Sequence record: OQ921725.1
Direction: 5' to 3' (one strand)
Length of the DNA: 64,000 nt
In this document: piece by piece, positions 1 through 64,000 of the stretch
Position numbering within the stretch: position 1 is the stretch's first letter
How the letters are laid out: every line of letters begins with the position of its first letter
Made by a program: the position numbers and the translations under genes
Notes under the pieces: generated by a model
What the model saw: only the letters and a program-made list of their open reading frames with translations
Databases searched by the model: none
What the model was told of the DNA's origin: nothing

Positions 1-119
1 ACCGAGGGCGTCAGCGTGATCACGCCGTCCCCGTCGACCGTCACCGCGTACTGCCGGTCCTGAACCACCCGGTTCAGGTTGATCCGGCCGCGCGAGTCCG
101 GCGACACCAGGATGACCAT
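1..119 (-). CDS. AbrB/MazE/SpoVT-like swapped-hairpin small protein (runs off window edge)
   Basis: Manual translation MVILVSPDSRGRINLNRVVQDRQYAVTVDGDGVITLTPS; DSRGRI...V.V.G.I.L.P pattern; RBS GGAGGGAG. Confidence 0.55.
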   Translation of the reverse strand, partial: MVILVSPDSRGRINLNRVVQDRQYAVTVDGDGVITLTPS

Positions 120-198
120 GGTCTCTCCCTCCCACTGGTGGGCCGCGCCCACCTCCTATGAGGAGCCTATCCTGAACTTGGCTGCCATTTCAAGAAGT

Positions 199-573
199 TC
201 AGACGGCGATGCCCACCGACGCGACCACCGAGCCCGCGTACTCGTCGGTGACCGTGAACTCCCGGCTGAGCACGGCTGCGATCCGCTTGAGGAGCGCCCG
301 CTGCTCGAACTCCATCGACTCGTTGTGGATCCGGCACTGCGGGCACGTCGGGGGGAGGCCGCGCTTCAGACCCTCCATGATCTTCGCGCCGAGCGTCTTG
401 CTGCGGCAGCCCTCGCAGTCGTAGTGGTGCCGGTGAACCGAGGTCGTCACCGTCAGGCGGTCGGCCGACGGGTACACGTCCAGGTGGACATGCTCATTGC
501 TGCGGACCCCCTCCGTGTACAGCAGATCCTTCACCGCGTTCACCTTGCGGTCCGCCGCGTCCATCGCTCCCAT
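199..573 (-). CDS. Hypothetical protein with two CxxC motifs
   Basis: ORF 199..600 trimmed to ATG after GGAGAGGA; CEGC and CPQC. Confidence 0.7.
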   Translation of the reverse strand: MGAMDAADRKVNAVKDLLYTEGVRSNEHVHLDVYPSADRLTVTTSVHRHHYDCEGCRSKTLGAKIMEGLKRGLPPTCPQCRIHNESMEFEQRALLKRIAAVLSREFTVTDEYAGSVVASVGIAV

Positions 574-646
574 GATCTCATCCTCTCCGTCGGGGCTCAT
601 TCCCCAACGGAGAGGATATCAGCGGATCTTGATGGCCTGGGCCGAA

Positions 647-922
647 TCAGGAGGACCAGGGCCAGGCGTCAATCTCGGTGCGCACCAGGTACTGCCGGTT
701 CGCGTTCACCGTCACGCCGGGGTACGCCGCCTCCATCGACGCCTTCCAGGCACCCATTGCCGCCTCGGCCGCCGCGTCCTCGTTCTCCGTCACTGCCGAA
801 CCGAAGCCGTTCGTGAGCGGGAAGGTCTGCTCGATGCCGGTGTCCACCGGGTTCTCGGGATCCGTGTCGTTGAACAGCCACAGCCGGTACGTGACGGCGT
901 AGGCGCCGGTCGGGATTGCCAT
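647..922 (-). CDS. Hypothetical protein
   Basis: GGAGG RBS, GC3-biased codons. Confidence 0.7.
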   Translation of the reverse strand: MAIPTGAYAVTYRLWLFNDTDPENPVDTGIEQTFPLTNGFGSAVTENEDAAAEAAMGAWKASMEAAYPGVTVNANRQYLVRTEIDAWPWSS

Positions 923-1299
923 GATCAACCTCCAGTCGGGGAAACCCGGCCACCCTACTTCTCACGTATGCCTTCAGGCCCCTGCGGCTCACAGGCGGCC
1001 GACCACGCCCGCCGACCACCCGAGGGGCGCCGCGCCTGCCACCGGCCCGCAGCCGGACGCCCAGCCACCTTCCTGCCGCACCCGCAGCGCGAGCCCCGCC
1101 CGCACCCCGCACCCGGCAGAGCACAGAAGCCCAGAGGTCTTTCGAGCGAAGCGAGTCCATCCCTCCTCCGGCGGCGCGGAGCGCCGACGCGCTGAGGACG
1201 ACGATGAAGGCTTGGCGGAAGACAGGTCAGGTGCGGGCCGGTGGGTGGGGAACCCACTCCGGCGTGTGCCTGGCATGGCTGGAGCCAAGCCTGAAGAGG

Positions 1300-1560
1300 A
1301 GGACTTCTAGATACTTCTATAGGGGGTGGAAAATCGACGTTTCCCCAGGTCAGGTGGGCTACCGACTCTGTCATTTTCTGCCAGGGACGTTGACCTCATA
1401 TGGTCAACCATATGGCCTACTTTGGCAACGAGAGGTCAAGGGCATTTCATGGCAAACTTGGACATCTCTACTAGCGTGAACATGTCATCAATGTGACCCC
1501 GCTCTCCCCGTCACACCCTTCTCATACGCGGATAGAGGGAGTACCTTCTGGTGGACAAGG
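1300..1560. promoter_or_regulatory. AT-enriched intergenic region upstream of replication operon (putative promoter/origin), with perfect inverted repeat CATATGGT-CA-ACCATATG at 1397-1414
   Basis: Visible drop in GC, no credible ORF, palindrome read directly. Confidence 0.5.
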
Positions 1561-1628
1561 GGGCGACTTCTAGCTGCACTGCCGAGATCATTCTGCTAGA
1601 GTCGCAACTACGGAAAGGAGTGACCGGC

Positions 1629-2024
1629 ATGGGACACGAGGCCAGCGTCATCGACGCGACCCTGATGAACGAGTTCGGGCAGTATGCCCAGACGGCGCCG
1701 TTCCCCATCTGGGTGGTGGCGAAGCTCAGCGAGGAGTTCGAGGCCCTGGGCCTGTACGCGCGGATCGCCTCCGCCGCGACGATGGAGGACTCCGACAGGA
1801 TGCGCGTCACCATCTCGAAGGACTGGGCCGACGCCCTGTTCGGCGAGGACGGCGAGTGGAAGAAGCCGATGCAGTTCCTGCTGGACATCGAGGCGATCAC
1901 GAAGGTCGCCGTGTACCGCAGCGGCAAGGTCCGGCTTCAGATGGAGGCGTACCCGCCCGACATCCGCGACGAGCTGGACGCTTACCGGCGCCCGAACGGC
2001 AAGCTGGTGGCAGCCTTCTCCTGA
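1629..2024 (+). CDS. Putative winged-helix protein, probable paralogue of the downstream initiator
   Basis: RBS GAAAGGAG; W-V...Y...W...KPMQFL pattern parallels 2096..3040. Confidence 0.6.
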   Translation: MGHEASVIDATLMNEFGQYAQTAPFPIWVVAKLSEEFEALGLYARIASAATMEDSDRMRVTISKDWADALFGEDGEWKKPMQFLLDIEAITKVAVYRSGKVRLQMEAYPPDIRDELDAYRRPNGKLVAAFS

Positions 2025-2095
2025 GAAAGGAGAAGGCCCCAGCGTGAACTGGGGCCTCGATCAAGCAAACTGACTGAAAGGTTACAGCGGAAGCC

Positions 2096-3040
2096 ATGTC
2101 GGATTCAAGGCACTTCACCGTGGTCGACGACTGGGTGCTGCTGCACCCGGACGTGACGTCCACCGAGTACCGGATCTACTCGATCATCAAGGGCAACCTG
2201 AAGCACACCCACGGAGGTGTGCCCGAGACCGGCTTCCGCGCGACCGCCGCCTGGGTCAACGAGATCTCCAACGGCCTCGTGTCGGTGAGCACCGCGCACA
2301 AGGCGATGCAGGCCCTGGCCAAGAAGGGGATCCTGCGCAGGCTCAACAACCCGCAGTCCGGCGAGGGTGCCGACTTCGAGTTCGTCGTGGTGCCGCCGGA
2401 GGAGTACGCCGGGCCCAAGAGCGTGATGGCCGAGGCCGCTGCGATCAGCAAGAAGAAGAGCCGCAGCGTGGTTTTCGTGACGGTGCCGCTGAACCGCAGG
2501 CCCCGCAAGGGTGCCCGCCAGCAGGAAGCACAGGCGCAGGCGATCGTTCTCATGGATGAAGAGGCCGAGGAGCCGGAGCCCGAGTTCGACATGTCGGCCC
2601 TGGAGGACACCGGGCCGACCGGCGCCGAGGCCGAGTTCGCCGTCGAGCTGGAAGAGATCACCGCACGGAACACCGAGCCCCGGCTGCGCCTGATGTCGGC
2701 CGCCTGCGAGCGTGTTGCCGCTGCGGTGCGCCCGGCGCTGGAAGCCGGGTGGAACCCGCGCGAACTGGCGCTGCGGATGGCGGCCGAGCTGAACCCCCGG
2801 GTCAATGCCCCGGAGCGGCTGCTGATCAGCAAGGCGGGGGACCTCGGCAAGCCGCCGAAGACGCGCACCGTGATGCCCGAGGCGCCGAAGGAAGACGACC
2901 AGCTCAACCGGTACGTGCCGCCGAAGCAGTTCCACCAGCGCCCTGGCCTGGACATCAGCCCCGAGGAGCAGGAGAAGATCGACGCGAGGCTGCGCGAGTA
3001 CCAGGCCCAGCGTGACCGGGCCAACCTGCTGAAGAGCTGA
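2096..3040 (+). CDS. Phage replication initiator-like wHTH protein
   Basis: FTVVDDWVLLHPDVTSTEYRIYSII...VSTAHKAMQALAKKGIL; directly upstream of DnaB. Confidence 0.7.
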   Translation: MSDSRHFTVVDDWVLLHPDVTSTEYRIYSIIKGNLKHTHGGVPETGFRATAAWVNEISNGLVSVSTAHKAMQALAKKGILRRLNNPQSGEGADFEFVVVPPEEYAGPKSVMAEAAAISKKKSRSVVFVTVPLNRRPRKGARQQEAQAQAIVLMDEEAEEPEPEFDMSALEDTGPTGAEAEFAVELEEITARNTEPRLRLMSAACERVAAAVRPALEAGWNPRELALRMAAELNPRVNAPERLLISKAGDLGKPPKTRTVMPEAPKEDDQLNRYVPPKQFHQRPGLDISPEEQEKIDARLREYQAQRDRANLLKS

Positions 3041-3063
3041 AGAAACGGATAAGGAGAACAAAC

Positions 3064-4425
3064 GTGGGTGAAGTACGCGCCATTGCGGGCGGAACCATGG
3101 TCGACCCGCACGCGGAGACGGCCGTTCTGGGGGAACTGCTCGTCTCCGACGGCCACCCGCTTGACTGCCGTGACGAAGTCACCGACATCCTGCGGGACGC
3201 CGGGCCGGAAGTGTTCCACGACCCGCTGAACCGCAAGGTGTACGAGGCGTTCCTGTCCTGCTTCATCGACGGCGGCCACACCGACCCGGTGGCGGTCGTC
3301 GGCGCCCTGCGGCAGGAAGGGGAGCTGACCGCCGAGCTGTTCGACCACGTGCACAGCCTGCCGTCGAAGGCCGGGAACCTCGCGGCCTCGCACGGCGGGG
3401 CGCGGAGCCTGCTCGACCTGTACCGGCGGCGCATGCTGCACAAGGTGCTGGTGGAGTCCTCCGGCCGGGTCCAGGCGGGCGGCGGGTCCTACGGCGAGAT
3501 CGCCGGGGAGGTCTCGGTGGTGGTGTCGGAGGTCATCGACACCTCCACGAAGGTGGAGACCACCTTCTCCGCATCGCAGGTCTCCGAGGCCGCCCTGGGG
3601 CACATCCTCCACGGGCGGACCATGGAGAAGGGCATCCCGATGGGGCTGCACGACATCGACGAACTGACCGGCGGCATGCGACTCGGACAATTCATCGTAA
3701 TTGCGGGCAGACCTGGACATGGTAAGACCACCGTCGGCGCCCAGGTCGCGCGGAACGTGGCGCACCAGGGGATGGCCACGGAGATCTTCTCGCTGGAGAT
3801 GCCGAAGGAGGAGCTGGGCCAGCGCAACGCGTCGGCCGAGACCGGCATCCCCTTCGAGGACATCCGTGACGGCCGGGTGGACGCCGAGGCGATCGAGCGA
3901 CTGATCGAGTACGACGCCAGCCAGGCCGACTACCCGATGACGGTCGACGACGACCCGGGCCAGACGCTCGGGGAGATCGCGCTGAAGGTCCGCAAGTCGG
4001 CCCGGGAGAAGGGTGCGAAGGTCTTCGTGATCGACTACCTCCAGCTCGTGAAGCCGGACAAGCCGACCGGCAATCCGACGGTGGACGTGGCGATCGTCTC
4101 GGAGGGACTGCGCAGGCTGGCCCGTACGCTCCGGGTCATCATCATCGCCCTGGCCCAGCTCAACCGTGAGTCGGCCGGTCGCGACGACGGCAAGCCGAAG
4201 CTGACCGACCTGCGCCAGTCCGGCCAGATCGAGCAGGACGCGAACGTGGTCATCCTGGTTCACCTGCCGTTCAAGATCGACCCCGACACGGCGCGCGGCA
4301 AGGAGGCCGACCTGATCCTCGCGAAGAACCGAGGAGGCAAGACGGCCGAACGGGTGATGCTGTTCGACGGTGCCCACAGCCGGTTCCTCAACCCGTCCGA
4401 CATGCTCGCCGGGATCTCGTCGTGA
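3064..4425 (+). CDS. dnaB: DnaB-like replicative helicase
   Basis: AETAVLGELL N-domain, Walker A AGRPGHGKT, FSLEM, VIDYLQL, ALAQLNRE, DLRQSGQIEQDA, LAKNRGG. Confidence 0.97.
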   Translation: MGEVRAIAGGTMVDPHAETAVLGELLVSDGHPLDCRDEVTDILRDAGPEVFHDPLNRKVYEAFLSCFIDGGHTDPVAVVGALRQEGELTAELFDHVHSLPSKAGNLAASHGGARSLLDLYRRRMLHKVLVESSGRVQAGGGSYGEIAGEVSVVVSEVIDTSTKVETTFSASQVSEAALGHILHGRTMEKGIPMGLHDIDELTGGMRLGQFIVIAGRPGHGKTTVGAQVARNVAHQGMATEIFSLEMPKEELGQRNASAETGIPFEDIRDGRVDAEAIERLIEYDASQADYPMTVDDDPGQTLGEIALKVRKSAREKGAKVFVIDYLQLVKPDKPTGNPTVDVAIVSEGLRRLARTLRVIIIALAQLNRESAGRDDGKPKLTDLRQSGQIEQDANVVILVHLPFKIDPDTARGKEADLILAKNRGGKTAERVMLFDGAHSRFLNPSDMLAGISS

Positions 4426-4868
4426 TCACGGGAGAGTTCCTGGTCTGCGACGATCTCGGTCCGCTCGGACGGCTGGCTCCGCCCGGCGACCTCTTCGTGA
4501 TGGAGCCCCGGGACGTCAGCCTCGTGATCTCCGAACGCAAGTGGATCAACGAAAAGTACCTGGAGGCGGACGAGAAGGCCGAGAAGTACCGGAAGTGGCT
4601 GAAGACGGCCCACCTGCGGGGACGGCGTGACGCGATCCGGGAATGGTTCGACATCTGGACCATCGAGGCTGCGAAGTACGCCGTCTGCGACGGCTGGCTG
4701 CTGAGCGTCGTCGGCCTGCTGGAGATGGGCAAGCAGCAGGCGATGAACGTGCCGAAGAACTTCTCCTACAACGGCTTCGGCCCGATTCGCGAGCTGACGA
4801 AGAAGGTCATCGAGGCGACCGACGAGGAGATCATCGCGGGCGCCCGGTTCCGGGCGAAGCTCCGGTAG
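4422..4868 (+). CDS. Hypothetical protein
   Basis: GTGA overlap with dnaB stop; coding bias. Confidence 0.75.
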   Translation: MITGEFLVCDDLGPLGRLAPPGDLFVMEPRDVSLVISERKWINEKYLEADEKAEKYRKWLKTAHLRGRRDAIREWFDIWTIEAAKYAVCDGWLLSVVGLLEMGKQQAMNVPKNFSYNGFGPIRELTKKVIEATDEEIIAGARFRAKLR

Positions 4869-4969
4869 AAGCGCGAAGGCCAGGCGTCCGGTGTCCACCG
4901 GATGGCCTGGCCCCACTTCCTGCCCCTCGTGGGGCGGCATGTAGAGTATGGCAGCCATGGGTGACGGGC

Positions 4970-4995
4970 GGCAAGCCCCTTTCGAGGGGCTTGCC
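4970..4995 (+). terminator. Hairpin GGCAAGCCCCT-TTCG-AGGGGCTTGCC
   Basis: 11-bp perfect stem, UUCG loop, intergenic. Confidence 0.65.
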
Positions 4996-5003
4996 AGTAG
5001 AAG

Positions 5004-5015
5004 TGGCCCAGGCCA
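5004..5015. promoter_or_regulatory. Palindromic operator TGGCCCAGGCCA, 5 nt before -10 TAGGCT
   Basis: One of 10 intergenic copies. Confidence 0.7.
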
Positions 5016-5030
5016 TGTAGTAGGCTGTGG

Positions 5031-5612
5031 GTGAACCAAGTTGATGTTGGTTCACCCCTCGGAAAGGGTGAAGAGATGGTTGTGTCTGTGGGGCCCATCG
5101 CTCTGGCGCGGCCCGGATGGGGACTGAAGGAGGGCGCCGTCACGTCGCTCGTGTCGAACGACTCGGGAGGCAGGCCGGACGTCCTCTGCGCGCAGATGCT
5201 GCTGAACGCGGCGATCTGCGGAATGAAGGTGCTCGTGCTTCTGCCGGGGCTCCGGTCCGACGACGAGGTGTGGTCCTCGGTCGGCCAGATCCTGGGCGAC
5301 GGGGACGGGCGCGTGGCGGCCAAGGAGATGCGCCATCTGCGACTCGTCATGTACGCCTCCGGCACCGGCCGGGAGCACGTCAACAAGGCTGAGCTGGTGT
5401 ACGCTCCTGGACTCAGCCCCTCCGAACTCGGCCGCCTCAGCGATGAGACGACGGCCCCGATCCTGACCCTCGCCGACCTCGAAAGCGAGACGGCGAAGCG
5501 GCTGTCCAGCGAAGTGATCCGCGTCGGCGGCGACACGATCGTCTACGACGCCGAGGGCTTCGAGGTTCCTGTCGTGTTCGACCCGAGCGGTCCGGTCTAT
5601 CGCCCGGCATGA
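5031..5612 (+). CDS. Degenerate DnaB/RecA-like ATPase domain with broken Walker A
   Basis: WGLKEGAVTSLVSNDSGGRPDVLCAQMLLNAAICGMKVLV aligns to GGMRLGQFIVIAGRPGHGKTTVGAQVARNVAHQGMATEI of DnaB. Confidence 0.55.
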   Translation: MNQVDVGSPLGKGEEMVVSVGPIALARPGWGLKEGAVTSLVSNDSGGRPDVLCAQMLLNAAICGMKVLVLLPGLRSDDEVWSSVGQILGDGDGRVAAKEMRHLRLVMYASGTGREHVNKAELVYAPGLSPSELGRLSDETTAPILTLADLESETAKRLSSEVIRVGGDTIVYDAEGFEVPVVFDPSGPVYRPA

Positions 5613-5675
5613 TGGTCGTCGCACGCCCCGCTACCGGTGGGGCGTACGCGGCGCCCGGTGAGAGAGGTTGTGCGA

Positions 5676-7202
5676 ATGGCACGAGGGTCAGGACTCAGGA
5701 ACGTACTCGCGGCGCTGGACAGGAGCGGAAGCCGGGTCAAGCAGCACGGTGGGTACTACACCGCCCAGTGCCCGGCACACGAGGACCGGAACGCTTCCCT
5801 CAGCATCACCCAGGGCGAGAAGGGCGCGGTGCTCAACTGCCACGCCCGGTGCGCCACCGACGACATCCGTATCGCGCTCGACCTCAACTGGCCCGACCTG
5901 TTCGACAACGGCGGCCAGATGGGGGACGAGGACCGCCAGCTCGCGGCCGACCTGTGGATGCCCTGCCAGAAGAACGGCTGCGGCGGCCACAAGTCGGCCG
6001 AGTATCGGTACTCGGACGAGAACGGGAACTTCCTCTACGCGGTCGCGCGGTGCTCGCGCAAGGGTGACGGCTGCCCGCAGCCGTTCGCCCAGTGGGTGCC
6101 GGACGCCAGCAAGAAGTTCGGCAAGAAGTGGGGCCTGCCCTCCTCGGTCCGGCGGGTGCTCTACAACCTGGCGAAGGTGATCGAGGCAGCGAAGGCCGGG
6201 CGCCGGATCTGGCTCATGGAGGGCGAGAAGGACGCCGACCGGATGAGGCGGGACTTCCCCGACGAGGCGGTGACGACCATTGTCTCGGGGGCGGGCAAGT
6301 CGAAGTGGCGGCTGGAGTACGGCCGCTACTTCAAGGGCGCCTCCGAGGTGATCATCGTGGCCGACTGCGACCGCACCGGCCTGGAGTTCGCCGAGGAGGT
6401 GCACAAGCACCTGAGCAATGTGGTGACCAAGGTCAAGGTGGTGTGCTCGCCGCTCATGGCCGACGGCGCCGACTTCTCCGATCACCGTGATCACGGATTC
6501 GGTCTCGACGAGTTCGAGATCGTGCCCTTCACGCCGATCAAGAAGCGGCCCGAGATGATGATCCTGGTCGAGGAGGAGCACCGCGAAAAGCCGGTGGTGT
6601 TCAGCGGTTTCAGTCAGGAGTCCGTCGAGCGCAGCCTGGTCGGATCGATTCTGCGGTACGGCCACTCCTACGGGATCGCCGAGGTCGATATCCAGACCGA
6701 CAGCCGCATGAACGTGATCATCAAGGCGGCTGCCCGGCTGGCCCGGCAGGAGAACGTGATCACGCCGGACATGGTGGCCGCCGAGGTCGAGGAGATGGGG
6801 GTGAGCACCTTCGAGAAGGTGCTGCCCTATGCCCTCGAACTGGAGGCGGTCGCCTTCGACGACACGACCAAGCCGCTCGTCGCGGCGCGCATCCTGCGGG
6901 AGCGCACCATGCGCCGGATGCTGGCGCTCGTCAGCCGGGCCACCGAGTCGGCGGCCCAGGATGAGAAGAGGCCGCTGGACCAGATCCTGGCCGAGGTCGG
7001 CCGGACTGCGGAACGGATGAACGAGGAGTACGTCTCGCTGGAGCGCGAGTACTGCGAACCGGTCGGCGACGTGTTCACCGGGGACGTCCTCGAAGAGATC
7101 GTCATGATGGAAGAGATCGAGCAGGAGAAGACGAACGTCACCCCGATGCACCCGAAGAAGCAGGGTGTGACGTACCGGCCCAGGGCGGCCCAGGGAAGCT
7201 GA
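5676..7202 (+). CDS. DNA primase (CHC2-type Zn finger + Toprim) with C-terminal DnaB-N-like domain
   Basis: AQCPAHED...NCHARC, LMEGEKDAD, IVADCD, GADFSD; C-terminal ESVERSLVGSIL. Confidence 0.9.
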   Translation: MARGSGLRNVLAALDRSGSRVKQHGGYYTAQCPAHEDRNASLSITQGEKGAVLNCHARCATDDIRIALDLNWPDLFDNGGQMGDEDRQLAADLWMPCQKNGCGGHKSAEYRYSDENGNFLYAVARCSRKGDGCPQPFAQWVPDASKKFGKKWGLPSSVRRVLYNLAKVIEAAKAGRRIWLMEGEKDADRMRRDFPDEAVTTIVSGAGKSKWRLEYGRYFKGASEVIIVADCDRTGLEFAEEVHKHLSNVVTKVKVVCSPLMADGADFSDHRDHGFGLDEFEIVPFTPIKKRPEMMILVEEEHREKPVVFSGFSQESVERSLVGSILRYGHSYGIAEVDIQTDSRMNVIIKAAARLARQENVITPDMVAAEVEEMGVSTFEKVLPYALELEAVAFDDTTKPLVAARILRERTMRRMLALVSRATESAAQDEKRPLDQILAEVGRTAERMNEEYVSLEREYCEPVGDVFTGDVLEEIVMMEEIEQEKTNVTPMHPKKQGVTYRPRAAQGS

Positions 7203-7204
7203 CA

Positions 7205-7216
7205 TGGCCCAGGCCA
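7205..7216. promoter_or_regulatory. Palindromic operator TGGCCCAGGCCA, 5 nt before -10 TAATCT
   Basis: Repeat family. Confidence 0.7.
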
Positions 7217-7282
7217 TCTGGTAATCTCAACAGAAGGAAACGGAGCCCCGGTTGAGAACCGGGGCTTTCGGAAGGAGACGAC

Positions 7283-7504
7283 GTGGCACGCAAGGGACGC
7301 GAGAAGTACTACGAGGATCTGCTGGAGGAGGCAGAGTCCCCGAAGGAGCGGTTCGAGGTTCTGCGCAGCAGGCTGCTGGCGGACGTCAAGCGCCTGCCCG
7401 TCGAGCTGCGCGACGGCGCCTACGCCAGCGCGGCCGATGCGCTGAAGAGCGTCATCGAGGCCATCGACGACGCGATCGAGGACATCCGGCCGGTGGGCGT
7501 ATGA
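7283..7504 (+). CDS. Hypothetical protein
   Basis: RBS AAGGAG, GTG start. Confidence 0.75.
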   Translation: MARKGREKYYEDLLEEAESPKERFEVLRSRLLADVKRLPVELRDGAYASAADALKSVIEAIDDAIEDIRPVGV

Positions 7505-7893
7505 GGATCGACGGCACCCGCCTGGACCTGCGCACCATGGCCGACCGGATCAACCGCAAGCCGCTGATCGGCGGCCGTCGGCACCTTGGAGTCGGCGGCG
7601 ACATGGTCATCGTCAGCGAACTCGGCCACCCGGACCAGGCGGGGATCGGCATCGGTACGCCCGGTCCGTGGGTGACCATCCACTGCATCACGCGCGGGTA
7701 CGACGAGCACATGTCGCCCATCGACCGGGACGGCTGGCTGGACGTCGCCGCCCTGACGCCCTGGCGGGAGTACTGGCTGGAGCTGGATCCGCTCGGCGGT
7801 GTCAGGGTGGAACGAGCCGACTCGGACGGCAACAGCTTCCGCTGGTACTGGCCGCTTCCCTCTGATTCCTGGAGGTGGATCCAGTGCGGGTGA
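7501..7893 (+). CDS. Hypothetical Trp-rich protein
   Basis: ATGA overlap; 3' part of ORF 7252..7893. Confidence 0.7.
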   Translation: MRIDGTRLDLRTMADRINRKPLIGGRRHLGVGGDMVIVSELGHPDQAGIGIGTPGPWVTIHCITRGYDEHMSPIDRDGWLDVAALTPWREYWLELDPLGGVRVERADSDGNSFRWYWPLPSDSWRWIQCG

Positions 7894-8309
7894 ACACCGG
7901 TCGCCTCGACCTGAAGAGCCTCAACGTCGGCGAGCCCTGCATCATCACGACCGGCGGCTCGTCGATCAAGCTGGTGCACACCGGCCAGACCATCGAGATG
8001 GGCCTGTACCTCACAGGTGTCGGCATGCAGCCGCTCGCCGACGACCGCCTGCTGCGGATCGAGCACGTCAAGGGGTTCCCCGTCTACTGGCTGCACCTGG
8101 GCAAGCTGGCCCCGAGGCGGCTGTACACGGTTCTCGTGACGAGCCCGCCCCGGATGCACGACGAGGCCATGGGCCCCCGCTTCAGCGGGATGCCGGGCTG
8201 GCAGATCAGTGACGACACCCCAGGAAGCGGCCCGCAGCCGGGCGAGATGGAGTCCGGCGGCCGGAGCTGGAACCTGCTGGGCAAACTGCTGGGAAGGAGG
8301 GGAGACTGA
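7890..8309 (+). CDS. Hypothetical protein
   Basis: GTGA overlap, coding bias. Confidence 0.7.
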   Translation: MNTGRLDLKSLNVGEPCIITTGGSSIKLVHTGQTIEMGLYLTGVGMQPLADDRLLRIEHVKGFPVYWLHLGKLAPRRLYTVLVTSPPRMHDEAMGPRFSGMPGWQISDDTPGSGPQPGEMESGGRSWNLLGKLLGRRGD

Positions 8310-8773
8310 TGGACCGCAGAGAGCTGCTGTTCCAGGACGAGTACTGGGTGGACGGTCCGGGCCGGATCCACCGGGTTGCCGACATGGACATCAAGCACGC
8401 CCAGAACACCTACCGGTACCTGACCATGGCCGACCGGGCGCTGGCCCACCTCGACCTTCTGATCTCCTCGTACCTGCTGGGGCCGGGCCCGAGCGGGGAC
8501 GCCGCGACCGACGCCTACGAGGGCGAGCTGGCCCGGCTGGAGGCGGCGCGCAGCAACCCCATCGGCTGGATCAAGGAGCTGCCCTTGCTGGTGGCCCTCC
8601 AGGAGCGCGGCTGGGGCAACCCCGAACCGAAGCCGAAGCCCCGGCACCGGGAGCTGCTGGTGGTGCTCAAGGTCAAGATCGGTCACGACGCTGACGCGAA
8701 TCCGGTCGAATGGGACATCGAAGAGGCAGTGAAGGCGCTGCCCTACGACATCGAGATCACCGACGTGCGGTGA
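8309..8773 (+). CDS. Hypothetical protein
   Basis: TGATG coupling, RBS GGAGGGG. Confidence 0.75.
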   Translation: MDRRELLFQDEYWVDGPGRIHRVADMDIKHAQNTYRYLTMADRALAHLDLLISSYLLGPGPSGDAATDAYEGELARLEAARSNPIGWIKELPLLVALQERGWGNPEPKPKPRHRELLVVLKVKIGHDADANPVEWDIEEAVKALPYDIEITDVR

Positions 8774-8792
8774 TCCGGAAAGGCGGAACGAC

Positions 8793-16297: not shown

Positions 16298-16821
16298 CCG
16301 ACATCAACGATCTCGACCAGTACCTCGGCAAGTACGTGGAGCTGATCGACCCGGATGGTGAGAGCGCGGCCGGTTTCCTCGTGAAGATCCACGACGAGAT
16401 CGACTACATCCCGTACCCGGTGCGCACCGTGCTGCTCGACTGGGGCCAGGGCTGGCGCATCGGCGAGTCGACCGAGGTGAACATCCTCCCGGCACCCGAC
16501 GGCCAGAAGGCCCCGCAGATCATCAGCGGGATCGACATCCTGCACAACTTCGCGCACGACGGCGGCTGCCCGGACATGAACTGCCGGACGCGGGCTCGCA
16601 TTCAGCTCCGCGCGCTGCGCGAGTGGCGCATGAAGCAGGAGAGCGCCTACTGGCAGCACCGCTTCGTGCGCCGGGTGCGGGAGAACCGGGAGGACCCGGC
16701 CGCCGTGGCGTATGTGATCCGCCAGGCCGAGGAGGAAGGTGCCCCGCAGGACATCCTGGACCACCTCCAGATCCTGGCCGAGCGCGCCTACAGGGCCGTG
16801 GCCATGGGGGAGAAGCAGTGA
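16294..16821 (+). CDS. Hypothetical protein
   Basis: GTGA overlap. Confidence 0.75.
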   Translation: MTDINDLDQYLGKYVELIDPDGESAAGFLVKIHDEIDYIPYPVRTVLLDWGQGWRIGESTEVNILPAPDGQKAPQIISGIDILHNFAHDGGCPDMNCRTRARIQLRALREWRMKQESAYWQHRFVRRVRENREDPAAVAYVIRQAEEEGAPQDILDHLQILAERAYRAVAMGEKQ

Positions 16822-17018
16822 ACCCCACGCCGTGCCCCTGCTGCGGGGCGGAACGCAGGCGCAGGCAGTACCTGTGCACCTCCTGCTGGGACCAGCTCCG
16901 GGTCTGGGTGAAGAACGCCCTGAAGAAGACCGACGACCTGGCGGCCGAGCGCCTGCGTGAGCTGTACGACCAGATCCACGACCACCGGCTGCTGAACGAG
17001 ATCGAGGTGACACCGTGA
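16818..17018 (+). CDS. Small zinc-binding protein
   Basis: CPCC...CTSCW; GTGA overlap. Confidence 0.7.
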   Translation: MNPTPCPCCGAERRRRQYLCTSCWDQLRVWVKNALKKTDDLAAERLRELYDQIHDHRLLNEIEVTP

Positions 17019-17305
17019 GCGAACGTGTCAGCATGGTCCGCCTGCTGCACGGGCTGATGTACCCGACGATCGCCCGCTGCCAGAACAAGAGCTGCTTCCT
17101 CGGGCGCACGCTGCCCGGGGTCCGGCTGGAGACCGGGGCGGTCATGGAGTTCGCCGTGGCCGACGACGCCATGCACGCGCTGCGCTCGCGCCTCGACGAG
17201 AAGAGGCAGCGGGACGACCTGATGGAGGCCATGCGGGCGGGCGGCCGGAACGTCGTGCGTTTCGATGCCCGGGGCGTCATGGTCGTCACCCGGCGGGAGG
17301 AGTGA
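17015..17305 (+). CDS. Hypothetical protein
   Basis: GTGA overlap. Confidence 0.7.
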   Translation: MSERVSMVRLLHGLMYPTIARCQNKSCFLGRTLPGVRLETGAVMEFAVADDAMHALRSRLDEKRQRDDLMEAMRAGGRNVVRFDARGVMVVTRREE

Positions 17306-17475
17306 TGGACGCGGGGCGGATCCTCGGTGTCGGTATGGCGGGCGCGGCGATCCTGTCGGGCCTGCTCGTCGGCTCGGCCGAGCTGTACAGAAGACTGACC
17401 CAGCTCGGCATGAAGCCGGAGCAGGGGCCGGTGAAGACGAGCCTGTCGAAGGAGCCCGGCGATGAGGAAGGGTGA
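17305..17475 (+). CDS. Small membrane protein (56 aa, not in ORF track)
   Basis: MDAGRILGVGMAGAAILSGLLVGSAELYRRL...; TGATG coupling. Confidence 0.6.
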   Translation: MDAGRILGVGMAGAAILSGLLVGSAELYRRLTQLGMKPEQGPVKTSLSKEPGDEEG

Positions 17476-17932
17476 ACCGACACGCGCTGACCTGGCGCTG
17501 GGTGCACTGGCTGACGTGCGCAAGGTGCTCGACGAGTGGACCGGGACGGACTGGAGCCACACGAACCCGGCTCAGGAGATCGATCACATCGTGCACCTCG
17601 CGTACGCGAAGCTCCGCATGGAGTCCATGCGCCGCGAGCGCCGGTCGGCCACGTGGCTGGGTCAGGTGATCAGCGCCGTCTTCCCTCGCGAACTCGCCTG
17701 GTACCGGGAGCGGGAACCCGACACGGCGCTCTGCTTCGAGGTGCGCATCACGGACGGAACGAAGGATGCGGTCGGCCGGAAGGTGGAGATCCGCCTGTCG
17801 GCCAACGACGCCGACTTCCTGGCCATGTCGATGAAGGGGATGGCCGAGTGGGGCAAGGGCAAGCCGGGCCCCGCCGACCGACTGGGGGAGCTGCTGCCCG
17901 GCGGCTCCGTGAGTGAGGAGGATCGGACATGA
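17462..17932 (+). CDS. Hypothetical protein
   Basis: Coding bias. Confidence 0.7.
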   Translation: MRKGEPTRADLALGALADVRKVLDEWTGTDWSHTNPAQEIDHIVHLAYAKLRMESMRRERRSATWLGQVISAVFPRELAWYREREPDTALCFEVRITDGTKDAVGRKVEIRLSANDADFLAMSMKGMAEWGKGKPGPADRLGELLPGGSVSEEDRT

Positions 17933-18342
17933 GCTACCCGACGCTGTTCTCGGTGCCCGGCATGAAGGACTTCGCCGAGAAGGTGGACGACGAGCGCGCC
18001 CGCCAGCTCAAGAAGTGGGGCGACCAGATCCACCCGGACATCGACCCTCGCGACATCGCGTTCGTGACGCACCACCACTACGAGTACAAGGCCCAGATCA
18101 TGAAGGGGGTCAACGACGAACGTGAGACCCCCAGCCGGACCGTAGGCCGGTGCAGCAAGTGCCCGCCCGAGGGTGATCACAAGCACGTGGCCTGGGACTT
18201 CATACTCCTGGAGGAGGTCTACGAGGCGCTGGCCGAAGCCGCTGCCGGAGACCTGGAGAAGCTGGAGACCGAGCTGATCCAGACGGCCGCCGTCGTGGCG
18301 GCGTGGATCTACGACATCCGGCGCAGGAAGGGACTCGTCTGA
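17929..18342 (+). CDS. MazG-like nucleotide pyrophosphohydrolase
   Basis: ERARQLKKWGDQ...W..ILLEEVYEAL...ELIQTAAV.AAWI; EExxE...ExxQ helical motif. Confidence 0.7.
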   Translation: MSYPTLFSVPGMKDFAEKVDDERARQLKKWGDQIHPDIDPRDIAFVTHHHYEYKAQIMKGVNDERETPSRTVGRCSKCPPEGDHKHVAWDFILLEEVYEALAEAAAGDLEKLETELIQTAAVVAAWIYDIRRRKGLV

Positions 18343-18866
18343 TGGACGGCATGGGCACCGCGCACTACGTGCGCGGGTCCGGCGATCAGCTCGACCGGCA
18401 CGAGGGGCCCGTCGAGAAGTGCGGCGATCCGGGGTGCGCGTGGCCGAGGATCGGAGGCATGGTCACCGTGACCTCCAAGGGGCGTCAGGTGACCGGCTCG
18501 CTGCTGAACAAGGGCGACGACCGCGTTCAGGTGAAGACGCCCGACGGCAAGATTCATCCTGCCCCCATGGTCACGGTGCGGAAGGTCGAGTGGGGCGTCT
18601 ACTGCCCTCACGGAACGAAGCTGATCGAGTCGGAGAACGCCGAGCACACCTGTCACCTGCCGAAGGAATTCTGCGAGCGCAGCGGTGACCTCGGGCATCT
18701 CTGCATCGATCACCAGCCGTGGTGCCGGGGGTGCTATCCCGACGGGCAGAAGATCCATCCGTGGCCCTGCGGGGAAGAGGGCTGCACGGAGGCCGACTTC
18801 GACCGCGAGCAGCAGGAGGCGGAGGAGGCGCACTACGAGGAGTTGCGGCAGTCGTACTACCGCTGA
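18342..18866 (+). CDS. Hypothetical Cys/His-rich protein with an SH3-like segment
   Basis: TGATG coupling. Confidence 0.7.
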   Translation: MDGMGTAHYVRGSGDQLDRHEGPVEKCGDPGCAWPRIGGMVTVTSKGRQVTGSLLNKGDDRVQVKTPDGKIHPAPMVTVRKVEWGVYCPHGTKLIESENAEHTCHLPKEFCERSGDLGHLCIDHQPWCRGCYPDGQKIHPWPCGEEGCTEADFDREQQEAEEAHYEELRQSYYR

Positions 18867-18885
18867 ACCGGAAAGGGTGAAGGAC

Positions 18886-19593
18886 GTGGAACGGCCCAAG
18901 AAGTCGAACGTCAGACACGGCATGGCTTCCTGCGGCCGGTACGGCTGCGAGAGGACCGAGTGCAAGGAGGCGTACTACCGGTCCCAGAAGCTCAGCCGGA
19001 TCGGGCAGGAGCGAGGCGAGAGTGCACGGGTTCCGGCCGACGAGGCGCGAGCCCACGGGAAGCTGCTGACCGAAGCGGGCATGTTCGTGACGGACATCGC
19101 CCGGCTGGCCGGAGTCTCCCGCTCGATCGTCGGTCAGGTGATCTCCGGCCGGGTGGCCCGGATTCACCGCGACACGGCCGCCGCCATCCTCGGAGTGCCC
19201 GTTCCCCGCAAGGAGTTCGTCGGGTGTGACGGCATCGTTCCGGCCCTGACGGCGCAGCGCAGAATCAGGGCTCTGAGCAGGCGAGGCTTCTCGCTGAAGG
19301 TCATGGCGCGCGAGATGAACGCCAGCGTCTTCACCATCGACAGCATCCGCAACGGCAACAGGGTGCGCATCCGCGCCTCCATGGATCAGGCGATCCACGC
19401 CGCTTACAACCGGCTGTGGAACGTGGATCCGCTGAGCCTCGGGGTGACGCCAGGTGGGGTGACGCAGGCCAGGAACTGGGCGATCGAGCAGGAGTGGCCG
19501 CCCCCGGCCGCCTGGGACGACGACACGATCGGCGACCCGAAGGCGAAGCCGAAGGGCATGCTGCCCAAGGACAGGGACGAGATAGGCGCCTAG
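18886..19593 (+). CDS. Double HTH DNA-binding protein with N-terminal HG...C...C...C motif
   Basis: DIARLAGVSRSIVGQVISG and KVMAREMNASVFTIDSIRNG; WPPPAAWDDD. Confidence 0.8.
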   Translation: MERPKKSNVRHGMASCGRYGCERTECKEAYYRSQKLSRIGQERGESARVPADEARAHGKLLTEAGMFVTDIARLAGVSRSIVGQVISGRVARIHRDTAAAILGVPVPRKEFVGCDGIVPALTAQRRIRALSRRGFSLKVMAREMNASVFTIDSIRNGNRVRIRASMDQAIHAAYNRLWNVDPLSLGVTPGGVTQARNWAIEQEWPPPAAWDDDTIGDPKAKPKGMLPKDRDEIGA

Positions 19594-19611
19594 CGCCGGG
19601 AGAGGGGAAGC

Positions 19612-20436
19612 GTGATGGCCACGCCGAACGGCATGACCACGGCCGAGCTGGACGACAAGCTCCGCCAGCACTTCATCAGCGACAAAGATCAGCTCGACCT
19701 TGCCGGGGCCGGAGCCGTGTACCTGACCGAGGTCACCGCGCCCGGCCACTCCGGGCGCCGGGCCGACGCCGTGCACATCGGACTGTGGGCTTCGCGCGGC
19801 GCCGGGATCGTCGAGGTCTGCGAGCTGAAGGTGAGCCGCGCCGACTGGCTCCGGGAGCTGAAAGAGCCGAAGAAGGCCGAGGCGTGGTGGCCATACTGCA
19901 ACATCTTCTGGCTGGTCGTGCCGCACGAGGGGATCGTGCAGGACGACGAGCTGCCCAAGGGCTGGGGCCTGATGATGCCCGGCACGCGGGGGCGCCGGTT
20001 CAAAGTGCTCGTGAAGCCGGAGGAGCGGGAGGCGCAGATCACGCCGGGCCTGCTCATCACCCTGCTGAAGAACACCGAGACCACCCGGACGAACGCGCTC
20101 CAGAGGCAGGAGCGGGAGCTGCGGCAGAAGTTCCACGACCAGGAGCGGCAGGCGCAGCGCCAGCGGGGCACCTTCAACGAGAAGGACCGGCGGCGCCTCG
20201 AACTCATGGACCGCCTGGAGGCCGCTCTGGGGGTCGGCCTGGCCGAGTACTCCTGGGAGGACAAGCTGGAGCCGGAGGGGGCTGCTGAAGCCCTTCAGGC
20301 CCTCGTCCAGGGGCGCCTCCGCCTGGACAGGGCGAAGGATCGGGCAGAGTCTGCCGTCAGGGAGTTGGACCGGGCCGCCAGGACGGCGCAGGAGACGGCC
20401 GACAGGCTGCGCAAAGAGATGGGGATCAAGCGATGA
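19612..20436 (+). CDS. MmcB-like PD-(D/E)XK nuclease-fold protein with coiled coil
   Basis: RRADAV...ELKVSRADWLREL.EP.KAEAW. Confidence 0.75.
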   Translation: MMATPNGMTTAELDDKLRQHFISDKDQLDLAGAGAVYLTEVTAPGHSGRRADAVHIGLWASRGAGIVEVCELKVSRADWLRELKEPKKAEAWWPYCNIFWLVVPHEGIVQDDELPKGWGLMMPGTRGRRFKVLVKPEEREAQITPGLLITLLKNTETTRTNALQRQERELRQKFHDQERQAQRQRGTFNEKDRRRLELMDRLEAALGVGLAEYSWEDKLEPEGAAEALQALVQGRLRLDRAKDRAESAVRELDRAARTAQETADRLRKEMGIKR

Positions 20437-20753
20437 AGGAGAAGAGCGTGCGGCGGATGTTCCGGTACGAGGTTCCGGTCGACGACCAGGAGCACCGGCA
20501 CGTGGTCCACGGCGTCGTGAAGAAGGTGGCCACCCAGGAGTGGGTGCCCGGCAAGATGCCGGTCGTGGAGTTCTGGGCCGAGGACATCACCCCAGCGCCG
20601 AACGGCACGCTGCTTCAGCGCACCTTCCAAGTGTTCGGGACCGGTCAGCCGCTCCCGGAGAAGGCGAAGTGGCGCGGTACCACAGACCGGGACCCGGCCG
20701 GTCTGGTCTGGCACCTGTACGAGATGGTCGCGGAAGGGGAGGGCGATGACTGA
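20433..20753 (+). CDS. Conserved phage protein (DUF7352-like)
   Basis: MFRYEVPVDD...EFWAE...FQVFGTGQPLP...LVWHLYE. Confidence 0.6.
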   Translation: MKEKSVRRMFRYEVPVDDQEHRHVVHGVVKKVATQEWVPGKMPVVEFWAEDITPAPNGTLLQRTFQVFGTGQPLPEKAKWRGTTDRDPAGLVWHLYEMVAEGEGDD

Positions 20754-21534
20754 CCCCTGCCAGACGACCCGGCACTGCGCGGACCACGGCTGGTGCCACC
20801 GCTGCGACCCGGCACTCGCCGCCCTCATGAGCGAGGTCAACCGGCTGGTGCACGAGGCCACCACGGACAGCTCGGTGCGCAGCGCGCTGTACGAGAAGAT
20901 CGGCGCCCTGCTGCACACCGGGGACCCGGTGCGGGCGGCGGCAGAGCTGGCCGAGGCCCGGCAGACGATCCAGAAGCTGAACCGGCGAGCCCAGGCGGCG
21001 GAGTCCGTGGCCGAACGGTACGCTCGGGCGATCCGCGACTGGCGGATCAGCGAGAAGGGCACGTATGTGCCCTACGAGAGTCTGAAGGAGATCGGCGCCC
21101 TGGCCGGGGTCGAGATCCTTCCCCACGTCCGGTACATGCAGCGCTTCGAGAACGCCCAGAGGGCCGAAGAGTTCATCGAGCAGATCTACGCCCTGCTGGA
21201 GTACTGGAACACCCTCACGGCACCCTTCGGGCCGCCGCAGTCGTGGTGGTGGGAAGAGCGCCGGGCGGAACTGTCGGACGTCCTCGCCGGGCGCGGTCAG
21301 CCCGGCGCCCGGGACAGCATGCGGGCCCAGGTGAAGGCGGCCGTCGAGGCGTCCCACCTGAACGACGCCGACGTGGCCCGGCACCTCGGACTGAGCACCA
21401 AGCACGTGAGCCAGATGCTCACGGGGCAGGCGACGCTCACCATCGGGTGGGCGGAGAAGATCCTGGCCCTCTGCGGTCAGCGGCTGGAGATCAGAGCGGT
21501 CTCCGCCATCCCTTCGGAAGGGGAGAGTTCGTGA
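20746..21534 (+). CDS. Protein with C-terminal Xre/HigA-like HTH
   Basis: NDADVARHLGLSTKHVSQMLTGQATLTIGWAEKI. Confidence 0.75.
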   Translation: MTDPCQTTRHCADHGWCHRCDPALAALMSEVNRLVHEATTDSSVRSALYEKIGALLHTGDPVRAAAELAEARQTIQKLNRRAQAAESVAERYARAIRDWRISEKGTYVPYESLKEIGALAGVEILPHVRYMQRFENAQRAEEFIEQIYALLEYWNTLTAPFGPPQSWWWEERRAELSDVLAGRGQPGARDSMRAQVKAAVEASHLNDADVARHLGLSTKHVSQMLTGQATLTIGWAEKILALCGQRLEIRAVSAIPSEGESS

Positions 21535-21797
21535 GCGACGAGAATTACCGGGTCGAGAAGGGCAACATCTACGAGTCGGCCGATCCGCGTGACGGCGGGC
21601 GTCAGATCCTGGTCACCTCGTACGTGCCGGGCTACCTGAAGGCCAACATCGTCAGCCACCCGAGCGGGAAGAACCACCGCAACGTCGGCGTGAAGTACCT
21701 GCACAAGGACCGCAACACCGGCAAGGGGACGCCGCGCAAGAACGGCTACTTCTTCGTCGGCAAGAAGCAGGAGGACACCGCCGAGGCCACGGCCTGA
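21531..21797 (+). CDS. Hypothetical basic protein
   Basis: GTGA overlap, RBS GGGAGAG. Confidence 0.7.
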   Translation: MSDENYRVEKGNIYESADPRDGGRQILVTSYVPGYLKANIVSHPSGKNHRNVGVKYLHKDRNTGKGTPRKNGYFFVGKKQEDTAEATA

Positions 21798-21808
21798 CGC
21801 AGACGCCG

Positions 21809-21857
21809 GAAGGAGCTGCACCTGATCCGCCACGCAAGCGGAAGGTGCAGCTCCTTC
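21809..21857. terminator. 15-bp inverted repeat between convergent operons
   Basis: GAAGGAGCTGCACCT / AGGTGCAGCTCCTTC. Confidence 0.65.
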
Positions 21858-21955
21858 GTCGTTGAGCCATCGGTGTACTCGATCTCGATCGTGTCCTCAC
21901 CCGGTTCGGGCTCGGCCCAGGACGGGGGCCGGAACTTCGCCACCCGGCAAGGGTG

Positions 21956-22405
21956 TCAGGTCCGCGACCACTCCACCTGCTGGGTGGCGGCCTGGTTCTT
22001 CTCGGCCTGCTCGGCTTCCTGCATCCTGACCTGGTTGCGGAGCAGGCTGTTGACGACGGGCTCGCTCACGCCCAGCTCCTCGGCATGTGCACGCACCTGC
22101 TGGGCGCACTCGTTGAACCCGTCCACCCAGCGCTGATCAGCCTCGTTCTTGATCCGGTTGATGCCGTCGTGCATCTCCCTGACGACCTTCTCCAGCGAGA
22201 CGATCTCCTTGACCAGGCGGTTCCGGCTGGTGCAGATGCGTTCCAGCAGGCCCTCGGGCGCCCCCGCCGGGAAGAACTCGTCCAGCAGCAGGCGGGTGGC
22301 GCGCTCACCGTCGAGACGCATCCGCTCGTCCATCTGCTGGAAGTGCCGTCGCCGGGCCCGGCTCGCCTCCCGCTCACGCCGGGCCTGCTCCTGATAGTCA
22401 GTCAC
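21956..22405 (-). CDS. Hypothetical coiled-coil protein
   Basis: Coding bias. Confidence 0.75.
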   Translation of the reverse strand: MTDYQEQARREREASRARRRHFQQMDERMRLDGERATRLLLDEFFPAGAPEGLLERICTSRNRLVKEIVSLEKVVREMHDGINRIKNEADQRWVDGFNECAQQVRAHAEELGVSEPVVNSLLRNQVRMQEAEQAEKNQAATQQVEWSRT

Positions 22406-23156
22406 CGCTCGCCTCCGCCGCCAGCTCGGCCTGCTTCACGGCGGCCCGCTCGATCTGGAACTTCATCTCCGGCACCGCCTTGCGCTTCTTGGCCAGCGCC
22501 TCGGGCAGCCCCGGGTGGCGGGGCTCGTCACGCAGCCACTTCTCGTACAGGCGGATCCTGCCCTCCAGCACGGCGAGCCGGGCCTGAGCCTGCTCGACGA
22601 GCGTGCCGGAGAAGTCGCCGCTCTCGATCCGGATCTGCTCCTCACGCAGCCGCGTCGCCTCCGGCAGGACGTAGTCCGGAGTGCGGGGGCTGACGGCCAG
22701 GCCGGTCTCCACCCGGCGTTCCTTCAGTACCCACGGAGGAGTGCCGCCCCGCTTGCCCTGCGGTGGCTTGCTGCGGGTCTCGGGACGCCGGGATGCGGCG
22801 GGCGCACTGCGCGGCGCCGGGATGGAGCGCTGAGGTGCCGGACGCCGGTCGTCGAACTTGCGGGGCACCCGGGGCACGAAGCCGCCGAGCCGCACCGACA
22901 TGGGGCGCTCGTTGCCCATGCCGTACACCGACACGATCTTCAGGTCACCGAGCTGGCGCACGATGTCCCTCGCCTCGGCCTGGCCCAGCTTCTTGCCGTC
23001 GCGGTCTTCGAGGTTGGCTACGTCGAGCGACGTCACGGGCCTGTTGGCGGCGGTCGACCAGGAGAGCAGGGCCAGGACCGCCATCTCTTCGTAGTCGAGC
23101 TGACCGAGAACCGTCGGCGACGGGGCGATACCCGTCCAGGGCTGCTTCTCGTTCAC
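22398..23156 (-). CDS. Winged-helix protein with basic linker and helical C-terminus
   Basis: EEMAVLALL...VTSLDVAN...AEARDIVRQLGDLKIVSVY; RBS AAGGAAGGGAG. Confidence 0.7.
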   Translation of the reverse strand: MNEKQPWTGIAPSPTVLGQLDYEEMAVLALLSWSTAANRPVTSLDVANLEDRDGKKLGQAEARDIVRQLGDLKIVSVYGMGNERPMSVRLGGFVPRVPRKFDDRRPAPQRSIPAPRSAPAASRRPETRSKPPQGKRGGTPPWVLKERRVETGLAVSPRTPDYVLPEATRLREEQIRIESGDFSGTLVEQAQARLAVLEGRIRLYEKWLRDEPRHPGLPEALAKKRKAVPEMKFQIERAAVKQAELAAEASGD

Positions 23157-23330
23157 GTTCTCTCCCTTCCTTGTCCCCGGAGCACGGGGATCATGATAGG
23201 CATCATATCGCCGTTGACCTGCACGTGTCACTCTCGGTTCATCGTTCACCGAATGACGTGAAACCATAGAACTCTCTGTGATGCAGATCGCCAAGACGAG
23301 CTTGCGGCAAACATGTTGATGTGGATAGAC

Positions 23331-23342
23331 TGGCCTAGGCAG
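23331..23342. promoter_or_regulatory. Operator variant TGGCCTAGGCAG overlapping -10 TAGACT of the terD operon
   Basis: Repeat family. Confidence 0.6.
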
Positions 23343-23383
23343 CAACGGAAAAACGGCAGAATAAGCCGAGGAAAGGGAAGAGC

Positions 23384-23539
23384 GTGACGCTCGAATTCCA
23401 GAACGGAAGTGGCAGCTCCGGCGGTTCCGGATCCAGCGGGTCCGGCAACGGCAGCAGCGGTATCCCGGCGGGTGACCGGGGCAAGGGGCCCGACAACGAC
23501 GGCACCCTGAACGGTTTCCGGGTCGGGAGGACCAAGTAA
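23384..23539 (+). CDS. Gly/Ser-rich micropeptide (51 aa), coupled to terD
   Basis: MTLEFQNGSGSSGGSGSSGSGNGSSG...; RBS GGAAAGGGAAG; TAATG overlap. Confidence 0.55.
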   Translation: MTLEFQNGSGSSGGSGSSGSGNGSSGIPAGDRGKGPDNDGTLNGFRVGRTK

Positions 23540-24255
23540 TGGCGGACATGACCAAGGAAACCCTGTCGGACGCGCAGCTCGCCCCGGCGGGACTGCCCGT
23601 ACTGGGCATGGACGACGTCGCCCAGGTCACCGGAACCATCTCGGTCGGCGCCGCGTGGGACGCCAGCACCAAGGGCCGTGGAGGCATCTTCGGCCGAGCC
23701 TCGAAGAAGGCGGGCGCGGACCTCGACGCCGCCGCCGTCCTCTTCCAGGACAACGACCCGGTCACCCTCTGCGTCGGCTGGGACGAGAACTACAAGAACC
23801 CCCTGCACGGCCAGCCCGGCGACGGCTCGGTGCGGCACACGGGTGACGCCATCACCGGGGCCGAGGCCCAGGACGGCGACGACGAGGCCGTGATCCTGCA
23901 CCTCGACCAGATCCCCGCCGAGTTCCACCGCATCGTGGTCCAGGTCGCCGCGTTCAAGAAGAAGAACAAGGCGATGAAGGACCAGGGCTTCCAGGGCGCG
24001 AGCAACGTCCTGTTCACCGTCTACGACGGCGAGCCCACGGCCAACAACAAGCAGTTCTGCATCCGCCCCTCGCTGGTCGGCCGCGAGAACTGCGTGATCG
24101 TCTGCGTCCTCGACCGAGTCCTCGACGGCTCCGGCCGCCCGACCACCACGTGGGAGCTGCGCAAGCGCAAGGCCCGCGTGAACGTCGAGCACGGCAACGT
24201 GGAGGCGTTCATCAACGCCGCCGTCGCTGCCGGGAACGCCGCGCAGAACGCCTGA
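23539..24255 (+). CDS. terD: TerD-family stress protein
   Basis: DLDAAAVL, SVRHTGDAITG...GDDEAVILHLDQIP. Confidence 0.85.
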   Translation: MADMTKETLSDAQLAPAGLPVLGMDDVAQVTGTISVGAAWDASTKGRGGIFGRASKKAGADLDAAAVLFQDNDPVTLCVGWDENYKNPLHGQPGDGSVRHTGDAITGAEAQDGDDEAVILHLDQIPAEFHRIVVQVAAFKKKNKAMKDQGFQGASNVLFTVYDGEPTANNKQFCIRPSLVGRENCVIVCVLDRVLDGSGRPTTTWELRKRKARVNVEHGNVEAFINAAVAAGNAAQNA

Positions 24256-24273
24256 CCTACACCGCGCAGGACA

Positions 24274-24312
24274 GAACGGCCCGTCTCCCCAGACCCTGGA
24301 GGCGGGCCGTTC
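24274..24312 (+). terminator. Hairpin GAACGGCCCGTCTCC/GGAGGCGGGCCGTTC
   Basis: 15-bp stem after terD stop. Confidence 0.65.
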
Positions 24313-24370
24313 GCCGTTCCCACGGATACGCTCTTGCTGATACGGGCACGCCCGGAAATGAGGTGGAGCA

Positions 24371-25135
24371 GTGGCCAACGGATACGACAGTCACAGCCTG
24401 AAGACGACCGGCCTGAGCGAGGCGGCCAGTTCGGACATGCCGATGGGTCTGCGCACGGCGGTGAAGGACAAGAGGTTCACCCGAAACGGCATCGGCTTCC
24501 GGACCCAGCAGGAGGCCGACTACCCCGGCGGCACGGCCAACCGCAAGCGCGGCATGGACGAGTCGCAGCGGCCCTGGGAGACGGCACAGGAGGCGACGAG
24601 CCCGCAGATCCGGCCGCGCGCCACCCTGGAGAAGTCCGGGCTGCTCGAAGCGCTGCCCCCGTGGCTCCAGAAGAAGGGCGAGGGCGACGAGGAGGAGCAG
24701 AAGGAGGCAGCCGCCGAGTTCGTGCGCGAGAACATGAGCGCCTTCCCCTGCGAGGAGGACGCGCGCATGGCGCTCGCCGTGCTGAGCCAGTTCGTGGACG
24801 GCGACACCCTCGACGACCTCCAGCAGGCGATCGAGGACCAATACGGCGACCCCATGGAGGCGCCGCAGGTCGACGACTACGAGTACGGCGACCCCGACGA
24901 GGACGAGTACAGCTACATGGGGGAGGGCGATCTCCAGGAGGCGCCGCTGAACGCCGACAAGCGCAACAAGCTGCCGGACTCCGCCTTCGCCCTGCCCGGC
25001 CGGAAGTACCCCATCGACACCCCGGCTCGGGCCCGCAGTGCCCTGTCCCGGGTCGAGCAGTTCGGCTCCGACGAGGACAAGCGCAAGGTGCGCGCGGCCG
25101 TGAAGAAGCGATACCCGAACATGGACGTGAGCTGA
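24371..25135 (+). CDS. Acidic protein with C-terminal DUF6582-like domain
   Basis: LNADKRNKLPDSAFALPGRKYPIDTPARARSALSRVEQ. Confidence 0.7.
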   Translation: MANGYDSHSLKTTGLSEAASSDMPMGLRTAVKDKRFTRNGIGFRTQQEADYPGGTANRKRGMDESQRPWETAQEATSPQIRPRATLEKSGLLEALPPWLQKKGEGDEEEQKEAAAEFVRENMSAFPCEEDARMALAVLSQFVDGDTLDDLQQAIEDQYGDPMEAPQVDDYEYGDPDEDEYSYMGEGDLQEAPLNADKRNKLPDSAFALPGRKYPIDTPARARSALSRVEQFGSDEDKRKVRAAVKKRYPNMDVS

Positions 25136-25301
25136 GATGGGCGAACCCCGCTGCCGGTGAAGTCGGCCGGGCAAGGCCGGGCAGCGGGGTTCTGGAGGGG
25201 CCGTCCGGGTCACCGCAGGCGCCTCGTGAGCAGGTCCATCATTGCGCCCGTCCGGCTTGCCGGGCAAGGGATTCGAAAGGGTCCGAACGACCGGAAAGAA
25301 C

Positions 25302-25820
25302 TCAGGGGTTCTGGTCGGCCGTGTGGTAGAGCATGCCGGTCGGCAGGGCGATGAGCGAGCAGTTCGCCCAGCGGCAGATGTCCTGCGGCTCCGGGCCGTA
25401 CTGCACGTAGGCGCCCTCTTCAGTGATCCGGTCGGTGTCGGCCAGGGTGTAGCCCTCCGCCTCCGCCTCGGCCTGGTACTCCCGCCACTTCTCGTCGGTG
25501 CAGGCCCACTCGGTGCGCTGGCCCAGCAGGATGCCGAAGCAGGTGACCGCCCGTGCATCGCCGTCGGAGTCCCGGCCGAGCGGCGTTCGCATGCCGACGG
25601 TCTCGGCCACGAGGTCACCCATCCGGGGGTTCGCCATCCGCTCGTACAGCTCTCGGCCGCTCTCAGTGTGGGCGCCGTTCAGCGCCGCTCTCCACAGCTC
25701 GGTGGCGATCTGGAGGATCACCACCCGCCGCTGCATGGCGGCCTCGTCGAGGGCGAGCAGATCGTCCCGGGTCCGCTTGATTCCGGCGACGCCCTCGTGA
25801 GGCTGAGGCCACTTCGACAT
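25302..25820 (-). CDS. Hypothetical protein
   Basis: Coding bias. Confidence 0.75.
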   Translation of the reverse strand: MSKWPQPHEGVAGIKRTRDDLLALDEAAMQRRVVILQIATELWRAALNGAHTESGRELYERMANPRMGDLVAETVGMRTPLGRDSDGDARAVTCFGILLGQRTEWACTDEKWREYQAEAEAEGYTLADTDRITEEGAYVQYGPEPQDICRWANCSLIALPTGMLYHTADQNP

Positions 25821-26411
25821 TTCCCGGTCCCCTCTTCTCCGTTTTCCTGGAGAAATTCTACCGGGAAAGAGACGTCAGAGTCGCCACATCAGAGCGGTGC
25901 GGTTCCGCTCGCTGATGAAGTCGGTCCTCGGGGTCATGTCGTGATCCGACCAGTAGTTCCGCACCGGTTCGCGGGTGACGCGGCCGGTGAGGGATCCACG
26001 AATCCCGGTCGTGGTGCTGCTGCACCCGCTGGAACTGGCTTGCGTGGTCATCTCGACCTCCCCTTCGGTTCGTACGGGCAGTGTCTCAGGGATGCTCCGC
26101 GAGCGCCCCCAACCACTGGATGATCTGGTAGAAGTCGTAGATCATGACGGCCGCCTCGACGCATACGTACAGGGAGACGGCGAGGAGGGTGGCGATGGTG
26201 GCATACAGGAGGGCGCGCAGGGGCGACGGCATGGGCACGTGGGGATCCTGAAGAAGGGTGCCGGTCTGGGGAACTGCCACCATCATCGCAGCCCCTTCGA
26301 ACTCCTGCTCCACCACGTTCAGCGGTTGCAACTTGAACCTCTTCTATCGCTCTGACCAGGGGATAGGAGTAGAATACAGGCAGGAAAAGAGGAGAAACGA
26401 GGGGGTAAAAA

Positions 26412-26702
26412 GTGGACTCGGATACGCGGATAAGCCTCAGCCGGGATGCAGTCGGCCGCGCCCTGACCTTCGCCAACCTGACATGGCGCGGGCTGAAGCG
26501 GGGGCCACACCCCGACAACGGGACGGACTGCCTCTACCTGGAGGCTGACGTCCGGGAGTACAGCGCCTTCCTGGTGGCGCTGGCCGTGCAGTACCGGCAC
26601 GCGGACGATCTGCTGATACTGGCCGACCGCGTGCAGCTCCAGCACACCGAGGCGGGGGACACCCGCTTCTGGGTTCCCGGCCTGTCGGTGCACGGCGTCT
26701 GA
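26412..26702 (+). CDS. Hypothetical protein
   Basis: -10 TAGAAT at ~26370, RBS GAGGGGG. Confidence 0.7.
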   Translation: MDSDTRISLSRDAVGRALTFANLTWRGLKRGPHPDNGTDCLYLEADVREYSAFLVALAVQYRHADDLLILADRVQLQHTEAGDTRFWVPGLSVHGV

Positions 26703-26718
26703 GCGGAGCCGGAACGCA

Positions 26719-26752
26719 GAGAAGGGGCGTCCCGCAAGGGACGCCCCTTCTC
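26719..26752. terminator. Bidirectional hairpin GAGAAGGGGCGTCCC-GCAA-GGGACGCCCCTTCTC
   Basis: 15-bp perfect stem, GNRA loop, convergent genes. Confidence 0.75.
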
Positions 26753-26768
26753 AGTGCCTGCTGGCCGG

Positions 26769-27092
26769 TCAGCTTGGGCCGTTGCCGTTCTCGCCGCGCT
26801 GGTCGTCCTGGACCGAGCGCTCCTTCATCTTCGTCTTGCAGAACTCGTCCCAGCTCTCGATGGGCATGAGGGACGTGTAGTCGCGCGTGGTCGAGGCGAA
26901 GCCGACGCCCCGGATGCAGAGCAGGACCACGTTCGGGCGGCCGTCGGTGTTGTTGTAGACCTCGATGTAGTCGGGGTCCATCGACTTCACGCCCTCGATG
27001 TCGCGCTTGTCGTTGGAGCCGCAGCCCGTCAGCAGGGCCAGGGCAAGGGCTGCCGAGCCGGTGACCGTAGCGATCTTCTTCATGCCGTTCAC
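26769..27092 (-). CDS. Lipoprotein
   Basis: MKKIATVTGSAALALALLTG-C lipobox. Confidence 0.8.
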   Translation of the reverse strand: MNGMKKIATVTGSAALALALLTGCGSNDKRDIEGVKSMDPDYIEVYNNTDGRPNVVLLCIRGVGFASTTRDYTSLMPIESWDEFCKTKMKERSVQDDQRGENGNGPS

Positions 27093-27174
27093 GTTCTTCT
27101 CTCTTCCCGTTGGCGTTCTTCAACTCTACTGCGATGAGGCGAAGTTGAACCTCATGTCTAGCTCAGAACTTCCC

Positions 27175-27684
27175 TCACTCGACCTCAGTCCGGGTCACCT
27201 TGCCGCCCAGCAGGCTGAGCGGCTTGTCGGTGTCGAGATCGATCCGCCGCATCACCCAGCCGTACTCGTCCTCGAACCAGTCCCACGGGACATCCGGACC
27301 GGGCTCGGCCGACAGGTGCCGGGCACAGGCGGACATCGCCGCCTCGGCACTCACGTGGACGCTGGCTGGCTGGCCGTCGTACTCCGCGACGAACACCTCA
27401 CGACCGCTCTCGTCGGCCGCCAGGAGCCCCCTCAGCAGCTTCTCCGCCTGGTTCCGGCGCGAGACCGGGATCAGGCCCAGCAGGGCTCGGTGCATGCGCA
27501 CGGGCGACATCTCTTCTTCCTCTCCGTGGATCTTCCTTTTCACCCAGTGGGCCAGGTCGTAGACGGTCAGCAGGATCCGGCCCACGACCAGAACGGCCAG
27601 CAGCAGGAGCAGCAGAATGAAGAAGATCACCCCGATCCTCAGCCAGAACTCGTGCCATCCCAGCTCGTGAGGATCGAGGCTCAC
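27175..27684 (-). CDS. Membrane-anchored hypothetical protein
   Basis: N-terminal hydrophobic helix. Confidence 0.7.
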   Translation of the reverse strand: MSLDPHELGWHEFWLRIGVIFFILLLLLLAVLVVGRILLTVYDLAHWVKRKIHGEEEEMSPVRMHRALLGLIPVSRRNQAEKLLRGLLAADESGREVFVAEYDGQPASVHVSAEAAMSACARHLSAEPGPDVPWDWFEDEYGWVMRRIDLDTDKPLSLLGGKVTRTEVE

Positions 27685-27845
27685 TTCTCCACCTCAACCG
27701 CCAGGACCGTCACATCCCAGCCGGTTCCCTGCGCCACCCGCTCGCCGATTCCGTTGATCAGCCCGACATCCTCGGGGCTAAGATCCGCGATCAGCTCGAT
27801 CGTCTTCTCGGTCAGGTTGTCCCTGATCACGACGCGCGTTTCCAC
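27681..27845 (-). CDS. Small hypothetical protein (54 aa, not in track)
   Basis: METRVVIRDNLTEK...; RBS GGAAGGGAG. Confidence 0.6.
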   Translation of the reverse strand: METRVVIRDNLTEKTIELIADLSPEDVGLINGIGERVAQGTGWDVTVLAVEVEK

Positions 27846-27887
27846 CCTGTCTCCCTTCCATGGCGGGGCCGTGCGAGGCCCCGCCCT

Positions 27888-28358
27888 TCAGCTCTTCTTG
27901 CGCTTCCGGCTGCCCGGAGCGCTCACCACTTCTTCCCAGCCCTCGGGCACGTTCGGGTGGATGCCGATCAGCAACACCCACCCGCCGGTCTCGACGTCCT
28001 CTTCCTTCAGGACCGTCTCCAGGGAGCCGACGGATTCCCCGGTGCTCCCGATGACCTCGCCCTCCTTGACGAAGCCGATGACCTCGACCGGGCCGTCACC
28101 GTCCTCGTCCCGGCGTACGCGCAGGACGACATCCTGCGCGTAGTCCCAGATCGCGAAGAACTGCCCCGGCGACCAGTCGCCACGGCCTCCCGAGTTCACC
28201 CGGAAGGCCGCGTTCCTGACCGACTCGACCTTGTTCTTCGGGAAGGCCGCATCCGGCACGACCAGGGTGGGCGAAGCGGCCAGTGCCGCTTCCTTCGAGG
28301 TGTAGGACGATGGACCCTTCGGAGGCTTCCTCAGATACACACCGTGAACGCGTGCCAT
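27888..28358 (-). CDS. Hypothetical protein
   Basis: Coding bias. Confidence 0.7.
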   Translation of the reverse strand: MARVHGVYLRKPPKGPSSYTSKEAALAASPTLVVPDAAFPKNKVESVRNAAFRVNSGGRGDWSPGQFFAIWDYAQDVVLRVRRDEDGDGPVEVIGFVKEGEVIGSTGESVGSLETVLKEEDVETGGWVLLIGIHPNVPEGWEEVVSAPGSRKRKKS

Positions 28359-28426
28359 TGCTCAACTCCCTCACTGCCGGAAACAGTGCAGGATGTTACC
28401 CGCGTTGACCTGCACCTGCACCCAGC

Positions 28427-28714
28427 CTATGCCGCGATGAGATCGCCGGAAAATTCCGGAACGAAAAGCGGCTGGCGCAGGAAGAAGATGTCCTTGAAAG
28501 ATCCGACCGGATTGGCCGGAACCGTCGTGTCCCCGGCCGGGTACATGAACCCCTCGGCCGCGTCCCATGCCTCCTCCGGAGTGGAGAAGAGGACCCCGCC
28601 CTCCTCGCGCACGCGCCGTGCCGTCAGCGGGCTGACGAACAGCGGCTCCAGCCCTCGCCGGAAGCGGGGGAAGCACTCGATCGTCCAGAGGTTGTGCCTG
28701 ACCAGGGTGTACAC
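28427..28714 (-). CDS. Hypothetical protein
   Basis: RBS AAGGAG. Confidence 0.7.
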   Translation of the reverse strand: MYTLVRHNLWTIECFPRFRRGLEPLFVSPLTARRVREEGGVLFSTPEEAWDAAEGFMYPAGDTTVPANPVGSFKDIFFLRQPLFVPEFSGDLIAA

Positions 28715-28725
28715 GACGGTCTCCT

Positions 28726-28926
28726 TCAGATGGTGATCTTCTCGATGCTGCGGGTCGGACCCTCTTCGGGCGGGACGAAGTCGTACTCGATGTGGCTCCA
28801 GAGTTTCCTCCGGAGATCGTCCATCGCTTCTTCCTTGGTGTCACCCTCACCAGAGAGCCCCGTGCGGGGCTCCTTCACCGTGCAGCCATACCGTCCGTAG
28901 TCGAATACCTCGACCGTGAACTCCAC
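28726..28926 (-). CDS. HicB-like antitoxin N-terminal domain (no HicA seen)
   Basis: YGCTVKEPRTGLSGEGDTKEEAMDDLRRKL matches the HicB G.T.EEA...L motif. Confidence 0.65.
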   Translation of the reverse strand: MEFTVEVFDYGRYGCTVKEPRTGLSGEGDTKEEAMDDLRRKLWSHIEYDFVPPEEGPTRSIEKITI

Positions 28927-28964
28927 GGTATTCTCCTTCCCTTGAGCAATACGGTACCACGAAA

Positions 28965-28986
28965 AGAGGGCCCCGGAGGGCCCTCT
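28965..28986 (-). terminator. Hairpin AGAGGGCCC-TCCG-GGGCCCTCT + TTT
   Basis: 9-bp stem, U tract on minus strand. Confidence 0.65.
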
Positions 28987-29030
28987 CTCGCTGCTCGCCA
29001 GCCACCGAAAAGCGGCCGGATTCTGTGGTG

Positions 29031-29441
29031 TTATTCGACCTGGTCCAGGAACTCGATGTCGGACTTCAGGGTCTTCGCCTGGCGCTGGTACTTGGCCAGG
29101 TCGCGCTTCGCCTTGTCGAGGTCACGCTGCCGGTCGGCGACCCGCTCCATCGTGTCCTCGATCGCGTTCTGGACCCGGGCCAGTTCGGCGCGGCGGACGT
29201 CGGCCTCGGAGCGGGTGCCACTGTTGGTCTCGATCCAGGCCACGAACTCGTCGAGTTCGGCGGCGACGAAGTACTTCAGCTTGCCGTTGCGCTTGACCAG
29301 CTTCGGGAGACGGTCGGCGTAGTTGGAGAACCTGGAGGACAGGGACTGTGCCGAGATGCCGGTCCGCTTCTCGAAGTCGGTCCGGGTCTCCAGCTCGTTC
29401 TCGCGCCCCTGGAACTCGGGACGCAGCCAGATCTCGGCCAT
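29031..29441 (-). CDS. AlpA/excisionase-like HTH plus coiled coil
   Basis: RTDFEKRTGISAQSLSSR...LPKLV...KYFVAAELDEF. Confidence 0.6.
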   Translation of the reverse strand: MAEIWLRPEFQGRENELETRTDFEKRTGISAQSLSSRFSNYADRLPKLVKRNGKLKYFVAAELDEFVAWIETNSGTRSEADVRRAELARVQNAIEDTMERVADRQRDLDKAKRDLAKYQRQAKTLKSDIEFLDQVE

Positions 29442-29443
29442 GT

Positions 29444-30556
29444 TCAGGAAACCCTCTCGCTGTGGAACTGACGAACGGCGTCGGCGTGCCAGACCTCGGG
29501 CAGGTCGGCGTTCTCGGCGGCGGCCTGGAGCTTCAGCAGCTCGACGACCTTCGCCTTCGGGTCACCCTCCTCGTGGGCCCGCCACTCCAGCCAGACGTCC
29601 ATCGCCTTGCGGACGTGGCTGACCTGGTCGCGGCGGTCCTTGTCGGTGGGCTTCCGGTTGCCCTTGTTCATGTACTGGCGGCGCAGCAGGTGACGCGGGT
29701 CCTCGCCCTTGGGCCCGATCCGGGGGAAGCCGTCCCGGTAGCCCGGCTTCAGGCCGTTCAGGAACTCCTGGACGTGCGAGGCGTTCGCACCGGCCGCCAG
29801 CGCCATCATGACGGAAGCCGCCAGGGCGCTCGGCGGGATCCGGCTTGCCGCCGCCTGGAGCACGTGCTTCATCCAGGAGCCGGAGCCCTCCCACGTCTCG
29901 TGGAAGAAGGGCCAGCCGTGGACCAGCTCGTAGATCTCCTGGTTGCTGGCGTCGGCGACGGTCCACTCGGTGCGCTCGGTGCCCCGGATGACCGGGAGGA
30001 TGAGCTTGGCGGCGGCGGCCGACTGGTCCGGGTAGGGGATGTCACCGAGGAGCTGACCGGCGTTGCGGCCACGACCCGTGTCGAGCACGGAGAAGGTGCC
30101 CCACTGGCCGTTCGTGGTGACCGGGACCTCGATCGTCTTACCCGACAGGGCGCAGGCGGCGAACCGGTGCTGGCCGTCGAGCAGGAAGCCGTCCTCCGTG
30201 AAGACCACGGAGGTGGAGATCCGGTCGTCCCAGCCGCCGTCGGCGACGATGGAGACGAGACCCTTGTTCTTCTTGGTGCCGTTGAGCGTCGTGATGAGGA
30301 AGCGGCGGTTGGCCGTGACCTCGGGGTGCCGCAGTTCGCGCGGCATCCGCTCGACGCGGATCACCCGGTACTTGAGGACGTCGCGCGCCATCTCGGGGGT
30401 GATCTTCATGGACGGGTGCGGGTAGGGCCGCTCGGGGTTCTTCTTCAGGTACTCCTGCGGCGTCTCCGGGATCGGGAACCGCGCCTTGCGGGGGTCCGAG
30501 ACGAACTCGAATCCCAGCATCCTCTCGATGGTCGAAAGGTTCTCTTCTCGCGCCAC
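29444..30556 (-). CDS. ParB/Srx-like N-domain protein (DGQHR)
   Basis: ITPEMARDVL...NRR...VVFTEDGFLLDGQHRFAA. Confidence 0.8.
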   Translation of the reverse strand: MAREENLSTIERMLGFEFVSDPRKARFPIPETPQEYLKKNPERPYPHPSMKITPEMARDVLKYRVIRVERMPRELRHPEVTANRRFLITTLNGTKKNKGLVSIVADGGWDDRISTSVVFTEDGFLLDGQHRFAACALSGKTIEVPVTTNGQWGTFSVLDTGRGRNAGQLLGDIPYPDQSAAAAKLILPVIRGTERTEWTVADASNQEIYELVHGWPFFHETWEGSGSWMKHVLQAAASRIPPSALAASVMMALAAGANASHVQEFLNGLKPGYRDGFPRIGPKGEDPRHLLRRQYMNKGNRKPTDKDRRDQVSHVRKAMDVWLEWRAHEEGDPKAKVVELLKLQAAAENADLPEVWHADAVRQFHSERVS

Positions 30557-30656
30557 TTTTCTCTCACCTTTCCGGGTGTGTGACTACATAGAACACGATC
30601 GAGGTGGCGGCCGTCAAGACGATGGTCGAGACGGCCGCCACCCGGATGTTCTCCGG

Positions 30657-31082
30657 CTAGTTGCCGGAGAAGGCGTCGCCGACGGCTTCCCCGATGGCCT
30701 TGAAGACCTTGCCGATTCCCTCGGCGCAGTCCTCGACGATGTCGCCGACCGCCTCGCCGAACCCGCGTGAGCCGCTGGAACTCCGGCCGCCCCCGGCCGT
30801 AACGGGGGCGGAAGAAGAGCCTGCGGTCACGGAGTCGTGCACCACCCGGCAATGACCGATGATCATCTGGCGGGCTGTGTACTCGCCGATGTGCATCGGT
30901 GCACCGCACAGGACGCAGCACCACATCAGGTCGTCCTCGTTCCAGCGGATCATGTTCGCCGGGTTGTTCCGCTGCGGCGTGTGGTCCTTCTCGTGCGCCG
31001 CGATGGCAAAATCGAAGAGCCGGTCGCTCTTGTCGAACGGCTTTCCGCAGGTCGGGCAGAGGTAGGTGTCGTCGGTGCTCAC
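30657..31082 (-). CDS. Tandem C2H2 zinc-finger-like protein
   Basis: CPTCGKPF...HEKDH and CVLCG...HCRVVH. Confidence 0.7.
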   Translation of the reverse strand: MSTDDTYLCPTCGKPFDKSDRLFDFAIAAHEKDHTPQRNNPANMIRWNEDDLMWCCVLCGAPMHIGEYTARQMIIGHCRVVHDSVTAGSSSAPVTAGGGRSSSGSRGFGEAVGDIVEDCAEGIGKVFKAIGEAVGDAFSGN

Positions 31083-31570
31083 CCTCGGGCCTCCTCTTCC
31101 AGGGTGGACTGGATAAATCCGACGGCCGCGCACATGGCGGCGCCGACGGTGAACGCCAGGGCTTTCTCCTCGCCCAGGCTGGCCAGCATGGCGAACGGGA
31201 TCGTCCAGGCACCCTCGTCCTTCTCCTCGGCCCGGCTGGCGATGGGGAGCATCTTCAGCAGCCCCACCGTGCCGTCGGAGAGCTGGAGGTTCACCGGCAC
31301 CATGTCCTCGTGGTACCGGTGCGCGAACTGCCAGCAGAGAGTGGCGACCACCGGGTACCAGCCGTGCCGGTCCACCTTCTGCTGGAGTTCGGCCAGAACG
31401 GTGTCGACGGACTCCTCGCCGCCCTGCTCCGACTCGATCAGCCGGTTCAACAGGGCGGGTTCGAACTCCTGGAGGTCGTTGATCTGCTCCTGGGTGATGT
31501 CAGGGAACTCCTGCTGCGGGAGCGGCTTGCCCTCGGCCATGAGGGTCAGCACGTCGGTGACGGAGAGCAT
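31079..31570 (-). CDS. Hypothetical protein
   Basis: Overlap coupling. Confidence 0.7.
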   Translation of the reverse strand: MLSVTDVLTLMAEGKPLPQQEFPDITQEQINDLQEFEPALLNRLIESEQGGEESVDTVLAELQQKVDRHGWYPVVATLCWQFAHRYHEDMVPVNLQLSDGTVGLLKMLPIASRAEEKDEGAWTIPFAMLASLGEEKALAFTVGAAMCAAVGFIQSTLEEEARG

Positions 31571-31836
31571 CAGACGGCATCCTTCGGGTCGGCCGGGCGG
31601 CACAGGTAGACGTGGACGTACCGGACGGAGTGGGCGGGCCTGGATTCCTGGACGGTGCGGGGGACGACGATCTCGTAGGCGTTGCCGTCCTTGTCCTGGA
31701 AGATGTGCCCCTCCGGGAGGACGGGGCCGGTAGGCCAGACGTCCCAGTCGTAGGGCTCGTGGCGGATCTCGGTCGCCTCGAACTCGCCGTCGAAGTAGTC
31801 GGGCCGCTTGCCCAGCGGCTTGATCTTGATGGTCAC
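31570..31836 (-). CDS. Hypothetical protein
   Basis: Coupling, coding bias. Confidence 0.7.
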   Translation of the reverse strand: MTIKIKPLGKRPDYFDGEFEATEIRHEPYDWDVWPTGPVLPEGHIFQDKDGNAYEIVVPRTVQESRPAHSVRYVHVYLCRPADPKDAV

Positions 31837-32366
31837 TTCTCTCCCTTTCCGATGCGGTCAGACTCCCTGACCACGGTCAGGCCGTCCTGCGGCAGCAGGA
31901 GGCCGGTGAACTGATCGTCCCAGCCGGGCACGATCTTGGTCTCGATCCCCTCGTCCTCCCAGACCTCGATCACGGCCGGATTGTCGTCGTGCGCCTTCAC
32001 CACGACGAATCCGTTGGCCCGGATCTTCGCCAGGATCTCCCGCTTCACGATCGCGTCCTTGCGGAAGTCGTCGTTCGCCCGCGTCCAGATGCTGTCGAAC
32101 GGGATCTGGCAGCTCTCCAGCCACTTCCGGGTGAGGGTCCGGTACCGGGCCATGCGGGCGGTCACCACGAGGACGGCCCGGCCTTTCGCCTTGGCCTCGT
32201 GCACCCGCTCGACGACCTCGGGGTGCGGCGGGCAGAAGGCGGAAGCCATGTGGAAGGAGTGGAAGTCGCGGTTCGGAGGAGTGACGTAGTGACGCACGCT
32301 GCTGACGTTGCACAGAGTGCCGTCAACGTCGAATATCTCCGCTTCCTGCTGTTGTGTCTGGTTCAT
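31833..32366 (-). CDS. PNKP-type HAD 3'-phosphatase (stand-alone)
   Basis: IFDVDGTL, VVTAR, TR..DDFRKDAIVK.EI, AHDDNP. Confidence 0.88.
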   Translation of the reverse strand: MNQTQQQEAEIFDVDGTLCNVSSVRHYVTPPNRDFHSFHMASAFCPPHPEVVERVHEAKAKGRAVLVVTARMARYRTLTRKWLESCQIPFDSIWTRANDDFRKDAIVKREILAKIRANGFVVVKAHDDNPAVIEVWEDEGIETKIVPGWDDQFTGLLLPQDGLTVVRESDRIGKGEK

Positions 32367-32378
32367 GTCGATTCACCC

Positions 32379-32864
32379 CTATCGGAAGCACTCGGAGCAG
32401 GGGGTCGAGCCCCTGCCGCCGTTGACCAGGTTGGTCACACCGCACTCGGCGATGTACACGTTCAGATCCCACGATCCGCCGTAGTGCTGGACGCGGGCGG
32501 CCCGGTGGAAGGTCCGACTTCCGGCGGCCTCGTGGAGGTTGATCACCCCGCACACCAGACGGTGCCCCACCGGCTCGTAGATGCTGGCCCGGGAGTCGAA
32601 GCAGACCTTGCAGACGTAGACCAGCAGCGCCTGGCCAGCCCACCGTTCACCGCTGTTGGCCAACATCCGCAGCTCGCGGGAGATGTCCGTGCGGATCTGC
32701 TCGTGGTCCACGGGGTAGGTCTGCGCGACGCGTCCGTAGTTCGACAGCACCACCTCGGCCACCTTCAGCCGGTCCTCGAACGGCATGTTCGGGAGCAGCT
32801 TCTCGCCCAGCCTCTCCGCCTCGCGAATGCGGGTGGGATGCGTGACGTTGTCCATGTTCGTCAC
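32379..32864 (-). CDS. Hypothetical protein, Cys-containing C-terminus
   Basis: CKVC...C...C...CSEC. Confidence 0.7.
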   Translation of the reverse strand: MTNMDNVTHPTRIREAERLGEKLLPNMPFEDRLKVAEVVLSNYGRVAQTYPVDHEQIRTDISRELRMLANSGERWAGQALLVYVCKVCFDSRASIYEPVGHRLVCGVINLHEAAGSRTFHRAARVQHYGGSWDLNVYIAECGVTNLVNGGRGSTPCSECFR

Positions 32865-32867
32865 GAT

Positions 32868-33344
32868 TCAGAACCCCTTGGACTCCCAGCGCACGCCGTA
32901 CAGGCCGAGGCGGGGGTCGTTGGTCTGGGAGACGAGGGAGACCGTGTAGTGCCAGCCGCACTGCGTGCAGGTCTCGCTCCAGCCGCCGGTCCTCTTGGCC
33001 AGGTCGGAGCTGACGTCTGCGTAGTTGAGGTGCCGGGCGTTCAGGGTGCAGCAGGGAGAGGTGGTGATGACCTTCTCCGTGCTGCCCCTCTGGTAGACGG
33101 CGGGCCGGATCACGGCGACACCCGTGCGCGAGGAGCGGTAGTTCTCGTAGGGCTCGCCGATCAGGTAGGTACGGGGCGAATCGGTGCGAACCCACACCCC
33201 GTCGCCGTTCTTCTCGTACTCGTTGATCGAGATCCAGGCGCCCATCCCCAGGTGGGTGCCGTGATCCTCGTCGAACCCCTCGATCGTGCGGAGCTGCCCC
33301 TGGTAGACGACCTTGTCGCCACGCTTCGGTTCCATGGGTTCCAT
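32868..33344 (-). CDS. Hypothetical protein, C-terminal Zn ribbon
   Basis: PCC...CTQC. Confidence 0.7.
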   Translation of the reverse strand: MEPMEPKRGDKVVYQGQLRTIEGFDEDHGTHLGMGAWISINEYEKNGDGVWVRTDSPRTYLIGEPYENYRSSRTGVAVIRPAVYQRGSTEKVITTSPCCTLNARHLNYADVSSDLAKRTGGWSETCTQCGWHYTVSLVSQTNDPRLGLYGVRWESKGF

Positions 33345-33404
33345 GCCTCTTCCTCGTCCCTTCCGAATCAGTTCGCCCGGCTTCCGGACACCTTCCGAGC
33401 TGCT

Positions 33405-33599
33405 TCAGTCCCCGTCGATGAGCGGGAAGCCCGTCTTCTTCGTCGCCACCAGGCGGCGCCAGCGCGCAGCGGCCAACCTGAGAAGCCTGTCGTGACCGTC
33501 GAGCCCGACATGGCTCACCGCGAAGGCGTCGGGTGCCGGTACATCATGACGGGCGGCCCAGTCGTAGACCGAGTCCACCGTCTTCTGTCGCTTCGCCAT
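33405..33599 (-). CDS. Hypothetical protein
   Basis: RBS GAGGAAGGG. Confidence 0.6.
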   Translation of the reverse strand: MAKRQKTVDSVYDWAARHDVPAPDAFAVSHVGLDGHDRLLRLAAARWRRLVATKKTGFPLIDGD

Positions 33600-33686
33600 C
33601 ACCCTTCCTCTCTCACTGACGGCCATCGTCAGGTGCAGTCTCACTGCACGACCGGGCTGGCTGCCCGGTTTCGGCCTCGGGTCAGA

Positions 33687-33935
33687 TCACGTGCTGGGCT
33701 GGCGGTCCCGCCAGGTACCGAACGGCTCCGCCAGCGGGCCGTCTTTGACGTAGTCCGGGTCCATCCAGTTCGCCGCCTGGATCGCTCCGCAGGCGCCGCA
33801 CTCGCCGCCGTCGGAGTGGTTGTGGTACTTCCCGAACTCCTCCCGGATGTGCCGAGCCCAGCGGCGCCGGGTCTCCAGCTCGTCGTCGTGCAGCCGGGCC
33901 ACGGCTCGCATGAGCTGCCCGTCCATTCCCTTCAT
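33687..33935 (-). CDS. Hypothetical protein
   Basis: H...CGAC; overlap coupling. Confidence 0.65.
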   Translation of the reverse strand: MKGMDGQLMRAVARLHDDELETRRRWARHIREEFGKYHNHSDGGECGACGAIQAANWMDPDYVKDGPLAEPFGTWRDRQPST

Positions 33936-34213
33936 CCCTCTTCCCCTTCCGTCGGCAGGCCGGGCGGCCTCGGTGACAACCTCGTGGCCATCAGCCAGCC
34001 GGTGACCCGGCGCCCCTGGTGCAGCTCCTCTGCCAGCATGCTGACGATCTGGCGGGCAAAGTACTCCTGCCACCACCTCGTGAACCCTTCCGGATCCTCG
34101 TCGTACGCTCCGACCTGGTGAACCGAGCTGGCCAGTGGGACGCCGAACAGCTCGACGATGATCACCGGCTGGCCGTTCTCCTCGGTCTTCCCGATCCGGA
34201 TGGCGTCCATCAC
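33932..34213 (-). CDS. Hypothetical protein, paralogue of 34210..34512
   Basis: Shared R.G...G..V..E..G.P...WQE.F...MLA..L..G. Confidence 0.7.
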   Translation of the reverse strand: MMDAIRIGKTEENGQPVIIVELFGVPLASSVHQVGAYDEDPEGFTRWWQEYFARQIVSMLAEELHQGRRVTGWLMATRLSPRPPGLPTEGEEG

Positions 34214-34512
34214 GACTCCCCGAAGGGGCCGAGGCGGTACACGTCACGGCCGGTCGGCGATTCGGTGCGCCACTTCACGAAGTCGTGGTCGTAGCCCTCC
34301 GTCAGCACCTTGGCCAGCATCCGGGCCAGTCGCGTCTCGAAGGTTTCCTGCCAGTCCTCGGCGTCCTGGTGGCCCGCCTCGAACTCGTGGGCGTCGGCGT
34401 ACAGAACCGGGATCCCCAGGATCTCCAGCACGTAGACCTCGTTGCCCTTCTGGTCCGTGGCCAGACCGACCCGGAAGAGGCCCTGGACCTCGTTCACATC
34501 GATCTTCGCCAT
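34210..34512 (-). CDS. Hypothetical protein, paralogue of 33932..34213
   Basis: As above. Confidence 0.75.
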   Translation of the reverse strand: MAKIDVNEVQGLFRVGLATDQKGNEVYVLEILGIPVLYADAHEFEAGHQDAEDWQETFETRLARMLAKVLTEGYDHDFVKWRTESPTGRDVYRLGPFGES

Positions 34513-34527
34513 GCTCTTCTCCGTTCC

Positions 34528-34857
34528 TCAGTGTCGGTAGCGGGGGGCGTTCTTCTCCAGGTGGTAGATCCAGGATCCGGGGCTCTCGCCCTCGCCCTCG
34601 TTCAGGTAGAGCTGACGCCGGGCCGCGAACTCGGCGCGCTCCTCGTGCGTCTCGCCCAGGTACTTCTTCACGTCCTGCGGGGCGCCCCAGGTCGTCACAC
34701 CCTGGAGGCAGTCGCAGATGATGCCGCTGCCCTGCCGGGACAGGCAGTTCGTGCCGTGCTCGGGAGGCGGAATCTCCTTGAAGCCCATCTCCTCCAGGAT
34801 CAGGATCTTCTGCTGCGGGGTGAGCCCGGCGTAGTCGATGGCGAATTCGTGCTTCAC
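34528..34857 (-). CDS. Hypothetical protein
   Basis: Coding bias. Confidence 0.7.
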   Translation of the reverse strand: MKHEFAIDYAGLTPQQKILILEEMGFKEIPPPEHGTNCLSRQGSGIICDCLQGVTTWGAPQDVKKYLGETHEERAEFAARRQLYLNEGEGESPGSWIYHLEKNAPRYRH

Positions 34858-34875
34858 GTCTCTTCTCGCTTTCCG

Positions 34876-35304
34876 TCAGCCCCGGCTGCGGGGCTCGAAG
34901 TGGGGGTGCAGCAGACCGCCGAACACGGCCACCTGGAGAACTTGGTCCAGCGTGTGGGGGTCAAACATGCCAAGTTCGTCCGAGTAGACCCACATCTCGC
35001 AGGCCCGAACGGTCTCGGCGTCCACCGGGTGGAACGGTTTCTCGGTGTCGACCTTGTCCCCGCTGATCATCTCGGCGGTGCTGTAGAGGATCGAGTACGT
35101 GATGATCCGATCCATCAGGCGTTCACAGTTGAGAGGATCGGTGATCCGGATCTTGTAGGCCCAGATGTCGGGTGCTTCACCGCGCGCCCACTCGCCGTGC
35201 GGCTGGAACTGCGGGCCCGGCGAGTACTCCGACTGCCAGTGCGGGTACAGCTCCTGGACTCCGGTCCCGAAGAACAGCGCTTCCGCTTCCTGCCGCAGAC
35301 CCAT
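34876..35304 (-). CDS. Conserved phage-type hypothetical protein
   Basis: C-terminal DPHTLDQVLQVAVFG motif. Confidence 0.7.
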   Translation of the reverse strand: MGLRQEAEALFFGTGVQELYPHWQSEYSPGPQFQPHGEWARGEAPDIWAYKIRITDPLNCERLMDRIITYSILYSTAEMISGDKVDTEKPFHPVDAETVRACEMWVYSDELGMFDPHTLDQVLQVAVFGGLLHPHFEPRSRG

Positions 35305-35522
35305 CAGCTCTCCCTCTCCTTCGGCCACGCGATGGCCCGGCCCTGCCGGATGCCCGGCGGGAAGTGGAAGGCCACGGTGTAGCGCCTGCCGCCCGCCTGG
35401 ACGGTCCGGGACACCCGCAGGCGCCCCTCCTCCGGCTGGTCGCTGACGATCCGTGCCACCTTGCGGTTCGGGCCGACGCCCGGGAAGCGCTCCACCAGGA
35501 AGTCACCGACCGCCGAGATCAT
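35304..35522 (-). CDS. Small basic hypothetical protein
   Basis: Coupling. Confidence 0.65.
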   Translation of the reverse strand: MISAVGDFLVERFPGVGPNRKVARIVSDQPEEGRLRVSRTVQAGGRRYTVAFHFPPGIRQGRAIAWPKERES

Positions 35523-36034
35523 CGGGCCACCGCCAGCAGACCCCGCTCCTCGGCCGCCTGGACGGTCAGCTCAGTGTCGCCGTGAAGCACCGTGATGCCG
35601 CCGTGCGAGCGGATCTCGAAGGTGCACAGCGGGGGAGCGGTCAGGTGTACGCCGATCTCCGGCAGCCTCTGCTCCACGCCGTCCACTGTCACCTTCGCAC
35701 CCCGGCCGGTGGCGCAGTTGACGATGCTCCCTCCGGCCGCGACCGAACCCCGCCCGGACGACACGACCGAACCCCCGCCGGAGACCGAGGTCCCCATGCG
35801 CAGGCCCAGCTTGTCGCGCAGGGTGTTGATCAGGCTGGGCCTGCCGACCTCGACGCCGAAGGAGACTCCTCCCGGGCCAATGGGCCCCGCCCAGGCGGCC
35901 AGCCCCCGGTCGGCCATGACATCGACCGATCGATACTCGGCCCGCTCGTCGACCGTGATGGTGACGGGGAGGTCTCCGGCCATGACGATCACGCGGCCGG
36001 GGCCACCCAGGTCGTGCTGGTGCACGAGTCGCAC
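35519..36034 (-). CDS. Truncated DUF4097-like Gly-rich protein
   Basis: TGRGAKVTV...VHLTAP...IRSHGGITV resembles part of 42178..43008. Confidence 0.55.
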   Translation of the reverse strand: MRLVHQHDLGGPGRVIVMAGDLPVTITVDERAEYRSVDVMADRGLAAWAGPIGPGGVSFGVEVGRPSLINTLRDKLGLRMGTSVSGGGSVVSSGRGSVAAGGSIVNCATGRGAKVTVDGVEQRLPEIGVHLTAPPLCTFEIRSHGGITVLHGDTELTVQAAEERGLLAVAR

Positions 36035-36055
36035 TGTTCTTCTCCCTCTCCGGTC

Positions 36056-36406
36056 CTACTGGTCGTTGCCGAGTGCTTCCCGGCATCCCTTGGTGAAGAT
36101 CTCCCGGGCCCTGTTGACCTCCTGCTCTCCGCCTTCGCCCCGGGAGGCGTCGAGGACGGCGTCCCGGAAGTCGTTCATCCGGGAGAGGAGTTCGTCGTTG
36201 CAGTACAGCGATGCGATCTGGACGGCGTTCGTCAGCTCGGTCGCCGGGTCGGTGTAGCTGGTTCCCAGGCGCCCGGGGATCTGTACGTCGAGCGCCCGCT
36301 GGAGCACGGTCACGAAAGCGTTCTTGGCCCCCGCGCTGTACACCGGCCGCGTCTCGCCTGAGAGTCGGGGCTTCGGGCCAGGACTGTCCTTGTCGAACAG
36401 CTTCAT
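36056..36406 (-). CDS. Hypothetical protein
   Basis: ATGA coupling. Confidence 0.7.
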   Translation of the reverse strand: MKLFDKDSPGPKPRLSGETRPVYSAGAKNAFVTVLQRALDVQIPGRLGTSYTDPATELTNAVQIASLYCNDELLSRMNDFRDAVLDASRGEGGEQEVNRAREIFTKGCREALGNDQ

Positions 36407-36900
36407 CGGTCTTCGTCCCCCAGGAAGGTGATCAGTACGGGCGGCCGTACGAAGCAGGTGTGAATCTGGTGCAGGTGCAAGATCCCGGACGGCGTCAGGT
36501 CTTCCCACCGGGCCTGCCAGTACTCGCCGGTCTTCGTGCTGCGCAAGGTGCGCGCGGTCGAGCCCATGTGAGTGGCCTGGACGACCTCGACCGACAGGTC
36601 CGTGGTGGGGAACTGGGCCCGTATCGTTGCGGCTTTGGCCCGCTCCCCCTTCTCCTCGAAGAGCCGGGCCGCTTCCTCCAGGAGGCTGGCGTCGTAGTTC
36701 CGGCTCTCCTCCGTCGGCCACAGCGGGTCGACCGGGGTGAGCAGACGCCCCTGGGGGCGCAGCATGAGAATGGCGGCACCCACGGCACACTGATCAGGCT
36801 CGGCCTTCCGGGGGAGAACCGCCAGCACGTACATGCCGGGTCCCGGTACCTCTTCCCAGTGGTCCCCGGCCTCCGGGAACTTGACCAAGTCGTTTGCCAT
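36403..36900 (-). CDS. Hypothetical protein
   Basis: RBS AAGGAGAGG. Confidence 0.75.
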   Translation of the reverse strand: MANDLVKFPEAGDHWEEVPGPGMYVLAVLPRKAEPDQCAVGAAILMLRPQGRLLTPVDPLWPTEESRNYDASLLEEAARLFEEKGERAKAATIRAQFPTTDLSVEVVQATHMGSTARTLRSTKTGEYWQARWEDLTPSGILHLHQIHTCFVRPPVLITFLGDEDR

Positions 36901-36936
36901 TTCCTCTCCTTCCGCGCACGGGAGTCTATCATCAAT

Positions 36937-36948
36937 CGGCCTAGGTCA
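36937..36948. promoter_or_regulatory. Operator TGACCTAGGCCG (minus), 8 nt before -10 TAGACT
   Basis: Repeat family; preceded by hairpin 36966-36994. Confidence 0.7.
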
Positions 36949-37002
36949 GGCTGGAAACACAGCGAAGGGGCGACCCCGATCCGGGGCCGCCCCTCGGGTG
37001 GC

Positions 37003-37290
37003 TCAGTCGAGCTGACGCTTGCCGTTCACGACCACGTACTCGTACGCGTAACGGTACGGCAGCTCGTCTCCACTGCCTTGATCCACCTCGGCCAGAACGG
37101 CAGCCTGAAGGACAGTCCAGACCTCTTGCTGGTGGTCCATGAAGAAGTGGCCACGGGACAGCAGGGGCATCTCCGGCTTCCGGCCACCGTCCGGACGCGG
37201 TCGTACAGTGATGACGGCGAAGGCGCCCCAGATGTCGGGAAACAGTTCGAGCTTCTGCCCGATCGGCAGATTGTCGAAGAGGTCGATCAC
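37003..37290 (-). CDS. Hypothetical protein
   Basis: Coupling. Confidence 0.65.
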   Translation of the reverse strand: MIDLFDNLPIGQKLELFPDIWGAFAVITVRPRPDGGRKPEMPLLSRGHFFMDHQQEVWTVLQAAVLAEVDQGSGDELPYRYAYEYVVVNGKRQLD

Positions 37291-37721
37291 CGGAAGACCC
37301 CCTCCAGGACGGCCTTGTCGAACAGCCAGATGCCGTACGGGTTGTCGACCACGACGTGCTCCGCCTTCTTGCCCTCCAGGAACTGGCGGACCAGGTGGCG
37401 CTTCATCTCCTCCAGCAGCGAGGAGGGGAAGTTGTGGGTGTCGGTCGCGTCCCAGTACTCCTCGAACTCAGTGGAGACCAGGTGTCCTTCGTCGTCCCAG
37501 CGCTGCTTCTGCGCCAGCAGGGCCGTGGTGACGGTCGGCTCGTCCAGGGGCAGGTCCCGCAGCATGACCCAGCCGCGCACGTGGGTGCCGAGCTGGATGG
37601 CGGTCAGTCGCAGGGCTTCGGCCGTGGCGAGGATGTCGTACTTGCTCAGGGCCTGGAGCTGCGGGTAGCGGGAGTAGTCGGTGTCGGCCGCAGCCGTGCT
37701 GAACTTCTCGGGGAACTCCAT
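37287..37721 (-). CDS. Hypothetical protein
   Basis: CCGGAACAGGAGAAG leader. Confidence 0.75.
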   Translation of the reverse strand: MEFPEKFSTAAADTDYSRYPQLQALSKYDILATAEALRLTAIQLGTHVRGWVMLRDLPLDEPTVTTALLAQKQRWDDEGHLVSTEFEEYWDATDTHNFPSSLLEEMKRHLVRQFLEGKKAEHVVVDNPYGIWLFDKAVLEGVFR

Positions 37722-37785
37722 GAATCCTTCTCCTGTTCCGGTTTCTGTGATGCCAGAAGGGGCGCCCGTGGGCGCCCCTTGGTGT

Positions 37786-37863
37786 TCAGCGCTGGCCCTC
37801 CTCGCGCTCGCGCGCCTCCTTGAGGGCCTTGCCCGGCTCGCGCTGGGGCAGCTTCTCCGCCAT
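37786..37863 (-). CDS. 25-aa charged peptide
   Basis: MAEKLPQREPGKALKEAREREEGQR; RBS AAGGAGG directly after operator. Confidence 0.55.
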   Translation of the reverse strand: MAEKLPQREPGKALKEAREREEGQR

Positions 37864-37879
37864 GTCTTTCCTCCTTCCC

Positions 37880-37891
37880 TGACCTAGGCCA
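37880..37891. promoter_or_regulatory. Operator TGACCTAGGCCA overlapping minus-strand -10 TAGTGT
   Basis: Repeat family. Confidence 0.75.
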
Positions 37892-37916
37892 CACTATCTG
37901 ATCGAACTCGCCCTGG

Positions 37917-38192
37917 CTACTTGGGCTTTGCCATCTGTTCCTGGATGAGCTTCACGGCCACGATGTCACCGATCTGCTCGGCCAGGCACAGCAGAGCCTG
38001 AACCGCCTGCGTCTCGGTGAGGGCCACGATCATTCCCTCCGGCGAGTCCTCCGCCGGAACCAGAACGTCGGTGCCGTCGACCATGACGAAGCTCTCCACC
38101 AGCACCGGCCGGTACCCGTACCGGTCGTCCTCGTCCAGGTCAGCCAGGGCATCCGTCACCTTGGCCTTGTGATCGATCTCGCTGTGGTGCAT
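37917..38192 (-). CDS. Hypothetical acidic protein
   Basis: CGGAACTGGAGGAGAA leader. Confidence 0.7.
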   Translation of the reverse strand: MHHSEIDHKAKVTDALADLDEDDRYGYRPVLVESFVMVDGTDVLVPAEDSPEGMIVALTETQAVQALLCLAEQIGDIVAVKLIQEQMAKPK

Positions 38193-38258
38193 TTCTCCTC
38201 CAGTTCCGTGAGGTCCCACGGCGAAGGCCCGGCCGCAGCCGGACCCCACCGAAGCGCC

Positions 38259-38648
38259 TCATGCAGTTCCGCTGATCTTCGCCTTCTTCACCGGGTCACA
38301 CACGTGCGCCGCCGCCGCCTCGATCAGTGAGTACAGCCGGGGATCCTGATCCCCCCAGGTGATGTTCGTGTCGCACGCCTCGCACACCGTGGACGCGTCG
38401 GCCGTGTAGATCTGGAAGTTCGGCAGGTTCTGCACGAGCTTCAGCACGGCTTCCAGGTCCCGGCGGTCCACGGCGTACATCCGGTACGGCCAGCCCGGGG
38501 AGACGAACTCCTGTGAGCTTCCGATCTGGCTCGCCACGCTCACGTCGTCCGGGTACTGCTCCAGCCAGAGCTGCATGCGCCGAACCGCAGCCTGAATGTC
38601 CTTGCCCGGCCAGAAGTCCGGGTTCTTGCTGTCAGGGTCGTCGCTCAC
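38259..38648 (-). CDS. Hypothetical protein, C-terminal CEAC...H.C
   Basis: Coupling. Confidence 0.7.
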   Translation of the reverse strand: MSDDPDSKNPDFWPGKDIQAAVRRMQLWLEQYPDDVSVASQIGSSQEFVSPGWPYRMYAVDRRDLEAVLKLVQNLPNFQIYTADASTVCEACDTNITWGDQDPRLYSLIEAAAAHVCDPVKKAKISGTA

Positions 38649-38965
38649 TTGTCCACCTTCTCCTCTTCCCGAAGCGGCCGGATCTCCGAGTGGAGCGCCG
38701 CCTGTCGGACCAGCATCGCCAACGGCTGAACTCCCGCCGTGGCCAGGCCCATCAAGTTCGTGGCGTACCGGTGCTCGAAACCCCGGCCGAGCAGCTTCGT
38801 CAGCACCTCCGAGCGCACCGCCGGGGCGGCTCCGGGGAGCCGCCGCAGCAAGGCGTACAGGTGAAGGAACTCGTCCCACTCCAGGCAGGACTGCGGCGGG
38901 CACTGGCCGGTCGTCAGCTCGATCCGCAGCAGCTCCATGCGGGGTGTGTTGCTGACCAGCTTCAC
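38645..38965 (-). CDS. Hypothetical protein
   Basis: Coupling. Confidence 0.65.
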   Translation of the reverse strand: MKLVSNTPRMELLRIELTTGQCPPQSCLEWDEFLHLYALLRRLPGAAPAVRSEVLTKLLGRGFEHRYATNLMGLATAGVQPLAMLVRQAALHSEIRPLREEEKVDK

Positions 38966-39567
38966 TCCTGCTCGTCCTTCCCGTTGTCGATCACCAGAAC
39001 GTTCGGGTCCCAGCCGCCGTCGTTGCGGTCGACGTAGCAGGCGACCGAGGTGACGGACTGCCCGCGCGTCACGACCCGGGCCGGAGCCAGCACTGAACCG
39101 ACGTAGTAGCCCTTCCGGGCATCGTTGCGGATCTTCACCTTGTCGTTCTGAGCCTTCGACTCGTTGAAGGTCTCGCCCGTGCGGTTCCCGTCGGCGTCCA
39201 GCAGGGACCAGAAGGACCCGTACTGGCCGTACACCTCCCGCGCCGGAATCAGGTTGCCCTCCAGGTCGAAGAGGGCCGCGAAGACCCACATGCCGCCGTT
39301 CTCGGCGATGTCGGCCTGGATCCGGTACTTGTCGGCGTTGATCCCGCTCGCCCACTGCGAAAGGGCACCGTCGGTGTCGCACCGGTCGAACGAGTCGCGC
39401 GACTCCTGCTCCCGCTTGCGGGCCAGGTCTCGCAGCTCCTCGGCCTTCTGCCGGGCGGCCTTCACGTCGTATTCGAAGCCCACCTGAGCGGCGTACGGCA
39501 GGTTCAGGCCCATCTCCTCGGCCATCTCCTTCGCCAGCGCCGTCTCCTCTTCGCGGGTCATTGCCAT
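38962..39567 (-). CDS. Conserved phage-type hypothetical protein
   Basis: ESRDSFDRCDTDGALSQWASG motif; leader CGGAACTGGAG. Confidence 0.75.
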   Translation of the reverse strand: MAMTREEETALAKEMAEEMGLNLPYAAQVGFEYDVKAARQKAEELRDLARKREQESRDSFDRCDTDGALSQWASGINADKYRIQADIAENGGMWVFAALFDLEGNLIPAREVYGQYGSFWSLLDADGNRTGETFNESKAQNDKVKIRNDARKGYYVGSVLAPARVVTRGQSVTSVACYVDRNDGGWDPNVLVIDNGKDEQE

Positions 39568-39587
39568 GTCTTCTCCAGTTCCGGTGA

Positions 39588-39785
39588 TCAGTTGATCGTG
39601 AAAGACCCGAGGGTGACGGACTTCGCTCCCTTGTCGGCGAGCGTTTCCACCACCAGGTCGGGGTTCTTGGCGAAGTTCTCCCGGTCGATCTCCGCCCGCT
39701 CCCCAGGCGTGTTCGCCCCGGGGTACAGGTCCGGGTCGACCTCGTACTCGAAGACGACGGTGACCCGGATGATCTCCTTGCTCAT
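39588..39785 (-). CDS. Hypothetical protein
   Basis: ATGA coupling. Confidence 0.65.
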   Translation of the reverse strand: MSKEIIRVTVVFEYEVDPDLYPGANTPGERAEIDRENFAKNPDLVVETLADKGAKSVTLGSFTIN

Positions 39786-40243
39786 ACCGTCGCCTCCGGC
39801 GCATCGAGTCCGTAGGCGTAGACCACGGAGAAGTTGTCGGCCAGCCAGAACTTCACCCGGCTGGCCACCAGCGCCTTCGGCAGGCCGCCGAGCCCGCAAC
39901 CGAGTGCGGGCAGTGCGACCGAGATCAGGCCCGTGGTGTCCAGGTACGTGGCCAGTCCCGAGAGGCCGAGATCGATGTCTTCGATCCGGGAGTTGTCCCG
40001 CCAGTGCCGCTTGGTTGCGATGCTCAGGATCCGGCGGCCGTCCGGAAGGACTGCGTCGTGCACCAGGCCGGGCTTCATGCGGCCCTCCCGGCAGAAGGTG
40101 ACGTACTCCCCGACCTGCGCGGGCCAGCGGTCCCGGAACTGCCGGGCCAGCCCGGCGCCCGGCACCCCGACGCAGTTGACCGGGTTGACCAGCCCCTGAG
40201 CCTGCGAATCCAGCAAGTTCCCCTGCGTCCAGATCAGTGGCAT
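39782..40243 (-). CDS. Macrodomain ADP-ribosyl hydrolase, DarG/TARG1-like
   Basis: GNLLD, LVNPVNCVGVPGAGLARQF, ATKRHWR.NS, ALPALGCGLGGL. Confidence 0.9.
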   Translation of the reverse strand: MPLIWTQGNLLDSQAQGLVNPVNCVGVPGAGLARQFRDRWPAQVGEYVTFCREGRMKPGLVHDAVLPDGRRILSIATKRHWRDNSRIEDIDLGLSGLATYLDTTGLISVALPALGCGLGGLPKALVASRVKFWLADNFSVVYAYGLDAPEATV

Positions 40244-40244
40244 G

Positions 40245-40445
40245 TCACTTCTCCGTGATGCGCAGGAGACGCCGGGCCGGGATCTTCCGGAGCCTCCCGG
40301 CGCCGAAGTCCAGCACGATCATGCCGTCTTCACCGAACCGGTACCCCTCCAGGCTGCCGTACCCGAAGGCGGTCCCCAGGTGCTCCGGGGGGCCGCCGGT
40401 CTCGTATGCCTCGCCGTCCTCGAACTCAATCCGAACTTCCGCCAT
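40245..40445 (-). CDS. Hypothetical protein
   Basis: Coupling. Confidence 0.65.
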   Translation of the reverse strand: MAEVRIEFEDGEAYETGGPPEHLGTAFGYGSLEGYRFGEDGMIVLDFGAGRLRKIPARRLLRITEK

Positions 40446-40765
40446 CAGGCATCCACCTTCCATGTGTCGACGCTGGCCTCGCTCAGCATCTCCATCCAGT
40501 CGCCGATCACGATCATCCAGTGACCCTCGATCGTCAGGCCCGGGTCCTCGGCGTGAAGACCGAAGCCCTTGTTCCGGGGCGCCCTCACCATCGGGCCCAT
40601 CCGGTACGAGGCGACTGGCCGTAGGCCGTGCGGCGTGTGCCGCTGCACGTCGACCAGGCTGGAGTACGTGAATCGCCCGGTGTCGGACTCCCGGTGGAGG
40701 GTGATGTGCAGCAGCGTCCCGTCCTGTGCCGGTACGTCGATCGCTGCGTTGTCGGGGTGGTTCAC
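40445..40765 (-). CDS. Hypothetical protein
   Basis: 3' part of ORF 40445..40999. Confidence 0.65.
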   Translation of the reverse strand: MNHPDNAAIDVPAQDGTLLHITLHRESDTGRFTYSSLVDVQRHTPHGLRPVASYRMGPMVRAPRNKGFGLHAEDPGLTIEGHWMIVIGDWMEMLSEASVDTWKVDA

Positions 40766-41046
40766 GAGGGCTCCATCCTCTTCGTCTCCATGCGGCCCGA
40801 CGCCAGGCTGCGCTCCAGGATCACGGCGTACCGGATCCGGTCGTCCTGCCTGCGGCCGTACGTGGTGGCGATCAGCGCCGCCTGCTTGCTGGTGTGCTGC
40901 TCCAGGAGGAGTCGGTGATCGCCGTCCCAGCGCAAGCACAGGGACTTGTCCGTCAGCTCCTCGCGAAGACTGTCCCAGCGTTCGCGGTCGCCGCTCCATG
41001 AAGCCCGTAACTCATCGGCCAGGGCTTCGAATTCGTCCTCGCTCAC
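40762..41046 (-). CDS. Hypothetical protein
   Basis: RBS GGGAGAG after operator. Confidence 0.65.
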   Translation of the reverse strand: MSEDEFEALADELRASWSGDRERWDSLREELTDKSLCLRWDGDHRLLLEQHTSKQAALIATTYGRRQDDRIRYAVILERSLASGRMETKRMEPS

Positions 41047-41062
41047 GTCTCTCCCATCCGAA

Positions 41063-41074
41063 TGGCCTAGGTCA
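41063..41074. promoter_or_regulatory. Operator TGGCCTAGGTCA, 3 nt downstream of minus-strand -10 TATCGT
   Basis: Repeat family; preceded by hairpin 41087-41120. Confidence 0.75.
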
Positions 41075-41134
41075 AAGACGATACGCAGAAGGGGCCCCGG
41101 CCGCAACCGGAGCCCCTTCTCTGTGACCTGTGGG

Positions 41135-41356
41135 TCAGACGGCCTTGAGCGCGGCCAGGGCCACGCTGATCGCGGGCTCCTCACCGGCCCGGATGGCGCG
41201 CTCCATCTCGCGGTGGAACTCGGCGTCGGCCGTCTCGGGGTCGGCCTCGATCTTGTCGGAGAGCATGCCCGACACCCAGCTCAGGCTGCTCTCGGGCAGT
41301 CCCGGGAACTTCGAGCTGATCTGGCTGCGGACTTCGGCACGGCTGGGAAGCAGCAT
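41135..41356 (-). CDS. Hypothetical protein
   Basis: CCGGAACAGGAGAAG leader. Confidence 0.7.
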   Translation of the reverse strand: MLLPSRAEVRSQISSKFPGLPESSLSWVSGMLSDKIEADPETADAEFHREMERAIRAGEEPAISVALAALKAV

Positions 41357-41454
41357 GGTGTGTTCTTCTCCTGTTCCGGATCTTTCTGACGGCCATCGTC
41401 AGGCGGGACTTCCACTCGTCCCACGACCCCCTCTCAGGGGTTTCGGCCTCGGAG

Positions 41455-41697
41455 TCAGATCTTGAACCCTCGCCGGGCGGCGGCGACGACCATGCGGATG
41501 GCGTCCTCGTTGCCCGCCCGGACCTCCTTGTCGAGCGCGTTGAAGAGCAGGTCGTCGGAACGGTCCGGCGCCTCGTGCCAGGTGCGCACCATCAGCTCGG
41601 ACATCCACGTGATGGTGCTCTGCGGGAGGTCCGAGAAGATGATCGCCAGACCCACGGCGATGTTCTCGGCGACGGGAACCTCGGTCTCTGCGTTCAC
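41455..41697 (-). CDS. Hypothetical protein
   Basis: Coupling. Confidence 0.65.
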   Translation of the reverse strand: MNAETEVPVAENIAVGLAIIFSDLPQSTITWMSELMVRTWHEAPDRSDDLLFNALDKEVRAGNEDAIRMVVAAARRGFKI

Positions 41698-42176
41698 TTC
41701 TTCTCCTGTTCCTGGTGCCACTTCTTGCGGGCCTCGTTGACCCGCTCTTCCGCCTCCGCCAGCTCGGCGGCCAGGCGGTAGATGTCGGCCAGTCCCTCGC
41801 TGTTGAGGGAGCTGTGGCCGATCAGGCTCCGAACCGCCATGTAGGCGGCCGTCACCGAGAAGCATCCCGGGCTACGGGTGCACGGCTTGTGCGTGCCCCG
41901 GTCGAGCTGGCCGAGGTCCCGGCGCAGTTCCTCCGACAGCTTCAGCCGGTACCGGGCCTTCCGTTCCGGGGTGGCGCGCTCCTGGAGCACTTCGGCGTGG
42001 GGGTGGTTCGGGTCGATGACCCAGCCCCTGCGCTCGATGTACTCCCGCTGGCTCTCGATGTACCGGGTGATGATCTGCCGCATCGCCGGGTAGGCCCGGT
42101 TCCACAGGTCGGCCAGGTGCTCGGCGTCGGCATAGCTGAAGTGTCCCGTCTCGTGGACGAGGTCGGCGTCCAGCAT
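41694..42176 (-). CDS. Hypothetical protein
   Basis: Coding bias. Confidence 0.7.
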   Translation of the reverse strand: MLDADLVHETGHFSYADAEHLADLWNRAYPAMRQIITRYIESQREYIERRGWVIDPNHPHAEVLQERATPERKARYRLKLSEELRRDLGQLDRGTHKPCTRSPGCFSVTAAYMAVRSLIGHSSLNSEGLADIYRLAAELAEAEERVNEARKKWHQEQEKK

Positions 42177-42177
42177 G

Positions 42178-43008
42178 TCAGTAGACGTTCAGGCTGCCGG
42201 AGGACTTCTTCGTCCTGATGTCCAGGTCGGTGCGCCCCCGCGTTCCGCTGATGTTGGCCGACCCGGAGGAGACCCGGACGTCGATGGTGCCGCTGGCGGC
42301 CCGGCCGACGTTCAGGTTCATGCTGCCGGAGGAGACTCGCAGCTTGGCGTGGGAACCGGTGTACTCGCCGATGTTCAGGCTGCCGGACGACGCCTTGGCC
42401 TCGATTCCCTCCGTCACCCGGCCGATCCCGAACGAGCCCGAAGACAGTTCGACGAGGGCCTTGCCGACCGAACCGTGCACGTCGATCGAACCGGAGGACA
42501 GGTCACCCTCGATGCCGACGAGGTCGCCGTGCACGTCGAGCAGACCGGAGCCCAGGTCGGCCCGGATGCCGGACTGCCGGGGCAGCGTGACCTCGACCCG
42601 GACCATGTCCTCCCCGGAGCCGGAGCCGCCGATCACCGTGGCCCCCCTGCCGACCGACACGAAGGAGACGCTGCCGGAGAAGACCATCCGGCTGTTGCCG
42701 CCCTGGATCACGGTCGGCGGGACCTGGAAGTCCGGCACCTTCACGGTCAGTGTGCTGCCGGACAGGTAGATCTTCGTCTTGCGGACGGCGTCGATCACCG
42801 ACTGCACCGTGGACCGGGTGTAGACCCGGACCGAGGCGAAGTCGACGGCGTCCACCGTCACGGTGCCGTGGATCGAGTCACCCGAGATGTCCAGCAGGAC
42901 CGGGCCGGAGTGCTGACCCTTCCCGGAGAACGACTGGTCCGGCAGGCCGTCCCGCTTGCTCAGCTCCGCTCCGGAGCCGCCGCCCTCGTACTTGCTGATC
43001 TCGCCCAT
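42178..43008 (-). CDS. DUF4097-family beta-strand repeat protein
   Basis: Six GSG/SSGS repeats spaced ~19-21 aa. Confidence 0.85.
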   Translation of the reverse strand: MGEISKYEGGGSGAELSKRDGLPDQSFSGKGQHSGPVLLDISGDSIHGTVTVDAVDFASVRVYTRSTVQSVIDAVRKTKIYLSGSTLTVKVPDFQVPPTVIQGGNSRMVFSGSVSFVSVGRGATVIGGSGSGEDMVRVEVTLPRQSGIRADLGSGLLDVHGDLVGIEGDLSSGSIDVHGSVGKALVELSSGSFGIGRVTEGIEAKASSGSLNIGEYTGSHAKLRVSSGSMNLNVGRAASGTIDVRVSSGSANISGTRGRTDLDIRTKKSSGSLNVY

Positions 43009-43040
43009 GTTCTTCCTCTCCCTCTCCGTGTCTTCCGGTC

Positions 43041-43337
43041 TCAGATCTCGTCGTAGCGGCGTTCGTAGGCGATGGCGTTGTCCAGCGCCTCCTGCGGGTC
43101 CATGCCCGAGGTGACGCCCTCGTAGAAGCCGTCCTTGTTCTCGGTGCCGAGCTTCTTCAGCACGGCCACCAGCGCCTCGTTCACGTGGTGGTACGGGGTG
43201 CCGCCATTGCGGCCGTCCTGGATGACCAGGTCGTACTCGTCGATCACGTTCCACTTGTAGAGCAGGTCGGCCAGTTCCTTGGCCGCCGCCAGCAGGTGGA
43301 TCGTGCGCATGTTCAGCTTCTCGTCCTGGGTGGTCAT
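43041..43337 (-). CDS. Hypothetical protein
   Basis: Coupling. Confidence 0.7.
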   Translation of the reverse strand: MTTQDEKLNMRTIHLLAAAKELADLLYKWNVIDEYDLVIQDGRNGGTPYHHVNEALVAVLKKLGTENKDGFYEGVTSGMDPQEALDNAIAYERRYDEI

Positions 43338-43438
43338 GCCGTCTTCCCCTTTCCGGCCGCCCTCCGGCGGTCGATCTCGGTCTTCTTCATGGCGATCAGC
43401 GCCACGACCCCGGCGAACGCCCGGATCACTTCAGGCAT
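43334..43438 (-). CDS. 34-aa hydrophobic/basic peptide
   Basis: MPEVIRAFAGVVALIAMKK...; overlaps both neighbours. Confidence 0.5.
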   Translation of the reverse strand: MPEVIRAFAGVVALIAMKKTEIDRRRAAGKGKTA

Positions 43439-43757
43439 GCGCCACACCCTTCTTGCCCTGCTCGATGATCTGCTGCATCAGCTCCAGCCCGGTCCGCTCG
43501 CCCGCCGTGCTGGGGTTCATTGCCCGGCCGAAGCGGGCCGCCTCGTAGAACGACTCCAGCGCCCGCCACTCGACGGTCACCGTGATCAGGCATGAGCCGT
43601 CACACTCCGGCCAGGTGCAGTGCCTGCCGTGCGCCCCCGGCGACCGCCGGGGGTACGGCTCCTGCTCTTCCGGCTCGGGCGGCGGCGGGCAGGTGCAGGG
43701 GTCGCTCCCGATCCCCGTGCAGCAGGTGCCGCCGCAGCCCCGGCATCCGTAGCTCAC
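43431..43757 (-). CDS. Cys-rich hypothetical protein
   Basis: CRGCGGTCCTG...CTC; HCTWPECDGSC. Confidence 0.65.
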   Translation of the reverse strand: MSYGCRGCGGTCCTGIGSDPCTCPPPPEPEEQEPYPRRSPGAHGRHCTWPECDGSCLITVTVEWRALESFYEAARFGRAMNPSTAGERTGLELMQQIIEQGKKGVAHA

Positions 43758-44182
43758 TGGACACGCGCCGGTTCGTGAGCCCGGCACCATGGGACGCCGG
43801 GGCAGGCCGAGAAGGCGATCCCCTTGCCGAACCTCGGCTTCACGGGGCTGTCGTGCTCGGAGCAGAGCATGACCGGCGGGAAGAAGCCGTCCCACTCGTC
43901 GCTCTCCGGGTCGAAGCCGTCCAGGACGCCGTTCACGGCCGCCAGGATCGCCTTACCGGCGTCACTGTCGGCGCTCAGGCCCTTCTTGGCCATCGCCCTG
44001 CGCCAGGCCGCCACGGCTTCCCTCATGGCCGCCTCGGCGATCCTGCGCTGGTACTCCAGGATGCTGTCGTGACAGAACAGCTCCCGGATCACCGCGTTCA
44101 TCTCCCGGGGGTCGGCGAACGAGCCCGGAGTCCGGACCTTCACCTCTCCCCAGCCGTCGGTGTTCAGCGGCTCGCCCATCAC
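43754..44182 (-). CDS. Hypothetical protein
   Basis: Coupling. Confidence 0.7.
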   Translation of the reverse strand: MMGEPLNTDGWGEVKVRTPGSFADPREMNAVIRELFCHDSILEYQRRIAEAAMREAVAAWRRAMAKKGLSADSDAGKAILAAVNGVLDGFDPESDEWDGFFPPVMLCSEHDSPVKPRFGKGIAFSACPGVPWCRAHEPARVQ

Positions 44183-44199
44183 TCTTCCCCTCTCCTGGT

Positions 44200-44535
44200 C
44201 TACAGCGCCGACTTGGCGACGCGGATCATGCGGTCGAACGATTCCGGGGTCATGAGCCCAGCGTTCGTCCAGAGCACCGGGTGACCGGCCATCGCCTCGG
44301 TGATGACCTGGCGAGTGATCGGAACACGCTTGCCGGTCCCGATCTCCAGCAGGTCGATCCCGCCGATGTACGTGTCGTACAGATCGGCCCGACGTACGAA
44401 CTCGTCGATCGTCTCGTCGTCGATCCGGCGGATGCCGGTTCCACCCGTGAGGTACACGATGGCCGACTGCTCGGGGCTCATCGGATCCGGCAGCGGGATC
44501 GTCTCGCCGTTGCTGGTCTCGAAGTACGCTCGCAT
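44200..44535 (-). CDS. Hypothetical protein, paralogue of 52277..52630
   Basis: GIRRIDDETIDEFVRRADLYDTYIG. Confidence 0.75.
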   Translation of the reverse strand: MRAYFETSNGETIPLPDPMSPEQSAIVYLTGGTGIRRIDDETIDEFVRRADLYDTYIGGIDLLEIGTGKRVPITRQVITEAMAGHPVLWTNAGLMTPESFDRMIRVAKSAL

Positions 44536-44618
44536 CTCTTCCCCTTCCGATTCCCTGCCCGGCGGCAGTACGGCAGACGCACGGACCAGAGCCCGTGCGC
44601 CGCCGAGCCGAAGCCGGA

Positions 44619-44996
44619 TCAGCCCTGCTGTACCTCCCGGCGAACCCGCATGCGGTCCCGCCGGATCTCCTGGTAGTGCGCCGCCAGGAGTTCGCTCATG
44701 AAGACCAGGCAGTGCGAGACCATCCGGGACTTCTCGGTGAACTCGCCGTCTCGGTCGGCGCTCCAGTAGGTGGCGCCGCCCAGCTCGTCGAGCAGGTGGT
44801 CCAGGTACCGCCTTGTGACCATGTACCGGCACCAGTCCCGGCTGCCGCCGTTGCAGACCAGCTCCTCGGTCGGAGCCCCGGGGATGTCGGCCCAGCCGTC
44901 CCAGGTGCCGGGGTGGCCGGACCACTCCTCGACCCGGCCGACGTTCGTCCCCGAGCGCGGGATCTGCACCGTGCCCGGATCGCTGACCATCACCAT
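44619..44996 (-). CDS. Hypothetical protein
   Basis: Coding bias. Confidence 0.65.
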   Translation of the reverse strand: MVMVSDPGTVQIPRSGTNVGRVEEWSGHPGTWDGWADIPGAPTEELVCNGGSRDWCRYMVTRRYLDHLLDELGGATYWSADRDGEFTEKSRMVSHCLVFMSELLAAHYQEIRRDRMRVRREVQQG

Positions 44997-45000
44997 CGGA

Positions 45001-45543
45001 TCACTTCCCCTGGGCTTCCCAGTGGGCGTTCTCGGCGGCGTGGATCTGGTCGCCGAACGCCTTGCCGACGGCCCACGCCTCGTCGTACCGGTTGTTGAAG
45101 TAGTGGTCGGCGACCTGCGAGGCGATGTGCACCGTGGCGACCGTGAGCGAGGACCAGTTGAAGGCCCAGAAGGCGCCGCCCTGGTGCGGCAGCAGCTTCT
45201 CGTTCGTGGTGTAGCCGAGGGAGCAGAACGTGGTGGCGAACCGCTCGCACTGGTTGCTGTCGTCGACCTGGTAGAAGGGGCGGGTCGCGATCTTCTTGCC
45301 CCAGATCGAGCCGTTGTCGATGTGCAGGATCTGGCGCTTGCTGGTGTGGTCCTCCATCGGGACCGGGAAGTCGGTCCCCTCCGGGTAGAACGTGACCAGC
45401 CCGCTCAGTTCCGGCTCGATGGACATCGCCAGGATCCAGCCGCCCTTACGGGCACGGGGCTTCTTGCTCTGCGGCATCTCCGCGTACGGCCACGCTGACG
45501 TCTTCCGGACTCCCTTGAGCGGGGTCGTGATGCGTGCACCCAT
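45001..45543 (-). CDS. Hypothetical protein
   Basis: RBS AAGGAG. Confidence 0.75.
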   Translation of the reverse strand: MGARITTPLKGVRKTSAWPYAEMPQSKKPRARKGGWILAMSIEPELSGLVTFYPEGTDFPVPMEDHTSKRQILHIDNGSIWGKKIATRPFYQVDDSNQCERFATTFCSLGYTTNEKLLPHQGGAFWAFNWSSLTVATVHIASQVADHYFNNRYDEAWAVGKAFGDQIHAAENAHWEAQGK

Positions 45544-45654
45544 CGTGATCTTCTCCTTGTTCCCGGTCCCGTGCGTTGCGGTAGTCGTCACCCCAGCGGC
45601 CCGCCAGGCGGCCCGAGAGGGTGGTCGTGCGGCTCCCGGCGTTCAGCCAGGAGG

Positions 45655-45882
45655 TCAGCCAGGATGCCTCGAACTCGTCGGCGAGGCGTACAGCCCGGTC
45701 CTCGTCCGGTTCTCGGCGGTGGGATCCTCGTCCCCGTACCGGTCCATCTCGGTCCGGAACTCCGACGACATCACCTGCTGCTCGATCAGGCTCAGGTCGT
45801 TCCAGTCCGGTCTTCGCCCAGCTCGGGCGATGGATTCCCGCCACAGCGCATCGAACTCCTTCGCCCTGTCGGCGGAGTTCAC
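45655..45882 (-). CDS. Hypothetical protein
   Basis: Coding bias. Confidence 0.55.
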   Translation of the reverse strand: MNSADRAKEFDALWRESIARAGRRPDWNDLSLIEQQVMSSEFRTEMDRYGDEDPTAENRTRTGLYASPTSSRHPG

Positions 45883-46021
45883 GACTGCGGGTGCGGCTTG
45901 GAGCCGTCCTTGCGCTTTTCCAGTGGGCGGGTGTGCTTGGCGTCGTCGCTGCTGCTCATCTCGTGCCTCCTCGGCGGCTTGCTGCGGTCGGTGGGATCCC
46001 TCTCGGGCATCCTCTCCTCGT

Positions 46022-46330
46022 TCACGGGCGCTGCACCAGCATGAGCGAGACGAACATGCTGGCCGTCACATTGGGAACCAGCTCACCGTCGTCGGCCAGC
46101 ACCTCCCATCCGCCCTTGGTGCCGACCTCGGTGATCCGGCCCCGGTAGAAGGTGCCGTGCTCCTCGCGGACCGCGACCCTCACGATCCGGTCCGAGTAGT
46201 CGTTGGCAGCCGCCCAGACGGCCGAGACGACCTCCTGGTTGACGGGGGAGCGGAACTCCTCGAACTGCTCCAGGGTGTCGGCAGCCTGCTTCAACTCGGT
46301 GGCCAGGCGGCCGATGTGGGTCTGCGTCAT
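46022..46330 (-). CDS. Hypothetical protein, SH3-like C-terminus
   Basis: RBS GAGAAGG. Confidence 0.65.
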   Translation of the reverse strand: MTQTHIGRLATELKQAADTLEQFEEFRSPVNQEVVSAVWAAANDYSDRIVRVAVREEHGTFYRGRITEVGTKGGWEVLADDGELVPNVTASMFVSLMLVQRP

Positions 46331-46451
46331 CAGTCCTTCTCGCTTTCCGTCTTCTCTTTCGGCTCGATCCAGAACGGATCGGCCTCCGTACCGCAGATAC
46401 ATGCTCCCGGTGGGCAGTAGCACCCCTCTTCCCACCAGCGGCGCTGCTCCG

Positions 46452-46802
46452 TCACGACGTCCTCTTGTGCCGGACGATCAGACAGTTCCACTGGTCCGGG
46501 CCGTCCTCGTCGTTGCGGCTCACGTCGTACCGGGCCTTCAGGTTCCGCTCGTAGTCCGCGAGCACCTTCTGTGTGTACTTCAGCAGGCCCTCGGCGTCCC
46601 CGCCGAACCTGAACCGGGCCATCGTGTGATAGCCGGGCTCGAACTCGACGACCACCCAGTCCGTCGGCCGCAGTCCCTCACCCAGGGCCCGGCGTACCGT
46701 GAACCCGGCCGTGATGCCGGTCGGCCCGGGACCCACACGCTGGGACCGGTTGAAGCGCTCCCCCAGGAAGCGACTGACGGCTGCTGCGGACGGGGCGCTC
46801 AT
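46452..46802 (-). CDS. Hypothetical protein
   Basis: ATGA coupling. Confidence 0.7.
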   Translation of the reverse strand: MSAPSAAAVSRFLGERFNRSQRVGPGPTGITAGFTVRRALGEGLRPTDWVVVEFEPGYHTMARFRFGGDAEGLLKYTQKVLADYERNLKARYDVSRNDEDGPDQWNCLIVRHKRTS

Positions 46803-47164
46803 ACCTGGTACCCCTGCATCTCCGGAAAGGCGGCCAGGACGATATCCATGAGCCAGCCCCGGGCCGTCTTCGCCTCGTCGGCGCTCAGGCCCTCGGACCA
46901 GGTGCCCAGGTTGGTGCCCCAGTACATCAGCTCGTCCTTGTAGATGCGGACGATCTCCTGCTGAGTCAGGGAGTCCGGGAGGTTGGCCGGTCGCTCGTTC
47001 CAGTCGACGTCGGTCTCGTTGCGCAGGAAGTTCTCGCCGAGTCCGTCGACCAGCTCGTGAGCTTCAAGCTGGAGCGGAACCGACACCTCGATCCATGCCG
47101 ACGGCCGCTCCCTGGGGGTCCCCTTGGCGTAGATCCCCTTGTGCACCCTGATGTCCCTGCCCAC
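46799..47164 (-). CDS. Hypothetical protein
   Basis: RBS AAGGAG. Confidence 0.75.
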   Translation of the reverse strand: MGRDIRVHKGIYAKGTPRERPSAWIEVSVPLQLEAHELVDGLGENFLRNETDVDWNERPANLPDSLTQQEIVRIYKDELMYWGTNLGTWSEGLSADEAKTARGWLMDIVLAAFPEMQGYQV

Positions 47165-47179
47165 CCGTCTTCTCCTTCT

Positions 47180-47638
47180 TCAGACCGCGTTGCGCATGCG
47201 GTACTTGTTGTCCCGGTTCGGTTCCTCTCCGGGCTCCAGAATCCACAGGGCCTGGATGAACACCCGGCCCCCGCTGTACAGGTCGAGCCGCAGGCCGTAG
47301 CGGATGCCCCGGTCCCGGGTCTCGCTGTACCGGACGATCTCGCTGATGTGCTCACCGAGGTTCTGGCCGATCCAGCAGGCGATGGACGCCTCGACGTCGG
47401 CGCAGACGAGCCTGTCGGGAGCGGCGGCCACGGCCGATGGGTAGGCGGCAGGGTTTCCGGTACCGGCCATCAGGCCGTCCTCCTGCGTGGCCACCTGCCA
47501 GGCGATGCGGGCGCCATGCTGGCCCGTGACGATGAAGCCGTGCTCCACACCGGAACCCGGCTTGCCCTCGGCCGGTTTCACCGAGGCGCCTTCGATCTTC
47601 AACTCCCGGAGCGCATCCGGGAATTCGCTGGCCTTCAC
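47180..47638 (-). CDS. Hypothetical protein
   Basis: RBS AAGGGAG after operator. Confidence 0.75.
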   Translation of the reverse strand: MKASEFPDALRELKIEGASVKPAEGKPGSGVEHGFIVTGQHGARIAWQVATQEDGLMAGTGNPAAYPSAVAAAPDRLVCADVEASIACWIGQNLGEHISEIVRYSETRDRGIRYGLRLDLYSGGRVFIQALWILEPGEEPNRDNKYRMRNAV

Positions 47639-47653
47639 GCTTCTCCCTTTCCT

Positions 47654-47665
47654 TGACCTAGGCCA
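47654..47665. promoter_or_regulatory. Operator TGACCTAGGCCA overlapping minus-strand -10 TACGAT
   Basis: Repeat family; preceded by hairpin 47677-47702. Confidence 0.75.
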
Positions 47666-47727
47666 TCGTACAGCGAAGGGGCCCGCCGTCAAGCGGGCCC
47701 CTCGGTATCCGGCCAGCCTCGGCCGGA

Positions 47728-47955
47728 TCAGTCCTTCTCTTCCCCAGTCAGTGAGTCGATCAGGAAGTCGGCGGCGAAGATCTTCTCCCGGGTGATGCGG
47801 ACCTGGCCGGTCAGCTTCGCCTCGATCTCGTCCTCGCTCTGTGCCATCTCGTAACTGGTCGAGCTGTACTCGATCTCGACCGCCAGTCCCGGAACCAGGT
47901 TGATCCAGCTCCGGTCCTTGCCGCCGACCTCGTCGGCGTCGTCACCCCATCTCAC
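47728..47955 (-). CDS. Hypothetical acidic protein
   Basis: GTGA overlap. Confidence 0.55.
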   Translation of the reverse strand: MRWGDDADEVGGKDRSWINLVPGLAVEIEYSSTSYEMAQSEDEIEAKLTGQVRITREKIFAADFLIDSLTGEEKD

Positions 47956-48311
47956 TTGCACTCCCCGAGGTGGTTGAGGTGCCTCGGGCAGCGGCTCCCG
48001 GACTCGGTGCGGCCCTCGCAGTACCGGTCCGGGTCCTCCGGGAGGTCGTCCGAGGTGATGTGCAGCACCTTCGTGGCGCTGAGGATCTGCTGGTACTCCA
48101 GCGGGGGCGTGGTGTGGTTCATGCGGCGCTGCTCGCACTGCTCGTGCGCCCGCTCCCGGACCGACCGTGCAAACGTGTCGGCCATCCGGGAATCGGTGCC
48201 CTCCGCCATGAGGGCGCCCGCGACGGCCGCCATCAGGGCCTCGGTGCTGTGCACCCGGTATCCCGGATCACCCTGCTTGACCCGGACCGTCCAGCTCCAG
48301 TGGTGCGTCAC
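47952..48311 (-). CDS. Hypothetical protein sharing a domain with 48308..48796
   Basis: VKQGDPG...STEALMA..AGAL.AEG. Confidence 0.7.
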   Translation of the reverse strand: MTHHWSWTVRVKQGDPGYRVHSTEALMAAVAGALMAEGTDSRMADTFARSVRERAHEQCEQRRMNHTTPPLEYQQILSATKVLHITSDDLPEDPDRYCEGRTESGSRCPRHLNHLGECK

Positions 48312-48796
48312 TTCTCGTCCTCCCACCAGGCCAGCAGGTCGCTGCCGTCCTTCAGCTCCGTGATGACCCGGTCGGGGTAGCTGCCGCCCTCCGAGAGGCA
48401 GTGCGCCACGCCCTCAGCGAGCGCGGCTGAGCGCTCCAGGCCGATCCCCTCACTGCCGACCAGGATGCCCATCAGGTAGGCCACCAGCGGCGCCTCGCTC
48501 GTCGCCCGGAAGGCGGGACCGGGATCCCCGGCCTTCTTCACGAGGTAGGCCCGGCCCGGCACTTGGCGTCCGCGCTCCCGCCAGACCAGCATCTCGCCGA
48601 TGCTGGCCAACTTCACGCCCTGCACCTCGTCGGAGGGCAGGGCGTCGGCCCGGCGCAGCACCTCGTCCGCCTTCTCCTGCACGGAGACCGGCTCGTTGAA
48701 CCCGGCGGCCAGCAGGACGCCGATGATGAGGCCCTTCACCTCTTCCGTGTTCCCGCTCAGCACCCGGCCGTTGTTCACCGTCAGCCCGTACCTCAT
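48308..48796 (-). CDS. Hypothetical protein
   Basis: VKKAGDPG...SEAPLVA...GIL..EG. Confidence 0.75.
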   Translation of the reverse strand: MRYGLTVNNGRVLSGNTEEVKGLIIGVLLAAGFNEPVSVQEKADEVLRRADALPSDEVQGVKLASIGEMLVWRERGRQVPGRAYLVKKAGDPGPAFRATSEAPLVAYLMGILVGSEGIGLERSAALAEGVAHCLSEGGSYPDRVITELKDGSDLLAWWEDEK

Positions 48797-49095
48797 GCCT
48801 TGACCTCCTCGGCCAGCAGCCAGCGGCCCGGTGTGGGCAGCGTCGTCCGATAGGAACCCCGCAGCAGTGCGTCGGTGACCTTGCTGCGGATGATCGCCAG
48901 CTCGTCCTGGTCGGCGACCCCGTGCTGCTCGAAGACCGTCATGATCTGGTCAATGGTCACGGCCAGCCCTTCGGTCTCCCGCCCCGGGTGCAGCAGGTCG
49001 GCGGGCACGGGGTCGTCCGGCTTCGGGGCGGCCGGATTCCCGGCCTGCGCACCGAGCGGGGGCGGGTCCTGGAACACCCAGAATCTGTACTTCAT
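48793..49095 (-). CDS. Hypothetical protein
   Basis: CGGAACGGAGGAG leader. Confidence 0.7.
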   Translation of the reverse strand: MKYRFWVFQDPPPLGAQAGNPAAPKPDDPVPADLLHPGRETEGLAVTIDQIMTVFEQHGVADQDELAIIRSKVTDALLRGSYRTTLPTPGRWLLAEEVKA

Positions 49096-49170
49096 GATCT
49101 TTTCTCCTCCGTTCCGATGATCCACCGAGGGGCACGGACCGAAGTCCGTGCTCCCCGGAAGCCGACCGGC

Positions 49171-49506
49171 TCAGATCTTGCAGGTGTACAGGGTGTTCGA
49201 CTCCAGGGCCGTCGGCCGCAGGGCCTCGACCTCCATCTCCGGGCCGTCCTCCCCGTCCGCCACGACCAGCGTGCAGCGGATCAGCTCCCGGCTGCCCGGC
49301 AGCAGGACGTAGAGGTCGTGAGCCATCTCCCGCAGGGGGGCCCCGTCCTCCCGCATGGCCCGCGCCCACGCCTTCACGGCGTCCAGGTAGATGATCCCGT
49401 GGAAGCCGTCGTTCTGGGTGAAGTGGAACACCGGCTCCCGGGTGGGCGCCTGCATGTGCAGGCCGTTCCCGCAGGTGACGTTGGGGATGTCGATCATCTT
49501 GGCCAC
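49171..49506 (-). CDS. Hypothetical protein
   Basis: Coding bias. Confidence 0.7.
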   Translation of the reverse strand: MAKMIDIPNVTCGNGLHMQAPTREPVFHFTQNDGFHGIIYLDAVKAWARAMREDGAPLREMAHDLYVLLPGSRELIRCTLVVADGEDGPEMEVEALRPTALESNTLYTCKI

Positions 49507-49821
49507 TTACTTCTCCTCTTCCGGATGGGACTCGCGCGCCCACGGCCTGCCCCAGTTGTCCAGCAGGTACGTGAGCGTGTCCCGCAGCTCGGTCATGCGC
49601 TGCTTGTCCAGGGCCAGGTCGTCGCAGCCGTCCCTCAGTTCCCACGGCTGCGGGTCCTGGCGCGGGTCGACGAAGTACAGGTTGTCGGACCCGTCCGCCT
49701 GGTACATGTCGAAGGTGTACTCGCTGTGGCCGTAAGGCCCCAGGTACGTCCACTTCAGGTCGAGCGCGCCCGGCTCGGGCCGCTTGCCGACCTCCTCGGG
49801 CTTCCTGCCGAAGGCGCTCAC
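49507..49821 (-). CDS. Hypothetical protein
   Basis: GTGA overlap. Confidence 0.7.
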   Translation of the reverse strand: MSAFGRKPEEVGKRPEPGALDLKWTYLGPYGHSEYTFDMYQADGSDNLYFVDPRQDPQPWELRDGCDDLALDKQRMTELRDTLTYLLDNWGRPWARESHPEEEK

Positions 49822-50147
49822 TCGTCCACGCCCCTGATCCGGTACACGACCTGGCCCTTGACGACGATCTCGGCGCCGCCGCCCGTACCGGTCAGCCTGC
49901 GCACGTGGCAGTGCTGGGGGAACGGCATCTTCTCGGTCTTCACCTGGATGAAGTCCCACGCCTCCTCGATCCGGAGGTCACCCTGCTCGATGTCGTACAG
50001 CGTCGAGCCGATGTAGTCCGGGTGCGCGAGTGCCATCGCCCCGGACTTCACGATCACGAAGATCACCGGCACTTCGTCCGGGTCGACCCACACCGTCGGG
50101 TGCAGGACGTTCGTGCCGTCGCGGTCGGTGATGCGGATGCCTGCCAT
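49818..50147 (-). CDS. Hypothetical protein
   Basis: RBS GGAGGA. Confidence 0.7.
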   Translation of the reverse strand: MAGIRITDRDGTNVLHPTVWVDPDEVPVIFVIVKSGAMALAHPDYIGSTLYDIEQGDLRIEEAWDFIQVKTEKMPFPQHCHVRRLTGTGGGAEIVVKGQVVYRIRGVDE

Positions 50148-50149
50148 GC

Positions 50150-50470
50150 TCAGATCCTCCCCGGCCGGATGGCCAGCTTGTCGTGCTCGTTGAACGCGAC
50201 CTCGGCCTCGCTCCAGAACAGGCCCCGGCGGCTGTCGATACGCAGCCACCGGCCGTCGAGCGACGTGGCCCGCATCAGGTGGACGTTGTAGGCGTCCGGG
50301 TCGCCGTTGTGCTCGGGGCTGGTGTCGTACGTGATGACGAAGGCGAAGTAGCCCGGCGTCTTCGCCAGAACCAGGTTCGGCTGCCACCCCAGGAAGCTGC
50401 CCTTGATCACGGGCATCCCTTCCACCCGGGTCGGTGCCTCCTTGACGCGCAGCTTGTCCTCGTTGCCCAT
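50150..50470 (-). CDS. Hypothetical protein
   Basis: RBS GGGAG. Confidence 0.7.
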   Translation of the reverse strand: MGNEDKLRVKEAPTRVEGMPVIKGSFLGWQPNLVLAKTPGYFAFVITYDTSPEHNGDPDAYNVHLMRATSLDGRWLRIDSRRGLFWSEAEVAFNEHDKLAIRPGRI

Positions 50471-50473
50471 GCC

Positions 50474-50818
50474 CTACTCCCCGTCCCATCCGAAGGTGAT
50501 CGACGACCAGTCCACGCCGCCGAAGTGGAAGCTGCCGGTCTTCAGCTCGTCGTGCTCCCAGGCCGACTTGATCCAGTCCCGAATCGCTTCCTTCAGGTTC
50601 TCCTGGCACTTGGCCGGGTCCGCCTCGCAGTCGTGGTCCGGGTCCAGGACGCAGCCGCCCTCCTCCCAGCCCTCCATCCCGCTCGGCTCTTTCCCGGTGC
50701 GGTCCATCTCGCCCTCGACGGCCTGCCAGATGCCCTCCCAGGAGGGTGCGTTGAACTCCTCGCTGCTCTCCAGTCTGTGATCGACGCCGTACCGCTCGAC
50801 CTTGATCCGGTGACCCAT
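50474..50818 (-). CDS. Hypothetical acidic protein
   Basis: TGATG coupling. Confidence 0.7.
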   Translation of the reverse strand: MGHRIKVERYGVDHRLESSEEFNAPSWEGIWQAVEGEMDRTGKEPSGMEGWEEGGCVLDPDHDCEADPAKCQENLKEAIRDWIKSAWEHDELKTGSFHFGGVDWSSITFGWDGE

Positions 50819-51027
50819 CAGTCCGTCTCCTCCAGGTACACGTAGACCGTGTTGCTCAGGGTGGCCTCGTCGGCGTCCTGACCGACGTGGTGCACCGTCC
50901 ATGTACCGGAGTGCAGGCCCGTCGTGTTGATCGTGGACCCGATCTGCGGCACGTGACCGGCGGTCACCGAGTTCTGCGACCGAGGCCGATTCCCCTGCCT
51001 CGGGAAGCACAGCACCAGCGTGAACAT
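50818..51027 (-). CDS. Hypothetical protein
   Basis: RBS AAGGGAGAAG. Confidence 0.65.
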   Translation of the reverse strand: MFTLVLCFPRQGNRPRSQNSVTAGHVPQIGSTINTTGLHSGTWTVHHVGQDADEATLSNTVYVYLEETD

Positions 51028-51102
51028 CCTCTTCTCCCTTCCGTTTCCACCGGGCTGACCCGGACTCCACGGGGCCCCCATCGGAGGCCCCGCAGGGCTC
51101 GC

Positions 51103-51510
51103 TCAGAACGGCGCCGTGATGCGCGGGATGGCGAACTCGCTGTCCCGTTCCGTCTCGACGGTGACCCCGAAGCTGCGCAGCGCCCGGACCGACTCGATGG
51201 CCAGCTCCTTCGCCTGCGCGTCGGTCACGTCCTCCCGGTCGATGCGGCCCTGCGGCAGGTCGCCCCAGTCCACGCCCCGGATGAAGCGCTCGGCGCTCAC
51301 CAGGTCCGTGAGGTCCCGGTCGACGGGCACCACCCGGACGATGACGAACTGCCAGTCCCCGCCGTCGAACGCGGCCAGGTCTTCCTCGCTGTACCCCTCC
51401 AGCAGGACCGGGCTGGCCACCCCGTCCCGCTTCAGCTCGACCTTGAAGTCCATGTTCCGGACGCCCCACCGGGCACCCGGAACCGTCCACCAGTCCAGCA
51501 GGTCGTTCAC
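51103..51510 (-). CDS. Acidic hypothetical protein
   Basis: EDLAAFDGGDWQFVIVRV motif. Confidence 0.75.
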   Translation of the reverse strand: MNDLLDWWTVPGARWGVRNMDFKVELKRDGVASPVLLEGYSEEDLAAFDGGDWQFVIVRVVPVDRDLTDLVSAERFIRGVDWGDLPQGRIDREDVTDAQAKELAIESVRALRSFGVTVETERDSEFAIPRITAPF

Positions 51511-51514
51511 TTGA

Positions 51515-51961
51515 TCAGCTCCCGAAGATGAACGTGCCGGACTCGCCCGCCGGGACCGGCATCACGACGAAGTGCAGGCCGATCGTCGGGGTCATGCCGT
51601 CGTCGGCGTACGAGCCCCAGTCGAAGCGGTCCACGCCGCCCGCCTTGTCGAGCGCGTTGTACAGGCGGCCCAGCTCGGTGTGGTCCCCGGCGTCCTTGGC
51701 GTAGGTCTCCAGCGCGTGGCCGACGGTGGCCCCGGAGTGCAGGTAGTTCTCCTCCATGAACTCCATGACCTTGTCGGCCGGGACGTCCTCGAAGGTGTCC
51801 GGGTCGTCCTTGATCAGCTCGGCGGCGGCGAGCACCGCCCACTTGCCGTACTTCCCGATCGCCTCGACCACGTGATCGGCCGCCGGGTTGGCGCCCGCCC
51901 GGTAGGTCCCGCTCTCGTGCGCCGTCACCACGTCGGCGGCCACGTTCCTGAAGCTGTCCAC
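51515..51961 (-). CDS. ArdA-like antirestriction (DNA-mimic) protein
   Basis: Acidic; FMEENYLHSG...RFDWGSYADD...GTFIF parallels ArdA C-terminal FEE.Y.G...YFDYE.YARD...YVF. Confidence 0.5.
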   Translation of the reverse strand: MDSFRNVAADVVTAHESGTYRAGANPAADHVVEAIGKYGKWAVLAAAELIKDDPDTFEDVPADKVMEFMEENYLHSGATVGHALETYAKDAGDHTELGRLYNALDKAGGVDRFDWGSYADDGMTPTIGLHFVVMPVPAGESGTFIFGS

Positions 51962-51964
51962 GTT

Positions 51965-52267
51965 CTACTTCCCCTCGCTCCGAAGGCGCCCGGCGTTCCG
52001 CGCCTGCGCCATCATGTCCTCGAACACCTCGTCGGCGTTCAGGTTGTTGTGCCGGAGCCGCATCTCCTCGACGGACTCCATCAGCACTCGGGCCTTCTCC
52101 GGGCCCGGCATCTTCTGCGCCAGCTCCCGACCGGCCAGCCGGACGATCTCCGAGGCAGTCGCCTCGATGCTCGACAGCTTCCCGCCGTTCTGCATGTACG
52201 TGAGGACGCCGATGGCGTAGCCGATCGCCGTCTCCTCGTACTCGTCACCCTTCTCGTCCGCCACCAC
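51965..52267 (-). CDS. Hypothetical protein
   Basis: RBS GAGGGA. Confidence 0.7.
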   Translation of the reverse strand: MVADEKGDEYEETAIGYAIGVLTYMQNGGKLSSIEATASEIVRLAGRELAQKMPGPEKARVLMESVEEMRLRHNNLNADEVFEDMMAQARNAGRLRSEGK

Positions 52268-52276
52268 AGGCGTCCC

Positions 52277-52630
52277 TCACTTCCGACTGTCGACGCTGTT
52301 CCAGTACGCGTCGATCTCCTTCTTCATGGCCTGGTCGAAGTCCCGCTTGCTGCGGGCCGTCCAGTTCGTCCGGGCGCCGGGCAGTAGCTCGGTGAAGTCC
52401 GCCCGGGTGAAGATCCGGGGCGTTCCGTCACCGTTGCGCCACACGATGCCGACGTACGCCTGCAACAGGTCCGCCCGGCGCACGAACTCGTCCAGCGTGG
52501 AGCGGTCGAGCCGGGGGATCCCGATTCCCATCTCGTTCAGCACCAGGAACGCCTGCTGCACCGGGCTCAGGTCGGCGGCCGGGTCCTGGTCGATCCCGTC
52601 GGGCTTCTTGAAGGCGTAGCTCACCGGCAT
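52277..52630 (-). CDS. Hypothetical protein, paralogue of 44200..44535
   Basis: GIPRLDRSTLDEFVRRADLLQAYVG. Confidence 0.75.
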   Translation of the reverse strand: MPVSYAFKKPDGIDQDPAADLSPVQQAFLVLNEMGIGIPRLDRSTLDEFVRRADLLQAYVGIVWRNGDGTPRIFTRADFTELLPGARTNWTARSKRDFDQAMKKEIDAYWNSVDSRK

Positions 52631-52721
52631 GTTCTTCTCCTTCTCCGTACTGACGGGACTCGTCAGGGCGGTCCTGTTCCGCCTACCGGGAGCCCTTCCC
52701 AGGGGCCCGGTTTCGTCCGTG

Positions 52722-53030
52722 TCAGACCGTCCAGTCCAGGTCGTCGAACAGGCCCCGGAGGACGTCCTGCGCATGCTCGGGAACGTGAGTGTCACCGAAC
52801 ACCGGGTAGTCCACGACCGGGATCACGGCGAGGATCCGGGAAGCGTCGTCCCGAGCCGTGACGAAGGCCCGGCGCCGCCCCTTCAGTTCCTCGTGCGCGG
52901 CCTTGACCGCCCGCTCCAGGGCGTGCGGCCCGGAGATCGGTGCCGATGTACCGAAGGTGGAGTTCGGTCCCGGGTCGACGACCGTGGAGTGGACGATGTA
53001 GTGCGTGGTGTCGCGGGTCAGCTCGGCCAT
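52722..53030 (-). CDS. Hypothetical protein
   Basis: Coding bias. Confidence 0.7.
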   Translation of the reverse strand: MAELTRDTTHYIVHSTVVDPGPNSTFGTSAPISGPHALERAVKAAHEELKGRRRAFVTARDDASRILAVIPVVDYPVFGDTHVPEHAQDVLRGLFDDLDWTV

Positions 53031-53041
53031 CCCGGATCTCC

Positions 53042-53389
53042 TCAGAAGTCGTGCGGGTAGTCGGTCGGCATCGGGTCACCGGGGCCGATCAGCTTGGGCG
53101 GGTGCACGTAGGACAGGCCCGCCTGGTTGTACCGGTACAGCTCGACCTTCTCGGCCCGGTCGTACTCCTCCCGGCGCTGGTTCCAGTCGGGCCGCTCCAG
53201 CTCCAGATCGGCCTTCGGAATCTTCATCGCTTCGCGCAGGGACTCGTTGTAAGCGTTGCGGTACTCCACCGCCCGGCCGTGCCCCTCCTCCGTGTTCGGG
53301 AAGCGGTACACCGTGTGCACCTGGCCCGGCTCACCGGCCACCACGTCCACAAACTCGGCCGTGCGCCGGTACTCGTCCATCTGCTGCAT
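53042..53389 (-). CDS. Hypothetical protein
   Basis: RBS GGAGGAGG. Confidence 0.75.
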   Translation of the reverse strand: MQQMDEYRRTAEFVDVVAGEPGQVHTVYRFPNTEEGHGRAVEYRNAYNESLREAMKIPKADLELERPDWNQRREEYDRAEKVELYRYNQAGLSYVHPPKLIGPGDPMPTDYPHDF

Positions 53390-53438
53390 GCCGTTCCTCC
53401 TCCGGCCCCGGGGTTCTCCCGGGGCCCTCGAATCCTAC

Positions 53439-53450
53439 TGACCTAGGCCG
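53439..53450. promoter_or_regulatory. Operator TGACCTAGGCCG, 1 nt upstream of minus-strand -10 TAGGAT
   Basis: Repeat family. Confidence 0.7.
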
Positions 53451-53465
53451 TGAAGTTCCAGTTCT

Positions 53466-53810
53466 TCAGGACTGTTTGCCGAAGAGTCCGCCCCATGGGC
53501 CGTGCTTCTCGTGCAGCTCCCGGTCCAGTGCGTCGGATGCGAACTCCCACGCACTCAGGAAGTTCTTGATCCAGCCCTCGGTACGGCCGGACTCCTGCGC
53601 CATCAGCCGCTCGGTCTCCCCGCCCTCCGGGTCCCGCTCGTCATCGGGGATGTCGAGCGCGAGGTCGAGCGCCCGGTCCAGCAGATCCAGCAGGGCGTGA
53701 ACCTCGGGAACTGTGAGGCTGAAGAGCGGGGCCAGCCGCTGCTCGATGATCTCCTGCCGGGTCCCGGCGACCGATTCGCCGGGATCACAGGTGCAGCTCA
53801 GCTCAGCCAC
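53466..53810 (-). CDS. Hypothetical protein
   Basis: Coding bias. Confidence 0.65.
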   Translation of the reverse strand: MAELSCTCDPGESVAGTRQEIIEQRLAPLFSLTVPEVHALLDLLDRALDLALDIPDDERDPEGGETERLMAQESGRTEGWIKNFLSAWEFASDALDRELHEKHGPWGGLFGKQS

Positions 53811-54339
53811 GCTGGACCACCGTGCACCCGCACGGCGAGACCGTCGGGTTCGTGCAGACCTGGCGGTCCTTCTCGGCCAGGCCCCACGCGCCGGAGGCCG
53901 CCGTCCAGCCCCGCTCGTACACGGTCCCGGAGTCGTGCACCCGGTACATGTTGTTCGGGTGGTACGGCTTGACCAGGGAGTGGACGTAGATGTCCGACCC
54001 TCCCTTGTGTCCCAGCAGGGCGTCCCGGATCAGGCCGATGTCCATCTCGTCGAGCCACTTCAGCCGGTCGGCGGGCGACTTGCGGCCCTCGGTCAGCGTC
54101 TCGTACAGCTCGGTCACCCGGGCCTCGTCGCCGTCGATGTCGATCCACGCCTTGATCCCCCGGCTGCGGTCCTCCGGGAAGACGAAGTCGGAGATCCAGC
54201 AGGCGAGCTGGTCGTCGCCGTACTCGAACGCCTCGTGGTGCGGCGGGATCTTCTCCCCCTCGGCGATGCCGCGCAGGAAGTCGGCCAGCCGGGGCTCGCC
54301 CCAGATCCAGTGGATGATCCGTACCGTCGTCTCGTTCAT
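53803..54339 (-). CDS. Hypothetical protein
   Basis: RBS GAGGGAGAAG; 3' part of ORF 53803..55563. Confidence 0.7.
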   Translation of the reverse strand: MNETTVRIIHWIWGEPRLADFLRGIAEGEKIPPHHEAFEYGDDQLACWISDFVFPEDRSRGIKAWIDIDGDEARVTELYETLTEGRKSPADRLKWLDEMDIGLIRDALLGHKGGSDIYVHSLVKPYHPNNMYRVHDSGTVYERGWTAASGAWGLAEKDRQVCTNPTVSPCGCTVVQRG

Positions 54340-54353
54340 CTTCTCCCTCTCCT

Positions 54354-55325
54354 TCAGCCCTCGGCTCGGGCCTTGTCGACTTCCTTCACGGCCTTGTCCC
54401 GCAGCGGGACGATCACCGCTTCGATCTGCTCGGCGGTCGGTTCGGTACCGACCTCCAAACCGTTCTCCTTCCAGGCCACGGCCCGGCCCAGATGCTGGAT
54501 GTTCCGCTCGTGGGCGCCGTCGTCGTCGCCCCAGGCGTATGCGTACCAGCACTCCCGCTTCAGCTCGGAGCGGGCGGTGCGCAAGGTCTTCACGACCGAG
54601 CCCTTCTGCTTGCCGTCGCGGCCCATCTCGTCCCGCAGGGGCGTGCCGTCGGGCTGCGTGATCGCGTTCAGCGCGGCCTTGGCCTTCTTCTCCGCCCGGC
54701 GCTTGGCCTCCGCCTCCCTGGCCTCGGCCCGCTCGATCTCCTCGGAGGTCAGCATCACCGACTTGGGCACGGCCACGTTCTCGCCCTTGTCCCGCCGGGC
54801 AACCGGTGCGTCCGGGTAGCAGATGGTGCAGGCCCGCTCCCCGGCGGCCTCGACGATCTCGGCCATGATCTTCCCGGAGTAGTCGATCATCCAGGAGAAC
54901 CGGGTCGGGAACTCCCCCCGGTTGCACGACGAGCAGTTCATCGAGCTGTGCACGTGCCCGTCGGTGACCAGGTAGGCCCGGGACCATCCGCCCCGGCGGC
55001 CGAACTCGTTCTCCAGCTTGGCCAGTACGGTGCCGTCCAGTTCGGCAACTGCACCCTTCGCCCGGTTCACCCGGTCGAGCGCCTTGCGTCCCCGCTCGGT
55101 CCCGGCCGCCTTGTCCTGCACCTCCTGGTGACCCAGGCGCCACGTCTGTGCGCTGACCCGGCGGTCGCCCACGGCGTAGTGCACCTCGTTCCAGGCGGCG
55201 TACACGTCCTCCAGCAGCTCGTACCGCCGGTCCCAGACGGCGGCGAACAGCTCGTCCACCTCCGGCGGGGTCATGCCCTTGAGCTGCTGCGGGGTGGTCT
55301 GTTCGGCGTCCCTGATCGTCTTCAC
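54354..55325 (-). CDS. Metal-binding phage-type protein
   Basis: GHVHSSMNCSSC...ACTICYPDAP. Confidence 0.8.
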   Translation of the reverse strand: MKTIRDAEQTTPQQLKGMTPPEVDELFAAVWDRRYELLEDVYAAWNEVHYAVGDRRVSAQTWRLGHQEVQDKAAGTERGRKALDRVNRAKGAVAELDGTVLAKLENEFGRRGGWSRAYLVTDGHVHSSMNCSSCNRGEFPTRFSWMIDYSGKIMAEIVEAAGERACTICYPDAPVARRDKGENVAVPKSVMLTSEEIERAEAREAEAKRRAEKKAKAALNAITQPDGTPLRDEMGRDGKQKGSVVKTLRTARSELKRECWYAYAWGDDDGAHERNIQHLGRAVAWKENGLEVGTEPTAEQIEAVIVPLRDKAVKEVDKARAEG

Positions 55326-55400
55326 GCTTCTCTCTCCTTCCGTCCGGTGTGCACTGGGCGCCGGGAACCCGTGGACCCCCGGCGCCTCGAACGCACCGGC

Positions 55401-55844
55401 TCAGAACCGCTTGCCGTCCCAGTCGATGAACTTCTTCGGGTCGTACGACCGGATCCAGGCGAGTGCCGCCGCCTCGGCCACGGCCACGCGCTGCTCGTCC
55501 GTCCCGGGCCCGATGAACGAGTCCAGCGACTCGTACTTGATCTCCGACCAGGTCGGGTCCCACTCGTCGGCATCCCCGGCGGCGTCGTCGTCGATCTCGA
55601 ACCAGACCTGCGACTCGATCCCGAGGTTGCCCAGGTCCGGGCCGTAGCCCATGTGGACCTCGATCGATCCGACCTTCGCCTCGATCGGCCGCTCGGGGGC
55701 GTGGGCGTAGGCGTACACCGTGACCCGGGCGCCGGGGTAGTCCGGGTTCACGAACCGGACGCTGGCCGCCTTCCCGATCTGCGTGTCACCGCCCACGTCG
55801 CCGTCGTCCGACCAGACCTGACCGTGCTGCGTCCACTCACCCAT
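55401..55844 (-). CDS. Acidic hypothetical protein
   Basis: RBS GGAGAGG. Confidence 0.75.
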   Translation of the reverse strand: MGEWTQHGQVWSDDGDVGGDTQIGKAASVRFVNPDYPGARVTVYAYAHAPERPIEAKVGSIEVHMGYGPDLGNLGIESQVWFEIDDDAAGDADEWDPTWSEIKYESLDSFIGPGTDEQRVAVAEAAALAWIRSYDPKKFIDWDGKRF

Positions 55845-55872
55845 GATCTTCTGCCTCTCCGTCGTCCTGGTC

Positions 55873-56094
55873 TCAGTCCCGGGGGCCCGGCTGCTGCGGG
55901 ACCTTCGGCGTCTGCGGCGGGGGCGTCTGGGGCCCCGGCTGCTGCGGGATGCGGCCCGTGACGACGGGCGTGGCCAGCCGGTTCACGGTGCACGGGTTCG
56001 AGCACTGCGACGTGCACGAGTGGTTCCATTCGGCGCGGATCTCGATCGTCCCGTTCAGCTCCGGCGCCCGTTCCTTCGTGAGCGTGAGGGTCAC
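55873..56094 (-). CDS. Small protein with HSC...C...C and Pro/Gln tail
   Basis: RBS AAGGGAG. Confidence 0.65.
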   Translation of the reverse strand: MTLTLTKERAPELNGTIEIRAEWNHSCTSQCSNPCTVNRLATPVVTGRIPQQPGPQTPPPQTPKVPQQPGPRD

Positions 56095-56110
56095 GTCCCA
56101 CTCCCTTCTC

Positions 56111-56479
56111 TCAGTGCCTGACGGCCTCGGTCCAGCTCTCCCGGGTGCGGATCAGCGTCCCCTCCCGGTCGAACTGAAGAATGTCCACTTGGTTCTCGTT
56201 GAGGAACTTCCCGTCCAGGGAGTCCCGTACGGCGGTCGCCTTCCCGGCGACGATCTCCTCGCCGTCCTTCATGCGGATGGCCTCAACGAGGTACCGCATG
56301 GGGTAGTTCTCGGCAGCACCCGGAACCCCGCACATCCAGGTCCAGTGCAGCAGCGCCGCATGTGCGGCCCATGTCCCACTGGCCCCGTACCGGAAGGTGA
56401 TCAGCCCTTCCAGGGTCTGTGACCACGCCTCCCCGTGCCTCCGGGTGAACCGCACCCGCCAGACGTCCTGTTCGTGCAT
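56111..56479 (-). CDS. Hypothetical protein
   Basis: RBS AAGGGAG. Confidence 0.7.
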   Translation of the reverse strand: MHEQDVWRVRFTRRHGEAWSQTLEGLITFRYGASGTWAAHAALLHWTWMCGVPGAAENYPMRYLVEAIRMKDGEEIVAGKATAVRDSLDGKFLNENQVDILQFDREGTLIRTRESWTEAVRH

Positions 56480-56539
56480 GTCTCTCCCTTCCGGGGGGCG
56501 ACCGGTCTCCCGGCCGCCCCGAGCGGCGCCGTCGGCCCG

Positions 56540-56665
56540 CTACTTCTTGTCGGCGTCCATCTTCTGCGCGTTCTCCGGGGTGACCGCGATGGCCTCCGGC
56601 GGCGGCTGGTCGGCCGGGACCGGAACGTTGATCATGTCCGGCACCTCGGGCTTCTCCTGCGTCAT
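56540..56665 (-). CDS. 41-aa Pro-rich peptide (not in track)
   Basis: MTQEKPEVPDMINVPVPADQPPPE...; RBS GAGGGAG. Confidence 0.55.
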   Translation of the reverse strand: MTQEKPEVPDMINVPVPADQPPPEAIAVTPENAQKMDADKK

Positions 56666-56829
56666 GCTCTTCTCCCTCTTCCGAGTGCAGTTCTCTGTCA
56701 TCGGGATCGTGCTGTCGCTCGGCAGGTCAGCCGTTCAGCCTCCGCAGGATCTCGTCGGCCTCGCGGCCCGCCTTCTCCCACTCGTCCTCGCTCATCACGA
56801 TCACCTCCCTTCCGCTCACACCGCCCACG

Positions 56830-56881
56830 AGCGGCGCTCTCGGGCCCCCGGCCGAAGCCGGTTGCCCTGGGGCGCATCCCG
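56830..56881 (-). repeat. Intergenic hairpin module, copy A
   Basis: After stop: CGGGATGCGCCCCAGGGCAACCGGC-TTCG-GCCGGGGGCCC-GAGAGCGCCGCT. Confidence 0.6.
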
Positions 56882-57229
56882 TCAGGCCGGAGCGGAACCG
56901 CTGCGGATCAGGCTGGACACGAAGTCCAGCAGCTCGGCCGCGTCGGTCGGCAGCTCACCGCCCGGGGCCAGCTTCTTCAGCAGCTCGACCGCCAGGTGCT
57001 CGGCCTGGTCCCGGCGCAGGGCGGTCACCGGGGCCGTGGTCCCGTAGTAGCCGGGGTACGGGAACGCGAAGTCCCCACTCCGGCACAGGCCGCCGATGAT
57101 GATGTCGAAGCTGTGTCCCTGCATGCTCCGCTCGTTGCGCTGCCGGACGTGCCGCTCCGCCGCGTTCAGGTACTCCTCCGGCGTGGCCACCCACGCACGT
57201 CCCTCTTTCAGGCCCTCACTCGTCAGCAT
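56882..57229 (-). CDS. Hypothetical protein
   Basis: RBS GAGGGAG. Confidence 0.7.
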   Translation of the reverse strand: MLTSEGLKEGRAWVATPEEYLNAAERHVRQRNERSMQGHSFDIIIGGLCRSGDFAFPYPGYYGTTAPVTALRRDQAEHLAVELLKKLAPGGELPTDAAELLDFVSSLIRSGSAPA

Positions 57230-57256
57230 CTTCTCCCTCTCCGTCCCACTCGATCG

Positions 57257-57309
57257 AGCGGCACTCCCGGGTGACCGGCCGGAGCCGGTCACCCTAGGGC
57301 GCATCCCGT
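57257..57309 (-). repeat. Intergenic hairpin module, copy B
   Basis: ACGGGATGCGCCCTA-GGGTGACCGGC-TCCG-GCCGGTCACCC-GGGAGTGCCGCT. Confidence 0.65.
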
Positions 57310-57633
57310 TCAGAGGTTCGCACCGCACAGGTGGCACGCCTTGCCGTCACCGTGCGCACCCCGGCCGTGGCCGATCCCGAACCGGCTGACCGTCTTCTTC
57401 AGCCGTTCCTCCTTCACGCCGACCAGCGGGTTGTTCCCGACGCTGTACAGCGTGTACGCCACCAGGGCCGGGCCGCCGTCCTCGATCACGGCGTCGTACC
57501 CCCGCACGTAGCCGCTCAGGAACGGCAGGCGCAGGGCCGACGGAGATCCGGGGTCGATGTCGATCGTGACGTGGTCGCCGTCCTGGTAGGCCAGCTCCGT
57601 ACCGTCCGGCAGAGTCCAGTTGTTGCCGCTCAC
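57310..57633 (-). CDS. Hypothetical protein
   Basis: RBS GGAGGAGG. Confidence 0.7.
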   Translation of the reverse strand: MSGNNWTLPDGTELAYQDGDHVTIDIDPGSPSALRLPFLSGYVRGYDAVIEDGGPALVAYTLYSVGNNPLVGVKEERLKKTVSRFGIGHGRGAHGDGKACHLCGANL

Positions 57634-57938
57634 AGGGGGTCCTCCTCCACCGAAAGGCTGGTACCGAAGCTGATCGTGCACTCGTACGTGCCGGGGTCGC
57701 TCCAGTTCCCGGACTGCTCGAACTGGAGCACCAGGCCCGGCGCGTTCACCTCCTGACACAGGGCCTTCGCGTCGGCCATCGCCAGGGCACGGGCGCGAAC
57801 GGTCACGTACGTCCCCTCGTTCGGGCCGGTCACCTTGATGTCGAAGCCGAACCAGTACGGTCCGACGTGACCCGGCGGCCTGCCCCGCAGGACCCGGGTC
57901 ACCGTGAGCGGGGCGATCTCCCGCGTTTCCCGCTTCAC
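57630..57938 (-). CDS. Hypothetical protein
   Basis: GTGA overlap. Confidence 0.65.
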   Translation of the reverse strand: MKRETREIAPLTVTRVLRGRPPGHVGPYWFGFDIKVTGPNEGTYVTVRARALAMADAKALCQEVNAPGLVLQFEQSGNWSDPGTYECTISFGTSLSVEEDPL

Positions 57939-58525
57939 GCCTTGGCCTCCTCGGCGTACGGCTCGAACGCCTCGCGGGCCATCTCCTCGGCCGACTCCCG
58001 GCCGATGTAGCCCCAGCACGAGTCGACGTGCTCCCACTCGCGGGTCTCGTCGTCCAGCTCCGGGTCGTCGCGGTCCTCGGCATCCCGGGGGATGCGGGTC
58101 ACGTCCTTCTCGACGATGTGCCCGTACACCTCACCCTCGGCCCACTGCTGGTACTCGTTCTGCTCCACCTCGATGAGCTGGGCGGCCGACAGTGCCGTCT
58201 CGGCCAGCTTGTCGGGCATCACGTACCACAGCGACCAGGCGCCGTTGTGCGGCCGGTGCTCGACGACGGTGGCACCGTGGAAGATCCGGGCCCACCGGGT
58301 GAAGACCGGGACCGCGTCCACGTACCGGTCCTCGATCCGCTCCCAGCCCTCGGCCAGCGGGCCGCCGTCCTTGTCGACGTCGATGTACCGCTGACCCTTC
58401 GGCGTGATCACGTTCGTCAGGTTGCAGTCCTGCTCGGTACGCGGGTTGCAGTCCTGCGAGTCCTGCTGAACAACCAGGCGCACCCGGTACCGGCCCGCCG
58501 TCTCCAGCACGTCCATCTCGGTCAT
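57935..58525 (-). CDS. Acidic conserved phage/plasmid-type protein
   Basis: EYQQWAEGEVYG.IVE...DSCWGYIG motif. Confidence 0.8.
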   Translation of the reverse strand: MTEMDVLETAGRYRVRLVVQQDSQDCNPRTEQDCNLTNVITPKGQRYIDVDKDGGPLAEGWERIEDRYVDAVPVFTRWARIFHGATVVEHRPHNGAWSLWYVMPDKLAETALSAAQLIEVEQNEYQQWAEGEVYGHIVEKDVTRIPRDAEDRDDPELDDETREWEHVDSCWGYIGRESAEEMAREAFEPYAEEAKA

Positions 58526-58560
58526 CCCGTTCTCCTTCTCCGTTCCGGCATCGCCCGATC

Positions 58561-58613
58561 AGCGACACTCCCGGGTTCCCGGCGCTCGGCCGGGAACCCT
58601 AGGGCGTCTCCGC
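58561..58613 (-). repeat. Intergenic hairpin module, copy C
   Basis: GCGGAGACGCCCTA-GGGTTCCCGGC-CGAGC-GCCGGGAACCC-GGGAGTGTCGCT. Confidence 0.65.
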
Positions 58614-59171
58614 TCAGTTGAAGGGCGTCAGCTCCAGTCGCCCGTTCTCCACGACCAGGGGGCGCATCGGCTCCCGGTCGGCCTCGGGGTTGTGCCCCCG
58701 GTCCTCGCACTCGCAGCCCTCGCCGTGCGCGAGGAAGTCGCCGCACCCGTAGCACCAGATGCAGGACGACGGGTCGTCCAGCGGCTTGACTGTGATCCGG
58801 ACCGGCTCACCCTCGACCTCGACCACGAACCGGTCCCCGGCGAACACCTCGTCCCGGAGGATGCCGAGACCGAGGTTCAGGATGCGCTCCCGGCACTCGT
58901 CGAACCCGCAGCACTCGTACAGCGTGTGCGTGGAGCCGTTCGAGTAGATCTCGATCTGCACCTCTTCGCCGTTCTCGGTCTGCCGGGTCAGCTTCACGCC
59001 GTCCCGCCCGACCGGCACGGCGTCGTGCGGGTGCCGTCCCCGGCTCCCGTCCGGGTGCACGTGGACGACCTCGCCGCCCATGTCGTGCTCGACCGTGGCC
59101 AGTTCACCGTCCCCGATCTCGACCCGGTCACCCCGGTCGAACATCTGGATTCCGCGCAGCACCTGAGCCAT
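58614..59171 (-). CDS. SH3-like N-terminus and Cys-rich C-terminus, function unknown
   Basis: FDRGDRVEI...; ECC..C, CIWCYGC...H..GCEC. Confidence 0.7.
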   Translation of the reverse strand: MAQVLRGIQMFDRGDRVEIGDGELATVEHDMGGEVVHVHPDGSRGRHPHDAVPVGRDGVKLTRQTENGEEVQIEIYSNGSTHTLYECCGFDECRERILNLGLGILRDEVFAGDRFVVEVEGEPVRITVKPLDDPSSCIWCYGCGDFLAHGEGCECEDRGHNPEADREPMRPLVVENGRLELTPFN

Positions 59172-59172
59172 G

Positions 59173-59625
59173 TCACTTCTCCTCTTCCGTCACGTCCCAC
59201 GTGAGTAGGAACGTTGCGAACCGGGGGTTATCCGGTCCCTCGTACCGAGCGTTCTCCTTGTTCGCCCATCCGGTGCGCTCCACGGCGGCCGGTGCGTCCC
59301 GGAAGGACCACACCCCGTCGTACTCGCTCCCGCCCACGTCGTTGACCGTGGGCTTGGTCCAGATGGTGTACTCCGTGGCCGAACTGCACACGAAGGCGTA
59401 GGCCCCGGCGTCCGGGGCCCCGGTGCTCTCGTCGGCGGGGCGGATCTGCCGGGTGACCCGGTACAGCGTGTCCCCGGCGCGCTTGTCGCCCGCCACGGCC
59501 GCCTCCCGGCTCTCGTACACGAACGGGCCGATCATGTCGCCGTCCCGCCCCTGTGACAGGTGGACCAGACCCCAGGCCATCCCGGGGTTCGGGGCCCACG
59601 TGTACCGGATCAGTTCCCCTTGCAT
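59173..59625 (-). CDS. Hypothetical protein
   Basis: RBS GGGAG. Confidence 0.7.
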   Translation of the reverse strand: MQGELIRYTWAPNPGMAWGLVHLSQGRDGDMIGPFVYESREAAVAGDKRAGDTLYRVTRQIRPADESTGAPDAGAYAFVCSSATEYTIWTKPTVNDVGGSEYDGVWSFRDAPAAVERTGWANKENARYEGPDNPRFATFLLTWDVTEEEK

Positions 59626-59638
59626 CCCGCCGCTCCCG

Positions 59639-59989
59639 TCAGTAGCTGTAGCCCTCGATGGTGGCCCGCTCGTACGCGCCGCCGTCCGACCTGGTCCACG
59701 AGGACAGCTCGTCGGCGACGTACTCCGAGGCGTCGTTGAAGTTCTTCGGGAACCCCTCGCCGTCCAGGTCGCCGTTCGTGCTGATCACCGCGACGCTGCC
59801 GTTGTTGCCGCTCTCGTCGGTGAAGTCCCGGCCCTTCTCGGCCGCCGCCTTGATCTCGTCGGCGTGCTCGTCCCAGAAGTCGCGCCGGATGACCTCGATG
59901 TACTCCGTGTCGACGGTCCACACGGCCGCCCACGACTCCGTCAGGGCAACGCCGATCTCGTTCTCACCGTCGGTGACGTACGTCCCCAT
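59639..59989 (-). CDS. Acidic hypothetical protein
   Basis: RBS GAGGGAG. Confidence 0.75.
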   Translation of the reverse strand: MGTYVTDGENEIGVALTESWAAVWTVDTEYIEVIRRDFWDEHADEIKAAAEKGRDFTDESGNNGSVAVISTNGDLDGEGFPKNFNDASEYVADELSSWTRSDGGAYERATIEGYSY

Positions 59990-60074
59990 GCTCTTCTCCC
60001 TCTCCGATTCAACTCACCGTCCGACACGGCACGTCAGCGGCCGATCCCGGAGGACCGGCCGCTCCCGAACCCGT

Positions 60075-60086
60075 CGGCCTAGGCCA
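60075..60086. promoter_or_regulatory. Operator CGGCCTAGGCCA overlapping minus-strand -10 TAGTCT
   Basis: Repeat family. Confidence 0.7.
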
Positions 60087-60122
60087 GACTAGCGGCACCG
60101 TGCACGGGCCGCCACCCGGACA

Positions 60123-60395
60123 TCAGTTCCGTCCGGACTCGTACCACCCGAGCACCGTACGACTGCCGTCGTCCTGCTCGGTCTGACTCCACACGATCGA
60201 CACGGCGCCGATCTCCCGGCCGCTCGAACCGTCGGGGAGCTGCGCCCGCAGCGGACCGCCGCGCACGGTCATCCCGGCGCTCACGCACGGGGCCAGCTCC
60301 GAGGCGATGCGGATCTGCGTGATCGGCTCCGCCCGCACCTCCCACTCCTCGTTCAGCTTGTCGTACGACGTCGCCGGGTATCGCCCTGTGGTCAT
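60123..60395 (-). CDS. Hypothetical protein
   Basis: ATGA overlap. Confidence 0.65.
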   Translation of the reverse strand: MTTGRYPATSYDKLNEEWEVRAEPITQIRIASELAPCVSAGMTVRGGPLRAQLPDGSSGREIGAVSIVWSQTEQDDGSRTVLGWYESGRN

Positions 60396-60721
60396 CGGCC
60401 CCTCTTCTCGTTCAGCCATGCGGCGGGCGGCTGGAAGGTGTACGTGCGGCTGACGTACCGCACGCCCGCCGTGGTGCGGCTCGTCGTCCCGGTCGGCACG
60501 GTGTACCGCCGGGCGGTGAGCCCGTCGATCTCCATGCCGTCCCAGTTCAGGCGCATGGTCGGGAAGCTGCGCCCCTGACTGGACCACGGGCGCTTCGGCC
60601 GCAGGACCAGGCCGTCGGCGTCGATCTTCTCGATCTTGACGATGTCCCGGCTCTCCGAAGAGTGCATGTGGTCGGTGATGACCACGTTCCAGTCCTCGGC
60701 GACGTCCTCGGGCAGGTTCAC
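60392..60721 (-). CDS. Hypothetical protein
   Basis: GTGA overlap. Confidence 0.65.
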   Translation of the reverse strand: MNLPEDVAEDWNVVITDHMHSSESRDIVKIEKIDADGLVLRPKRPWSSQGRSFPTMRLNWDGMEIDGLTARRYTVPTGTTSRTTAGVRYVSRTYTFQPPAAWLNEKRGR

Positions 60722-61275
60722 GCCTTGTCTCCCTTCAGCACGTCGCGCTCGGCGACGTGGGCGTACGTGATGGCCGGGGGCTTGGCGTTGAAGTGGCGGA
60801 ACAGGTGGTCGTTCGACCGGGCGATGTACGCGTTCAGCGCCCGCTGCTCGTCGAAGGTGTACGTCCCGTTGCCCACCTCGCCGTACGGGTCGATGGTGTA
60901 GACCACGTACTCCCGCTTGTGGTCGGTCCACGCCAGGGCCGTGCCGATGCGGTGCTCCCCGCTGCCCCCACCGTGGGCGTACTGCACGGCCAGCACGATG
61001 GAGCCGACGCCGACGATGTCGCCGCACTTGACCGTGCGGTATCCGCGCTGCGAGTCGAGCACGGCGATCAGCTCGTCCCGCTCTTCGTCGTTCAGCACCA
61101 CGTGCTCGGTCTGCGTCCACGACGGGTGGCCCTCGTCGGGCACGGTCGCCTTGCCGATACGCAGCACGGCGTTCCCGGTGTTCGACTGCTCCACCGAACC
61201 GATCACGCTCGGGTTCGGCGCGTACTCCGACGGCCCCAGGGCCAGCCCCAGGATCCTCTTCAGCTTCTTGATCAC
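60718..61275 (-). CDS. Hypothetical protein
   Basis: RBS GGAAGGG. Confidence 0.7.
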   Translation of the reverse strand: MIKKLKRILGLALGPSEYAPNPSVIGSVEQSNTGNAVLRIGKATVPDEGHPSWTQTEHVVLNDEERDELIAVLDSQRGYRTVKCGDIVGVGSIVLAVQYAHGGGSGEHRIGTALAWTDHKREYVVYTIDPYGEVGNGTYTFDEQRALNAYIARSNDHLFRHFNAKPPAITYAHVAERDVLKGDKA

Positions 61276-61362
61276 GTCTTCGTCCCTTCCGTCCGTCACG
61301 TCCCACCGTGGGACACAGGCGCGCACGAGCCCCCTCCCGTGCGCCCCTGAATCACGCGGTGA

Positions 61363-61602
61363 TCAGCCCTCCGGGATCTCGATCCCGTGCTCCGTCAGCA
61401 GCGCCTCAAGGGTGGCGATCCGCGTGCGCGCGTTGCGCTCCCGGCGCCCGGCGTTGTCCCGGGCGTACGACTCGGCCACCAGCACGGCCACCTCGGGGTC
61501 GCAGTCCTCCAGGTCACCGGCCGTCAGGCCGACCTCCCGCTCGTACCCCGGGTTCTCCTCCCGGTACTTCATGTCCATCATGTCGTCGTAGCTGCCGTGC
61601 AC
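61363..61602 (-). CDS. Hypothetical acidic protein
   Basis: Coupling to upstream stop. Confidence 0.65.
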   Translation of the reverse strand: MHGSYDDMMDMKYREENPGYEREVGLTAGDLEDCDPEVAVLVAESYARDNAGRRERNARTRIATLEALLTEHGIEIPEG

Positions 61603-61603
61603 G

Positions 61604-64000: not shown

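Follow-up and report, generated by a model that had tools for sequence, protein, structure and literature searches.

A 12-bp palindrome at promoters of Streptomyces phage Frankenweenie: a candidate operator for the phage-encoded GntR/HutC protein gp109

Does a short palindrome, recurring at promoters of a large phage, define a single regulon and, if so, which protein reads it? The question was raised by an earlier note on a 64,000-nt stretch of DNA (the window), corresponding to positions 124,001-188,000 of the 200,048-bp record of Streptomyces phage Frankenweenie (cluster BM), a lytic, virulent phage in which integrase is absent. The note had described ten copies of a 12-bp palindrome and proposed them as operators of a dimeric repressor encoded by the element itself. 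All ten were found where claimed; an eleventh had been overlooked. About 22-23 promoters carry the palindrome in the whole phage, 11 of them in the window. The motif is not mentioned in the genome announcements of BM phages, one of which describes the phage as having no repressor.

Palindromic sites in the window

On the plus strand, TGGCCCAGGCCA is found at 5004-5015, in the promoter spacer 5' of gp202 and the primase gene gp203, with the -10 hexamer TAGGCT at 5021-5026; the same 12-mer and hexamer are present in the related phage Satis (119596). It recurs at 7205-7216, 3 nt past the primase stop codon and 5' of gp204, between a -35-like CTGACA (7199-7204) and the -10 TAATCT (7222-7227); in Satis (122256) the 12-mer is unchanged and the -10 reads TAGCCT at an equal offset. 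TGGCCTGGGCCA (15524-15535; -10 TAGAAT at 15539-15544; identical at Satis 130223) stands at the head of the gp231-gp244 operon, in which gp240 and gp243 are HTH genes. The variant TGGCCTAGGCAG (23331-23342) lies in the divergent gp247/gp248 region, 5' of gp248 and the TerD-family gene gp249; the last T of its -10, TAGACT (23326-23331), is common to the palindrome, and the 16-mer is identical in Satis (136513).

The remaining sites are on the minus strand. At 36937-36948, 5' of gp278, the top strand reads CGGCCTAGGTCA (TGACCTAGGCCG in gene direction), with the -10 TAGACT at 36923-36928 (Satis 150212). TGACCTAGGCCA at 37880-37891 (TGGCCTAGGTCA in gene direction) is placed 16 nt 5' of the gp281 start and overlaps by one base the -10 TAGTGT (37891-37896), replaced in Satis (151154) by TAGACT at an equal offset. 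At 41063-41074 the top strand reads TGGCCTAGGTCA and the gene direction TGACCTAGGCCA, with the -10 TATCGT at 41078-41083. TGACCTAGGCCA is again on the top strand (TGGCCTAGGTCA in gene direction) at 47654-47665, 15 nt 5' of the gp308 start and identical at Satis 160191, at a promoter made up of TTGACG (47687-47692), a 16-nt spacer and TACGAT (47665-47670). The site at 53439-53450, TGACCTAGGCCG on the top strand and CGGCCTAGGTCA in gene direction, precedes gp324 (-10 TAGGAT at 53432-53437; Satis 166395), and that at 60075-60086, CGGCCTAGGCCA on the top strand and TGGCCTAGGCCG in gene direction, precedes gp339 and overlaps by one base the -10 TAGTCT (60086-60091; Satis 171826). The overlooked copy, at 633-644, reads CGGCCCAGGCCA in gene direction, 59 nt 5' of gp196, and is conserved in Satis (114799).

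All ten sites had been reported as intergenic, but the 41063 site falls within the annotated gp290 CDS, which starts at 41106. This start is almost certainly over-extended. A ribosome-binding site (GGGAGAG) and a GTG at 41046, probably the true start, are located downstream of the palindrome, and the Satis orthologue of gp290 begins downstream of its own site, which is intergenic (154104).

As counted in the earlier note, exactly five sites follow a terminator-like hairpin (5004, 15524, 36937, 41063 and 47654), the hairpins being strong, GC-rich, within 10 nt, and with dG between -22 and -32 kcal/mol. Those on the plus strand occupy 4970-4995 (dG -21.8), ending 8 nt 5' of the palindrome, and 15477-15513 (dG -28.6), 3' of a dCMP deaminase gene and 10 nt 5' of the palindrome. 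On the minus strand they occupy 36965-36995, 41083-41124 (dG -31.4; within the annotated N-terminal extension of gp290) and 47667-47711 (dG -27.8). The loop of the last contains the -35 TTGACG, so that terminator and promoter overlap.

Abundance, conservation and promoter context

The strict pattern TGRCCTAGGYCA is matched by three of the ten sites, against 0 expected, the others being off by one or two bases, while YGRCCYRGGYCR fits every site except 23331. Comparing intergenic with coding DNA, a check suggested in the earlier note, revealed a clear enrichment: 20 of the 26 strict matches to YGRCCYRGGYCR in the genome are intergenic, although 10.5% of the sequence is intergenic (binomial P = 3.5e-15), as are 9 of 13 in the window (P = 7e-7). 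Dinucleotide-shuffled intergenic DNA yielded 0.23 matches on average and never more than 2, compared with the 20 observed; a chance origin of the set is excluded. Scores obtained with a position weight matrix are bimodal, with all 22 sites at 14.1 or above, each either intergenic or in a mis-called start.

The distribution had been called element-wide. The palindrome does cover primase, terD and many small-gene operons, as stated, and a site is present in about 22-23 of the 136 intergenic gaps measuring 45 nt or more, but none was detected by the genome-wide search in the two structural-gene blocks.

Over 20 sites with orthologues in Satis, identity amounts to 98% within the 12-mer and to 52-57% in its flanks. 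The variant present at a given site recurs at the orthologous position, and two weak variants are kept as identical 16-mers. In the consensus, YGRCCTAGGYCR, CC/GG at ±2 and ±3 are invariant, and G at ±5 is present in 43 of 44 half-sites. This conservation, far above that of the flanks, and the placement on promoters agree with an operator of a dimeric regulator encoded by the element.

The described geometry proved exact. Hexamer and palindrome have one T in common, the last of the -10 and the first of the palindrome, at 23326, 37891-37896, 47665-47670 and 60086-60091; TATCGT precedes the 41063 palindrome by 3 nt; and the hexamers of 53439, 15524, 5004, 7205 and 36937 lie 1-8 nt downstream. 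The palindrome thus overlaps the -10/+1 or the -35/spacer region of sigma-70-type promoter-like elements, and in Satis the offset is kept while the hexamer sequence changes. Its register relative to the -10 spans -14 to +23 nt, on both sides of the hexamer; such variability fits an operator rather than a promoter element. No clear TAnnnT hexamer was found within range at 633 in the window, nor at record positions 11283, 75804 and 121477. In a strict scan with an E. coli-type promoter model, only one of the promoters was recovered.

gp109 as the candidate repressor

The earlier note had pointed to four HTH genes in the window, but their HTH matches are sub-threshold or absent and nothing was found tying them to the motif. 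The best candidate is located outside it: gp109 (record 71,777-72,511, plus strand), encoded alongside seven or more further HTH or DNA-binding proteins. By its Pfam matches, both over cut-off (GntR, 30.3 bits; UTRA, 54.8 bits), gp109 is a GntR/HutC regulator made up of a winged HTH and a UTRA domain. Its best matches in PDB sequences are DasR of Streptomyces and NagR/YvoA of Bacillus, which have the same domain composition and act as dimers, though identity is only 21-25%. An 87%-identical relative, as modelled by AlphaFold (pLDDT 84), resembles DasR, NagR and PhnF, with E values of 1e-14 to 1e-17.

In NagR, Arg38 reads G-5, Arg48 reads G-4 and the wing is used through Gly69. This Arg-Arg-Gly set, common to NagR and DasR, is kept in gp109 as Arg34, Arg44 and Gly65, in alignments at 20-25% identity, while Asp48 stands in place of the recognition-helix Arg52 of NagR. 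Most sugar-phosphate-binding residues are unconserved, so that gp109 probably binds another ligand or none. The DasR-responsive element (dre), A(G/C)TGGTCTAGACCA(G/C)T, and the phage palindrome are equal in length and share two-fold symmetry, a central CTAG and the outer TGG/CCA. They differ at ±3, which is C:G in 44 of 44 half-sites and T:A in dre; hence the HutC signature GT-N4-AC is missing, and GC-N4-GC is found instead.

The link between motif and protein extends to relatives, the distant ones being covered by 10-30 kb of sequence. CGGCCTAGGCCA is present 21-36 nt 5' of the GntR gene start in 11 of the 11 relatives examined (Frankenweenie, Satis, a 68%- and a 49%-identical relative, and seven from IMG/VR), down to 49% protein identity, and the orthologues of gp104, gp114 and gp123, at protein identities of 27-68%, have retained their orthologous upstream sites. 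A 43%-identical homologue carries T(A/C)GCCTAGGCAA twice upstream, G at -5 being lost and Arg34 replaced by Leu. In homologues about 40% identical, from plasmids and the plasmid-phage pZL12, a different recognition helix is accompanied by a different palindrome, GCTAGTACTAGC. Motif and predicted reading residues thus co-vary along the GntR lineage.

We consider it probable (about 0.65) that the palindrome is the operator of a homodimeric repressor, namely gp109. Binding by gp109, repression rather than activation, its timing and any ligand are inferred. A half-site would be read by one winged-HTH domain, in the manner of NagR and DasR on dre: Arg34 and Arg44 would contact the G-R step at -5/-4, and the wing with Gly65 would occupy the minor groove. 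Asp48 possibly reads C at ±3, the base which distinguishes the phage site from host dre. The 22-23 or so operators would act on host-type (HrdB-like) promoters in two placements, over the -10 end and start site (23331, 37880, 41063, 47654, 60075) or in the -35/spacer region (5004, 7205, 15524, 36937, 53439). Since they lie on promoter cores, a bound dimer would exclude RNA polymerase. The predicted regulon consists of non-structural operons, comprising primase, tRNAs, the TerD operon, many small right-arm genes and the gp109 gene, which would be negatively autoregulated. The promoters would likely fire upon infection and shut while gp109 accumulates, and a small molecule in the UTRA domain may tune binding. 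If so, a single ligand-binding protein could switch most non-structural operons in concert.

Alternative readings and related systems

Another DNA-binding protein of the phage, either one of the HTH candidates pointed to in the window (gp240, gp243, gp247, gp261) or gp164 (HTH, outside the window), could read the palindrome, but this is unlikely. gp240 and gp243 sit in the operon led by the 15524 site and have weak HTH matches (HTH_26, LacI, HTH_31), none of which exceeds the Pfam cut-off, and gp243 matches a PHROG annotated as transcriptional regulator, whereas gp247, gp261 and gp164 match no Pfam or PHROG family. A site is located 51 nt 5' of the start of the divergently transcribed gp164; none lies directly 5' of gp240, gp243 and gp261. 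None of the five belongs to a family with CTAG-centred 12-bp palindromic operators read via a GG step, and the co-variation described above belongs to the GntR lineage.

The motif had not been recognised as the site of a host regulator such as LexA or BldD, yet TGGCCTAGGCCA and the dre core TGGTCTAGACCA agree at 10 of 12 positions. gp109 is itself DasR-like and DasR is known from the literature to bind non-canonical sites in vivo, so the host protein might read the sites, alone or in competition with gp109, which would wire early phage transcription to host N-acetylglucosamine and nutrient status. We regard this as improbable. Besides the uniform C:G at ±3, the dre flanks A(G/C)T...A(G/C)T are unconserved around the phage palindrome; the motif follows the phage GntR gene and not the host species, which for relatives are S. 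scabiei, S. lividans and S. griseofuscus; and it shifts with the reading residues of the phage or plasmid protein.

It is very unlikely that the palindrome is a promoter part, acting positively for a phage-specific sigma or an RNA-polymerase-modifying factor. Its constant proximity to a -10-like hexamer, the overlap of exactly one base at five sites and the presence in the regulon of gp287, an ADP-ribosyltransferase gene whose product could modify RNA polymerase, would suit such a role, but a promoter element is expected at a fixed register, two-fold symmetry is unexpected in a directional element, and no sigma factor or RNA polymerase is found among the annotated phage genes.

Stem-loops at promoters of early genes in T4-type phages are a comparable short shared homology for cassette shuffling, and the terminator-promoter-palindrome units do flank the small, fast-evolving cassettes of the right arm (24-57% alignable among BM phages), with the 12-mers as identity islands within diverged DNA; that they are mainly recombination boundaries, with regulation secondary, is nevertheless very improbable. 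Twelve bases are very short for homologous exchange, the site-specific variants show no homogenisation, and the motif, which co-varies with the GntR protein, precedes conserved genes, that of the GntR protein among them. Such a role would, however, be compatible with operator function.

With gp109 as the proposed repressor, the system resembles those of DasR and NagR in the overlap of sites with promoters and in the targeting of the regulator's own gene, the difference being that the protein is phage-encoded and its regulon is made up of the phage's own promoters. The c repressor of phiC31, also a Streptomyces phage, has a palindromic operator with copies at numerous early promoters, often near terminators. 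Differences are the temperate lifestyle of phiC31, a longer repeat of unrelated sequence, a repressor not known to be a GntR/HutC protein, and early promoters not known to be sigma-70-like. One repressor with many short, conserved intergenic sites genome-wide is likewise found in mycobacteriophage L5 and in relatives of Streptomyces phage R4 (PMC9283540). These stoperators, from temperate phages with integrase, are asymmetric, bound by a monomer and block elongation in an orientation-dependent manner, unlike the phage palindrome, which is two-fold symmetric, lies on promoter cores in a phage without integrase and is proposed to bind a HutC-type dimer.

The kil-kor repressors TraR, KorA and KorSA of Streptomyces conjugative plasmids and AICEs are, like gp109, GntR/HutC proteins of mobile elements, and their divergent transcription from the controlled genes and autoregulation are further points of likeness. 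They act at one or a few sites, compared with the roughly 22 promoters of a virulent phage of 200 kb, and their sites differ in sequence (14-bp repeats in pSVH1; GCTAGTACTAGC in pSM17C and pZL12). The homologues about 40% identical to gp109 occur on 162 plasmids, mostly from Streptomyces, and on pZL12, where they adjoin DUF2637, Spd-like and FtsK-like genes. Among BM relatives, the orthologue of gp114 matches SpdB_N weakly, and its gene carries the palindrome.

The palindrome and its promoters

The window is 100% identical to positions 124,001-188,000 of Streptomyces phage Frankenweenie (OQ921725.1; 200,048 bp, cluster BM, host S. scabiei RL-34), described in its genome announcement as a siphovirus with a prolate head, devoid of an integrase and of an annotated repressor; its relatives Kela, JustBecause, Satis, Quantum, Kradal and EhyElimayoE are about 81-83% identical over the alignable parts. 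A plasmid origin of the window was discarded, as megablast found no match in PLSDB and the window is phage DNA. Window coordinates equal whole-genome (record) coordinates minus 124,000. The GenBank annotation of the whole record was taken as the gene/intergenic map for the statistics; the intergenic share is 10.5% in the whole genome and 10.4% in the window.

All ten copies of the CTAG-centred 12-bp palindrome reported in the earlier note were found where it had placed them, and an additional eleventh site, missed there, was detected at 633-644, upstream of gp196. The strict pattern TGRCCTAGGYCA is matched by just 3 of the ten, with 0 expected, while YGRCCYRGGYCR fits them all apart from 23331. 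The comparison of intergenic and coding DNA, proposed in the same note as a check, placed 20 of the 26 genome-wide matches to YGRCCYRGGYCR in intergenic DNA (binomial P = 3.5e-15), and the remaining six include the site at 41063; for GRCCTAGGYC, 14 of 15 matches are intergenic. CTAG itself is strongly depleted in coding DNA, with 15 of its 60 copies falling in the gene-annotated 89.5% of the genome. Since this depletion makes any CTAG motif look intergenic, the enrichment was also assessed on the intergenic part only: 300 shuffles of the intergenic segments gave on average 0.23 and at most 2 matches to YGRCCYRGGYCR, against 20 observed.

A position weight matrix (PWM) was built from 22 sites. 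Its scores are bimodal: all 22 sites score at least 14.1, and the next best matches are at record 49593 (13.7; within gp75, about 100 nt ahead of the gene for DNA polymerase I), in the terminase gene (13.5) and, in intergenic DNA, at record 97690 (12.4). Within the PWM set, CC/GG at positions ±2 and ±3 is invariant in the 44 half-sites, G is found at -5 in 43 of them, and -4 is either G or A. A loose search with TGRCCYRGGYCA, allowing 2 mismatches, was useless, returning hundreds of GC-rich chance matches in genes, whereas strict patterns and the PWM separate cleanly. Over the whole genome, 22 of the 136 gaps of at least 45 nt contain a site; the two structural-gene blocks, with 14 such gaps, contain none, and sites are found in every other block. 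The sequence at record 49593-49604, TGGCCTAGGCAG, is the same deviant 12-mer found at 23331, and may act as operator and promoter inside the gene; in Satis, the related BM phage used for comparison, the equivalent position has no PWM match scoring 11 or more.

The relation of the sites to -10 hexamers was as described in the earlier note. Four palindromes share the last T of the hexamer (TAGACT at 23331, TAGTGT at 37880, TACGAT at 47654, TAGTCT at 60075), the site at 41063 has TATCGT 3 nt upstream, and in the remaining ones the hexamer lies downstream of the palindrome, by 1 nt (TAGGAT, 53439), 3 nt (TAGAAT, 15524), 5 nt (TAGGCT, 5004, and TAATCT, 7205) or 8 nt (TAGACT, 36937). A promoter and terminator scan of E. 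coli type was too strict for this genome, finding 1 promoter and 1 of 5 hairpins, and hairpins were therefore scored by RNAfold: exactly five sites, the number originally claimed, are preceded by a strong GC-rich hairpin no more than 10 nt away, with dG between -22 and -32 kcal/mol. The -35 of the gp308 promoter (site 47654), TTGACG, is located within the loop of the terminator-like hairpin that precedes it (47667-47711), and at 41063 TTGCGG occupies the same position; terminator and promoter are physically fused.

The sites had also been described as all intergenic, which needs one correction: that at 41063 lies within the annotated coding sequence of gp290 (40762-41106), which from its annotated start at 41106 covers the operator, the -10 hexamer and part of the terminator hairpin. 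This start is almost certainly over-extended: the site is followed by a ribosome binding site (GGGAGAG) and a GTG codon at 41046, and in Satis the orthologous gene likewise begins after its site; the GTG at 41046 is the probable start of gp290.

The offset between palindrome and -10 hexamer varies from -14 to +23 nt. In a first class of promoters the palindrome straddles the -10 end and the presumed start of transcription; in a second it occupies the spacer or itself provides the -35, as at 7205 (CTGACA, 17 nt, TAATCT) and at record 95401 (TTGACC, 18 nt, TAGAGT). A promoter element would be expected in a fixed register; the varying register, together with two-fold symmetry and a constant overlap with the polymerase footprint, argues for the operator of a dimeric repressor.

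Comparison with Satis revealed a site at the orthologous position for 20 Frankenweenie sites. In motif-anchored, ungapped alignments the 12-mers are 98% identical, and the flanks are 57% and 52% identical over 40 nt and 65% over the nearest 10 nt on each side. Site-specific variants are retained, such as TGGCCCAGGCCA at 5004 and TGGCCTGGGCCA at 15524, and the deviant 23331 site and the weak one at record 97690 are conserved as identical 16-mers. The -10 offset is constant, while the letters of the hexamer differ (TAGTGT to TAGACT, TAATCT to TAGCCT, TAGACT to TAGGAT). Constant offsets despite changed hexamers, along with the retained variants, argue that promoters and palindrome are both under selection. 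Statistics, promoter geometry and deep conservation all speak for the operator reading. A repeated mobile element of the MITE or REP type was discarded, the flanks of separate copies being unrelated, as were an RNA element, since 11 tRNAs are the sole Rfam matches in the window and a loopless 12-bp palindrome is unable to form a useful hairpin, and a restriction or methylation target (CCTAGG, GGCC, TGGCCA), the sites being retained, not avoided, and found at promoters only.

The candidate regulator gp109

The HTH genes within the window, indicated as candidate repressors in the earlier note, did not hold up when all annotated DNA-binding proteins were searched against Pfam: gp240 and gp243 have sub-threshold HTH matches only, gp247 and gp261 none. 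The regulator is most likely gp109, encoded outside the window (record 71,777-72,511), which combines an N-terminal GntR winged HTH (30.3 bits, cut-off 27) with a C-terminal UTRA domain (54.8 bits, cut-off 23.8) and hence belongs to the HutC subfamily. The UTRA domain has the chorismate-lyase fold. The best solved relatives by sequence are DasR of S. coelicolor and NagR/YvoA of B. subtilis, and an AlphaFold model of a relative 87% identical to gp109 (pLDDT 84) matches DasR, NagR, PhnF and HutC effector domains with E values between 1e-8 and 1e-17.

In the NagR-DNA structure, Arg38 contacts G-5, Arg48 contacts G-4 and the wing residue Gly69 enters the minor groove. Arg34, Arg44 and Gly65 of gp109 align with these base-reading residues, in an alignment of about 22% identity, and the matching bases are present in the phage site. 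Arg52 of the NagR recognition helix corresponds to Asp48 in gp109; Asp-C is a contact that has been inferred often within the GntR family, so a reading of the C at ±3 by Asp48 would be a reasonable explanation for the changed base.

A palindrome precedes the gp109 start by 22 nt, in a 120-bp region shared with the divergent gene gp108. Each of the 11 relatives examined (49-100% identity) has the sequence CGGCCTAGGCCA at 21-36 nt before its GntR gene; they include Satis, seven IMG/VR relatives, one at 68% identity from a 185-kb contig in the Streptomyces sp. NEAU-Y11 assembly, and a 49%-identical one, whose flanking DNA is unrelated. The distant loci are syntenic with Frankenweenie 62-81 kb, the proteins being 27-68% identical, and sites upstream of the orthologues of gp104, gp114 and gp123 are retained in them. 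In a 43%-identical homologue, T(A/C)GCCTAGGCAA is found twice upstream of the gene; the G at -5 is lost and Arg34 is replaced by Leu. Homologues at 39-42% identity, located in integrated elements, in 162 plasmids, mostly from Streptomyces, and in the plasmid-phage pZL12, have AQTTANR or ATTTANR as recognition helix and GCTAGTACTAGC or close variants as palindrome. Across these homologues, protein and site thus change together.

Perfect copies of GCTAGTACTAGC lie upstream of the GntR genes of pZL12 (19899-19910) and of the unrelated Streptomyces plasmid pSM17C (6909-6920), whose GntR proteins are about 38-40% identical to gp109; GCTAGTACTAGC probably serves the TraR/Kor-type clade of plasmid regulators as operator.

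The full model, in which the palindrome would be an operator read by gp109 and acting in repression, is given a probability of about 0.65. The main rivals are that the palindrome is read by a different HTH protein of the phage, by host DasR, or by the two together. For the first, gp240 and gp243 have the sub-threshold HTH matches. DasR is suggested by the resemblance of the phage site to its dre (DasR-responsive element): TGGCCTAGGCCA equals the 12-bp core at 10 of 12 positions, the differences being at ±3 only. The dre consensus is, however, a 16-bp sequence, A(G/C)TGGTCTAGACCA(G/C)T, which the phage site does not match: unlike in dre, C:G is invariant at ±3, and the outer flanks show no conservation.

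Known systems and possible significance

If gp109 is the reader, the closest system functionally and structurally is that of DasR and NagR with their dre sites. A sugar-phosphate ligand was discarded for gp109, since most of the NagR/DasR contacts to GlcN-6-P are not kept: according to a weak alignment, Thr90, Arg135, Glu145, Ser165-Tyr167 and Tyr228 are changed, and just Arg133, Arg211, Glu222 and Ala224 are retained. The HutC subfamily as a whole has the operator consensus NyGTMTAKACNy, with GT and AC four bases apart around a central TA. Symmetry, spacing and the central TA are the same in the phage site, and its M, TA and K positions fit; the GCCTAGGC core departs from the consensus in that the T of GT and the A of AC are replaced by C and G in 44 of 44 half-sites.

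By descent and context, the closest systems are probably the GntR repressors TraR, KorA and KorSA of Streptomyces conjugative plasmids and AICEs, which are of HutC type, autoregulated and divergent from tra/spd genes, their loss being lethal in kil-kor systems. The gene for gp109 is divergent from gp108-gp104, and the protein is about 40% identical to plasmid GntRs; the SpdB_N match of the gp114 orthologue is weak, and gp114 itself has no Pfam match. The kil-kor repressors act at one or a few sites, whereas the predicted regulon of gp109 comprises about 22 promoters in a 200-kb virulent phage. Phage repressors with many sites are known from L5 and R4, whose stoperators are asymmetric, oriented with transcription, located inside operons and elongation-blocking, and belong to temperate phages; the sites described here are instead palindromic and overlap -10/+1 or -35/spacer, in a phage without integrase. 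Neither the palindrome nor a GntR protein is mentioned in two BM genome announcements, and no equivalent turned up when the literature was searched for GntR/UTRA proteins that phages encode to control their early promoters.

To our knowledge, almost nothing is known about transcription timing in large virulent actinophages, and about 80% of Frankenweenie genes are without assigned function. The regulon maps about 22 probable promoters for the host polymerase, with their operon boundaries, and offers a single testable master regulator, with gp109 as candidate. A DasR-like specificity changed by one base pair per half-site would be a worked example of such a shift, and would insulate the protein from the host DasR regulon of roughly 200 sites. 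If the UTRA domain binds a metabolite, the early programme of a virulent phage would listen to host physiology. Streptomyces engineering could make use of operator and repressor as an orthogonal switch, and the promoter set would aid the development of BM phages against potato common scab.

An unlikely extension is that, in BM phages, filed as strictly lytic, a ligand-sensing, kil-kor-related HutC repressor might silence the about 22 early promoters, giving lytic development gated by a host metabolite or a quiescent episomal carrier state; hints in this direction come from the ParA/MipZ-type gene of the NEAU-Y11 contig, the intact UTRA domain, and the RelE-like toxin and FtsK-like genes. That contig (JANCLX010000014; 185,382 bp) is BM-like, has the size of a phage genome and is found within a bacterial genome assembly; the ParA/MipZ-type ATPase gene and one more gene are inserted directly after its GntR gene. 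It may point to a BM relative carried as an episome.

Additional sequence features

An FtsK-like translocase gene is also present in Frankenweenie. Two further genes could bear on host takeover or maintenance: gp194, coding for a RelE-like toxin just left of the window (record 123497-123802), and gp287, coding for an ADP-ribosyltransferase within an operator-controlled right-arm operon (39782-40243).

A second CTAG-centred motif, (C/A/T)(A/C)(C/G)CCTAGGGCG, distinguished from the operator by C:G at ±4, has three copies in intergenic regions of the right arm (57290-57301, 58595-58606 and record 193625-193636), each directly following a GC-rich inverted repeat; two of them read TAGGGT on the minus strand, which could be a -10 hexamer. 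Within the tRNA cluster, just upstream of gp220, the inverted repeat CCTAGGTCCGCGAAAT / ATTCGCGGCCCTAGG (11685-11722) contains two CCTAGG cores, neither fitting the operator. The non-coding 2.7-kb right end of the genome (record 197,375-200,048), which includes the terminal repeat, is rich in repeats of its own: GTGTGACGCAGGTCACA is present twice, 245 bp apart, CTGACCTGCGGAAAC-like sequences four times, and GAGCGGGAGCG in arrays. In the Satis terminal repeat, the half-dre-like sequence TGGTCTAGGCCA is found at 406 and 186059.
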